From the NCBI GenBank assembly GCA_965649825.1, contig OZ287702.1, forward strand, positions 1,342,786-1,406,785: a stretch of 64,000 nucleotides of DNA. Reading direction: 5' to 3'. Source of the DNA: Penicillus capitatus (lineage: Eukaryota > Plantae > Chlorophyta). The notes under the pieces are model-generated. The model did no database searches. It saw only the letters and a program-made list of their open reading frames with translations, and was not told the DNA's origin. Shown here in pieces: positions 1 to 64,000 of this stretch. Made by a program: the position numbers and the translations under genes. Each line of letters opens with the position of its first letter. Position 1 is the first letter of the stretch.

Positions 1-579
1 CGAAAGTGAGCAAGCACGCCCGGAATGACCACCTTGGCGACGATGTGACGATGGGGTGCAGATGTCGCGAGAGCGCTGAAGAAGGGAGGTAAATTCGTCG
101 CCGAGTTCTGCGGAGAGGGAACCATTCAGCAGATTAGGAATGCGATGTCCTCTGTCCTGGCTCGTCGAGGAAAGGAACTGCCTGAAATTTGGTCTGGCAA
201 CCTCAATGAGTGATTTCGAGGTTGAAGAGGCTTGTGTCTCGTGGCAGGTACTTTCCTGGGAAAGAGAGCTATGTGCAGCTGCTGGAATCGCATGGCTTTA
301 AGGTCGAAGAGGCGATGCTTTTCGCGAGAGACACCCGTTGTCCTGCTGGAATTACAGGATGGCTTGAAGTCTTCGGAGGTTTTTTCTTCGAAGGACTGCC
401 GAAATCCATGCACCAAGAGGTGTCGTCATCGTTGTCCTGAGAATGATTCTAGCGACAATCCTGTGTCTGTTTAGCTCATCAAGGAGACCGCAGTCGAAAT
501 GGAGCCTCTACATGTCGATGAAAACGGCGTTTACCTCGTCGACTACAAGAGGTTGAGGATCCATGCCGTGAAAACGTGA
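1..579 (+). CDS. Class I SAM-dependent methyltransferase (Tam-like/bacterial-like), copy A1; 5' part lies outside the window
   Basis: Three exons joined across GT-AG introns give VARALKKGGKFVAEFCGEG...WYFPGKESYVQLLESHGF...DYKRLRIHAVKT*, stop 577-579. Homologous to the full copies at 16286, 39250 and 50278. Confidence 0.9.
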
Positions 580-837
580 GAAATGGCCCAAGAAGTACAT
601 TGACTGCCGGATCGGCGAGCTGGCGTCTTCGACTTGGTTGCTGGCTGGTTGATGAGCAGTGTGACGGTGACGACTTTCTTCCTGACGTGACATGTCTCCG
701 ACGACCTGGTATCAGCTCTATTGACTGATCCATGAAGGTGACGTGAAATTAAAGTCTTCAGTGGATGGTCTTCACTCTGGTTTTTTACTACGTAACCTGC
801 CTGCTTTTTGTTTGCTCCCAATGAACGAATCGACTTT

Positions 838-2228
838 CATCATCATTAAGCATTGTCATCATCATCATTTAATAAGGTTTATTGTGGCAGTGCATAATGC
901 ACATCAGCCACATGAACAAGGACAACACGCTGTAACGTCTCGTTTTAATACGCGGATCATATCCTTGGTGCCCAAATCGGTCTGCTCAGTTGTCAAAGAG
1001 ACCAGACTACCCCGAGTGGGCGATCCTTGACAGCCTGGCGAGTGCATCTGGCTCAGTGGGAGGCTATGGCCATGGGTTCGATGGCGTAGCAGCGCGGCAC
1101 TTTGTTCGTCTGGTCGTCTCGACATGCATCCACGACTTTTGTTTTACGCTCGGCGACCAGTTTGTCGCCGATCTGCTACTCGGTGAGGTAGACGGACGCT
1201 CCATACGACTGACAGAAGCGACATTCGGATCAAGCGGCCGGCAAGGTTGGGATGTTTCAGCAAACAAGGTCGTGTTGTTCGGTATATGGCGATGAAGCCA
1301 CGGAATCTTCAGGGCGGCTGTTGCGAAACTCGCCAGACAGTTAATGCTCGACATGGCTGTAGGACGTACAACAAATCTGGAGCTCGATGAATGATAATTC
1401 CTTGAAACGTTGCGGCACGGGAGCGTTTGGATATGTTGGCCGCCGCACTTCATGAGGATATGATTTCTGAACTCACGGGTATCCAGTTACTTCCAGTGGT
1501 CGTGGCTGCAGATCTGATGAACGGAAGGAAGTCGAGATCTTTCAAGATGCGTGCGTCTTTTTGCCTTGTGGGCAGGCTGGGAGAAATGGGTGGGTGAGGT
1601 CTTGGTCAGAAACTCTGATGACACAGCGGCGATCGTTCACACAGTTCTGCAACCGAGATAGCAAGCACAGCGGGACTTCTAGTCTCCCAACCTTCGATGG
1701 TAGCATGGAGCCATCGATCGTGTCAAAAGCCGGCGACAGATCTACAGAGGCTGCCAGCATGTCTTGTCCTCGAATCGAAGAATGATTTACCTCTGTCGAT
1801 GAGGCTGGCCACTGCTGTCTCGCATGGCTCTCGTTTTCCGAAAACCGAACTGCTTGTCGGATAGGACCTTGTTTGACTCTGACCAATGTGCTGGGAGATC
1901 CGCGATGATTCTCAAACTGTTTTTTATGACACACAGCAACCCCTCCTGTAGGAGAGGGGACGGTGAACAATATGTCAAGCCATCCATCGATGGTGATTCA
2001 CCTTCAGCGCCTCGAGACCTTCGTCCAACACCCCATCACCGTGTTGTTCGGCAGAGGCGACGTCTCTTTTTCTTTAGCGCCGGAAGGATCCGACATCGAG
2101 AGAAGGACGAAGTGCGGCGCACGGAACGGGTTGAAGAATTCCGTATCCTTTGGTTCGATGTACGACAGCTATCCTGGAAATGTCGCGTCAGGCAGATGAC
2201 TACAGATGACTCGTGCGATTGAGAAATC
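838..2228 (-). mobile_element. Degenerate 5'-truncated non-LTR retrotransposon (LINE) RT fragment with (ATG)n-type tail
   Basis: Minus-strand frames give LSDKQFGFRK and VDLSPAFDTID..MLPSKV...LQNCVNDRRCVIRV...CPQG, matching the LINE RT motifs QFGFR, DLSKAFDTV and GVPQG but broken by frameshifts. A (cat)n tract at 838-868 marks the 3' end. Confidence 0.85.
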
Positions 2229-2339
2229 TCTCGCACCGCGAGCAAACATTAAAACGCATCATCTTCCCGTCGTACAGTCGGAGGTCGTACGTCCAGGTCG
2301 TCGTTTTCGACTTCGAAAACCCGTCGGCAATCGAACAGG

Positions 2340-2612
2340 ATGGCCACGTTGCAGGACCGCTTCAACATCAACAGTCAGTTGGAGCATCTCCAGTCGAAGT
2401 ACGTCGGCACCGGTCACGCAGACCTGCCACGTTATGAGTGGGTGGTCAACGTCCACCGAGACAGCTTTGCATCGTACATCGGACACCATGGACCACTGTG
2501 TTACTTCGCCGTTGCCGAGAACGAGTCCATCGGAAGAACGCGATACCATCTGATGCAGAGAATGCTGCAGCCGTGCGGGATCCCTCCCGAGAAGAAGGAC
2601 GACGAACTGTGA
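2340..2612 (+). CDS. SF3B5: Splicing factor 3B subunit 5 (SF3b10), copy 1
   Basis: DRFNINSQLEHLQSKYVGTGHAD...HRDSFASYIGH...AVAENESIGR...MLQPCG is the family signature. Confidence 0.97.
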   Translation: MATLQDRFNINSQLEHLQSKYVGTGHADLPRYEWVVNVHRDSFASYIGHHGPLCYFAVAENESIGRTRYHLMQRMLQPCGIPPEKKDDEL

Positions 2613-2959
2613 ACGCCCCCCCCCGCCGTTTATCGCATCCCGTACCCTTGTGCAAGAGAGATGAGACGTCGTTTCGGAGGATCATAGTATCAAAGTTACA
2701 TTTTAGAAGAACCAAGTTTTTATTCCACACCAAAACGGAGGGCTGTCGAAAGAAAACCAGAGCTTCGAGGCACCATTGGGTTTGATACAATTGATATTGG
2801 CAATGATGAAGTCGTCGAAGCCCATAGACCTAAATCCCTGTAAAGAAATCCCGCGAAACAGTACTTCCTGTCGTTGCGCATTGCGCGTGCGATTGTTAGG
2901 CCCACTGCCATCGTCAGCTGTACACGCATGCCGCTCGCGTGCGCGTGTGCCGATTGCCA

Positions 2960-4039
2960 TCACTGCCAATGACCGTCCGGGACAAAATCTGTCGTCGCCT
3001 GTTGTACGCGGTACTGCAGATCCACTTCGCTCTGCAGATAGCTGCTGCATTCTTCGATGTATTCGGGGGAGCACGTGAGGTCGTTGTACAGTCTGGCCTG
3101 GGTCTCGGGGAGGTTGACGTTGAACCACGGGTCGTCCCAGATTCCGTCCATGTCGATCCGGCAGCAGGGATTCGTGTGCAGAATCCTCTGCAAGAAGGCC
3201 CGGCACTCGGGCGAGAGTCGATAGGGGTACGCCTCGAACTGCAGATCCGGCTCATCGTCCGTCTCCATCAGGTTTGTCAGCTGTCGGAGGATCGACGCCG
3301 AGTCGTCCGTGAGCTGCTGCACCAGAGGCCACGCCGTCAGTCCAAGCAGCATCTTGAACAGACACACGCCGCAGGCGTAGATGTCTCCCTTCACGGCGAA
3401 CTCGAACGAATTGCGTCGATTGTGGATCATGGACTCGGGTGCCATGTAGCCGCGTTTCCCCACGTAGGACCGCTCCCCGTTCTTCTCCAGCGACAGCTTG
3501 GAGCGCGAAAAGCCCAAATCGCACAGTATGATGTTCCAGCCCTGCGCCGAATGCTGCCCCGTGATGAGGATGTTGTCCAATGCGATGTCTCGGTTGGCGA
3601 CATTGCGCCGGTGCGAATAGTCCACCGCCAGGATGAGTTGCTGAAAGGCCCAGCGAGCTTCGTCCTCTGTAAGCGGCCCATTGCGCAGAAACTCTGCCAG
3701 TGTGCCTCCTTCTTCGTAGTTGAACGCAATCAGCAGAAAGTTTCGCGTGAGGCGGACTTCACGGAAGCCGACGATGTGCTTGTGGCAGAGCTTTCTGTGA
3801 TTCAGAATCTCTCGCGTCACTCGGCGGCATTTCCTCGAATCGATCCTGAGGACGTCGCGCGGATAGCATTTCACGGCTATCGGCCCGACGATCGTGTCCG
3901 AGTACGGATTGATGCGGTGGTCGATGACTTGGTAGACACATGCCTGTCCTCCCTGTCCCAAGAGTGCGTCTTGTCCGGGCGGTATAGAAAACCACGGTGG
4001 AAAATCAAGAGGAGCGGAGTAAGCGATATCAGCATTCAT
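2960..4039 (-). CDS. Intronless SnRK2/CAMK-like protein kinase with atypical catalytic loop, copy 1
   Basis: 359 aa ORF with GQGGQACV, AVK, REILNHRKLCHKHIVGFREV (SnRK2-like), NRDIALDN, DLG and MAPE. Confidence 0.92.
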   Translation of the reverse strand: MNADIAYSAPLDFPPWFSIPPGQDALLGQGGQACVYQVIDHRINPYSDTIVGPIAVKCYPRDVLRIDSRKCRRVTREILNHRKLCHKHIVGFREVRLTRNFLLIAFNYEEGGTLAEFLRNGPLTEDEARWAFQQLILAVDYSHRRNVANRDIALDNILITGQHSAQGWNIILCDLGFSRSKLSLEKNGERSYVGKRGYMAPESMIHNRRNSFEFAVKGDIYACGVCLFKMLLGLTAWPLVQQLTDDSASILRQLTNLMETDDEPDLQFEAYPYRLSPECRAFLQRILHTNPCCRIDMDGIWDDPWFNVNLPETQARLYNDLTCSPEYIEECSSYLQSEVDLQYRVQQATTDFVPDGHWQ

Positions 4040-4252
4040 GTCTGTCTATGTAACTCAAGCACGAGGAGAAAGGAACACGGAGGGGACAGAAGCGAAGGGC
4101 TTTAAACCGCAGACGGTAAGTGAACTGAAGTGAAGCGAAGCGAAGCTCGCACTGACGGCGGGAACGACGCGGCCAAAAGGTGCGGTCTACGCGGCTGGGA
4201 TTTGTGCTGGGAATGCCATTAACGGAGAGATGGATGCAAAATTTCCCGCGGC

Positions 4253-4858
4253 TCAGTCAACTTTGAGCTCATGCGTCATCTTCTTGACATCGGTCGGGTT
4301 ATTTTGCGAAGTCAAAACGTGAAGCAGCGTGCCTGTTGCGGAACCTACTGTGAAAGCGCCTGTGTCGCGTGCTGTCAGACATGACGCGTCATGTGCTTTG
4401 GCATTTTACCTGCGATGGTGTAGATGGAATGGTTCAGGATGAAAGGAGCAATGACTGCAGACAGCAACCCCAGAGCTGCAGAGAAACGATCGCAGCGATT
4501 CTGAGATGCGTTGTAGTGTAGACGATAAACACGATCTTCGAGACCTTCCCGGTCCATCCCCAAGAACTTGCTCAATCCCAATGCACCTAACACGTCGTCC
4601 GCCACGTATGTGTTACGTGCAATACGGGTAGGGAAATGGACCGGAGAGAGCTAAGCCGCCGGTCAGAGAGTAGCTCAGTGCTTCGGATGCGAGTCCGACA
4701 TCCAGAGGCTTTCCGGTGCGGTACCCTCGAAGTGCTAGAATCGGCAACACGATGCCGCAGCCGACTACGCTGCCAACTTGCGTCCCTTTCATACTTATAT
4801 GTTGAAAGAGACGAAGCGCCGCGTAACGACTCGGGTCAAAATCTTCGCCTGTTGCCAT
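4253..4858 (-). CDS. DUF1757-like small membrane protein, 3 exons
   Basis: MATGEDFD...GGLALSGALGLSKF...EGLEDRVYRLHYNASQNRCDRF, then a 38-nt GT-AG intron and a last exon ARDTGAFTVGSATGTLLHVLT...VD*. The family call comes from the recalled DRxYRLxxNxxQxRxD motif. Confidence 0.7.
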
Positions 4859-4945
4859 TTTTCGCTTGAATATTCGAATTGCAAGGCTGACCGTTACGCG
4901 ATGTCACATCTCAAGCGTCATCCCATCAAAGCGGATGGGTACTGT

Positions 4946-6480
4946 TCATTCAAGGGATGTCGTGCCAATTTGTGACACCCGTGTGGACTTTAGTCGATAA
5001 AGAAGGATTTGTGGCTTCCAACCAGCTTCTTCCAGCTGAGTGAGAAAATCGCCGAACCGCATGTTCGTTTCTCGAAGGCTCTGATGAAAGGCATCGATCC
5101 CTGGAGTCCAATGATGCTGTGATTGCTGCTGAAGCCATAAGAATTGCCAAAGGGCTTTGAGACAGTGCTTTGCTCCGCCTCCTTGCTTGAGCACCACAAA
5201 CCCATGTCCCTCTTCAACAAACAGCAGATACTGCTCTTCTCTGTAAACGTCAATCCACGAACTAAATCTTGCATTATGTACAAGACGTTCGGAAACGTAT
5301 TTCAACGAGCTGCCGAATTCGATAGATGGTGTGGCCAACAACCAGTCCGTCAGAATCTGCTGTTTCTGTGCCATCGTTGCGGGATCGGTGAGCGGCTGTC
5401 CAGCGAGATGCAACTGAATGAGCATACTCGATCGGACGAGGCTAAGGGAATCGAACTGAAGACATCGAAGGGCGATGAAGCGACATACGACGTGGATGGA
5501 ATGGAAAATGGCCCAGGTGACCAGAACAGGTTCCCAGCCTGTCGCATCTTGTAAAGATGACAGAATAACAACGCTTGTCAGCAAGCCTGTAAACTGCCCG
5601 GCCACCTCCCATGACTCTTCCTTGGCTGACACCTCACCAATGTTGTTGTTTCGTGCAAAATGCTGCTGGATAACACGTAACGAAGGTTTCGCCATGCCCG
5701 TTGCCAAAGCCCTGGCGAAGTTTCCCGTTCCGGCCAACAAAAGAAACTGGGAGGGAAAGAAGACCGTTGCGATCTCCAGAGAGAGCCCGACAGTGACGAT
5801 GACATCAGCCGCCATTCTCCACTCGCGTGGGTGCTGATCGATGTAGAGTCCCAAACGGCCGCCTACGAACAGACGGCCCAATGCTCCTACTCCGTCCTTC
5901 GTGATCCACTTGATCGATGCGGCGACAGCTGTTGCCGGAACCGCACTGGATCCCACACCGACAGCCCGGAGCATACTGCTGGTGGCCAGGGAAGTGCTCA
6001 CCCATCCCTAAACACATCTTCTCGTGACGATCGCGACCACGTATGTATGCCGTTCACACGGTGATATGAGTGGGCAGTGTCCACAGTTGATAGGGCAGAT
6101 AGTCAGCTGACACAGACTTTGGAAATTCCGTAGGGATAAAGAGTCCTAAAGATGCGCATCCTAACCCTGGCTGTTGGTGATGTTGCCTACCTGCCTGTTA
6201 TGGCGTCGGACAGGCGGAGCGTTTGATTCTGTAGACGGGATTTTCCGCTGTGTTTGACTCTCCAGTGACCATTGGCATCAAACAGGAGTGTCTCTGAGCC
6301 AGTTTCGACCAGGACCACCTCGTTCTGCAGAGGTTCCTGTCCAATACTTGAGATCGCACGACCAATTGTCTTACCTTTTCCGCCATCGGTCGTGCGTTGT
6401 CCGACGGCGACCGACCATTGCGGCATCGCGGCTTCCTCAGCACGTATCTTCTCTTCAGAAAGACTGTCTGTCTTGGACAT
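4946..6480 (-). CDS. ROOT UVB SENSITIVE / DUF647 family protein (start codon uncertain)
   Basis: FIPTEFPKSVSADYLPYQLW...SLATSSMLRAVGVG...WITKDGVGALGRL...WRMAAD...HFARNNNIGEVSAKEE; main exon 4946-~6001 plus two upstream exons. Confidence 0.88.
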
Positions 6481-6696
6481 GGGACCGTTCTCGAGACGTA
6501 CATGAGGATGACGGACGGTACGGGCACCGTTCCCTGTTCTCTGCGATGCTTCCTTCCACCCGTGTTCGATTAAACGCCTGGGTGACCGGAGCGATCTTCG
6601 CCGGCGTCGCCTACGTACACACACAAGTACACCCACGAAGTGTTCTCCCTGTCTCTTAGTTCCCCTCTTCGCCAGAGAACCCTTCTGCAGTCGACA

Positions 6697-7684
6697 TCAC
6701 GCGTCGTCGACGCTTTCCCCGCTTCTCGAGTCATCCCTGACCCTCCTCCTCAAGTCTGCCTGCCCACAAGAGACCAGAGATGATGCTTGGCTGTAGGTCA
6801 GGGATCCCTTGTTTGGACCTGCGTTTCGGGCGGCGTGCATCAAACAGTGGAACCAGGTAAAGGGTCGGAATTTAAAATGGAATGTATGATGTAGCCATAT
6901 CGTCCATGAATGTGTACGAAATACATCGAGAGGGCGGCAGGAGTCGCAGATCCATCACCGCCCTCACTCAATCGGAGAAAACAAAAAAAAGAGAGAAGAC
7001 ACGAGTGTTTGGCGTAGGGGATTGATTTTGTATTCGGTGGAATGGCACACGCACTGGCAAACCGTGGACTATAATGGCCATCGAAAAATCCGCCCGCAAC
7101 GTTGAATATCTCTCTGCGATGCATGAATGTCAAATCGACAATGGTCTTCCCACCCGTTGCGATTGTGACTGTCGCAAGGGACAAGGAAGCTAAAAAATAT
7201 CAGACGCCAATCATTTGCCTTTCTCTTGTTGTACATCGGATGCGATTTAAAAAAGGCGCCTTATCGGAACTGGATGTGTTCTGTCCGGTCTTGTAACGGA
7301 ACGAAAGTCTTATTCTGCGAGATACAACGCATGTCCATGCAACGCCCTGCGCGTCAAGGACATGCTTCGAGAGATCTGTACGACGGATGATTCACCGCAA
7401 TGCGACATCATGAGCAGAGAGAAGTGGTCCGATGATCGTACCTGTTTGAATTGCGGCCGCCATGTGTGATCTTTCTTGGGCCTCTGTGTGAGGAGCGCCA
7501 CCAGAAATGATCCCAGATCGAGTTCAACAGCCTCCACGATGCTTCTGTTGTTGTCTGGGGCGAGTAACGGGGAATGGCGACTTTCGGCGTCAGCGAGTAG
7601 GCCAGGAGTCTTCTCAAGGATATCGAATCCATGGATTCCGGCTCTTGCGGGTACGGGGATGACGTCTGTACGACTACATGTCAC
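6697..7684 (-). CDS. Possible unidentified multi-exon gene
   Basis: Adjacent protein-like ORFs (7310-7684, 6840-7184) with plausible GT-AG joins and a TGA near 6697; no family recognised. Confidence 0.3.
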
Positions 7685-8071
7685 ACATGTCTCAGTAAAT
7701 CACACATTACACTCTCTTTTAGCGCTTAAAAAAGTGGAAGAGTCAACAATAAGCACGTATGAATTCCAATACTGAATTCCTGGGAACCTAACTGTCTTTG
7801 GAATTTAACATCTCTCCTCGCGACCCCAGTTTCTCAACTTATTTGAATAAAAACGGATACCGTCATTTCAAACCAATCCATCCAGAAGCTACTTGAAGAA
7901 GAGAGGGGAAGGTTATTTAACAGGTGTGGCAGCAGTGGTCGTCATTATTTTCTAAGAATCGATCCTAACACGTAGAAGAAAAGAGAGTCAACAAAAAACG
8001 ATCGACGAAACCCAGTCTGCCATAGAGGGGAATCTATCAGTAACGCCACGCGTTGAGCTTTGTCGCCACAA

Positions 8072-9815
<1,744 letters not shown>

Positions 9816-10173
9816 TTATGGTGCCTCTGAGGAGTGTCCACGGGTCGATGGATGATTTGTCGACTCACTGAGCTTTATCTTTTTTAGAACCGTTGAATCA
9901 GAAGAAACTAGACGAACAGCGTCGTTAAGAAATCCATCGGTACGGGTCAATCACCACGAAACGCGTCTGTCTGTGAACGCTTTGCGAATGAAACTGTCTC
10001 GAGTTGTTGAGCAAGATTCACTCGATGCTCTGCAGTACGTGCTATTTGCAAAACTCTAATGCGTCGTGGAGATTCCTCGCAGTTGGTGCGCGCGTTGGAC
10101 TCACAAATAACATCTATTGCACTAATGCCGGCATTTCGTCAAGAGATTTCTTCCGTTCCGCAGACATACATAC

Positions 10174-10428
10174 ATGTCTCCTCCACGTGGCGCGCCGCAT
10201 TATCTGAAGGAAGTATGGAGTCCGATGGGTGGCTGGTACTGTGACCCAGTCTACTGGAGACGTAATACGGTCATCGGTCTCTGTGCCTGCTTTGCGATAA
10301 CCATACCAATGTTCTTCTACTCTGCCAAACTCGAAGAACGTCCAAACTATCCGCGACGTTGGATCCCTTCCCTACTCTGGTGCAAGAACTTCCCAGATCC
10401 TCCCTCAGGTGTGTTCTCACACAAATGA
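10174..10428 (+). CDS. Mitochondrial complex I small accessory subunit (plant/fungal KxVWSxxGGW family, NUUM-like)
   Basis: KEVWSPMGGWYCDPVYWRRNT...SAKLEERP...IPSLLWCKNF matches the recalled plant/fungal family. Confidence 0.8.
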   Translation: MSPPRGAPHYLKEVWSPMGGWYCDPVYWRRNTVIGLCACFAITIPMFFYSAKLEERPNYPRRWIPSLLWCKNFPDPPSGVFSHK

Positions 10429-10574
10429 GATTCGGTTAAGCGTGACGCGTTGGTGATGAGATTAGGAACCTCCTCCTGAGATGATGAGAAGTGACGCTGG
10501 CTGGCTGTCCAGCAGCTGATGAAACACGGTTTCAGTGTGTGCTAAGAGATGGTATCTTAAATGGGTTCGATCTG

Positions 10575-11311
10575 TCAAGTAATGGGTTTCTTTCTGAAAT
10601 CTCTCCTCATGTCGTATGCGTCTTCCCCGTCTGCGTAGTACTTTGCCTCCACATCATGAATCCTATTCACCATCACAAGAGAATGTCATCCATTGCAGAT
10701 CTAGAGTGGGTTGGGACTCGTAGCCGAGGGTCTCTGTGTAGAGATGATAGGCTGCTTTGTTGGTGACACGGACATGGAGAGAAGAGTATTCGGCATCAAA
10801 CACTTGGGCCATGGCACGATCTGAACGAACGAACATGTCCGCTGTTCTACTAAGAGAGATGAAAAGACATACGTGCAGCGTTCATCAGCTTGGTCGCCAG
10901 TCCCAATTTACGGTGGGAACGCGCAACAGCGAGGGAGGTGATATGACCATGCACTTCACTCGAGTCCTCTTCCCTGAAGGAAAATGAGAAAATGTGTGAG
11001 ATATCATCGAAGGCTGTACATTTTTGCCAAAACATAACCAACGATCTTCCCATCATAGTCTTCCGCCACGTAGAGCAGCTGGGGCCAGGACAGGATATGG
11101 TAGAAATAGTACTGCACAGCCAACAATGACATTCTCACACAACACCGCCCATGCGAGTGACAGAAGAAACCTTCAGGAGATAGTTCTCGGGCAAACTGAC
11201 AACAGCAGGTCATTTCAGAACGGCGCTCTAGTAGACATAGAGTTACCAAAGGAGGTTGCAGCGTTGAATGGCGAGTAGGTCTGCAAGCGTTGCTGGTCGA
11301 ATCGACACCAT
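10575..11311 (-). CDS. NAA10: N-alpha-acetyltransferase 10 (NatA catalytic subunit)
   Basis: Spliced: [42 protein letters not shown]...[23 protein letters not shown]...[16 protein letters not shown]...*. Confidence 0.95.
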
Positions 11312-11532
11312 CTCTCCTCGACCTCAACCAACGCGACAGAAGGTGTACGATTGACCGTAGACGATGTTGCGACGACAACTGCTCCGAGTGCTCGATGCGT
11401 GGACAACGTGGAGAGGGGCCATTCGATTAACGTCGTCGCCGTCGTTGAAAGGCTCCGTCTCGACAACAAACCTTCAGGTGCGGGGGCAGGATTGGAATCG
11501 CTTTCGGAAAAACGCTGATCTGGTTGGCAGCG

Positions 11533-13076
11533 ATGGATGGCTCTCACGTGTCGCGCATCGAATGCGCGGGGTCTATTCTTCGGCGAAGTGACAGAAGCAA
11601 ACAAGTCGTTGTTTCGACGAGTGCCATTTCCAGGGAGAGGCAGATCCGTCTTCTCTCCTGGAATGTCCTGCCAAAGACCATACGTCTCACACCTTTGAAG
11701 ACGTCATCGAATGACGGTGACTGTTTTGTGCAGAGTTATGTCCCGTTGTTGCCGGATGGGATCTCTCCTCGACTGGCATCCGGTCTCGTCGCTTGGTTCG
11801 GTGCCAGCACATTCGGCGTGGCGACGTTGATCATACTGGGCGGCGTCACACGTCTCACGCGTTCGGGCTTGTCCATGACAGACTGGAAATTCACAGGTTG
11901 GGCGACCGACGTTTGGCCGCATCTCTCGATCGATCGTCGCCCGAATGGAACAGGCGAACGTCCACCGCTGACGGCATCGGACTGGGAGACGGAGTTCGAA
12001 AAATACAGACAGAGTCCAGAGTTTCACAAAGTCAATCGAAGCATCTCGTTAGAGGAATTCAAGTTCATCTACTGGATGGAGTACGCTCACCGAATGTGGG
12101 GCAGATGTCTCGGAGCGATCTTCGGTACGTTCCGTGCACGAGACGTTGCCGAATTGCCTTCCAGGGCTACCCGCACTCTACTTCGCGGCGAAGAGAGCCA
12201 TCACTCCTGTACTGGGGCAACGCATCGCCCTGCTGCTCATGATGGGAGGCGCACAGGGCCTCGTGGGCTGGTGGATGGTGAAGAGTGGACTGGAAGAGCC
12301 TCGGAACGAAACGGCTGTTCCTCGAGTGAGCCCCTACCGTCTGGCGGCGCATCTCACATCCGCCTTCGCGATCTACTCCTTTCTCCTGTGGACGACGCTC
12401 TCCTTGCGCACTCCCCGTCCTCTCCTCCGATCTGCCTCTCTCGTCATCCAACGCGGTACGGCATCGGTGGGAGAAGCCTTCTGTCTGCGAGACGCGTCCA
12501 GAGAGCCGACCACTGAGATCGTGGCTGATGCCTTTGGGAGGACTGGTTGGCATCACGGCGATCTCGGGAGCGTTTGTCGCGGGCAACGACGCGGGAAGGA
12601 GCTACAACACGTTTCCAAAGATGGGCGTGGACTGGATCCCCGAAGAGTACTTCGCTCGGAGGGTCTTCTCCAGAGAGCATCTCTTTGAGAACACAGCCTC
12701 CGTTCAGCTGCACCACAGGTCCGCGACCGAATGCCGCCCAGACGCAGATATCGCGTCCTTCGCACCAGGGTGTTGGCTCTGGCAACCGGCGCTAGCAGTG
12801 TGGCTCTCTTTCTCAAATCGCGCAGCATGGAGCTGCATCCCATTTCAAGACAGTACCTCATAGGTGCCACTCCCTGTACGATGCCCATCTGAGAGGTGGA
12901 TGGCCGCAGAGCTGTTCGGCGCCGTTCTGGTCCAAGGCACCCTCGGAATCTTCACGCTGCTCAACCACGTACCCACCTGGTTGGGTTCGGCTCACCAGGC
13001 GGGAGCACTGATTGTCCTTTCTCTCGTTATGGGTGCGGCACACTCCTGCCGAGACGCGACAACCTTCGCGGTGTAG
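11533..13076 (+). CDS. COX15: Heme A synthase, copy 1 (5 exons; start codon approximate)
   Basis: LGGVTRLTRSGLSMTDWK, EFKFIYWMEYAHRMWGR, QGLVGWWMVKSGL, RVSPYRLAAHL, AFVAGNDAG, LGSAHQAGA. Confidence 0.95.
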
Positions 13077-13282
13077 GTTCCCTTCACACTCTTCGCCCAG
13101 CGCAGCCATCGCCTATCGGCGGGATAATAGCCAGAGTGGGCCCCGGGCTTACAGCATTGGCGATCTTAGGAATTGGAATTCGGGTTGCGTTAATGAATGA
13201 ATCAAGCAGGTGAAGTCTGTCGGCGGTTGAAGATCTTTCGACTAGAAACGGGGCAACAGAAAACAGTATCCCGAAAACTGCA

Positions 13283-14337
13283 CTAACGCATGGAGCCTGC
13301 CTCTAACACGTCGATCATGTCGAACACCTTCTTCGGCGTCCCCTGTTCGATGTGCCGCGCGAGGAAAAGAACGGCATCCACCGTCCCCTCGGCGTAAATC
13401 GTACGGCCTCAAGACACGCGAGATGTCAGCAAGGACGGATCGTCCGATCGGATATCGCACCTATGACATTGTGCTGAAATTCGAAGCTCACGGTGTTGTC
13501 GGGAGAGGAGAGGCGGTACGTGTGATAGCCATGGCCTGCAGGAGACACATTCGACGCAGAGACAATGCACAGGGAAGAGTGACCAGAAAGAGCCTCTTTC
13601 GGGACGCCCATGTGCTTCATCTGCGTCTCCGGATCGCGGATCGACACAATCTCCGCCTGCCACACAGCGATGGTCAGATGCGCGCTTCGTCGAAGTCGGA
13701 ATCGGCAGAACCGGATCCATCTTAGCCCCGAGTTTCAGAAACAACGAGGAAATGGCCTTTGCTGTGCCAGAAGTGTCCACTTTGGAAGATTGGTGCGATT
13801 CCGTGACCGAAAGCGAGTAGCCAGAAAACGCACCAGGAAACCTGTCGCTCATGTACTTCAGCATCGCTTGAACCGCCACAATCTGACAGACACCACGATC
13901 GGCGTCTCTCGCGGATGACTCCGGCGACACCTGTTTTCCCATCTGAGGTGCAATCACGGCATAGACCCCTGAATCATGAACGTCTTTCGTGAGCTTTTCT
14001 CTGTCCCCTCCCGTTGTGCCCATCACAAAGTTCAAACCCAAGTCCCCGTACAGTTGCCCGTTCTCTGTTCGGCCATCCACTCATCTGCAACGTGCCATCG
14101 CCGAGGCGGTCTACCGTTCACAACTGAAGGCAAAGTGAAGTCGACGATGATCAAATCGGGATGGTCTTCTTTGATTTCTCGAAGGCGCGTTTCCCTGTCT
14201 TCGATGCCGATGAATTCAACAGATGTCTTGGTTGGACCGTCAATCACCATTCCTTGCTTCTCCGTGACCTCTCTCGGCTCACCAGTTATGGTCATAGGCA
14301 CCAGTGGCAGTCCCGCCCTCAAAACGGCCTCCGCAGC
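13283..14337 (-). pseudogene. DAPB: 5'-truncated DapB (lacks transit peptide and the VNSCTGKVG nucleotide-binding motif)
   Basis: Matches the full copy only from AAEAV onward; the sequence beyond 14337 is unrelated. Confidence 0.85.
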
Positions 14338-14454
14338 GACACCGTAAAAACATCCAGATTGAGTGATCGATTGTCGGTAGAATCATCTTCAAGTGGTAAA
14401 GAAAGTGAACGGCACCTCGGGGTCACGAGTGCCATTAGGAGTATCGTAAACACA

Positions 14455-14665
14455 CATACTAGTCAATTTTCCGCGTTGTTATTAAGCTTGTCCAACGAGG
14501 CAGCCATTAGATCTTTGACGAAGTCTTCTATCGCCAATGTGGCAGAAGTCGCCGGCGGAGCGATCTCGGTCACCCGAATCGGATTTCGTTCGAGATCTAC
14601 CTTCGCCGTTGCCTGAATCGTAGCCAAGCAGACCGGCGTCAAAGTTGCAATGCTCTCAACATCCG
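14455..14665 (-). pseudogene. Possible short-chain dehydrogenase C-terminal fragment
   Basis: TPVCLAT...IRVTEIAPP...EDFVKDLMA resembles the SDR motifs TPVYCATK and V.EIAPP; short and degenerate. Confidence 0.35.
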
Positions 14666-14950
14666 GTTGGCCTAAATCTCACACATTTGCAAGCGATTGC
14701 CTCTCGCCGCGCGACGGAACCTTTATGAATTTACCTGCAACGAAGTGGGCCGAGCGCCGATAGCACGAACAAATCCAGAGGTGTTTCTTGTTCGACTGGC
14801 AGAGGCGCGCGGAAACTCGAAGCCCGAGTTGTCTGGCACATGTTCTGCGTGGCAGCTGGTCGAGTCCACACAATCTCACCCTCGGGTTCTGTTCGGCACA
14901 GTTCCTCCCAGAGTTCTTTTCGCTAGGAATAGTCACGAAATGGACCGAAT
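14665..14950 (-). pseudogene. XPF/ERCC4 fragment 3 (highly degenerate)
   Basis: Similar to 21600-21790 and 36000-36230; ARLCQSNKK followed by a frameshift to SGFVRAIGARP. Confidence 0.6.
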
Positions 14951-16285
14951 ACAAAAAGGAAATCGGCGAATCTTTCGGTGTTTTTTATAGACGAGTTGGA
15001 TTCAATCTTGGTGGATCAACCAGAAGAACACCGAAAACGAAGTGATCTGGCTTTCAAAAAGCTGCTGGGACCGGGAAAGAGTTTACACCAATCAGCCAAA
15101 TTGTCTGCCGAGCAACTGCTGACAAACCTCGGAGAAGCGCCCCATTCATCTGGATTCGCAGACCTTGAATGGTGCTAACGACAGATCAGCTCTGTCTCAG
15201 CAACTCGCTTAGAAGGACCACGAACTCGGAGACAAGGGAAGGGCTGTCATTGATCTAAGCTGTCCTCCTAGAAGTAGACAATTCCCAACGACGAAGCTAA
15301 AGCGAGTGGATTGTTGGAGATGGAACAGCTAAACCGTTGCTAGTCGCCATCGGAGGAGGTTCGGTCGCACATCAACCACCACGGCGCGCTGACCATCAGC
15401 TGCGACGGGTGCCGGCCACCGAATCAGCTCCCTAGTAACCATAGGGCGATGGTTCTCGAACACGCGTTAAAAGTTCGGTGCTGTTAGGTGCTAAAGCTAG
15501 AAAGTTTACAACCATACCGGGCCTTTAAACACGACCATTCCTTGTAAGGTATCTTCTTGAGTTCCCGGTGCTGTCTTCTGAATGTTCGTTATCATCGTCG
15601 GCTCGGGCGCGAGCTCCCAACACGGATGCTTCTCGAGTCGACCAGTTTTCTGGCCAATCGCTTCTTCTCAAAACCCTGCCATCGGCGACTTCATTGCTTA
15701 GAAGAAGAGGAAGGCTATGATGGTGGACTAAGAACAGAGGACGGAGATTACTTGTTTGCTGCAAGCACCCGCTTCCACCAGATTAGAACGGATCTCGCGA
15801 CGAACTTCGGATGAAGGAAGAACGCTCCAACTTTCTCTGGCATGCATTAAAACAGCTTGAGGAATTTCTATCAGCCGTCGCTTAAACATGGAAGCAAGAA
15901 GGAAAAAGGAAGAAGATTGGGATAAGCCCCTAGGATTCCCGAACAAGTGTCCATTCAATCCTGAACACTCCTCTGATGTTTAGCTTAAAAAGATGTGTAA
16001 GACACACCAATTGCATAACTACATATATACGAGTATGGTTGTCAGATGCAGACAGAAGTTCGCAGCTGTTATAAGCTAATATTAGAAATTATTAACCATC
16101 TGGGTATTAAGGGGCGACAAATTCCCTGTGAAGTTATCTCGTGTTCCTGACGTCATATTCGAATGTGCTTTTATCGCTGTTGTTGCGCGTGTTTCGGGTC
16201 CAAGCTTAACGAACGCTATGACATCGACCCCGACAGGTCCTTTCGCCCGTCGAGTCGGGGAGAAGAAAAGACGCGATGTGTCGAA

Positions 16286-17248
16286 ATGAAACGTAAGCCC
16301 TACACGTGGAACCCCGACGCCTACGCAGAGAAAGCCGCCTACGTTTTCCAGCTGGCCGACGCGCTCGTCGAATTGCTCAACCCTACTCCTGGTGAACCAA
16401 ACCGTCGCTGCGACTTCTCGGAGAGTTCTTTGCGCAGGAGAGCGCATTCTGGATCTCGGTTGCGGGACGGGCGAGCTGACTCTCGCCCTGCAGCAACGCG
16501 GCTGCGAGGTTGTTGGCGTAGACCTAAGTCCAGAGATGGTGGCGGCGGCAAGAGAGAAGGGCGTCGACGCGAGAGTGATGGACGGACACTCTATTGCGTT
16601 CGAGGACGAGTTTGATGCTGTGTTCTCAAACGCAGCGCTGCATTGGATGAGCGATGATCCCGGCCGCGTCGTCCAAAGTGAGCAGGCACTCTCAAACTGA
16701 CCATCTTGGTGACGAAGTGTCGACGGGGTACAGATGTCGCGAGAGCTCTGAAGAAGGGAGGAAGGTTCGTCGCCGAGCTTGGCGGAGAGGGAAACCTTCA
16801 GCAGATTACGAGTGCGATGTCCTCTGTCTTGGCTCGTCGAGGGAAAGAACTGCCTGAGATCTGGTCAGCGACCTGAATGAGTGATTTCGTTGTTGGAGAG
16901 GCTTGTGTCTCGTGACAGGTACTTTCCTGGGAAACAAAGCTATGTGCAGCTGCTGGAATCGCATGGCTTCAAGGTCGAAGAGGCGACACTGTTCGCGAGA
17001 GACACTCGCTGTCCTGCTGGTCCTACAGGATTGCTCGAAGTCTGTGGAGGTTTTTTCTTCGAAGGATTGCCGGAATCTGTGCACAAAGAGGTGTCGTCAT
17101 CGTTGTCCCGAGAATGGTTCTGACGACAATCTTGTGTTTTTAGGTCATCGACGAGATCGCAATCGAAATGGAGCCTCTGTGTGTCGATGAAAACGGCGTT
17201 TACCTCGCCGACTACAAGAGGTTGAGAATCCATGCCGTGAAAACGTGA
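16286..17248 (+). CDS. Class I SAM-dependent methyltransferase, copy A2 (5 exons, intact)
   Basis: MKRKPYTWNPDAY...ERILDLGCGTGEL...VVGVDLSPEM...FDAVFSNAALHWM...DYKRLRIHAVKT*. Confidence 0.92.
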
Positions 17249-17505
17249 GAAATCGCCCTAGAAGTACATGGACTGCCGGATCGGCGGACTGGCGTATTCG
17301 GCTTGGTTCTGGCTGATTGAAGACCAGTGTGACGGCGACGGTGACGACTTTTGTGCTAATGTGACATCTCCCTGACGACTTAATATCAGTTTTATTGGCT
17401 GATCCATGAAGGTGACGTAAAATTAAAGTCTTCAGTCGATGGTCGTCACGCTGGTTTTATTAATTAACTTACTTTTTGTTTGCTCCCAATGAACGAATCG
17501 ACTTT

Positions 17506-17595
17506 CATCATCATTTAACATTGTCATTGTCATCATCATTTAACATTGTCATTGTCATCATCATTTAACATTGTCATTGTCATCATCATCATTTA
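17506..17595. repeat. Tandem 25-bp repeat (catcatcatttaacattgtcattgt x3 plus partial) at the LINE 3' tail
   Basis: Perfect units at 17506, 17531 and 17556; the A1 copy has only about one unit. Confidence 0.95.
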
Positions 17596-18960
17596 ATGGG
17601 GTTTATTGTGGCAGTGCATAATGCACATCAACCGCATGAACAAAGACAACACGCTGTTAACATCTCGTTTCACATTGTAATATACGCGGATCATATCCTT
17701 GGTGCCCAAATCAGTCTGCTCAGTTGCCAAAGTAGACCAGACTACCCGAGTGGGCGATTCTTGACAGCCTGGCGAGTGTAACTGGCTCAGTGGGAGGCTA
17801 TGGCCATGGGTTCGATGGCGTAGCAGGGCGGCACTTTGTTCGTCTGGTCGTCTCGACATGCATCCACGACTTTTGTTTTACGCTCAGCAACCAGTTTATC
17901 GCCGATCTGCTACTCGGTGAGGTAGACGGATGCTCCATACGACTGACAGAAGCGGCATTCGGATCAAGCGGGCGGCAAGGTTGGGATGTTTCAGCAAACA
18001 AGGTCGCGTTGTTCGGTTTAAGGCGATGAAGCCACGGAATCTTCAGGGCGGCTGTTGCGAAACTCGCCAGACAGTTAATGCTCGACATGGCTGTAGGACG
18101 TACAACAAATCTGGAGCTCGATGAATGATAATTCCTTGAAACGTTGCGGCACGGGAGCGTTTGGATATGTTGGCCGCCGCACTTCATGAGGATATGATTT
18201 CTGAACTCACGGGTATACAGTTCATTCCAGTGGTCGTGGCTGCAGATCTGATGAACGGAAGGAAGTCGAGATCTCTCAAGATGCGTGCGTCTTTTTGCCT
18301 TGTGGGCAGGCTGGGAGAAATGGGTGGCCGAGGTCTTGGTCGGAAACTCTGATGACACAGCGGCGATCGTTCACACAGTTCTGCAACCGAGATAGCAAGC
18401 ACAGCGGGACTTCTAGGTCTCCCAACCTTCGATGGTAGCATGGAGCCATCGATCGTGTCAAAAGCCGGCGACAGATCTATAGAGGCTGCCAGCATGTCTT
18501 GTCCTCGATCAAGGAATGATTTACCTCTGTCGATGAGGCTGGCCACTGCTGTCTCGCATGGCTCTCGTTTTCCGAAAACCGAACTGCTTGTCGGATAGGA
18601 CCTTGTTTGACTCTGTCCAATGGGCTGGGAGATCCGCGATGATTCTCAAACTGTTTTTTATGACACACAGCAACCCCTCCTGCAGGAGAGGGCACAGTGA
18701 ACAATATGTCAAACCATCCATCGATGGCGATTTACCTTCAGGGCCTCGAGACCTTCGTCCAACACCCCATCACCGTCTTGTTCGGCAGAGGCGACGTCTC
18801 TTTTTCTTTAGCGTCCGAAGGATCCGACATCGTGAGAAGGACAAAGCGCGGCGCACGGAACGGGTTGAAGAATTCCGTATCCCTTGGTTCGATGTACGAC
18901 AGCTATCCTGGAAATGTCGCGTCAGGCAGATGACTACAGATGACTCGTGCGATTGAGAAA
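17506..18960 (-). mobile_element. Degenerate LINE RT fragment, second copy of 838-2228
   Basis: Same motifs (LSDKQFGFRK, IDLSPAFDTID) in the same position downstream of the methyltransferase. Confidence 0.85.
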
Positions 18961-20790
18961 TCTCTCGCTCTTTCTCGAGGGTCGCTTTCAATCGATGGAC
19001 GATGGACTGGACGTGTCATGCCTTCTTCTCTTTATGCCAACACGACGTGCAGGAAACGACGAAGTTCTGCTCGGGCGTCGTGTCTTCTATCTGCATCTCC
19101 GAGTCTTCGACCGTCATCCTCGCTGCGATGCATTGCGACAGACAACCCTCTGTGATTCACCTCTCTATGCGATCTTCTTCGATCTGGCGTTCGGCTCCTG
19201 GAACGATTTCGCATCCCTGGATGCGCCGAGATAGATTCTCTGGAGAAAGCTGTCGATGTCGAATGACGTGGGCGCGTCGGGGATGCACATCCGGCTCTCT
19301 GTATCGTCTGTCTTCCATGAATCTCCCGTCTCTTGGACAGCCATCGGGGAACCGCTGACCCGCCCCACGTCCGAACCCGATTCCTGAGCTCTGCGGCCAA
19401 TTGACTTCTCGTTGGGTTTCCGGCGTGTCGACTGGCTTAGTGGGTGGCATCTGAACGACGCTGCTTCGGACGGAAAGATTTCTTCTGCACGTCGGCACCG
19501 ACGGACGAAGAGAGACGAAGAAGAGTCGGAAGATGAGGTGTCGTCCGATGGTGACGACGGTGCCTTGCTGCTGCTTTCTGACTGTTGCCGAGATTTAGGC
19601 GGCGATGGGACTTCCTAGAAAGGAAGGCGGCACGTGGGTGAGGGGACACTTATTGTCTTGTCAAAGAGGCTTCTTGAGTTTTGAGGGCCACTCACTCTCT
19701 TATGGTTCCAGCAACGTGCTGACTCACCTGCCTAGGAAAGTCGCGTCACTCAGACTGAATAAGAGGTTGAGGACGTATTGTGTTTTGACTTATTGTCTAT
19801 TCGTTGTAAGACCTTTCTTACCTTGACTTCGTCTGTCACTCTGGCCAACGACGAAGTTGAGCGAGACAATACGCGCGCTTTCGTACCATACGCACCATTG
19901 GACCCCACCTTTCAGGAACGCCTAGATCAGTTTCGTCGAGGGAAACACTCGGAACTTCTTCTCCAGGGTGTGGATAAGGTTGTCCACAACCTAGGTATTT
20001 ACGATACCCGAAGAAGCTCCGAGGACCGCAGTACCGACGTCACCTGCGCCCCAAAAGAATTGATGGCCTCCGGATTTTCGGAGACGGACTTTGAAGAAGA
20101 AGAGCAAGCTGTCCAACCGAACGGCGACACTGACGATAAGCTCTCATCGCTCTCTGCAGACGAGCAGATGAGCTATCAAACTCTAACGAAGAAGACATCC
20201 CGCTATCAGATTCAGATGCATCCGTCGTCGGCGCTTAGGAAAAAGAGACGATGCTGTACAGACAAACACAAACACAGAGATTATAAATCAACCAATAGTT
20301 TGAGGTCGTTCAGATTGGCACACTCGCTTCCGTTCAATTCTGATAGCATTGTTTCTTTTTTTGTGTTATTTGAGCTTTTCTGTCTTCTTCGAAGCCGTTC
20401 GGACACAATTCGTCATCATCGATTCCCCCAACGTCCTTGCGGTTATTAAAAGAGAAATGCAAAAGCTTCCAAACAAAAAACGTTCTTGCGGTCCCACGAC
20501 ACTCTTGATAGCAGAATCAACTGCTCAGTTGTGTTGAGAAGTGTAGGTTATTGTTTTCACACCGGTTCAGCAGATCCGAAATGCTCTTGAAACTGTACCC
20601 CCGATCGATCAGAAACTGCTGCCGTTTTTCGAACAAGTACGTTTCCTGCGCGAAGCTAATGTGTAGAAGAAGGCATCAAATTGCTCTTTTCTAAACGCTC
20701 CAGGAGGCTTTTTCTCGAGTCTAAGAATTCTGCCAAGACGCTGCGCCTCCTGGCGACGAGAACCGGCCAATTTAACTTTTGGCCCATGTG

Positions 20791-21790
20791 CTAAACTTTA
20801 CCTTGCATCGCCCATTTTAGCCGATACTTCAGAAAACGTTCTTTGCAGACCGCCAAAACAGACTGCTTTGTTTCGGTGTCGCCATCCGTCTGCCGGATTT
20901 CGAAAAGCAGGTTCTCCAATGCCTCCCACTTCGGAGATCGCTCCAACATGCTGCGCAGATTATTTTTTTGGCCTAAAGATCGCACATCACAGTCGTCCAC
21001 TAGAACAGATGTACGGTAACCGGCAGGGAATCTAGTTTTCTTTCTTTTTCTGTCCTCTCTTAGATTTATAGCATCTCCGTCTTTCTGTTCGGTGAAAACA
21101 CGTCTCCTCGCTTTTTTCAAAGATGCCGAGAGGGTTTTTCTCTTGCAAAATCCAGCTTGAGCGTGTCGCGCGAATCGTTTCAAAGTAGTAGAGTAAATCA
21201 ATGGGATATCGGGGCAGAAGTGCCGAAACCGTAATGCGCAAGTCCTCCAGATCGGAGACTATGCACTTCGACGGGACGTCCCGACGGAACTTAGAGAACT
21301 CATCCGTCTTTGATCACCCCGTCGGAGGTTCTAGACAGACAGTTCGCCGCTGTTGTTCCGGAACTGTGCACATATTCTCACACCTATTCACCCGAGTGCC
21401 ACCAGGTGCATCCCAGTCAACGTCTTCGTCTCTCTGGGCTAATATCCCTGTGCCATCGCGAGTGAAGTAATGGTTTCTGTATCTTCTACATGGCAAACGT
21501 CATCCGCGGAGTGATCTCCTCCATCTGAACAGGGTTTGTCCCAGGTCTGCTTGAATTTTTGCCGGAAACCGTGGGTGAAGAGACCCGCGCAGAACTTACA
21601 GTGTTGTAATTACCCACTTGGCCTACATCTCACATATTCAGGCGAATGTATCTCACTACGCGACGGAACCTTTGCGAATCAGTCTGCAAACGAAACAGGC
21701 TTGTCGCGGATGGCGCGCACAGATCCAGTGGTGTTGCTCGAATGACAGAGGCGCGCGCGGTGAACTCGAAACCCGAGTTGTCCGGCACGT
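20791..21790 (-). pseudogene. ERCC4: XPF/ERCC4 (UVH1/RAD1) fragment 1, helicase-like region
   Basis: GSVRAIRDKPVSFAD*FAKV, MEEITPRMTFAM*KIQ, IVSDLEDLR and LERSPKWEALENLLFEI (human LESNPKWEALTEVLKEI). In-frame stops and a +1 frameshift in an A run. Confidence 0.85.
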
Positions 21791-22555
21791 GTCCGGTGTA
21801 GCGGTGCAAAGAAGACTGCGGCCAACATTGATTGCTTCGCGTGCATTGAGGTCTTGAGGAAACGTGACTTCGTTGTAGACATCCACGATAAACAGATCCT
21901 CGTCTTGGAAATGAAGTTTGGTATTCTGATAGCCGTTTCCTTGATGCGCTCCCAAGTCGATGACCATCACACGTTGAATCGAAGGAACGTGTGATCTGGC
22001 GTAATGTATGGCGCAGGAAACGTCATCGTACGGACACCATCCGGCGCCGCGATTATAGCTCCCGTGGATCATGCCTCCTCCCAGATGAATCGCCCATCCA
22101 CGTTCCAAAGCGATTCCTAGGGCCAAAACGGTTCCCGCGACTTGGTACTTGAGAGGTGTGACGATGTGACGTTGTATCATAAACTGCGGCAGAAGAATCA
22201 GACCCGGCAGCTCCGTCAGACGAATGACGCTCAGCTTCGAAGTGTTCGTCTGTTGAAGATACGATGCCTCATGAACAGCGGCCAGAATTTTGTCGGGCAC
22301 AGGGCCTACTGGACTCGGCTGTTCTCCCTCTCGAACGAGTCCATGCTCAACCAGTACTTGGAAAATCCTTTCCAGTTTCCATGCGTCGAAGCTGTTCAAT
22401 TTCTCGAGGCCGTAGAAAGCAACGTTGTAGTTGCGGCTGTACACAATGGGGAGCTTGTCATTGGAAGGCCACGTGCCCAGGGAGAGATAGTGTTCCTTGA
22501 TACTGGTGCTTGTCGTTTTTAGCTCGACCATCGTGAATGCAGTGCCATCCGCCAT
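21656..22555 (-). pseudogene. 3'-truncated HDAC11-like copy fused to the XPF fragment
   Basis: Near-identical to 62616-63360 up to AINVGRSL, then reads into XPF-derived sequence. Confidence 0.85.
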
Positions 22556-24791
22556 TGGCGTTCGTCTACTGCTGATGCACGTACCAACCGAACGAACGAA
22601 CACGCGGTCGATATGGGCAAGCTCGCGAACGACATGACGACGCAGACGGATGGCGAGAAAGACGGTGTCGCGACGACGACGAAGCCAAGCGTGGCGCAGC
22701 GGCTGAGACAGGCAAGGGAATTGCTCAGTCAAGCTGTCAAGGAGCGCGACACTCGCGCCTTGGTCGGTCGGGTTCTGCGCGAAACCAATGCACTGAAGCA
22801 CGAGTTGACCCCCGCCATTCTGACGGCCTCTGTCAAAGAGATCTATCCCGAGAATCACCGCTGCCGCCGTTCGATCCTGTCGCATCTCGCATCGGTGAGC
22901 CACGATGCAGAGGACAGCGGCGAAGTGGCTGCTGTCATGTCCAGTCCGAAGATTCGATGGAATTGGATTCCAACGGAGTGATGGCGGGAGAGGGGAAGGG
23001 ACAGGTTTTGCCGGAGGTGGAGATGTATTCGTATCTCCTGGCACAGCTCTTCCTGATCGGCAGCGGCAACATCCAGAAGGCAAAGAGCGTCTCGGACGAG
23101 GCCTTCGAGAGACTCGGTTCGTACAATCGCCGCACGCTCGATGCCGTCGGAGCGAAGATCTATTTCTACTACGGATTGGTCTACGAGAAGCTCGATCGCC
23201 TCAAAGAGATCCGGCCGTGAGCGATGCGGTCTGAGAAGGCGACGGACCTGATTCTGTGTGTCTCGCTCACGCGTAGGCAGTTGCTGTGTCGTCTGCAGAC
23301 GGCGGTGCTGCAGCACGACGATATCACGCAGGAGACGCTTCTCAATCTTCTGCTCAGGAACTATCTGCACTACAACCTCTACGATCAAGTGCCGAGTCAC
23401 GGCGCTGCTGACAGAGTGAGACGGAATGTGTGGCAGGCCGAGAAACTGAGATCCAAGGCACCGGAGCCCACGGTGAACACGGCACAGGTGGCGCGCTACC
23501 TGTATTACTGGGGAAGAATCCGTGCGATCCAGCTAGAGTATACCGACGCAAAGGACTGTCTCCTTCAGGCGGCGCGGAAAGTGTGACCAAATGTTCGACG
23601 CGTCAGACGAAGATCGAATCCGTGTGTGACGTCTAGGCGCCCAATTCTGCACACGGTTTTCGAGTGATGGTGAACAAATGGGTCGTTCTAGTGAGCCTTT
23701 TGTTGGGAGAGATCCCGCCCATGAGCGACTTCTTACAGAAAGGGATGTCCAGCGAACTGCATCCCTACTTCCAGGTGACCAAGGCTGTCCGCAGCGGCGA
23801 CCTCAGCGCCTTCAAGTGCGTCAGATCTCGGCCGCTTTCGCCTGCCGCCCAACGAATTGTTTAGAGCCGTGGCGCAACAGTATGCCAGTAACTTCCATGC
23901 CGACCACACGCAGAACCTCATTACCCGTTTACACCACAACGTCCTTCGAACAGGGCTGCGAAGAATCAACATTGCTTACTCCAGAATCTCCCTCAAGGAT
24001 GTCGCCCAGAAGCTGGGACTGGGTCCAGAGGACGATACGGAGCACGTGGTGGCCAAGGCCATTCGGGATGGAGGAATCGATGCCACCATCAATCACGACG
24101 AGCAGTACATGCAGAGCATCGAAGTGGCCGACATCTACTCGACGCAGGAACCTCAGAAAGCGTTCCATGCCAGAATTGCCTTCTGCCTTGACATACACAA
24201 CGAGGTGAGGACGACGTCACGTCATCGATCCCGTGGAGAGATGTGTGGTGGCAGGCCGTCAAGGCCATGCGATTTGACCCCGAGGCTCACAAACCACCCC
24301 TTGAAGATGCCGAAGCCAGAAAAGAACGACTGGCACAGGAACAGGAATTGGCAAAGGCGATTCAAGAAGAAGAGGAAGAGGAGGACTATTGAGAACCCTG
24401 ACCATACCGTTCCATACTCTTTAATTATACAACACACAGCAACGGCGCTCGTCTCTCTCTCTCTTACCGATATTCCGATCACGACTTACGATTGAATCCG
24501 TTCGATACTCTGCTGTCAGGGACAGTGGGTGTTTAAAGGTGTGACAAGAAGGAGAACGGGTAATCGGAGCTGCAATGCGTACGATTGTTCAACGCATCGA
24601 AGCCGCGGCATCGTCTGTCGTCAACACTACTGTGGCCGTTCTGGATTGCGCACGAGTCTGAGTGTCTTCCAGCTTTGATCATCCAGGAGGGTCAGTTCAT
24701 CGATGAAGGCGTCGAACTCTTGATACTTCTCAAAGGGGGCTCTTCTTTCCCGAGCATCGCGGACGAAGTCATCCTTCCGTTTCTGCAGCTT
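21811..24791. repeat. Segmental duplication D1 (5' HDAC + RPN3 + 3' end of downstream gene), inverted copy of 60388-63360
   Basis: Matching translations; boundaries read at gaagactgcggcc and ttctgcagctt. Confidence 0.95.
22613..24392 (+). CDS. RPN3: 26S proteasome lid subunit RPN3/PSMD3, copy 1
   Basis: [96 protein letters not shown]. Confidence 0.96.
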
Positions 24792-26034
24792 GGTGATCAA
24801 ATCCGGAGGAACAATCGCTGGAGGACAGTAATCCCCACCGATCCGATCATAAGCGGCAATCTCTGACACGAAACGCACGTGCGTGTGGGTTCCGTAGATT
24901 GGTGATGGATACCTCTTAAGGTACGTTGCCGGCGAGACTCCATGTCGTCGTGCATCTTGTCGTTGTAAGCAGCACCCATATTATCGTCATCGATGCCGAC
25001 CTCCCACGACTCGCTCGAGGCTTCATGGACAGATAGATCTGACAAAGAAGTCTTGATGTCGCGAGCAGGAGACGAACCGATATCGTCGACCTGCTTCTTG
25101 CTCTGGAATCGACATCTCATCGTCTTCGTTGGGCGCGGATGTTTTTGTCTCTGATCCCAAAACGTCATCTTCACGACGTCTCTCTTCTCTAGTGTCTGAT
25201 TCCGTGCAGTCGCTTTTCCATTCGAGTGTTGTTTTGCCAAGACGTGGCGATGATATGCTCTGTTCGGCAGATCCGTCAACTGGACGGCTCATTGTATCGA
25301 TAAATAACGAGCGTCCCTGTTGACGACCTTTAATATGGCCTTGCTTAGCGAAGGCGGCTTATTCAACACAGCAGCGTCTCCGACGGATGGACAGCTTCTA
25401 AATAGAAGCAGGATGTGTTTGGACAACAGATACGAAATGGAACGAGGAGAGCGAGGTGATAGCGTTGTCGGAATTTCCGATGACGCGTCGGCGTTCCTTG
25501 TCGTACACGTGGCAACGAAGCAAACGGGTGTTGCGCCTTGGGATGGAGGAGATGTATGTAGGTTTATGTGCATTACGTCAGGGAAGCGCTCGAGGATGTG
25601 TCATCACGGACAGCTCAGCGCCGTCTGACGCTGTATGGCAGGCAGCAATGGTCGTATTTTGTAGTATCGCGTTCTGGAATGCACGCAAAACAGCTATCTC
25701 GCTGCGAATCCACAACCAGAATCGTTCGATAAGGGCGTCCGACAAAGAAAGAGACGATCCAGTCGATAGACTGCTTTTTCTCTGCCGTTCAAACATACTC
25801 GCACAACTGCCCTTGGAGAGAGACTGCCAAAAACTGCTCGGATTCTATGTGAGAATGAAATGGGCTGTGCGGTCAGGAATTTGTCTGTACTACTGAAATG
25901 CACCAGAAGACGAACTTGTAAGTTGACCTGGTTCTCGCCTTCCTTGTCAGGTAGAGTCGTGGGTGGATCCGTCTGTATTGTCGTGCCAGGAAACAATCTT
26001 ATGATTTTTAGGCAGCAAAGAATGCGAATGGATG
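24627..26034 (-). CDS. Hypothetical multi-exon protein (gene X), convergent with RPN3; start uncertain
   Basis: Successive protein-like minus-strand ORFs; last exon IAAYDRIGGDYCPP...LVRNPERPQ*; family not recognised. Confidence 0.45.
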
Positions 26035-26629
26035 AAGTCTTAAATGTCATCCGCAGCGACCGTGCCAATTTCAGTTGACGTCCTTCCTTTTGCCTTTCGC
26101 AGAATCCGATCCAGCGGCCTGGCAAGAAGAACGACCGTTAGGTCGAATTCCTTGTGTTTTTGTCGGTTTGTTCTTTTCAGCAGTAAAACCTCAAGAACGC
26201 GACGTTTACGTATTTTGTGCCCCGTGCCGAAGTCTGAACAAATGGCCGAAAACGTAAGGAAGTCGACGTTCCGTTTCTCGCCTCTTACGCTTCGTCCGCG
26301 AACGTGCGCCTCGTTTCTCGCAAAATTCTGCCATGCGCTTTTAACACTTCTCGTGGCACCTCAGTGTTCTGAGTGCCAAGGCGAGTGAGAGGCTATTGTC
26401 AGCTCGCTGGCCATACAAGTAGGATCTTCGAGTCGAGCATTCTTCGGTATCGTACTGATCTCGTGCCATACACTGCTGCGCAACTGCTTCTGGCGAATGT
26501 CTATCGGAGATATCTTGCAGAAAATTACACAGACGACGCTATTAAAAGTGTGCACGAAGACGATGCCGAGAAAGCCATTCACCTGTCGAGTGTAGGCAGC
26601 CGAACTCTCACCCTGTGGCCTGTCTGTAG

Positions 26630-29584
26630 GATGCGGCATCCGTTTCGACGCACACGTCAGACAAGAACCTCACTGGGCTTGGCAGTGTCGCCAACAATTT
26701 CCAGGTGATACCTCTCGTCGCAACACAGTCTCGGCGCAACGTGAGTGGACCGTTGACGAATGTGCTGCCTAGATGGATGGCCTACCACTTCCAAGGAGCC
26801 AATGCCGCAAACTCGCGAATAAAGACGACATGAGCCTCGACGATCTCCTCGTCTACTCACCGGTCACCTGTCGGCACCAATCCACGATCTCTCCTGAGCC
26901 GTGTTTACCGAGCAGGAAATGATAAAGGCGAGTCTGCTCCGAATGGATAAAGAGAACAATGAGAAAGCCGTTTTGATGTTTAACGACGTTCTGAAGTACC
27001 TATCCGATTGTGACGGTCCCGTAGAGAAGGTGCCACAGAAAGACGTCGCTGGCAGGATCGTAGAAGACTGCCTCCGTGCCGCCATCCTCAAAGACGAGCT
27101 CTACATGCAGCTCATGAAGCAGACGCGCAACAATCCCAATCTCACTTCGAAGCTGCGCCTCTGGGAGCTCTGGCTTGTTCTTGCTGCATCCGCGCCGCCG
27201 TCCAAGGTGCACCGCCCTTCCTGATCGACAAGCTGCCTTGATCTGCACTGCCTGCAGGACTATGTCTCCCTTCTATCTGAATTCATTCAGAGCGTCATGC
27301 GTGCTGAGTCCGATGACGAAGCTGTTTACGGTCTCGTGGAACGTGTCTGGAACACGTTCAAGAGCTCGACGAAAGGGGGACAGAGGAAGGCTGCACTGCA
27401 GTCTGCCGATATCGAGGCGCTGTGGGAGAACAAGAAACTGGTCACGCGTGTCTCGTTCTTGGACGGCAATGCGGCGGCGCTGGACTATGAAGTTATGACG
27501 ACTGTCCAGGAAGCTGTGGAGCAGCTAGCTAAAACCATCGAACTGGAGAACTTCGGCAGTTTCGGCATCTATAAGCTCTACACACAGCGACAAAATGAAG
27601 ACAGGCACGAGGCCATTCAGGAGCGGCACGTGCTGCTCGATGAAAACAGATACATCGCGGACATCCTGGCAGAGGCCAGGGCCGAAGGAATTGACGTGAC
27701 GTTACTGTTCAAGAAAAACATGTTCAGAGAACAGGACGAGCACATCACGGAGCCCACATTTGTCAACCTATCCTATGCTCAGGCCCGGCACGACTTTCTC
27801 CAGGAGAATTATCCAGTTGAGAAGGATGACGCTTCCCAGATGTGCGCCTGGCAGATCCTCGCTTCGCAAGGACCGGGTCTCGACAAAAGAAGCGACGTCT
27901 TTCTGCGAGAGCTCGACAAGAATCTCACCAAACAGGTAGGTACCCCAGACGCGACGGCGCACTGAGCGCCGCCACTGCTGATGTCTGATCTAGGTGAGAA
28001 TGACACGTCCAGGGGAGGAATGGCGTCGGGATGTGCATCGCAGATATGTCGCCATGAGTGCAGCGACACAGGAGCATGCGAAGCTTCAGTTCTTGAGGAT
28101 TCTGAGAAGCCTGCCATACGGCAATTCGGTTTTCTTCTCGGTCAAACGAATGGAGGATCCTATCGGTCTGCTGCCGTCCGAGCTGATCTTGGGTATCAAT
28201 AAGAGAGGTGTTCACCTTTTTCGTCCTGTCCCCAAAGAGTACCTTCACTCGACCGAGCTGCGCGACATCATGCAGTTTGGATCCAGTAGTCAGGCAATAT
28301 TCTTTAAGATGCGTGTAACGGGTGTTTTACACATCTTTCGGTTCGAGACTTGTCAGGGAGACGATATCTGTATGGCCTTGCAGACGCACATTACCGATAT
28401 CATGATGAAGCGATTCCTCAAGGCCAAGAAGCAAAGGGGATCCGCCAACTCTTCGAGACGGGCTCAAGTGAAACTCAGTCCGGAATACGATCAACACTTG
28501 AAAAAGATGCAGAAGAATGTCGAAGAGACGACGATGCGAATTGAAGAACTCGAGAAGAAAGAGAAAGAAGCAACATCTAAAGTGCAGGAAATGCACCATC
28601 AGCTCGAGGGCATCCGAACGAGTCTCGCCAGCTGTAAGACGGAGAGGATGGATCTTCAGTCCGAAATCTCTGCTGCTCGCAAGGCCATTGATGCTGCCAA
28701 AGAAGAGCTCCACAACATTCAAGCTGTCTGTTCCTTTCTTCTCTGACGATTCTCCGCAGCATCGTTGTCTTTTGGCAGGAACTAGTCACCACAGAGACGA
28801 TAGAGCCATCGGTGGTCTCCAACGTCGCCGCCCCGAATGAGGAAAGTGTGCAAGTCCAGCAGCTGCGGGTCATCTACGAAAAACTCCAGACGGAACTGAG
28901 AAAAGCCGAAGAAAAGTGCGATCGCACCTCTTACCTTTTTTTTCCTTTCCATCCATGGATCTCACGTTTTCTTTAGGGGAGACTCCGTTCCAAGTCAGAT
29001 AGATGGGATCGAACAACAGATAAGTAACGTCAGCAAGCGACTAGAAGAACTCGAAGCGTTGAAAGGAACGGAGGTCCAGGATCTCAAAGCACAGTTGAAA
29101 GATATCAACAGCAACTTGAAGAATAGTATCAAGACCGAGGACGGAGAGGTGAATGAGCTCCAAGAGCAGTCCGCTAACGACACAGCAATGTACGACGAAG
29201 ACTCGGACAAGATGGCGCAGATGAAAGAGGACCAGACGGAACTGGCGAAGCTTAGACAGCTGCGTCGGGACGTCGAACGTATGGAAAAGAAAACGGCGTC
29301 CGTCATTGAGGGGCAAGGACGTAGGATCGATTGCTTGGAGAAACAGTACAAGGAGGAGAGGGAGACACGCCAGCGCCTAGAGAGCGTCATTGGTAATTTA
29401 AGAGCGTATATACCCGAAAAAGAAACGCTCGCGACTAAGATCGCCGCGCTTCAGAATGAGATCGATGAACTAAAACAGAAGTTCAGCCGGTCAGAGCCTT
29501 CGATTCTTCTTGTCATCTCATAGAACCATGTCGATTGTGCGCAGGAACTCGAATCGCCAGATAACTGAGGATGCGCGAATTTAG
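26630..29584 (+). CDS. KCBP: KCBP/ZWICHEL-like MyTH4-FERM-coiled-coil protein lacking the kinesin motor domain (5' end uncertain)
   Basis: MyTH4: LKDELYMQLMKQTRNNP. FERM: LRSLPYGNSVFFSVKRMEDPIGLLP...LGINKRGVHLFRPVPKEYLHS.ELRDIMQFGSS. Homology ends at LEKQYKEERETRQR, and the modelled stop is at 29582-29584. Confidence 0.9.
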
Positions 29585-30413
29585 CATATGTTTGTGTGAA
29601 ACGGGTATGACGGACAAGGAGACGTTTCTTGCGTCATCGGTGCTTGGTGGAGAACATAAAGACTGAGCTCCATCATTTTCTCTAATTGCCGATCGCGATG
29701 TTCTCGCTTCTCCTGTCATGAAACTATCGTCTGAGATTAACAGGGCTGGCACATTCAGAAACCAGCTGGCTTTACACTTGATGCTCGTTTCAAACGATGC
29801 TGCGGAAAACGACAAAAAACGCTTGCAAAAACGTCAATATCGACAGAAGGCGACGGACAAAAATGCTGCGGACTCTACGATGAGTGCTGTCTCCGTGCAC
29901 AAGGCCCGCTCACTCTTCAGCCTCTCGTTCGGATACTCACTACTCCGTTCACCCTTCGGAGCACAACGACCATCCATGCATGTGAGGGTCGCTTGCGTAT
30001 TTCCAAGTGAAGATCAACACGAATCACATCGCAGGCGCCACTTTTCTATTACTGACTGACTGCGCGACTGCAGGAGGTTGTTGACTCTTTTACAGGGCAT
30101 GGTGTCCTGGATCACCTTCGATGTTGGACAGCGTGTGCGTCCATCCGTCTTAACAACTTGAATGCTTCGTCGGCGACGAATCGATGGAATATCGAATAGG
30201 ATATGCGGAATCGGTCAGCCAAAATAATAAAGGAAACAGAATTCGTGTAGCACAAGACGTCGATTTGGAAGCTGAGTAGGGGTAGGTATCGAGATGTCTT
30301 GGCCTCCCATGTCCCCTAGCGTTATTCAGTTTCCCGTCGAAGCTTCACGTATTCCGGACCCTATCGTTTCCCTCGGCGATGACGGCGTGCTGAATTTGAC
30401 GAGGGCGAATATC

Positions 30414-30749
30414 TCAGAGCTGAGAGCTGACATTACTCGATAAGTTACCTCTTCTCCTGTGAGTCGAATCGTTCGGAATTCGGGAAGGGAGTGAAGACAG
30501 TAGAGTTCGCATATGGAATGGAGGCAGTTCCCTCAGATACCTCTTTCGGCGTATAGACAATACGTTCCGCTGCGCCAGTCCTGCATCTTGCTCGACGGCA
30601 TCGTGTAGAGGATCAAAGAATACCACCGGATGAGGCAGAACCACGATATCGTCCGTCGTCTGTGGCGGCGCGAGGCGGGATTTGATGTAGTGTGCCGTAC
30701 GTAGCGAATACGACGACGCATCTCCACTGTCCCTAGGCAGCCCATTCAT
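30414..30749 (-). CDS. Hypothetical protein, first exon; 3' exons unresolved
   Basis: 111 aa ATG ORF head-to-head with the ankyrin gene; no family recognised. Confidence 0.35.
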   Translation of the reverse strand: MNGLPRDSGDASSYSLRTAHYIKSRLAPPQTTDDIVVLPHPVVFFDPLHDAVEQDAGLAQRNVLSIRRKRYLRELPPFHMRTLLSSLPSRIPNDSTHRRRGNLSSNVSSQL

Positions 30750-30826
30750 TTTGGACTTCGTGTTCGAAGGTCGTTCAAACCGTCTGGCATCTTACACAGT
30801 CTCCTTCGCCGGTGTTCTCTGCGGAA

Positions 30827-33227
30827 ATGAGCGGGAAGGGCTGGGTCGTTGGCATTTGGATTGCCCTTCTTTTGGCAGAGTCGCGACAGTCGTGCGGCAT
30901 TCACGGTAGTATTCGATCATCCTTGCCGACAACAAACTGTCTGCCGTGTAGGATCCGGCGAACGCGCTCGACCTTCTCATATTGTCGAGCAAGGCAGCAT
31001 GGCACAATCCGAGAACATCCGGCGGCCTCGACAAAACCCGAGGACACGGGATCGCCCACACACAGAGAAACAAAGAATATCACCAACAGGTTAGCACGTG
31101 TAGCCACTCGTAGGCCAGACGACCGAAAGAGATCGTGTGTTCGGGGCAACCTCACAGAGATGGAAGCGATCGAGAGATCTGGATGGACTTTCCTCCAGAG
31201 ATATGTAGCCGACGGGAGATTCGAAGACGTGAAGGCGAGTTGCAGATTTCTTCGGCGACTCGATCAGGGCTGCTGTTTTAAGGTACTGCTGGAAGGCGGC
31301 GCCGATACTCAGACGGCCGACGACCGTGGCAGAACTCCACTTCATTTGGCAGCAATCAATGGAAATCGCAGAATCGCCGAGGTGCGTTTTGTGCCGTTCG
31401 GTCATCTACAGTGGCGATCGAACGTTCAAGGTGCTCTTGAAACATGGTGCGGAGATCGATGCAATTGACAAGTATGGGTCGACGGCACTACACCTGGCAG
31501 CAATGAACGGACACGTAGATGTCGTGAGAGTGAGTCTCTCATTCCCATTCGTCGACACGAAAGAGAACTTTGTCATTGGAGGAATTGCTGCGACACAAAG
31601 CAGAGATCGACTCGGTCGATCGATCGGGAAGGACGTCGCTACAAAGGGCAGCCGACTATGGACATGCGACCATTGCAAAGGCACGTTTTCAGAGGACTGC
31701 CATTCGAATCGTACGATCGACGCTGCCTGCCAGATACTGTTACGTTACGGGGCAGAAACGGAGACGGTCAGCACTATCAGATGGACGCCACTTCATCTGG
31801 CGGCACAGCACGGCCACACGGGAGTCATGGAGGTGAGATCGAGGTCTCGTTGAGATGCACCTCGCAAAGAATCCGTTTTGCGAGGTCCTTTTGGATGGCG
31901 GTGCTGAAATCGAAGCGATCGACGGAAATGAATGGACCCCACTCTTGCTGGCAACCTGGACGGGTCATCTGGATGCAGTAAACGTGCGTCTTCGATCAAT
32001 ACTCTCAGATCACAGCGGGAAGTCATCTGCCTGTCTAAGGTTCTGCTGGAGTACGGCGCCGCGATCGAAGTGTCTGGGCACTCTGGATGGAGGCCCCTTC
32101 ATGTTGCTGCACTAAAGGGATACCTGCCCATCGTCAAAGTCTTTCTTCTTTCTGTAAACATTCTCTGAAGCGACTGGTCTGTTGAGGAACTGCTGAAGCA
32201 CAAGGCAGAGACCGATGTGGTGGACGGCAGTGGACGGACGCCGCTGTTCTTGGCAGCAACGAACGGCCATTCATATACCGCAAGAGTAGTGCTGAATGTT
32301 TGACGACCTCTGAGACAGACGTCTTATGTTGGAGGCCTTGTTGGAACACAGTGCCGGGATCGAGGTGGATGACAACTTCGGACGGACTCCATTGCACATG
32401 GCAGCAAGCGGTGGACATTACATAACAGCAGGAGTGATAGTTGAGATCTCTCAGAATACGGCTGAGAGGATTTGTTGCTCGAGGTCTTACTGGAATACGG
32501 TGCAGAGGTCGATGCGGTTTGTGCAAACGGATGGACGCCGTTGCGTCTGGCAGCGACGCGCGATTACTCAGCTACCGCCAGAGTCATTCTGGCTCCTTTC
32601 AGGAGCGTGCTCCATTGACAATTGCTATTTAGGTCCTTCTGAACGACGGCGCGAATATCGAAGCTGCCGATGATGATGGACGGACTGCCCTGTTTCTATC
32701 ATCATGGGTCGGCAACTGGATATTCACGGATGTGAGTTCGCCTTTCTTGAGCTTTCTACCAAAGACCTTCCTTCGAGGTAGCGCCTCTTATCCCGTGGGG
32801 CAAAGACGGAAATATTTGACAACAATGGCCGGACTCCGCTGCACGAGGCGGCACATGGTGGATACCTCTGGGTGGTAGAAGTGGGTGCTGGGGCCTCGCG
32901 TTGCTCTGGTAATGGAGTGTGCCATTTGAGGTTCTGCTGGAAGCCGGAGCGAAGATCGAAGTGACGGACCGTAATGGATGGACTCCACTTCATACAGCCG
33001 CGGCTCACGGACGCCCATATGTTGTAAAGGTAGAGTAACAATTGGCTCCGAGCACGGTAGGATGATTTCGGCCTCACAAGGTTCTGTTGAAGTACGGCGC
33101 TTTCAAAACGATAAAAGACAACGAGGGAAGGACTCCATTAGATGTAGTGTGCCAAGGACAAGCAGCTGTCTGCACAGAGCGCATCGAAAAAAGGATATCA
33201 CATATGTTGTCGCCTCAAGTCGAATGA
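30827..33227 (+). CDS. Ankyrin-repeat protein, 14 exons, with N-terminal hydrophobic signal-like segment
   Basis: Twelve internal exons each translate to one 33-aa repeat (e.g. [33 protein letters not shown], 31283-31381). N-terminus [22 protein letters not shown]. Confidence 0.9.
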
Positions 33228-33629
33228 TTCGCCTTCCTTTCTAGGGCTCCTTTCATGCCCACCGGCGATGAACCTCTTCTGTTCCTATACCGTCTACCTT
33301 TTGTCAACGGAGTGAAGAAACAAAAACTCATCTCGCACGCTCTCTTTTAATAACCGGTCATCTAAATCTGTGAACGAAGCATCGCGCTTCAAATTGCGAG
33401 AATTGACGAGAATTGAAGACGTCGCTGTCAACCGTTTCACGCGTTGACATAACGTTGCCATCTATCTGTCGTGTTTGTCGACGGACAACGGGTTAACGAC
33501 GAAGGCGTATGGATTACAAAGACTGTTGCAACAATTAATCGTTCGGATTTATACGCGTCAAATGTCACATCAACGCATCCCGTGGCAGCTGCACGAAGGT
33601 GGACAGCTGTTCACTGACACTATCCAGAC

Positions 33630-33800
33630 ATGATTGTATCAACATTATGCAAGTATTTCCTATCACTCAAGCAACTATCTGAACGCATGCCATACGCCAG
33701 AAGATGGCCAACCATAGCAGATAGACAAAGACACATTGAGAATCTAGACTGTTTTTTATTTTCACCTGATTTGTTCAACCTTTGGCCTCCTCATCTTTAT
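33630..33800 (+). mobile_element. Possible PIF/Harbinger transposase remnant
   Basis: RWPTIADRQRHIEN resembles the recalled I.WP....R..I motif; no DDE motif seen. Confidence 0.2.
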
Positions 33801-33899
33801 TACCACATGATCCTGCACGGCGCCTTTGGGTTGATTATCACTGTGATTTTTTTTTCAAATAGAGGCTTTTCATCTCCTTTTTGAAAAGATCTGGAAAGC

Positions 33900-35050
33900 G
33901 TTTAACATCATTGTAAATTAAGTCCATTGAAAGTCTGACCACAGATGAAGTCACAACACTTGAAGAGCGTGGGTCGTTTCGCGTTGTTCATCACGTTCTG
34001 TACTTGCCCCATGTTCGTCTTGTAGCTCTCCAGTAGGGGCTATGGTCTCCACGAAATCGGATACGGCTTCTAAATAGTCAAAGATACAAGAAACCACGGG
34101 GGGTTCTTCCAACTTTTGATGCAATTCTTGTTAGGCGTTTGCGAATAACTGGCATTCGAAGAGCAAGCGATCTCTGTCTTCCGACGATTGCCCGCATGCA
34201 CAGTATGGCAATTCCGCCAGGGCTCCAAAACGGAAAAGGTATTGGTCGGAGGGAACATGGACAGTAGCAAACTGGCCGAGGCTAAAAGTTTGGGCTCTGT
34301 CGAGGTACTTTCCAGGGAACTGATCCCGTCGGAACTCCAGCGAATGCATGGTCAGGTGCCGGCTGACGGTTCTCTATTTGATCTCATACAGTGCCTCTCC
34401 GTTGAGGTATCTTGAGATTTTTTGCTTGATCCATTATTTGGCGGGGACCCTTTGGTTCCTGATCGCCTGCTTCTGTGGCTATCTTCGCTCGCTTCCATTC
34501 TGCCATGTAAGGACAAAGACTTAAGCGCCACTTTGAGGAGGTCCAAAACCTACAATGACCCTCTAGAAATCAGGTTAGCAGATGTCGTTGGATTTTGATG
34601 CCTTAAGCGAGAGACGTTTGTCCATCTCATGGGAAGCAGTCCGTGCCCGGGTCGAGTCGATCACCAGGCCAAGGCTTTATGGTCTATTCCGTGGGGCTTG
34701 GCCAACGAGGTCATTTAAGTTGGCTAGTCCATTTCGGAGCCCCGGGAGGGTGGAGCTCTCCTGTGTCCCTCAATCTGGATTCCACCAGCAGTCCCCAAAG
34801 CGTTCCGAGACGTCGGTGGGGCAGTCCTTTCAGGTCGCTACTATCAGTAGCCAGTCAAGCCGGTCCGTTTCGGGGGTTCGAGAGGTTCCGGTCAGGAATT
34901 ATGACTGTGACGACAGGAGTCGTCATCTGTTATCTCGATCTTGCGTGTATTAGTCGTCCATTGTCAGTGAACAGCTGTTCACCTTCGTGCAGCTGCCACG
35001 GAGACGCGTTGATGAGACAGTGGACGCGTAAGAAAACCGAACAGTGATTG
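33900..35050 (-). mobile_element. Degenerate LINE 3' fragment (RT thumb + C-terminal CCHC)
   Basis: LGLVIDS (KYLGV.LD-like) and QFATVHVPSDQYLFRFG...PYCACG...DRLLFEC (GHG...YL.RF...C.CG...H.LF.C-like). Differs from the 838-2228 element. Confidence 0.7.
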
Positions 35051-35085
35051 TTACAACAGTCTTTGTAATCAGTATGCCTTCGTCG

Positions 35086-36340
35086 TTAGCGCGTTTCAGC
35101 GCCAAACACGACACCATCCAGATAATTGTATACCGGAAATGATGGACCGGGACACACTCGTTCTTTTAAATACCGTCTTTCGCGTTCTTTGCAAACCGCC
35201 AAAACAGACTGCTTTGTTTCGGTGTCTCCATCCGTCTGCCGGATTTCGAAAAGCAGATTCTCCAATGCCTCCCACTTCGGAGGTCGCTCCAGCATGCTGC
35301 GCAGATTATTTTTTGGCCTAAAGACCGCACAGCACAGTCGTCCACTGGAACAGATGTGCGCTTACCGGCAGGGAATCTAGTTTTCGTTCTTTTTCTGTCC
35401 TCTCTTATAGCATCTCCGTGTTTCTGTTGGTGAAAACACGTCTCCTCGCTTTTTCAAAGATACCGAGAGGGTTTTTCTCTTGCAAAATCCAGCCTTAGCG
35501 TGTCGCGCGAATCGGCTCCAGAAAGTAGAGAAAGTCAATTAGGTCTCGGGGAAGAAGTGCCGAAACCGTAATGCGCAAGTCCTCCAGATCGGAGACTACG
35601 CACTTCGCCTTCGACGGGACGGTCCCGACGGAACTTAGAGAACTCATCCGTCTTTGATCACCCCGTCGGAGGTTTCAGACGAACAGTTCGCCGCTGTTGT
35701 TCCGGACCTGTGCACATATTCTCACACCTATTCACCCGAGTGCCATTAGTGTGCATCCCAGTCAACGTCTTCGTCTCTCTGGGCTAATATCCCTGTGCCA
35801 TCGCGAGTGAAGTAATGGTTTCTGTATCTCCGACATGGCAAACGTCATCCGCAGAGTGATCTCTTCCATCCGAACAGGGTTTGTCCCAGGTCTGCTTGAA
35901 TTTTTGCCTGAAACAGTGGGTGAAGAGAGACGCGCAGAACTTACAGTGTTGCAATCACCCACTTGGCCTACATCTCACATATTCAGGCGAATGTATCTCA
36001 CTACGCGACGGAACCTTTGCGAATCAGTCTGAAAACGAAACAGGCTTGTCGCGGATGGCTCGCACAGATCCAGTGGTATTGCTCGACCGGCAGAGGCGCG
36101 CGCGGTGAATTCGATACCCGATTTTCCCACACGTGTCCGGCATGGCCGCTACGCGAGTCCACACGCATCTCTCCCGCGGAAATATGCTCGGCGCAGTTCC
36201 TCCCAGAGTTCTCCTCTGCGAACACGAGAATCCCATAGCCGACAGCCGATGAATTCGGTTTGACGACACGAGCACGAGGAGAAACCTAACAGGTTTCGCT
36301 CAGCCGATGCCCGAAGCCACAATACACGGTGCATTGGAGG
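35086..36340 (-). pseudogene. ERCC4: XPF/ERCC4 fragment 2, including the 5' end, head-to-head with SF3B5 copy 2
   Basis: CIVASGIG*AK, GSVRAIRDKPVSFSD*FAKV, MEEITLRMTFAMSEIQ, PKWEALENLLFEI; in-frame stops. Confidence 0.85.
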
Positions 36341-36508
36341 CCTTGAACGTTTAAGCTATCTGTTCCCGACAAGGAACCAACGCCGCGCGGTGATGCATCA
36401 CGCACCGCGAGCAATCATAAAAACGCATCATCTTCCCGTCGTACAGTCGGAGGTCGTACGTCCGGGTCGTCGTTTTCGACTTCGAAAACCCGTCGGCAAT
36501 CGAACAGG

Positions 36509-36781
36509 ATGGCCACGTTGCAGGACCGCTTCAACATCAACAGTCAGTTGGAGCATCTCCAGTCGAAGTACGTCGGCACCGGTCACGCAGACCTGCCACG
36601 TTATGAGTGGGTGGTCAACGTCCACCGAGACAGCTTTGCATCGTACATCGGACACCACGGACCACTGTGTTACTTCGCCGTTGCCGAGAACGAGTCCATC
36701 GGAAGAACGCGATACCATCTGATGCAGAGAATGCTGCAGCCGTGCGGGATCCCTCCCGAGAAGAAGGACGACGAACTGTGA
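36509..36781 (+). CDS. SF3B5: SF3B5, copy 2
   Basis: Translation identical to copy 1. Confidence 0.97.
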   Translation: MATLQDRFNINSQLEHLQSKYVGTGHADLPRYEWVVNVHRDSFASYIGHHGPLCYFAVAENESIGRTRYHLMQRMLQPCGIPPEKKDDEL

Positions 36782-37123
36782 ACGCCCCCCCGGTTATCGC
36801 ATCCCGCACCCTTGTGCAAGAGAGATGAGACGTCGTTTCGGAGGATCATAGTATCAAAGTTACATTTTAGAAGAACCAAGTTTTTATTCCACACCAAAAC
36901 GGAGGGCTGCCGAAAGAAAACCAGAGCTTCGAGGCACCATTGGGTTTGATACAATTGATATTGGCAATGATGAAGTCGTCGAAGCCCAGAGAACTAGATC
37001 CCTGTAAAGAAATCCCGCGAAACAGTACTTCCTGTCGTTGCGCATTGCGCGTGCGATTGCTAGGCCCACTGCCATCGTCAGCTGTACACGCATGCCGCTC
37101 GCGTGCGCGTGTGCCGATTGCCA

Positions 37124-38203
37124 TCACTGCCAATGACCGTCCGGGACAAAATCTGTCGTCGCCTGTTGTACGCGGTACTGCAGATCCACTTCGCTCTGCA
37201 GATAGCTGCTGCATTCTTCGATGTATTCGGGGGAGCACGTGAGGTCGTTGTACAGTCTGGCCTGGGTCTCGGGGAGGTTGACGTTGAACCACGGGTCGTC
37301 CCAGATTCCGTCCATGTCGATCCGACAGCAGGGATTCGTGTGCAGAATCCTCTGCAAGAAGGCCCGGCACTCGGGCGAGAGTCGATAGGGGTACGCCTCG
37401 AACTGCAGATCCGGCTCATCGTCCGTCTCCATCAGGTTTGTCAGCTGTCGGAGGATCGACGCCGAGTCGTCCGTGAGCTGCTGCACCAGAGGCCACGCCG
37501 TCAGTCCAAGCAGCATCTTGAACAGACACACGCCGCAGGCGTAGATGTCTCCCTTCACGGCGAACTCGAACGAATTGCGTCGATTGTGGATCATGGACTC
37601 GGGTGCCATGTAGCCGCGTTTCCCCACGTAGGACCGCTCCCCGTTCTTCTCCAGCGACAGCTTGGAGCGCGAGAAGCCCAAATCGCACAGTATGATGTTC
37701 CAGCCCTGCGCCGAATGCTGCCCCGTGATGAGGATGTTGTCCAATGCGATGTCTCGGTTGGCGACATTGCGCCGGTGCGAATAGTCCACCGCCAGGATGA
37801 GTTGCTGAAAGGCCCAGCGAGCTTCGTCCTCTGTCAGCGGCCCATTGCGCAGAAACTCTGCCAGTGTGCCTCCTTCTTCGTAGTTGAACGCAATCAGCAG
37901 AAAGTTTCGCGTGAGGCGGACTTCACGGAAGCCGACGATGTGCTTGTGGCAGAGCTTTCTGTGATTCAGAATCTCTCGCGTCACTCGGCGGCATTTCCTC
38001 GAATCGATCCTGAGGACGTCGCGCGGATAGCATTTCACGGCTATCGGCCCGACGATCGTGTCCGAGTACGGATTGATGCGGTGGTCGATGACTTGGTAGA
38101 CACATGCCTGTCCTCCCTGTCCCAGGAGTGCGTCTTGTCCGGGCGGTATAGAAAACCACGGTGGAAAATCAAGAGGAGCGGAGTAAGCGATATCAGCGTT
38201 CAT
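37124..38203 (-). CDS. SnRK2/CAMK-like kinase, copy 2
   Basis: Translation identical to 2960-4039. Confidence 0.92.
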   Translation of the reverse strand: MNADIAYSAPLDFPPWFSIPPGQDALLGQGGQACVYQVIDHRINPYSDTIVGPIAVKCYPRDVLRIDSRKCRRVTREILNHRKLCHKHIVGFREVRLTRNFLLIAFNYEEGGTLAEFLRNGPLTEDEARWAFQQLILAVDYSHRRNVANRDIALDNILITGQHSAQGWNIILCDLGFSRSKLSLEKNGERSYVGKRGYMAPESMIHNRRNSFEFAVKGDIYACGVCLFKMLLGLTAWPLVQQLTDDSASILRQLTNLMETDDEPDLQFEAYPYRLSPECRAFLQRILHTNPCCRIDMDGIWDDPWFNVNLPETQARLYNDLTCSPEYIEECSSYLQSEVDLQYRVQQATTDFVPDGHWQ

Positions 38204-38423
38204 GTCTGTCTATGTAACTCAAGCACGAGGAGAAAGGAACACGGAGGGGACAGAAGCGAAGGGCTTTAAACCGCAGACGGCAAGTGAACCGAAGTGAACC
38301 GAAGTGAAGCGAAGCGAAGCTCGCACTGACGGCGGGAACGACGCGGCCAAAAGGTGCGGTCTACGCGGCTGGGATTTGTGCTGGGAATGCCATTAACGGA
38401 GAGATGGATGTAAAACTCACCGG

Positions 38424-38556
38424 CAGTTCAGTCTACTTTGAGCTCATGCGTCATCTTCTTGACGTTGGTTGGATTGTTTTCGCGAAATCAAGACGTGAAG
38501 CAACGTTTCTGTTTCGAAACCTACTGTCAAAGCGCCTGTGTCGCGCGCTGTCAGAC
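38424..38556 (-). pseudogene. Orphan, frameshifted last exon of the DUF1757-like gene
   Basis: ARDTGALTVGFETETLLHVL, then a 1-nt insertion relative to 4253-4380; upstream exons absent. Confidence 0.7.
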
Positions 38557-39249
38557 GTCTATACCAGTGGTGACGATATCATCCAAGTCGAAGCTGTTTG
38601 CATCACGCCAGACGTCAAATTGCGTGCGTTTGAATGAGCAGAGATCATCGTCGAGGATATTGCCGATGTCAGAAAGTGAGTGGATGGACGAAAGGGACGC
38701 TATAGCAGGGTTTCCTCCAGAAACGGACCCGTTCGCCGTCGTAACTTCGAAGTCCGGCATTTCGACGTCGACGAAGTTTTCCTGTAGACAGCGATGCGGG
38801 GAGGGGAGTGTCTGTCAAACAGACGTCGTTGCAACATAACCATTTGGGCGTTTTTGCAAGGAAGAAACTTTTGTCGAAAGCCGACGTGGTGCACGTGCTA
38901 ACGAATGCGTATGTCTTTGAAGCAGACCATAGTGTTCTTTCAACGGAACAGCACGTAACGATCTACACGAAGAACAAACGGGAGGCATGTGGACAAAGCA
39001 AAGCGGCACGGCACGGCACGACGAACAGAATCCTGTCGAAGATGTGATAGCTAGTGTCGCATGAAAGGAAGGGACACGTTACGTGACACACGCACCACGC
39101 GTCGAACAAACTGTCTAACCTCGACTTCTAGGTTTCAAACCGTCCAACTTCTAAAAGTCTGTAGATCCCGAACCTCAGATTGTTGTTGCGTTCAGTGAAC
39201 GACGCGTAGTCCGTCAAGTTGAAGAGAGGGAGCGCGCGGTGTGTCGAAA

Positions 39250-40220
39250 ATGGAACAGAAGCCATGTTTGTGGAAACCCGATTCCTACGCGGAGAAAGCT
39301 TCCTTCGTTTTCCATCTGGTTGACGCGCTCGTCGAAATGCTCAACCCTTCTCCTGGTGCGCAATACGGACACAGAGACTTCTCAGAGAGTTCTTCGCGCA
39401 GGAGAGCGCATTCTGGATCTTGGCTGCGGGACAGGCGAGCTGACTCTCGTCCTGCAGCAACGCGGCTGCGAGGTTGTTGGTGTGGACCTCAGTCCAGAGA
39501 TGGTGGCAAAGGCAAGAGAGAAGGGCGTCGACGCGAGAGTGATGGACGGACACGCCATGACGTTCGAGGACGAGTTCGATGCTGTATTCTCAAACGCAGC
39601 GCTGCATTGGATGAGCGATGATCCTGGCCGCGTCGTCCAAAGTGAGCAAGCGCTTTCGGACTGACCATCTTGGCGACGATGTGTCGACGGGGTTCAGATG
39701 TCGCAAGAGCTCTGAAGAAGGGAGGAAGGTTCGTCGCCGAGTTTGGAGGAGAGGGAAACGTTCAGCAGATTACGAGTGCGATGTCCTCTGTCCTGGCTCG
39801 TCGAGGGAAAGAACTGCCTGAAATATGGTCTGGCCCTTTTTCTTAAGTAATTTTGAGATTGAAGAGGCTTGTGTCTTATGACAGGTACTTGCCTGCGAAA
39901 CAAAGCTATGTGCAGCTGCTAGAAGCAAATGGCTTCAAGGTTGAAGAGGCGGTACTGTTCGCGAGAGACACCCGTTGTCCTGCTGGTCCTACAGGATGGC
40001 TTGAAGTCTTTGGAGGTTTTTTCTTCAAAGGATTGCCGGAATCCGTGCACCAAAAGGTGTCGTCATCGCTGTTCCGATAATGTTTCTGGCGACAATCTTG
40101 TGTTTTTGTTTTTAGGTCATCAAGGAGATCGCATTCGAAATGGAACCTCTGCGTGTCGATGAAAACGGCGTTTACCTCGCTGACTACAAGAGGTTGAGGA
40201 TCCATGCTGTGAAAACGTGA
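39250..40220 (+). CDS. Class I SAM-dependent methyltransferase, copy A3 (intact)
   Basis: Same 5-exon structure; ERILDLGCGTG, FSNAALHWM, DYKRLRIHAVKT*. Confidence 0.92.
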
Positions 40221-41309
40221 AAAATGCTCAACAAGTACGTGCTAGGGCTGTCGGATCGACGAGCTTGCATATTCGTTTGGTTGCCGGCTGACTGATGACC
40301 ATAATGACCTTGACGAGGACGACTTTCCTTCTGATGTGACATGACATCTGAGTTTCAGGCTGTACCAACTTATCGTAACGATTGAGTTTTTTTGTCTCGG
40401 CTGTGTCTTTACAATTCAAAAAGTTTTCTTCTGTCTTTAGCGACTATTCGTGACGAACAAACCCCGAGATCTGTCCTGATGACCTTTCGGATCCAAAACT
40501 GCCGTCAACTGCATCCTTCACACATGACAAACTTGACCGCACCCAGTCAGATGCCTTCAATGTCACCATTGACTCGACATCAGCAAACATGAAAGCCGAT
40601 TGAAGTTGCTATACCGTCAAATCCTCCTAAAGAAGAAAAGGTTTCGGTTGAAAATCCGAGGCGAACAACAAGCCGTGTGTTTGACTCTTCTCGCTCTACA
40701 AAAATTGGCTAAGAATTCGTCATCTGTGCCACTGAGCAATTGTCATTACTTCGTTCTTTGAAACATCTCGCATCATGTATTCTAATATCACTGTTGTCTC
40801 TGGCCGAGCTTCATCTATTCTTAACATTGTAATTTTGTGACTCAATGGAACACTTGTACAATGTCTCGTTCGCTCCTGCAGTTTTCCAATCGCAAAACGA
40901 GAACGATGTCATCACATCTTGATCTACACAGTCCATCTGCCTCAGGGCCTCGATGCTCATCCAGGAAGGCCGAAAGGAAATTGCATTTCCGCTGGGAGTT
41001 CACTTCATGAAGACTGCCTCTCTCCCAATGAGACCAAACTGCTGCCTGCTTATATCCTCAAGCGCTCTGTAACCGTTATAAATTTGAAAGTCCAAAGAAA
41101 TCCTGGAATTTGAAACGTCAGTTTCACCGGTTGTTTGTTTTTTCACGACGGCGGCGGTTACAAGACGACTGTCGTATACAGCCAGTCTTGTTTGAATTCT
41201 TTACCTTTCTTGTTCTGCGTCTATGCTCCTTGCCAATGGACTTGTGGGATCTCATCGATGCGAGTTTGATTGCCTTCGTCGGCACAAGGGTCATCAAGAG
41301 CTTGTTGGA

Positions 41310-42605
41310 ATGGGATCGTTTCGAGTCGCGCAGAAGCGAGTCGCGCGTGCGTCCGTGCTCTCGTGCCATTCCCCTAGACGACCACGACTCCGACCATCCC
41401 GACTCCGATGTCGACTCCGATTGGTGACGCGGGCAACCTCGCAGCCGCGCCCGTCCGTAATGGTCAACAGCTGCACTGGAAAAGTCCGCCTCGCAGTGCA
41501 CGAAACGTGCCGTCCTGCAACACAATGCTCTTTTCAAGGTGGGCCGGGCTGCTGCGGAGGCCGTCCTGAAGGCGGGACTGCCACTGGTGCCTATGACCAT
41601 AACTGGTGAGCCGAGAGAGGTCACGGAGAAGCAAGGAATGGTGATTGACGGTCCAACCAAGACATCTGTTGAATTCATCGGCATCGAAGACAGGGAAACG
41701 CTCCTTCGAGAAATCAAACAAGACCATCCCGATTTGATCATCGTCGACTTCACTTTGCCTTCAGTTGTGAACGGTAGACCGCCTCGGAGATGGCACATTG
41801 CAGATGAGTGGATGGCCGAACAGAGAACGGGCAACTGTACGGGGACTTGGGTTTGAACTTTGTGATGGGCACAACGGGAGGGGACAGAGAAAAGCTCACG
41901 AAAGACGTTCATGATTCAGGGGTCTATGCCGTGATTGCACCTCAGATGGGAAAACAGGTGTCGCCGGAGTCATCCGCGAGAGACGCCGATCGTGGTGTCT
42001 GTCAGATTGTGGCGGTTCAAGCGATGCTGAAGTACATGAGCGACAGGTTTCCTGGTGCGTTTTCTGGCTACTCGCTTTCGGTCACGGAATCGCACCAATC
42101 TTCCAAAGTGGACACTTCTGGCACAGCAAAGGCCATTTCCTCGTTGTTTCTGAAACTCGGGGCTAAGATGGATCCGGTTCTGCCGATTCCGACTTCGACG
42201 AAGCGCGCATCTGACCATCGCTGTGTGGCAGGCGGAGATTGTGTCGATCCGCGATCCGGAGACGCAGATGAAGCACATGGGCGTCCCGAAAGAGGCTCTT
42301 TCTGGTCACTCTTCCCTGTGCATTGTCTCTGCGTCGAATGTGTCTCCTGCAGGCCATGGCTATCACACGTACCGCCTCTCCTCTCCCGACAACACCGTGA
42401 GCTTCGAATTTCAGCACAATGTCATAGGTGCGATATCCGATCGGACGATCCGTCCTTGCTGACATCTCGCGTGTCTTGAGGCCGTACGATTTACGCCGAG
42501 GGGACGGTGGATGCCGTTCTTTTCCTCGCGCGGCACATCGAACAGGGGACGCCGAAGAAGGTGTTCGACATGATCGACGTGTTAGAGGCAGGCTCCATGC
42601 GTTAG
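41310..42605 (+). CDS. DAPB: 4-hydroxy-tetrahydrodipicolinate reductase (plant-type, plastid-targeted), full copy
   Basis: Arg/Ser-rich transit peptide, VMVNSCTGKVGRAAAEA, VDFTLP, FVMGTTGGDRE, ESHQSSKVDTSGTAK, FEFQHNV, YAEGTVDAV. Confidence 0.93.
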
Positions 42606-44564
42606 TGCAGTTTTCGGGATACTGTTTTCTGTTGCCCCGTTTCTAGTCGAAAGATCTTCAACCGCCGACAGACTTCACCTGCTTGATTCATTCATTAACG
42701 CAACCCGAATTCCAATTCCTAAGATCGCCAATGCTGTAAGCCCGGGGCCCACTCTGGCTATTATCCCGCCGATAGGCGATGGCTGCGCTGGGCGAAGAGT
42801 GTGAAGGGAACCTACACCGCGAAGGTTGTCGCGTCTCGGCAGGAGTGTGCCGCACCCATAACGAGAGAAAGGACAATCAGTGCTCCCGCCTGGTGAGCCG
42901 AACCCAACCAGGTGGGTACGTGGTTGAGCAGCGTGAAGATTCCGAGGGTGCCTTGGACCAGAACGGCGCCGAACAGCTCTGCGGCCATCCACCTCTCAGA
43001 TGGGCATCGTACAGGGAGTGGCACCTATGAGGTACTGTCTTGAAATGGGATGCAGCTCCATGCTGCGCGATTTGAGAAAGAGAGCCACACTGCTAGCGCC
43101 GGTTGCCAGAGCCAACACCCTGGTGCGAAGGACGCGATATCTGCGTCTGGGCGGCATTCGGTCGCGGACCTGTGGTGCAGCTGAACGGAGGCTGTGTTCT
43201 CAAAGAGATGCTCTCTGGAGAAGACCCTCCGAGCGAAGTACTCTTCGGGGATCCAGTCCACGCCCATCTTTGGAAACGTGTTGTAGCTCCTTCCCGCGTC
43301 GTTGCCCGCGACAAACGCTCCCGAGATCGCCGTGATGCCAACCAGTCCTCCCAAAGGCATCAGCCACGATCTCAGTGGTCGGCTCTCTGGACGCGTCTCG
43401 CAGACAGAAGGCTTCTCCCACCGATGCCGTACCGCGTTGGATGACGAGAGAGGCAGATCGGAGGAGAGGACGGGGAGTGCGCAAGGAGAGCGTCGTCCAC
43501 AGGAGAAAGGAGTAGATCGCGAAGGCGGATGTGAGATGCGCCGCCAGACGGTAGGGGCTCACTCGAGGAACAGCCGTTTCGTTCCGAGGCTCTTCCAGTC
43601 CACTCTTCACCATCCACCAGCCCACGAGGCCCTGTGCGCCTCCCATCAGGAGCAGCAGGGCGATGCGTTGCCCCAGTGCAGGAGTGATGGCTCTCTTCGC
43701 CGCGAAGTAGAGTGCGGGTAGCCCTGGAAGGCAATTCGGCAACGTCTCGTGCACGGAACGTACCGAAGATCGCTCCGAGACATCTGCCCCACATTCGGTG
43801 AGCGTACTCCATCCAGTAGATGAACTTGAATTCCTCTAACGAGATGCTTCGATTGACTTTGTGAAACTCTGGACTCTGTCTGTATTTTTCGAACTCCGTC
43901 TCCCAGTCCGATGCCGTCAGCGGTGGACGTTCGCCTGTTCCATTCGGGCGACGATCGATCGAGAGATGCGGCCAAACGTCGGTCGCCCAACCTGTGAATT
44001 TCCAGTCTGTCATGGACAAGCCCGAACGCGTGAGACGTGTGACGCCGCCCAGTATGATCAACGTCGCCACGCCGAATGTGCTGGCACCGAACCAAGCGAC
44101 GAGACAGGATGCCAGTCGAGGAGAGATCCCATCCGGCAACAACGGGGCAGAACTCTGCACAAAACAGTCACCGTCATTCGATGACGTCTTCATAGGTGTG
44201 AGACGTATGGTCTTTGGCAGGACTGTCCAGGAGAGAAGACGGATCTGCCTCTCCCTGGAAATGGCCCTCGTCGAAACAACGACTTGTTTGCTTCTGTCAC
44301 TTCGCCGAAGAACAGACCCCGCGCATTCGATGCGCGACACGTGAGAGCCATCCATCGCTGCCAACCAGATCAGCGTTTTTCCGAAAGCGATCCCAATCCT
44401 GCCCCCGCACCTGAAGGTTTGTTGTCGAGAAGGAGCCTTTTAAAGACGGCGAGGACGTTAATCGAATGGCCCCTCTCCACGTTGTCCACGCATCGAGCAC
44501 TCGGGGCAGTTGTCGTCGCAACATCGTCTACGGTCAATCGTACACCTTCTGTCGCGTTGGTTGA
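41551..44564. repeat. Segmental duplication C2
   Basis: Inverted copy of 11324-14337. Confidence 0.95.
42812..44355 (-). CDS. COX15: Heme A synthase, copy 2
   Basis: Same exons as copy 1; amino-acid differences are concentrated in the N-terminal part. Confidence 0.95.
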
Positions 44565-45028
44565 AGTCCAAGAACGCGAGGCATTGCTCGGCAGATAACA
44601 GACCAGTTTTCCTGGGTACCGCGTTCCTTGAGGGATCCGTTAGGCGTGGCGATCTCTGCGACCCGTTCACGTGAAAACTAAGCTTTCAGTAGTTCAAGTA
44701 AAACGTGTAAAACGCTCCGAACGAAGGCGCCAGAGTTACCTCCTTCGAAAGAGTGTGTGTTGCGGTCTTCGCTCACAGAACGGCGACGTCAAAGTTTCTG
44801 TAGAGCCAGTCTCTGCGTGAGCATACTGCGGTGTTGTTTGCATAGTCTGGAATAAAGTATCGTAATAGGACTTATACGGCAGACCGTGCGTGCGCCGCAT
44901 CGCCGGAAGCCCTATTCGTTTATGCGATGCTGTTTTACTCGTCCTTGTCGTTCCAATCAAGGCCAAGCGGAAATCACATGCAGGACAAGGATCGCCCAGA
45001 GGACACGTCCGACGTGAGAGCCGTCCGT

Positions 45029-46744
45029 CTAGTGAAGAGTCCCGTTCGCGACATGCACAATTCCTTGTTCCCACAGAACCGCGCTCAACTCCAGTTTCTC
45101 CGCGTCTGATGCAAGGCGCAGATCTCGAATGCAGACGCCTGATGGACCACCGCCGAAGATCTGTTCCAAGGCTTCTTTCTTGCCGATGTCAAACACCACC
45201 GAACCATCCTCCTCTGTCTCGTCTAGAATCCAAACTTCAGCCTTCGTCCATTTACGCCATTTTCTCGCCTTCGTGGTTGTCTGGCTCTTCCCCGGCCGAT
45301 GACGCTTCATCGACCTGCATTGTATCGGATGGTATCAAGGCTTCCACTTCCGGATAGACCATCATATGGGATTGGGGATCGTTGGCAAAACAAGTGAGCA
45401 CTTGGATCATACCGTCCTCCACAGAACCGTCGTCTGCCAATACGGGCATCAGACGACAGTGACTGCTTCCCGTCAAGAGAAGGTTGTCTTCGAGCGTCGG
45501 ATACTGATCTGCAATCGTTCCCCTAGTGAAATGTGACCGGATTGCAAACGGCATGCCTTGTTTGGGGAGATCCTCGTCTTTTGGTGCCATGCGCGAAGTG
45601 ATGAATCCGTAAGCCATCGTATCCACTGTCCGTTTCAGGATCTCCGTGTTTTTCTCGACTGAATCGGCCAGATCTCTGAGTCGCTTTGCCAGTTCACGAG
45701 CAGCTGTGCGAGAGCTCTTTTGGTCTCCTGTGTAACATCCAGTATGGGACAGGAACCCGAACGGCAGTTCCTCTCTCATCGAGCTCGGCAAACAGACTGG
45801 TTCCGATCGTGCCTGCAAAACAGAGTGCGTCATACAAAATAGAGTGAGTGAGAGGTCTGTACAACCGACCATCAATGTCTCCTGCAGCACGGCAGATGTG
45901 ACATCTCCCCATGTCCACCGTTGATAGGTCGAAAGTGTGAGATGAACTGAGTCAGATCCCTGCGCCAGCGCTTGGTGCACCGTACCCTTCGGCATGTAGA
46001 GAACATCTCCCGGTTCCAATACCGCTTCCATTATCGGCTCTCCAATGACCTCCTGAGACAGATCATCGCTCGGGCCATTTGGCAGCACGAAGCCGTCGAG
46101 GGGGCGATACAGTTTCCATGCTTTCCTCCCTGTGCGAAGCATTACGAAGAATCCATATCGTTCGAGCTCTGGTGCCTTGAGTCTGACAGATGAAAAGTTC
46201 AACATCGTCGTGGTGTGGAGCTAGTCCTTGAGTATCCGAAGGGGTGATGTAGGCATTGCATCCGACTAGACATCCCACCTCGGACTCGAGGGACATACAG
46301 ATCTTCCGGATCTCGGGAACGAATCTTTGCGGCTGAAGAAGCTGCAACGTTGTGCCCGACGTGAAGAGATCTTGAACAGCGGTCCGGTCACAGACCTGAG
46401 CGACAGTGAGTGGGAAATCAAATATCTAAAGGACGAGAGACAGGTGCTGTCGGGCGTTCGCGTACGCCATTTTGATAACGCGCTGTCAAAATGTCGACGC
46501 CGAAGGCAAGGGGACGATCTTTAGCGTCAAGGATCGCATTAAATGTCTCCGTCGTGAAGAGTCGACGAAACTGCGCCGCCCTCTCCGGTGACGCCTTGAA
46601 CAGCGACGGACGTCTTCCCCAGATCTCCGACCCGAACGTTTCCGCAGCCTAGAAACACGAAAGCGAATGGCACATCGTCGTACGGGATAGGGCACGAGGG
46701 CAAACCTCTGGCCGAATCAGCCAAGAGAGAGTCGTGCGCTGCAT
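45029..46744 (-). CDS. JmjC ribosomal oxygenase (NO66/RIOX-like)
   Basis: LSWLIRPE, LAFGVDILTARYQNG, CNAYITPSDTQGLAPHHDDVE, LEPGDVLYMPKGTVHQA, HLTLSTYQRWTWGD. Confidence 0.9.
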
Positions 46745-46758
46745 GAGCGAAACGTGTT

Positions 46759-48754
46759 TCAAGATGCAATGTCCGTGACGTCGATGCCGGAAATCTGCCT
46801 CATGTCTTCGGCCTCTTGCAGATCTTTTAGCATTCGGACGCTGACGTTCGACATGGATCGCAGGACCTGTTGCTTGGTCTCTGCCAAAAGGCGCAGCTGC
46901 GTCTGCATGCTCTTCTTCAGTCTGCTGGAAACGAGTTGGACGATGTGAGGAAAGTGTGGCTGCAGTGTCACTTCCGTGCACTTCCTGAGCAAGAGCAGAA
47001 GATGGAGACATTTCTTAAGCAGGGCAAGGCGATCGGGTGCATTGATGCACTCAATGCGCTCTCTGTTCCCCGCGACATCGATCAGTTTCATGATAAGCCC
47101 CGAACGAACGAACACTTTGTCGCACGGAAGCAGCAGAGGTCGTGCGCACTTATGGTACACGAGCTCGTTGATGCAGGACAACGCATCCAGGAAGATCCTG
47201 GCGCCGTGTACTCGGATCTCCAGATTCGAACTGCCGATCCATTTGGGAACTGCTTCTTCGATCGTTTCCACAAGAGAGGGCATCCAATTCTGCTCTTCGC
47301 AGTACTCGGCGATCGGCGGATTCTGATGAACGCAGAGAGACAGAAAGTAGAGAGTGTCCTGCTCGCACTGTAAGAGGATCAGTGTTCTCTCCGCACGAGG
47401 AGCGTTCGTCAGGTGCGAAGGAGTCGAGCTCGGCAATTGTGATCGACACGCGCGTTTCGCAATATCCTCTGACACTTTGACTGCTCTCTTGATCCAGCCA
47501 GTTTCGAACAGATGCGAGCATTCTGCTCGGAAGATCTGGTAAGCGTTTGAGCAGTGGAGACGGCGAAGAAGGGAGTGGTAAGCGCGAACCACAATGCCCC
47601 AGTAAAGGCAGAAGGGCTCGGGACTCCTTTCAAGGGAATACCCATCGAGGTATATCACCAACCGCTGCGCCAGATTGTTCGTCCGTGTCCAGGTGAGAAC
47701 TTCCATCCCGAAACAGCTGTCGTCTACAGCGATGTAGTGCCAGAGGTTGAGAAAGTGAAGGATCTCTTGTTCGGCAGGGCCTGTCTGCGATCGCGCCTCC
47801 ACCTGTGCTCCCGCCGTCAGTAGTCTCTCTTTCAACAGATTCTTCGAAATCCGTGGATCTGCCATGCAGTATTCGTAGATTGTTTGGTTGATGCACTGGA
47901 GTCGTGTAGCGGAAGGTAACTGGATGGACTGAAACGAGAGACCGGCCAGAATCTCCATGAAGTCCATGCTTTCCAGCAGTGGCAGCAGCTCCGGCTGAAG
48001 ATCTCGATAGTGGCGTCCGTGAAGGAGCAGGCACAGTAGTCTCAGTATAGTTTCCTCTGCTTTTCCTTCACGGCCTTCCGGATGACGAAGGCCGTGGCTC
48101 AAACTACAAAGCACACAAGCGTGATATTCGTTCGCATCCTCTCTCGCACTCTCCATACTTTCGGCAGAGGACGGTCAAGGCGTCTGACGTCAAGAATCGC
48201 GCGGAGATCTCCGTCGACAGACGAAGTCGCTGCTCTCCAGGCAAACTGTGTTCGCAACGGCGATGCTGGCGGGTGTAGATCTGATGTCCTTCAGAGATCT
48301 CTACACCCGAGAGACAGCACAACAATGACGTCAATATCTCCATGCCCAGTCCATAGACCCACAGAGCTGACGATGACGTCATGACGTGCACGAGATCCAA
48401 AACCTCTGCCTTTGGTGCACAGTGTAAGAGACACTCGGGGTACCGCGTCGCGATGTGTTTCAGGAGTCGGAAGGGACTTCGGAACTCTTCCGAGGGTGGC
48501 ATCTGAAGCCATCGCTTCCAGTCGGGACAGGAGAAGAGGAATGGGCAGCCACAAGGGATGTGATTCCCGTCTGCGTCCTTAAGCAAGAAAGACGTCATTT
48601 CGTCCATACAGGCCTCGACGGTCTCTGCGTTCGTGCAGTCCTCTTCCAAAACCGATCGGACGATTGCGACGAACTTGTCGACGTTGAGTGCATCTTCATT
48701 AGCATCGCGCGTCTGTCTGGCGAGGTGATGAATTTCATCCGCGCTTAGCAACAT
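46759..48754 (-). CDS. Hypothetical Leu-rich, probably helical-repeat protein (~650 aa)
   Basis: ORFs 48104-48754 and 46759-48156 join in frame across a GT-AG intron (LCRN|LSHG); no family recognised. Confidence 0.6.
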
Positions 48755-49313
48755 CGTAGCGATACTTGAGCCGTGAGATGTCGTACAAAGCGTCCCACGA
48801 AATGCTCGTCAAATAGTCGTCATGTGATGATCTCTGTCTCTCCACAATCGGTCGATGCTGCCTCGGACTCGTTGTTCATCTAGGTTGTCTGTTAAACAGC
48901 ATTGAGATCAGGGCGTAAATATGATTTCTGGCGAAGTAGAGGTACTACTTCGCACATTGCATCTTGTCTATGAGCCCGTTGAGTTGGGAATTTGCACTTT
49001 ATGGTGTTGTCGAAAGATCAATGACTAACCTATTCTTACACAGAGTCTATTGTCCGATCGGCGAAAAGTGATTCGTTTTCTAAGAGCAAACGAAAAGCAG
49101 GTAACGTAATAAAAAACCAAAGTGAAGACCATCGACTGACGACTTTGATTCTACGGCACTTCTTAGATCAGTCAATAGAGCTGATATCAGGTCGTCGGAG
49201 ATGTCACATCAAGAAGAAAGTCGTCGCCGTCACACTGGTCTTCAATCAGCCAGAACCAAGCCGAATACGCCAGTCCGCCGATCCGGTAGTCCATGTACTT
49301 CTTGGGCGATTTC

Positions 49314-50278
49314 TCACGTTTTCACAGCATGGATCCTCAACCTCTTGTAGTCGGCAAGGTAAACGCCGTTTTCATCGACATGTAGAGGCTCCATTTCGAC
49401 TGCGATCTCCTTGATGACCTAAAAAGACACAATTGTCGTCAGAACCATTATCGGGACAACGATGACCACACCTCTTTGTGCACAGATTCCGGCAATCCTT
49501 CGAGCAAGAAGCCTCCGAAGATTTCAAGCCATCCTGTAGGACCAGCAGGACAACGGGTGTCTCTCGCGAACAGTACCGCCTCTTCAACCTTGAAGCCATT
49601 TGCTTCTAGCAGCTGCACGTATCTCTGTTTCCCAGGAAAGTACCTGTCATAAGACACAAGCCTCTCCAATCTCGAAATTACTCGAGAAAGTGGGCCGGAC
49701 CAAACTTCGGGCAGTTCCTTTCCTCGACGCGCCAGGACAGAGGACATCGCATTCCTAATCTGCTGAATGGTTCCCTCTCCGCAGAACTCGGCGACGAATT
49801 TACCTCCCTTCTTCAGCGCTCTCGCGACATCTGCACCCCATCGTCACATCGTCGCCAAGGTGGTCATTCCGGGCGTGCTTGCTCGCTTTCGACGACGCGG
49901 CCGGGATCATCGCTCATCCAATGCAGCGCTTCGTTGGAGAATACAGCATCGAACTCGTCCTCGAACGTCATGGCGTATCCGTCCATCACTCTCACATCGA
50001 CGCCCTTCTCTCTTGCCTTCTTCACCATATCTGGACTGATGTCCACACCAACAACCTCGCAGCCGCGTTGCTGCAGGACGAGAGTCAGCTCGCCTGTCCC
50101 GCAGCCAAGATCCAGAATGCGCTCTCCTGCGCGAAGAACTCTCTGAGAAGTCGCAGCGATAGTTTGGTTCACCAGGAGAAGGGTTGAGCAATTCGACGAG
50201 CGCGTCGGCCAGCTGGAAAACGTAGGAGGCTTTCTGTGCGTAGGCGTCGGGGTTCCACGCGTAGGGCTTCCGTTCCAT
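49314..50278 (-). CDS. Class I SAM-dependent methyltransferase, copy A4 (intron 2 donor is GC)
   Basis: Same exon structure; the donor reads cgaaa|gcgagc instead of gtgagc. Confidence 0.85.
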
Positions 50279-53200
50279 TTTCGACACAAAGCACGTTTCT
50301 CTCTCTCCGACTTGACCGACAAAAGGACCTTCACTTAACGCAGTAGTTCAAATATCTTTGGATTGGGCTGTGTTCGGGACCGAAGGCGCCGCTGAATGGT
50401 CTGAACCCGTGGAGGCTGTAAGACGATAAGAACCGTGCAGACGCTACAACTGCGACTTTGTACGTCTTTGTATGTACTAACTTCTCGAGGGACGGCTGTT
50501 GCCTTAGCCGTCACGTCATGCAGACATTTATGCCCGTCTATGTACATCAACGTCGCGATACTTGAACTCGCCTGTATCATAAACTCTGTCTATCGCCGGT
50601 TGAGCCGCGCAACGAGAGCGAGTAATGGAAGACCTTACAACTCTGTTCGCATCTAGGTAATATAAGGCTTAGTATCTGTCGAAAGGATCTGGCTGTCACA
50701 TCGTGACTGTCTAGATTTCCCAGGGTTCTGTCCCCGAAGGGGCGCTCATACCACGTGTTATGTCACCTGTGGCATACAAAGACATGAACGTAAACACGTG
50801 CATACCTTTGCTCTGTAAACGTGGAAGCCTTTCTCTGACAGTATCGCCGTTTTGTCTCCGCATGATGATGATGATGATGCGATTTACTATGTGGATGAGT
50901 CGGCAAATTCCAGAACCAGAGAGAAGAGGCCACTTCAATGCCACGAGATCGCATATTCCTAGACACTAGCGAGACACGCTCTTGACCGCCAGAAAAGGTC
51001 GAGACGTTGTCTGCTTCATTTATAATTCACAATTGTTCTTAGCAGCGTACCTCGACGTAACGTCATACCAATCAACGGTGAAGTTTTGCGATCTAAGAAC
51101 TCCCCCCGACAACAACGAACGGATAGTCTGTCTTGAGACAAAGTCTTTACAGTGAGAGAAATGTAAATGTGAACGACAGAACAAGTCCTCGATAGTTCCA
51201 CCTAAAGTCATATCCTCGATCCAACTCAACTGTTAAAATTAGGGACAGAATCTTCTGACAGCTGTGACGTTTAGTGCGCGAGAGGCTCGTCATGCATGAC
51301 GATAGCACGAGAAGAGGACTGACGTCATTCTGAGTATTTAGACGGGAACTTTTCTGCTCTATCCGTCTAACTATGTAATTATACATTGCGGACGGAGTTT
51401 TCCAGCGCGGTTCGCCATCCGGTCCGGACTCGGCCGTCAGGTCGACTCTCACAACAGCTTCTCTTCGCTTTTACACTGGACAGTCCTTACTGGTTGAAAC
51501 GCCAGCTGGCTAGGAATCAAAGCATGTGCAGTACCTCTTGAACGCCCTGTACTTTTTACCTCCTGTGGGAAATACTATCCATACACTTCGGCTCTTACGC
51601 TTCCGAGGCACTTTACTCCTCGCGTTATGTCTTGTCGGGGACGACGTCGTCAGGTGGAAGCCATGACCGAGAAGTTCGAATTTTCGATGCTGTTCACCGA
51701 ACACGATGGAGATACAAAACAGGCCCGGAGGTCGGTTCTCGTCCGGATCAAGTCGCGTGGAGAACAGATTCCTTGGCAGTAGGTATTTTAACTAATGAGG
51801 TTTACAATAGGATTCTATAGACGAGAGGTATTGTTAGGACGTGAGATGGACATCGGATTCTAGGAGTGTCTAGTCACCTCAACGATGTACTTGACATGAC
51901 TGGTTGTGTATAAAAGGAGCCAGATGGGCCTCCTCGTTGTAACAAAGGTTGGCGTGTTCTGGTAATACGATCCTCTACAGTATCTTCTCTGTTTTGCATG
52001 TTCTCGTCGTCATCTGCGAAAAGGACCTATCGTATCCTTACAGCTTTGATGAGTTGCGATGAGTCGAATCCTGTGGCAGTCACAAGACAAGGTCGGAGAC
52101 AAGAAGTTAGGTAAGTCGATTAAACACAGAAATATCGTCGTTTTTAAGTGTGCTTTCTTTGGTTCTGTCTATCTGTCATGGTTGATCATCGTCTTGTGTT
52201 TGACACGAACGCGAAAAGATGCCTAACGAGTAGGATAAGTACTACGAAGGGTGCCTCGGATCATCGAGGCCGAAAACGCGTGCGCGTGCGTGAGCGCACG
52301 AGGCATGATGCCGGTAAAAACATGGACAATCGAATGGATTGCGTGGTTGACGTAATGGTGACACAATGAGATGACGACGTCTGGGGATTTCGGCTTATTT
52401 AAGCCGTAAGTGTTATTGTACGCGTCTTTAATCAAAGCTGCTATTGCCACACGATTACACTCGACCAATCTCCCGATCAAATTCACAAGGAAGAAGCGAA
52501 TGATGCCAAGAAGTTTGGAAAAACAAGCAATCGGAAGCGTCGTGACGCGTTTGTGCTGTTGTTGGAAGCAAGATGCAAATCATGCACCAATATAACAGAA
52601 GAGCTCTGTTAGTTCGTCGTAAAGTCATGATGATAACAAGACAGACATAACGATGGTTAAGATCGCCGCGTCGGAGGCTTTTGAAGCGTCTTCCGAAGCT
52701 CCGAGTCTTTAGGAGATTGCTGTTTTCCCCGACTGTGACGGTGCAATAAGAGCTTGATACAGACTAATCATACAGGCATCGTGATTGCTTTTCATTCGTT
52801 CTCTCAGTATACGAAGGCAAAAGACAACTTATCGATACCGAATCGAGTGGAATAGATAACGAATCGAAAAAAGATAAGCAGTTACCATGAACGAATATAT
52901 TCCTTATTGGCGAAGATAGCTGATTTAGCGGTATAAAACTTCTTTACGCATCAGCCTGAATGAAACTTTTATATCAACTGTTGCCACACGGATTACCCGG
53001 TCCCATATTGTTACTGCCATTTTTGCGATCTTTGTGTAGACTTGTCAGTACAATTCAATCGGGTTGTTTACTTGAAGATATTTCTCGAGTTTGAATGGTA
53101 AGTTTCAAGACAACCTTATCCAGCTTTAAAAAGACTTTGTTTGTGTCATATTCGTTACGTTTTCGTTCGTTCGTTCGTTCTGTCTCTCGTGAGCGTTCCG

Positions 53201-53379
53201 TGGTTCGTGAGCGAGCGTTCTGGTCGTTTATGACGTCTGTCTGTCTTGTTGTCCATCGTTTGTGCCGCCCTACTTAGCAAAAGTCGTGTCCCTGCTTCCG
53301 TGCTATATGATTCCCTTTTCTATCTTACTTTGTTTATTGCTTCCGTTCAAGAAAGAAGAAAACAAGGCTACAGAAGTAA

Positions 53380-53620
53380 ACGAACATATTTGCCGAGTAA
53401 GAAGACTTACTTTATGGGCGTCATTAAAGCTCAACCTTTTCATGAGCGTAGTGATTACAAACTGTATGACAAACAGTATGTAAAGATCAATTCTTGTCAT
53501 CGATATGCTGTTGAACGTGGGTTCCATTACAAGATCTTTAGAAGAAGATGCAGTAAACGCGTAAGCCTACGGCCTATTGAAGGAACAGACAACTCTGATG
53601 CTTTTATTGAGAAAGAATGA
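53380..53620 (+). mobile_element. Possible Mutator/FAR1-like transposase remnant in an AT-richer island
   Basis: F.....YK......YAVERGFHYKI resembles the recalled MuDR N-terminal F....A...YA...GF motif; no catalytic domain or TIR found. Confidence 0.25.
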
Positions 53621-56286
53621 TATGGTTTCATTTTTACAAAGACTAACATCATGTTTTAAACGGTTTTTATTGTGGAACACCGAGAGTTGGATGGATTTAG
53701 CGATTTAGACAATGCGTACAGTGGCGATTGTTTTGACGACTTCGTTTAGTATCTTAATCCTGCATGATTCGAGATTTGATTAGTTGTCGATGTTGTAGAT
53801 GCATAGAGATTTGGCTTATCTAAGAGAGCAACAAGAAGATGATATTTTACGACGTATGTGTAACGCCGTTTTGCATTATCTTTATTTCACATTCGTACGA
53901 CAAGTGGAAACGAAATAAGAGCGTTGAACAGTCTATGGGTTTGCAATTCGAAAACCGTAGACTTAATGCTCATAAAGGAGACCTCGGTGGGAACAAAGTA
54001 ATCTTGAGTAAAAATGTGCGACGAAGGTTGGACTTTAAAAACGTCCAACGGAATGATGAAACGTGAACATTAGACGAAGAACGAGACGTTTATGCCGTCG
54101 TTTCTAAAACAGTATGAGGAAAAACATCGATGAACTTCGACATTAGTCTGGACAGCCGCTTTCAAAGATCTCAAGAACTCAAAGTGTCCTTAATACCTAA
54201 GACCTAAAGAGCGAAGTTTAAGAGTTAGTAGATCTGATGTCCACACTGAGCAAACTATTTGCGATTCCCAGTCGATGAAGTATGTGTCTAAACACAGTTA
54301 TTGAAATTGTAATGCAAATTGTCGATCTCAGGATGATCCATACATACGCCAAGCAGAGAAAGAAATTCTGTCATGCAATGAGAGATCTGGATCAAAAGTC
54401 GGTCACAGGCATGGGTAAGTTCGATATTAATATCAGACAGAGTTTTCAGCATCAGAGTTTGCTTATGATAAGAGCACTGAACTTGGTAAACGTCCGCTGT
54501 TTGTTAAAGCCTGTAGACGAATTTCGTTTTAAAGATAGATAACGATTCCCACGATGATTGTGTCCTCAGAAGGTTGCGATTTGGTCTTGAGTACCGTTTG
54601 CATTCCTCCTAGGCAAGTTAGCTCATGCACGTCTGTCTGCTTGAAGCTCTAGCTTGCGTGACTGGCTTCATAAGTTTTGAGTCGCTGTTATTGCGAAGTG
54701 CAGTTATCGCTTCACATCGTATAGTGAACTGTCGCAGCCAAAAGCCCGTTAACGTTATTTCGCATACAGAACACGTCAACGATTCCAGTGTTGAAGCAGT
54801 GCTAGCTAAAGGAAGGAATCAGTAAAGAGAAGAGAGACTCGATTATAGTCATCATCCGCGATTTGTGTTAACGACTACGGGTAGAAAATGGCTTCGTAGA
54901 CGAATTAGCGAACACGACGTCAAAGACGTCGTTTAATTGTCACGTCACCGTTCCGTCTGAAGTGAAGCGACGCTAATTGTGCCTTCCTATGCACCGTCGC
55001 TGTAGAGAAAGCGGTCACTATCGTAGCCGTGATCACAGATCTCCCATTCTTTCCTGGCGCCTCCTTGTTGCGATTTGCGATTGGCGATATCGGATACACC
55101 CTTCTTGCAATAAAGATCTCACTGTGTGTACTACTCTACATCTGGATCGCTTGCGGTACCCGAGAACCGACAAGCCCTCGAATCAAATGTCGATTCTGAA
55201 GCACAGCGAGACAAACGGTGAGCGAACAGAAGCGCACATGCTTGGATGCCTTCCCATTTGATAGACGAAGTTGCGACGACGTCCTAAATGTCATCCGAGG
55301 CACGTTCCTCCACAGATCTCTTTCTTGTTTGTAGATAACGCAAGGCAGTTCTGACCGTCTTGAGTGCGAGATCGAAACGGACCTTTTAGAGCTGAAGGAG
55401 AGCATGACGCCGGACTTCTGTCTGAGAAGCTCGCATTCTCTATCGACGTTTTTTATCTAGAATGATGCACTCGATGGGACCGCCTTCATGCATGGTTCTG
55501 AAATGGCGAACGGCGTTGACACCTTCGCATTGAAGGCAGAGGGGTAAAAAGCGATGCCACTGCTTTCTGCAACGGATAACAGAGTACGAAGACAGTGACA
55601 ATGCTCTGACAGGCGCTCTATTACGAGTACTAGGAGAAGTGCCGTGCATCAGCAGCATCTTCGACGGATGCTTTCGATCGATCATGCTTCACGATTGCAC
55701 AGTGGGAGAGCTTTTTTCGATTTTATGCACCTTGTGCGGTACACCCTTTAGGCAACGCTAGCGCCGTAAGCAGAGGAGAGGAGTAGTCTTTGCAGCAGAC
55801 ATGTTACGAATGGTGGGTGGTGTGTCGTTGATCACAGACGACGGCAATCGAAGACATTAGGAACCGATGATATTGCAAGCATTTCTGCCCTTCACACTTT
55901 CCTTTCCGACCTGAAACCCCCATGTCACTCAAGAGAGGGGCACTGTCTGCCTCGATTTACAAGACGAAAGACGGCATCCACACAATACTTGCACCACTGT
56001 ATCGTTGCATGTATCTACAGCAGCATCGAAACTAGACGTGTCTATACATGCCTCAAACGATCTGTTAGATGGTGAGTGATAACATGACACAAAAACCTAA
56101 TTGGAACAAGATGAAGCCGAAATGGACGAGGCGTGTATGGTGGATTGCTTCAAGACAGAGCAATCTGAGGTTTAAAAGGTAAGGGGACATAACAGAGATT
56201 TCCAATGTTGCTGGTGGTGTCTTTCGTCGGCAGGATTCGTTTCAATGGCACAGAGGTAGCTTACTTTGTCCATGCCGCGGTTCACT

Positions 56287-56500
56287 CTGCCTCGTTGGAC
56301 CGCGAACCGCAGAGGGCTGCCTCGTTGGACCGCGAACCGCAGAGGGCTGCCTCGTTGGACCGCGAACCGCAGAGGGCTGCCTCGTTGGACCGCGAACCGC
56401 AGAGGGCTGCCTCGTTGGACCGCGAACCGCAGAGGGCTGCCTCGTTGGACCGCGAACCGCAGAGGGCTGCCTCGTTGGACCGCGAACCGCAGAGGGCTGC
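56287..56500. repeat. Perfect tandem repeat, 7 x 30 bp (CTGCCTCGTTGGACCGCGAACCGCAGAGGG)
   Basis: ctcgttggac recurs at 56291, 56321 ... 56471 with no variation. Confidence 0.98.
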
Positions 56501-56942
56501 CAATGCCTAGATCGTCTAGGCAGTCATCTCGAGGCATGCTCACGCAGAGAATTCGGTACCTTCTAGCTAAACGTGCCCTCGCGAGGCACTGCTGTCTTCA
56601 TTCTGCAACAGCTCGCAGTCAACGCGTTTGTGTTTCTCGCAGGAGCACGTCAACAAGCCAAAAGACGGTTGTGCGAACATCCTTGTCCTCAGCGGTGATT
56701 TGTCGGCGGATGAAGATGTTCTTGTTAATTCACATGATATGCGCCGTTCGAACGGAGCCGCCTGTGTTCGTGCAGCCCCGTCCAGCAGATGAGCGGTCCG
56801 ACGGTTGCGAAAAAATGAATATAAGCGTGCACAACTCCGTGCTATTCACTTATAACATTTGTCTGCTATCCCCTTCTCCTTAGATTCTTCTTTAGAAGCA
56901 GCAAGAAACAAGGCGTAGTGATTGACTTTATACTGCGTAGTG

Positions 56943-57897
56943 ATGAAGGCAGTGTTTTCTCTCGTGATAATTGCGGTATGTCGACCGTGGAGGAAGCTCG
57001 TTCTTCTGTGAAAAACGCATGTTCTGTGCAGGCGCTGGCCGTTCACGCAAATGGACGTTGTTTCCCCGGGTCATCCAACTGTGGTAAGTGCCGAAGGTTC
57101 AAATCTAGTGCTTAGCTGACCCAAAATGTTTGGCAGGTTCTTATGACGCTGCATCGTCATCCAAAGCTACTCGCCATTTGTATCAATATTTCAAGCCGGA
57201 GGCGACGACGGATTCAGCTGTAAATACTGCCACGGGAGTGATGGGCGGCGTTTTTCCAGGCTCCGGATTCGCAACCGCCGATGCTGCAGCCGTCTCAAAT
57301 GCGTTTACCCTTGGCAATGTTGCTGCTGCAGACTCCTTGGGCGGTAGCGATGCTTCGGCGGTCACGGTAGGTGACGTTGCGGCGATTGGAACTGCCGACA
57401 GTTTCACTTCCGGATCTGCCACGACTCCCACAGGCTTTGCGGGTACGGTGTCGGTAACTAATACCATTGCTGGAGCCGCATCTGGCCTTGGCGGAGCTGG
57501 CAATGCAATCGGTAGCACCGTTTCCGGTTCGGCTGCGGACACTTATGGAGCCATGCCTATCGCGGCTTCCACGACCACCGGCTATGGCGAATCGGCAGCA
57601 GCAAACAATGCCGCCTCCGGGACATCTACTGGAGGAGGATCTGCTGGAGTCGCTCAGAACTTCTACGGAGACGCTGCATACGCGCAAACCGGGAGCCAAA
57701 TCGACACTGCAACTTACGCTCCACCAGGCGGCGCAGCGCAGGCTGCTGGTGGCACCATTTTCAATGCAGCAGCAGGAACAGATCCGCTTGGAAAGTATTC
57801 TACTTCTCAAGGTGCTGCCAGCTCTGGATCATCGGCGTCGAACGGCGGCTCGTCCGGAGCAAGTGCCGGAGGAGCTGCAGCATCCGGGAGTCACTAA
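56943..57897 (+). CDS. Secreted Ala/Gly/Ser/Thr-rich protein, 3 exons
   Basis: Exons 56943-56975, 57032-57083 and 57137-57897 give MKAVFSLVIIAALAVHANGRCFPGSSNCGSYD...RHLYQ..., with canonical GT-AG introns and a signal peptide. Confidence 0.85.
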
Positions 57898-58279
57898 AGA
57901 TCCCTTATCTCTCATGATCCCCATTCTAACGGTGGAAGAAATAATGACATCAGCTGTGGTTAACTGGGGGACATTCTTAACTAACTCTGACACCTCAGAA
58001 GGCTCGTTCTTCTTTTGCGTGTTTTCTTCTGCTCTGCTTTTTAAGCTGACGTGTTGTTTTGTTTGTTGTACGAAGCAATGTTGTCATCGATCACGTCGAT
58101 ACGATGATGGGGATGATTTTTATGTTGAACATGGTGTTTTTGTCTTTTCATGATGCAGTTATCTGAAACAATGCGTGTCCTCGCTACGTCGCCTTCGCGT
58201 GTTCTAAAGCATCACACATTCCCACTGAAAAGGATACAGATATGGAGCTGTGACAATCGGAGAAGATTCCAAATACGAC

Positions 58280-59840
58280 GCTCGCCGATGATCAATAGGT
58301 ATAGTTCTGCAGCTAATCGTACAACGCTGTTGTCCACTTGCAGTATGCATTATCGACCACGCTTCGGGTATGGGCAGCCACTTGCTTTTCGCTTTTATCG
58401 AGATGAAAGCGATTGCGAGTGTTCCTGACGGCATCGCCTCTTTCGAAGCAAGGCAGTCCAGAATGCTTCATGAGAGCGACACATGTTATGATAGGATCTG
58501 CTACGGTACGTGCAGCGAGAAAGGCGCGAATGCACATGTCCTCGAAGGTGTGATAGAATTTCGAGTTCCGCATTACACCAGAATCGAGCAGCTGCGTCAT
58601 TTCGTGGCTCATCTTGAAATCTGCGCTCTCGAATTTCATGTTCCTTCCGGAAGAGATCTCCAAGATGAACCCGAAATCGATGTGCACGAGATGGCCCTCG
58701 GAGTCGATGAGGATGTTGCCGTTGTGTCGATCCTTGCGTGCAGCAGAAAACTGGCAATGGCATCGCCTGCTTCGGAAACCATGAAGTTGTGCCGAGCTGC
58801 TTCGAATCGTGGCGACCCGGTGCCTCGAATTCCCTCTGAAAGATCTCGTACAGACCGCCATCCGTCGTCTCACTCAAAGCCAATCGAGATTTGCTGTTCG
58901 GCACCACTTCGATGATACCCGTCTCCACAGAAACTCGAGTTGCTCGTCTGATGGAAAAATGCAGGAGGTCATACGTTTCTCATACCCCACCGCAATCGCA
59001 CCGTAGGGACAGAGAAGCAATCTGGCGTTCTCCACTCGTGCCTGCGACGGCTGCAGCGACCATGATGTTGCCGATAGGAATCGCCACGCCGTGGACATCT
59101 GCTTTCTGAGTTGCTCGCCATCCGTCGGCCAACGTGGCACAGGGTACTTCAGATGCCACATCACAGAGTTCCAGGATGGGAGATGCATCGCAGCAGCTCT
59201 GTTTGACGAATGAATGGCTGACATCCCACTCCAAAGCGACCGTGCACTCCACAGAAGTGGACCCCCTCGAGCGAACAGAGCCCTGTCCTGAACTGGTGTA
59301 AGGAGTGTCCGTTTCGCCGACCTCTTCCAGGAGATGAATCGATGAGGGCATCAGCATCTGCAAACGACTCGGATTATCGCTCATGGACTCACCGATACTG
59401 ACACCCGCCGAAACCAACTGCATTGGTTTCTGCAACATATGCTTTGCGCTTCCCTTCCCAAAGACGGTAGACCAAGCGGGTCGCCAGTTTTGCAGCGGCC
59501 CGAACAAGATCTCCTGACGGTGCTCTCTGTCTGTTCACGAAAGACATGCCGGATTGTGGTCCCACATCCAGTCTCAGTTTTCTGTCTGGACCCGACTCCA
59601 AGATCGGTTTCAGCGCCGACTGTACAGATTCGCAAGCAAACGAGACGATTCGACTAGGGTTCCCACTGAGATGTCCACAAACGGCTGGGCACAGACAATG
59701 AGCGCGTTTGGAGTATCGATCGGAAAAGCGGCCGAGACGATCGGAATTGTCATGGCCATAATCTTCTCATCGTCCAGTTGATCGATAAGTCCCTTTGTTG
59801 CCATTCCACTCGAAACGAGATCGACAGAGATGTGTGATAC
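58280..59840 (-). pseudogene. PI4KA: Phosphatidylinositol 4-kinase alpha, C-terminal kinase region, frameshifted
   Basis: LCPYGAIAVGYE, GIIEVVPN, KDRHNGNILID.EGHLVHIDFGFILE, SGLPCF; at least two 1-nt deletions and a premature TAG after ALYD. Confidence 0.85.
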
Positions 59841-60387
59841 CATATACGCATCCGCCTCTAAGTCACACAGCTGTGAGGGTTCCCTGCTGAGGATTAGTGA
59901 AGACCTTGTGTGTAAAAGTGGTCATGAGCCACTGCAACAGAGCATAAGCGTGCTTAGGGGGCATCAGGATGTTGTCTTCCAGCTCAGCATCGCGTGCCAG
60001 GGCACGTACAAAGAAATATCGTGTGGCCGGTCCCGACGATACCTTTCCTTCAGGATCCACACAGATTTTGATGACATCGTGGACTGTCTGACTGATGTCC
60101 TCTACGAACTCCACCGGAAGAGACGACAGCACCATCACCCTGAAGAAAACGTCCATTTCCTTCTCTATCCTCTGCTCGTACAGACTCTTACGCTTTCAGC
60201 TTCAGCAGACATTGTGTCACGGCTTTTTGGAAATTGAACGTGTGTTCCGAATGTAGATTGAACACCTTGGGGAGGCTCTTGAAATGGTCCAGAATCAACG
60301 GTACCAGATAATCCGCGTGCTAGACACACCATCACCACTGTCATTTCGCTATGATGCGAATGCACCTGTCCATCTGATTCTTCGAGA

Positions 60388-63360
60388 AAGCTGCAGAGGG
60401 GAAGGATGACTTCGTCCACGATGCTCGGGAAAGAAGAGCCCCCTTTGAGAAGTATCAAGAGTTCGACGCCTTCATCGATGAACTGACCCTCCTGGATGAT
60501 CAAAGCTGGAAGACACTCAGACTCGTGCGCAATCCAGAACGGCCACAGTAGTGTTGACGACAGACGATGCTGCGGCTTCGATGCGTTGAACAATCGTACG
60601 CATTGCAGCTCCGATTACCCGTTCTGCTCTTGTCACACCTTTAAACACCCACTGTCCCTGACAGCAGAGTATCGAACGGATTCAATCGTAAGCCGTGATC
60701 GGAATGTCGGTAAGAGAGACGAGCGCCGTTGCTGTGTGTTGTATAATTAAAGAGTATGGAACGGTATGGTCAGGGTTCTCAATAGTCCTCCTCTTCCTCT
60801 TCTTCTTGAATCGCCTTTGCCAATTCCTGTTCCTGTGCCAGTCGTTCTTTTCTGGCTTCGGCATCTTCAAGGGGTGGTTTGTGAGCCTCGGGGTCAAATC
60901 GCATGGCCTTGACGGCCTGCCACCACACATCTCTCCACGGGATCGATGACGTGACGTCTTCCTCACCTCGTTGTGTATGTCAAGGCAGAAGGCAATTCTG
61001 GCATGGAACGCTTTCTGAGGTTCCTGCGTCGAGTAGATGTCGGCCACTTCGATGCTCTGCATGTACTGCTCGTCGTGATTGATGGTGGCATCGATTCCTC
61101 CATCCCGAATGGCCTTGGCCACCACGTGCTCCGTATCGTCCTCTGGACCCAGTCCCAGCTTCTGGGCGACATCCTTGAGGGAGATTCTGGAGTAAGCAAG
61201 GTTGATTCTTCGCAGCCCTGTTCGAAGGACGTTGTGGTGTAAACGGGTAATGAGGTTCTGCGTGTGGTCGGCATGGAAGTTACTGGCGTACTGTTGCGCC
61301 ACGGCTCTAGACAATTCGTTGGGCGGCAGGCGAAAGCGGCTGAGATCCGACGCACTTGAAGGCGCTGAGGTCGCCGCCGCGGACAGCCTTGGTCACCTGG
61401 AAGTAGGGATGCAGTTCGCTGGACATCCCTTTCTGTAAGAAGTCGCTCATGGGCGGGATCTCTCCCAACAAAAGGCTCACTAGAACGACCCATTTGTTTA
61501 CCATCACTCGAAAACCGTGAGCAGAATTGGGCGCCTAGACGTCACACACGGATTCGATCTTCGTCTGACGCGTCGAACATTTGGTCACACTTTCCGCGCC
61601 GCCTGAAGGAGACAGTCCTTTGCGTCGGTATACTCCAGCTGGATCGCACGGATTCTTCCCCAGTAATACAGGTAGCGCGCCACCTGCGCCGTGTTCACCG
61701 TGGGCTCCGGTGCCTTGGATCTCAGTTTCTCGGCCTGCCACACATTCCGTCTCACTCTGTCAGCAGCGCCGTGAATCGGCACTTGATCGTAGAGGTTGTA
61801 GTGCAGATAGTTCCTGAGCAGAAGATTGAGAAGCGTCTCCTGCGTGATATCGTCGTGCTGCAGCACCGCCGTCTGCAAACGACACAGCAACTGCCTACGC
61901 GTGAGCGAGACACACAGAATCAGGTCCGTTGCCTTCTCAGACCGCATCGCTCACGGCCGGATCTCTTTGAGGCGATCGAGCTTCTCGTAGACCAATCCGT
62001 AGTAGAAATAGATCTTCGCTCCGACGGCATCGAGCGTGCGGCGATTGTACGAACCGAGTCTCTCGAAGGCCTCGTCCGAGACGCTCTTTGCCTTCTGGAT
62101 GTTGCCGCTGCCGATCAGGAAGAGCTGTGCCAAGAGATACGAATACATCTCCACCTCCGGCAAAACCTGTCCCTTCCCTTCTCCCGCCATCACTCCGTTG
62201 GAATCCAATTCCATCGAATCTTCGGACTGGACATGACAGCAGCCACTTCGCCGCTGTCCTCTGCATCGTGGCTCACCGATGCGAGATGCGAGAGGATCGA
62301 ACGGCGGCAGCGGTGATTCTCGGGATAGATCTCTTTGACAGAGGCGGTCAGAATGGCGGGGGTCAACTCGTGCTTCAGTGCATTGGTTTCGCGCAGAACC
62401 CGACCGACCAAGGCGCGAGTGTCGCGCTCCTTGACAGCTTGACTGAGCAATTCCCTTGCCTGTCTCAGCCGCTGCGCCACGCTTGGCTTCGTCGTCGTCG
62501 CGACACCGTCTTTCTCGCCATCCGTCTGCGTCGTCATGTCGTTCGCGAGCTTGCCCATATCGACCGCGTGTTCGTTCGTTCGGTTGGTACGTGCATCAGC
62601 AGTAGACGAACGCCAATGGCGGATGGCACTGCATTCACGATGGTCGAGCTAAAAACGACAAGCGCCAGTATCAAGGAACACTATCTCTCCCTGGGCACAT
62701 GGCCTTCCAATGACAAGCTCCCCATTGTGTACAGCCGCAACTACAACGTTGCTTTCTACGGCCTCGAGAAATTGAACAGCTTCGACGCATGGAAACTGGA
62801 CAGGATTTTCCAAGTACTGGTTGAGCATGGACTCGTTCGAGAGGGAGAACAGCCGAGTCCAGTAGGCCCTGTGCCCGACGAAATTCTGGCCGCTGTTCAT
62901 GAGGCATCGTATCTTCAACAGACGAACACTTCGAAGCTGAGCGTCATTCGTCTGACGGAGCTGCCGGGTCTGATTCTTCTGCCGCAGTTTATGATACAAC
63001 GTCACATCGTCACACCTCTCAAGTACCAAGTCGCGGGAACCGTTTTGGCCCTAGGAATCGCTTTGGAACGTGGATGGGCGATTCATCTGGGAGGAGGCAT
63101 GATCCACGGGAGCTATAATCGCGGCGCCGGATGGTGTCCGTACGATGACGTTTCCTGCGCCATACATTACGCCAGATCACACGTTCCTTCGATTCAACGT
63201 GTGATGGTCATCGACTTGGGAGCGCATCAAGGAAACGGCTATCAGAATACCAAACTTCATTTCCAAGACGAGGATCTGTTTATCGTGGATGTCTACAACG
63301 AAGTCACGTTTCCTCAAGACCTCAATGCACGCAAGGCTATTAATGTTGGCCGCAGTCTTC
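60388..63360. repeat. Segmental duplication D2
   Basis: Inverted copy of 21811-24791. Confidence 0.95.
60779..62558 (-). CDS. RPN3: RPN3/PSMD3, copy 2
   Basis: Same exon structure and near-identical translation to copy 1. Confidence 0.96.
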
Positions 63361-63665
63361 CGTGTGGCGCCACGACGGATGCCTATCTTTCTGCCGTCGT
63401 CTCCGCCCTCAACACTGCTGCCGTCCAATTCACACCGGATGTCATTCTCTACGTTGCTGGAACGAATGTACTGGAGGAAGATTATAGTGGACAGTTCTGT
63501 GTCACCCGAGACGATGTCTATCAGCGAGATCGTCTCGTTTTTCAGTTCGCCCAGACAAAAGGCGTGCCAATTTGTATGTTGGTATCCAGTGGATATGGCA
63601 AGACCAATTTCGAAGTGGTGGCTGAATCTGTACGACGTCTTGTGACTGAATTACCATTGTGTTAA
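62616..63665 (+). CDS. Class IV (HDAC11/HDA2-like) deacetylase homologue, intronless, catalytic residues substituted
   Basis: PIVYS..YN..F.GLEKL..FDA, ERGWAI.LGGG, AHQGNG, RD.LVF and GY all align with HDAC11. Confidence 0.9.
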   Translation: MADGTAFTMVELKTTSASIKEHYLSLGTWPSNDKLPIVYSRNYNVAFYGLEKLNSFDAWKLDRIFQVLVEHGLVREGEQPSPVGPVPDEILAAVHEASYLQQTNTSKLSVIRLTELPGLILLPQFMIQRHIVTPLKYQVAGTVLALGIALERGWAIHLGGGMIHGSYNRGAGWCPYDDVSCAIHYARSHVPSIQRVMVIDLGAHQGNGYQNTKLHFQDEDLFIVDVYNEVTFPQDLNARKAINVGRSLPCGATTDAYLSAVVSALNTAAVQFTPDVILYVAGTNVLEEDYSGQFCVTRDDVYQRDRLVFQFAQTKGVPICMLVSSGYGKTNFEVVAESVRRLVTELPLC

Positions 63666-63704
63666 TCCTTTTTCGCGTTTGTACGTTCGGTCAGGCCTCT
63701 TACG

Positions 63705-64000
63705 ATGGCGGAATCGTCTGAACGTGTGCAGAAATTCGTGGAGAATGCAAAGCAGAAGCTTCAGGTCTATCTAGACCGCAGCTCGCGCTACATCGCCTAC
63801 CGATGGGCCGTCCTCGTGACGCTATGGTGTGCATACTTTATCCGAGTCTACCTCCTGGAAGGTTTCTACATCGTCACCTATGGCCTCGGCATTTTCAATC
63901 TCAACCTCCTTCTCGGCTTCCTGTCGCCTCAAATCGATCCAGAGAGCGAAGGAGACGTCCTGCCCACCATCAACAACGACGAATTCAAACCCTTTGTCCG
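63705..64000 (+). CDS. RER1: Golgi-to-ER retrieval receptor RER1 (runs off the window)
   Basis: YLD...RW...FYIVTYGLGIFNLNLLLGFLSPQIDPE...LPT..NDEFKPFVR. Confidence 0.95.
   Translation, partial: MAESSERVQKFVENAKQKLQVYLDRSSRYIAYRWAVLVTLWCAYFIRVYLLEGFYIVTYGLGIFNLNLLLGFLSPQIDPESEGDVLPTINNDEFKPFV

Follow-up and report, generated by a model that had tools for sequence, protein, structure and literature searches.

Split-flank gene duplications in a 64-kb region of Penicillus capitatus as probable by-products of overlapping staggered-break inversions

Introduction

In the Drosophila melanogaster group, inverted duplications were found at the breakpoints of 17 of 29 inversions (Ranz et al. 2007, PMC1885836). 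That set contains one-sided as well as two-sided cases and documents the re-use of breakpoints; the duplicates have a median length of 321 bp and a maximum of about 1.9 kb, and many of the copies decay, with a mean identity of 88% (PMC1885836). The locus analyzed here, a window of 64,000 nucleotides from Penicillus capitatus, resembles the Drosophila cases in that the duplicated sequence is genic, was ancestrally unique and would sit where inverted segments end, and in that each copy has one old flank, the junctions lack repeats, and breakpoint regions appear to have been re-used. In contrast to Drosophila, the duplicates measure 2.2-5.3 kb, five inversions would fall within about 57 kb, the junctions carry extra DNA (the segments T and fill), one pair is now direct, probably through later inversions, the copies remain intact and are partly homogenized by gene conversion, and the host is a green alga.

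Two other kinds of system known from the literature are also comparable. Fork stalling and template switching or microhomology-mediated break-induced replication (FoSTeS/MMBIR), DUP-TRP/INV-DUP rearrangements and chromoanasynthesis are single-generation events known from human genetics, mostly as de novo or pathogenic alleles. The window shares with FoSTeS/MMBIR products the clustered local junctions, the duplicated or triplicated segments in both orientations, microhomology at the two junctions whose parental sequences are known, and a possible templated insertion, but its duplicates appear to be of at least two ages and its arrangement is found in two diverged haplotypes of a natural population. 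The palindromes of primate Y chromosomes and the inverted repeats of plastids undergo arm-to-arm gene conversion. As in these systems, the centers of two of the window repeats (C and B) are homogenized while their edges diverge, whereas in the window the repeat copies measure only 2-3 kb and are separated by 15-40 kb, the B pair is direct, and D shows no conversion.

Gene duplication at inversion breakpoints is a known process, of which the present locus would be an unusually dense and reconstructable cluster. The locus would provide an outgroup-polarized example outside animals of inversions themselves generating gene duplicates, with duplicates several-fold longer than those of the classic Drosophila set and with both copies of normally single-copy housekeeping genes left intact. 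If one junction was broken three times in the course of five stacked inversions, the locus would constitute a concrete fragile, re-used breakpoint region, and the conversion footprints would show how breakpoint duplicates avoid decay. In scans of other genomes, split flanks on interleaved repeats, inverted as well as direct, should allow an ordered inversion history to be decoded if a sister genome is available.

Results and Discussion

Three Duplicated Pairs and Their Cut Points

The duplications B, C, and D described in a previous sequence-only reading of this DNA were recovered by self-BLASTN of the window, all with E = 0. Pair C (3018 bp, 99.2% identity) and pair D (2981 bp, 98.6% identity) are inverted, and pair B (2164 bp, 97.5% identity) is direct (Table 1). 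The six junctions given in that reading were correct within a few bases (2229-2234, 14337, 21796-21811, 38556, 44564-44568, and 60388), and its claim that the central genes are intact twice also held, the ORFs of SF3B5 and the kinase, the COX15 exons, and the three RPN3 exons being whole in both copies. The two SF3B5 copies encode identical proteins of 90 amino acids, and the two kinase copies (359 amino acids) differ at 5 nucleotides, all 5 of them synonymous. The cut at 21811 lies inside the HDAC11-like gene at about codon 248 and that at 14337 within an exon of an unnamed gene, and the remaining cuts are located about 210 bp 5' of the COX15 ORF (44568), about 315 bp past the RPN3 stop codon (60388), and about 340 bp ahead of the ATG of the kinase (38556). 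Rfam and tRNA scans of the window gave no matches, and no record was found for the ORF at 4946-6001 under that start codon. Among named organisms, chlorophytes gave the best matches to the proteins of the window.

The duplications were also said to be three and independent, which was borne out as to the existence of B, C, and D only. Further layers were found, i.e. the pairs A and E, four methyltransferase paralogs (R) that are 84-88% identical, and the interval 14338-21810, which in its entirety is a repeated 7.5-kb unit (T); these layers are older than the B, C, and D pairs. Moreover, pairs C and D are interleaved (C1<D1<C2<D2), and they cannot therefore be the products of two independent, non-interacting inversions. 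Explaining C and D by one simple, independent inversion each was rejected because undoing either inversion turns the other pair direct.

Table 1. Segments of the 64-kb window, with the flank that each duplicate shares with the sister lineage
Segment	Coordinates	Orientation	Content	Flank continuous with sister
R1-A1	1-2234	+	Partial T-family copy: methyltransferase paralog R and segment A (A1, 851-2234)	
B1	2229-4380	+	SF3B5 2340-2609 (+); protein kinase 2963-4039 (-)	Right, u1 (ancestral)
u1	4381-11319	+	Single-copy; UVB_sens/RUS gene 4949-5974 (-); collinear with sister between B and C	
C1	11320-14337	+	COX15 exons 11944-12640; unnamed minus-strand gene truncated in exon at 14337	Left, u1 (ancestral)
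T	14338-21810	+	7.5-kb unit at the C1/D1 junction: u2, methyltransferase paralog R2, A2 (17575-18968), u3, E1 (20837-21796)	
D1	21811-24791	+	RPN3 22613-24462 (+); 5' two-thirds only of HDAC11-like gene, 22555-21811 (-)	Right, LF/ankyrin (ancestral)
u4	24792-33278	+	LF gene 24800-25273 (-); FERM/PTB-domain gene 27297-29523 (+); ankyrin-repeat genes 30666-33278; ancestral neighbor of D	
q	33279-35182	+	Structurally polymorphic spacer; ERCC4-region Zl remnant 33611-33823, ancestral orientation	
E2 + u5	35183-36397	+	Ancestral upstream neighbor of B, E-like and u5-like sequence there in sister; E2, 35183-36140	
B2	36398-38556	+	SF3B5 36509-36778 (+); kinase 37127-38203 (-); right end joins inverted u6	Left, E-u5/ankyrin (ancestral)
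w	38557-41550	-	u6, R3 (methyltransferase, 39187-40343), u7; ancestral right neighbor of C; inverted relative to B	
C2	41551-44568	-	Inverted C; COX15 43944-43248; unnamed neighbor gene complete, extends into u7	u7
v6	44569-50342	-	JmjC gene 45255-46220; 465-amino acid gene 46759-48156; methyltransferase paralog R4 49065-50342	
zl	51647-52205	+	Remnant of sister ERCC4 region (L001 1626-2066), cut inside ERCC4-like exon; same orientation as D2/u10	
fill	52206-60387		8.2 kb between zl and D2; AT-rich at 52-56 kb; perfect 30-bp x 7.2 tandem repeat 56287-56501; PI3/PI4-kinase C-terminal fragment 58316-58873 (-)	
D2	60388-63360	-	Inverted D; RPN3 62558-60709 (-); HDAC11-like gene 62616-63662 (+), intact into u10	HDAC-end/Rer1
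u10	63361-64000	+	HDAC11-like end; Rer1 start 63705-63998; ancestral right flank of D	

Comparison with a Sister Lineage

In a sister lineage with about 85% nucleotide identity, D, B, and C are present once each in a single collinear block of about 57 kb, with the order RF-D-LF-Ank-ERCC4-z1-E-u5-B-u1-C-u7-R-u6-X-kinesin-R-663aa-JmjC. The duplicated sequence is non-repetitive and single-copy in this outgroup contig, where the sole repeat inside the 57 kb is an inverted pair of R. Against this order, every window copy holds exactly one ancestral flank while the other flank is new, and each ancestral adjacency at D, B, and C is kept in just one window copy (Table 1), which is what the sequence-only reading had proposed for the flanks and had suggested checking by synteny. 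A fourth duplicate, decayed and in inverted orientation, derives from the ERCC4 region and is located at q and zl; with these remnants, the oldest duplication reaches about 5.3 kb. At least eight novel junctions were counted within the 64 kb, all of them from the one ancestral interval of about 57 kb. Past the window, collinearity with the sister continues on the u10 side over at least 10 kb, and v6 adjoins in the sister the kinesin gene, past C-W-X; the adjacency past the kinesin gene (X'|next block) was assumed. The FERM/PTB-domain gene of u4 is missing at the corresponding place in the sister. The R copies grouped by species in a tree, so that positional orthology by tree failed; this shows concerted evolution of the R copies within each species and, hence, that they recombine.

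The block order bears on the proposal, also made in the sequence-only reading, of a fractionating segmental duplication. Here the whole interval would have been duplicated once, in tandem or inverted, with reciprocal loss leaving B, C, and D doubled. Such a history would account for the single-copy state of the genes outside B, C, D, E, and R, for the different neighbors of the duplicates, and for the kinesin|z1 junction, which is expected from a tandem duplication of the interval from z1 to kinesin. However, the single-copy blocks, when their arrangement and orientation were read by eye, did not fit one duplication plus losses: the ascending blocks succeed each other in full reversal of the sister (X-K, then Zr-B-u1-C, then D-b-E-u5-B), the succession of the descending blocks is disturbed as well (W-C ahead of v6), and three direct plus two inverted copies would be required. 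In addition, the ends of the duplicates are defined to the base and show no erosion, and we consider fractionation hardly credible.

The Junctions Are Shared by Independently Assembled Haplotypes

The same junctions were observed in a 6.93-Mb contig of 344x coverage, which represents the major haplotype, and in a 21x contig of another assembly, so that two to three independently assembled haplotypes share both junctions and paralog-specific substitutions. An assembly artifact, i.e. uncollapsed alleles or a chimeric walk through the repeat graph joining haplotype copies into one contig, might be suspected because the source is a metagenome assembly, because the window matches the major contig over 8-29 kb and the minor 21x contig over 36.8-58.2 kb, and because allelic divergence (about 1-1.7%) is close to that between paralogs. 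Nevertheless, each of B, C, and D is present twice in the major contig, with identical junctions, and 26 (D), 18 (C), and 12 (B) paralog-specific substitutions are common to both haplotypes, which allelic copies would not yield. Furthermore, the flanks differ for each copy, each matching the single locus of the sister on one side, the HDAC11-like and the unnamed gene are each truncated once at a precise base, and the junctions carry biological microhomology. The shared junctions and paralog-specific differences make misassembly or uncollapsed alleles highly improbable.

The junction at 2232 is the exception, since it corresponds to a 3.1-kb deletion that is a later event, private to the window haplotype. 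In the major haplotype, the B duplication extends leftward through u5 and E, and a second full copy of T (T*), 88-95% identical to T, is located upstream of B1; R1-A1 of the window is allelic to T* and 4% diverged from it. Further copies of sequence from the E2 + u5 segment are E1 within T and E*-u5* in the major haplotype. The spacer q is about 10.7 kb longer in the major haplotype and includes there an LTR retrotransposon. Except for the 3.1-kb and the approximately 10.7-kb indels, the two haplotypes are collinear.

A Proposed Path of Five Inversions Leads to the Window Arrangement

The reversal distance between the single-copy blocks of the window and those of the sister was 5. An explicit path of five inversions reproduced the observed order, with the duplications of the B block, D, and C arising as one-sided staggered ends and with every new adjacency from steps 3-5 present in the final order. 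In agreement with the earlier suggestion of a hotspot of repeated staggered-break rearrangement, this minimum series yields the three duplications at inversion ends. We consider it probable, on balance, that the split-flank duplicates are by-products of overlapping Ranz-type staggered-break inversions with breaks kilobases apart.

According to this model, two nicks or breaks a few kilobases apart would leave long overhangs, and the fill-in of these overhangs would copy the stretch between the cuts into both new junctions, so that every copy would keep one old neighbor and acquire a new one. One interval of about 57 kb would have been inverted in this way repeatedly after the split from the sister lineage. 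The oldest inversion (step 1) would span from the ERCC4 region through COX15 to W and duplicate the block of ERCC4 remnant, z1, E, u5, and B, of about 5 kb; step 2 would be a plain inversion of X, kinesin, and v6; step 3 an inversion staggered across D (RPN3 and part of the HDAC11-like gene); step 4 a plain inversion creating the ERCC4-remnant|R4 and kinesin|z1 junctions; and step 5, the youngest, an inversion staggered across C (COX15). Steps 3-5 would re-break the junction from steps 1-2, the site of T and fill, and gene conversion between copies would afterwards have held the central genes close to identity and left the edges of the copies to diverge. C and D are inverted as expected for such duplicates, yet interleaved, and B is direct; the direct orientation of B1 and B2 fits only if later inversions re-flipped one copy. 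We infer here the break and fill-in chemistry, the order of the events, the lineage in which each plain inversion took place, and the source of the T and fill DNA.

Several observations weigh against this staggered-inversion model. A history that packs five inversions into about 57 kb and re-uses one junction is a demanding one, and T (7.5 kb) and fill (8.2 kb) lie exactly at junctions. C1 and D1 are separated by T, and C2 and D2 by v6, zl, and fill (15.8 kb); in the five-step path these stretches count as sequence of the other breakpoint, and their origin is left unexplained. The path was obtained only when T and fill were allowed at the step-1/2 junction. Searches that started from the bare sister order and required every new adjacency to be final gave no path in up to 5-6 steps. 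Inversions, for which end duplication was optional, were permitted in these searches, as were deletions, tandem duplications, and cut- or copy-paste moves. The path is not unique, two orders having been obtained for the last three steps, and because the outgroup is one sister lineage, the two plain inversions are not assignable to either lineage. Duplicates of 2.2-5.3 kb exceed the 1.9-kb maximum in Drosophila, and they would therefore need very extensive unwinding or staggered double-strand breaks of the chromatid type.

Two other schemes were also considered. A single inversion with staggered breaks at both C and D, in which T and V would be filler DNA taken up at the junctions, reproduced the local order but was demoted because V holds ancestral neighbors (v6/kinesin and the ERCC4 remnant) and because the plain five-inversion path had been found. 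Excision of Zl' v6' followed by re-insertion gave in simulation the wrong order of Zl and v6.

Divergence between Copies Points to at Least Two Epochs

The unconverted edge of B and the E copies are 6-8.5% diverged, while paralog divergence is 0.9-1.1% for D and 0.8-1.5% for C. The distribution of differences shows that the central genes are partly homogenized by gene conversion and that the edges diverge: C has zero fixed differences in its central 1.85 kb, where one allele carries 16 private changes, and the fixed differences of B are almost only in its last 130 bp. In D, the differences are evenly spread, with no sign of conversion. The contrast between E or the B edge and D (0.9%) points to at least two epochs, conversion making these ages lower bounds only, and the age order from divergence (B edge and E older than D and C) fits the five-inversion path.

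These ages bear on an alternative in which one or very few complex replication-based events (FoSTeS, MMBIR, or chromoanasynthesis) generated the locus, a stalled fork or broken end having copied about nine nearby segments in a new order and orientation, with D, C, and the Zl-B block represented twice and E three times. The concentration of at least eight novel junctions from one source, the gains in both orientations interspersed with single-copy stretches (the triplicated E included), and the microhomology at two junctions are all in agreement with such an event. So are the likeness of T to a templated insertion copied from the neighboring T*, the outcome of the searches from the sister order, which in up to 5-6 steps found no path without breakpoint re-use, and the similar paralog divergence in the constrained core regions of the three pairs (1.2-1.5%). 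However, the unconverted sequence gives two clearly different age estimates, T is too diverged from T* for a recent template copy, and the five-inversion path explains all adjacencies, so that we regard a replication-based origin as unlikely, though it deserves serious weight. Gene conversion blurs the dating, and all duplications may have a single common age. We find it rather doubtful that most or all junctions derive from one germline-equivalent, chromoanasynthesis-like catastrophe in a unicellular alga, whose product spread in a natural population with the RPN3, COX15, and SF3B5 duplicates kept functional by selection and conversion; if this were true, the apparent age differences would reflect uneven conversion.

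Junction Sequences and the Possible Role of Repeats

Where both parental sequences are known (B2|u6 and A1|B1), the junctions show 3-7 bp of microhomology. B2|u6 is a direct join with the microhomology CAGAC inside an imperfect match of about 17 nucleotides, the A1|B1 deletion junction shows 3-6 bp of microhomology (TC.CGC), and at T|D1 at most 14 nucleotides are ambiguous. No transposon ends were found at the junctions, and paired junctions had no TE domains and no common repeat other than the duplicates themselves. T was discarded as a transposon, since it yielded no domains of a transposase, RT, or helitron and neither terminal repeats nor target-site duplications, its left "end" lies inside an old E-like paralog (E0), and its right end is the break beside D1. 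The view of fill as a decayed u4 copy or LTR debris was likewise abandoned, as neither u4 nor the LTR element present in the major haplotype showed similarity to it.

A repeat-driven origin, by ectopic recombination between R or T-family copies or by gene capture in a mobile element, would find its material in the four R copies and T-family pieces near several junctions, in the recombination that the concerted evolution of R reveals, and in the inverted R pair already present in the sister. Nevertheless, recombination between repeats would leave unique flanking genes unduplicated, R contains none of the six named junctions, T is devoid of the transposon features listed above, and the sole recognizable TE, the polymorphic LTR element, is absent from the window. 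We therefore judge a repeat-driven origin very unlikely.

Haplotype Structure and the Mating-type Question

The mating-type loci of green algae, such as the MT loci of Chlamydomonas/Volvox and of Ulva, are rearranged regions. The window resembles them in its dense local inversions, duplications, and pseudogenized fragments, but its rearranged interval is about 60 kb, whereas theirs extend over hundreds of kilobases, and no mating-type or sex-determining genes were recognized among the ORFs scanned. The suggestion of a mating-type, recombination-suppressed, or accessory region thus found no support, because the two haplotypes, which possibly represent one mating type, are collinear, the TE content of the region is low, and haplotype divergence is mosaic. 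Over 8-29 kb the haplotypes are about 0% diverged, against 1-2% in the remainder, a pattern that looks like that of a recombining region.

Duplicated Segments and Block Order

Self-comparison of the window bore out the three duplications reported in the sequence-only reading at the places given there, i.e. B (SF3B5 and a kinase gene), C (COX15) and D (RPN3 and part of an HDAC11-like gene), and added layers that were not listed in it as such: A, E, the four copies of R and an old short E-like repeat. With 1 and 2 for the copies, a prime for inversion and u1-u10 and q for the blocks between duplicates, the order is R1 A1 B1 u1 C1 (u2 R2 A2 u3 E1) D1 u4 q in the left part, followed by E2 u5 B2 (u6 R3 u7) C2' (u8 R4') u9 D2' u10; the first unit in parentheses, T, covers 7.5 kb (14338-21810). 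The inverted C and D pairs are interleaved and, therefore, do not represent two separate simple inversions. A large duplication undergoing fractionation, one of the two explanations offered initially, does not fit this block order as we read it. A tRNA scan and an Rfam search of the window returned zero tRNAs and zero matches.

Repeated segments and remnants in the window (pairs A to E from the self-comparison)
Feature	Coordinates	Orientation	Length, identity or content
C pair	11320-14337 vs 44568-41551	inverted	3018 bp, 99.2%
D pair	21811-24791 vs 63360-60388	inverted	2981 bp, 98.6%
B pair	2229-4380 vs 36398-38556	direct	2164 bp, 97.5%
A pair	851-2234 / 17575-18968		95.6%
E pair	20837-21796 / 35183-36140		
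R, 4 copies	1-872, 16235-17543, 39187-40343, 49065-50342		1.1-1.3 kb, 84-88%; class I SAM methyltransferase
Old short E-like repeat	14667-14917		
zl, ERCC4-region remnant	51647-52205	same as D2	sister match

The Arrangement Is Present in Two Haplotypes

The products of window ORFs occur in metagenome assemblies, and the window is eukaryotic. A 36.8-kb, 21x contig of ERZ25074695 is 100% identical to window 36759-58156, and a 6.93-Mb contig (ena:ERZ25074695:ctg340592_344x_l; the 344x contig, or major haplotype) carries the COX15 ORF of C1 and the truncated copy of HDAC. When six overlapping pieces of the latter were joined and compared with the window, B, C and D were each present twice, and the junctions at 14337, 21811, 38556, 41551/44568 and 60388 were common to the two sequences, within uninterrupted alignments of 98.3-99.9% identity. 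The SNPs between them form a mosaic in which ~21 kb (8000-29377) are nearly identical and either side is 1-2% diverged, a pattern that suggests the rearranged stretch has undergone recombination or lost heterozygosity. These SNPs, two larger indels and a 25-bp tandem repeat (window 17505-17589; 3.4 copies) that is three units (75 bp) longer in the major haplotype identify the window as a second haplotype or strain relative to the 344x contig. When the two paralogues from each of the two haplotypes were compared (four sequences), paralogue-separating substitutions common to both haplotypes number 26 in D, 18 in C and 12 in B; an artefact of uncollapsed alleles or of a chimeric walk would not produce this pattern.

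The sole recognisable transposon is an LTR retrotransposon of ~4.65 kb in the 344x contig (L008 15629-20013), with gag-aspartic protease, RT, RNase H and integrase and identical 140-bp LTRs. It lies between u4 and E2, within a ~10.7-kb indel polymorphism in the breakpoint region q, and is missing from the corresponding place in the window, between 33082 and 36131.

Synteny with a Sister Lineage

A sister relative with ~85% nucleotide identity to the window was found in assembly ERZ26696514. Its stretch, assembled from three tiling pieces of a 4.08-Mb contig (record positions 1979894-2036804), is single-copy and collinear, with an inverted R gene pair as the sole internal repeat, and another contig of the sister agrees with it in order at 99.2% identity. 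The sister order is SNF2 ... Miro ... RPL4, Rer1, HDAC11-like, RPN3, LF, ankyrin genes, ERCC4-family exon, z1, E and u5, then SF3B5, kinase, UVB_sens, COX15, an unnamed gene, u7, R and u6, and finally ~5 kb termed X, kinesin, R, a 663-aa gene, JmjC, PP2C and PCI. When the window was aligned with it, the LF/ankyrin side followed on from D1 and the HDAC-end/Rer1 side from D2; B1-u1-C1 was a single collinear 12-kb block ending exactly at 14337, and C2 ran on into u7-R3-u6 as in the sister. Likewise, u4-q-E2-u5-B2 was collinear with ankyrin ... E-u5-B, and u8-R4 corresponded to the block after kinesin, a gene located left of B1 in the 344x contig. Hence, each ancestral adjacency flanking D, B or C, as polarised by the outgroup, survives in exactly one copy, which upholds the proposed split-flank rule that each copy keeps one ancestral flank. 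Repeat-mediated exchange does not account for the way unique flanks were duplicated. A FERM/PTB(IRS-type) gene (27297-29523, plus strand) lies between the LF and ankyrin genes in a ~5-kb stretch that has no sister counterpart there.

The junction at 2232, one of those listed initially, does not bound the original B duplication. Immediately before B1 the 344x haplotype has u5, E and T*, a full second copy of T, and in the window A1 joins B1 at 2229-2234 via TC.CGC microhomology, with ~3.1 kb missing relative to that haplotype, so 2232 marks a deletion that happened later and only in the window haplotype. Upstream of B, the sister carries sequence resembling E and u5, and q (33611-33823) and zl (51985-52205) match one same part of the sister ERCC4 region in opposite orientations. 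The oldest duplication, therefore, began within the ERCC4 region, took in z1, E and u5 and ended at the right edge of B, a span of ~5.3 kb on the sister contig. An ERCC4-family (XPF/MUS81-type nuclease) exon at 51647-51712 is severed at a rearrangement junction and recognisable over residues 44-67 of the sister 107-aa ORF; no intact ERCC4-family copy was seen in the ~90 kb examined.

Genes at the Breaks

Break positions in genes were located by probing with sister ORFs. The junction at 21811 severs the HDAC11-like gene at approximately codon 248 of 349, and the cut copy in D1 has an open 475-aa frame (21656-23083, minus strand) that crosses the junction into E1 and acquires a chimeric C-terminus; this chimeric ORF is entered as a gene in a public protein collection. 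At 14337 an exon of the unnamed minus-strand gene is severed, C1 retaining exon residues 16-119, and the upstream exon is missing beside C1 and occurs once, at 41236-41424. The break at 44568 precedes the COX15 ORF by ~210 bp, that at 38556 precedes the kinase ATG by ~340 bp, and that at 60388 lies ~315 bp past the RPN3 stop and at most ~10 bp from the LF gene end in the other copy. As had been claimed, the central genes (SF3B5, kinase, RPN3 and COX15) have intact reading frames in both copies: the SF3B5 proteins are identical, all five differences between the kinase copies are synonymous, and the RPN3 and COX15 exons contain zero stops and zero frameshifts.

Divergence and Gene Conversion

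The fixed differences in D (0.87%) are evenly spread, with zero haplotype-shared pattern. Those in C are confined to the first 920 and the last 250 bp, with zero in the central 1.85 kb, a gap with a chance of ~4e-8 if fixed differences were uniform; this gap, in which one allele bears 16 private changes, is the footprint of gene conversion. In B they fall nearly all in the last 130 bp (~8.5%), and four haplotype-shared and four crossed sites indicate that exchange between the copies is continuing. The E pair of the window showed 92% identity in the self-comparison, and the three E copies are 93.4-94.2% identical to each other. The R genes group by species and not by position (sister R at L011 428-1569 and 8406-9552), which indicates that in both lineages the dispersed copies evolve in concert through gene conversion. 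Thus, the divergences of unconverted sequence suggest an older epoch for B, E and T and a younger one for C and D, ages that are lower bounds only because of gene conversion.

A Proposed Five-inversion Path

With single-copy blocks coded as a signed permutation of the sister order, the reversal distance between window and sister was 5. No path from the bare sister order without breakpoint re-use was found in up to 5-6 steps, and an explicit five-inversion path reproduces the observed order once T and an 8.2-kb fill (52206-60387) are placed at one early junction; the path assumes the block beyond X-kinesin, which it predicts to be PP2C/PCI, takes T and the fill as given and would allow its two plain inversions in either lineage. 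The first step would invert the interval from Zl, the ERCC4-region block, to W (u6-R3-u7), its staggered left end duplicating Zl-z1-E-u5-B. Inversion of X, kinesin and v6 (u8 and R4) would follow, and a third inversion from D to the fill, with the break staggered across D, would create the junctions at 60388 and 21811. A plain inversion would then give the ERCC4-remnant/R4 and kinesin/z1 junctions, and a fifth, from T to C' and staggered across C, those at 44568 and 14337. All three duplications arise at inversion ends in this path, and their order (B-block, D, C) agrees with the divergences; the path is not unique, as its last two steps are interchangeable.

The path and the position of the duplications at inversion ends favor the other explanation offered initially, a hotspot of staggered breaks, which is the best supported reading and in our judgment a somewhat probable one. 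The main alternative, a single complex replication-based rearrangement, is consistent with the local clustering of junctions, with mixed gains in copy number and with microhomology; its fit to the two age classes is poorer, and we consider it rather unlikely. No sign of a mating-type or accessory region, as had also been entertained, was seen here, though the window may yet lie in one.

Duplication at staggered breaks has a precedent in Drosophila, where inverted duplications of unique, mostly genic sequence were found at 17 of 29 inversions (six two-sided, the others one-sided) and staggered breaks with fill-in were proposed, with breakpoint re-use reported (Ranz et al., PMC1885836). The window follows the same logic and would be a further instance of such duplications. 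Unlike the Drosophila duplicates (median 321 bp, maximum ~1.9 kb, mean ~88% identity; PMC1885836), those of the window are longer (2.2-5.3 kb), intact and homogenised by conversion, the events are much denser, and additional DNA lies at the junctions. The host also differs: among named organisms, the COX15 and HDAC11-like products best match those of chlorophytes (Ulva, Botryococcus, Myrmecia, Bryopsis, Coccomyxa) and land plants, with identities of only 47-57%, and by this affinity the host would be a green-alga-like protist of a poorly sampled lineage.

Junction Sequences, T and the Fill

B2 and u6 are joined directly at CAGAC within an imperfect ~17-nt similarity of both parental sequences, the origin of at most 14 nt is ambiguous between T and D1, and the C ends are sharp. 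The left end of T falls within the old E-like paralogue, and a check of T for terminal repeats, target-site duplications and TE domains found none. The fill contains a perfect tandem array (56287-56501; 30-bp unit x 7.2, 100% identity), and an AT-rich patch at 52000-56000 (GC 0.42-0.46 vs 0.52 overall) is devoid of long ORFs. A C-terminal fragment of a PI3/PI4-kinase catalytic domain is located at 58316-58873 (minus strand; Pfam positions 147-240 of 241), with its N-terminal part not recognisable in the vicinity, so it probably came in with the fill DNA as a piece of a gene.
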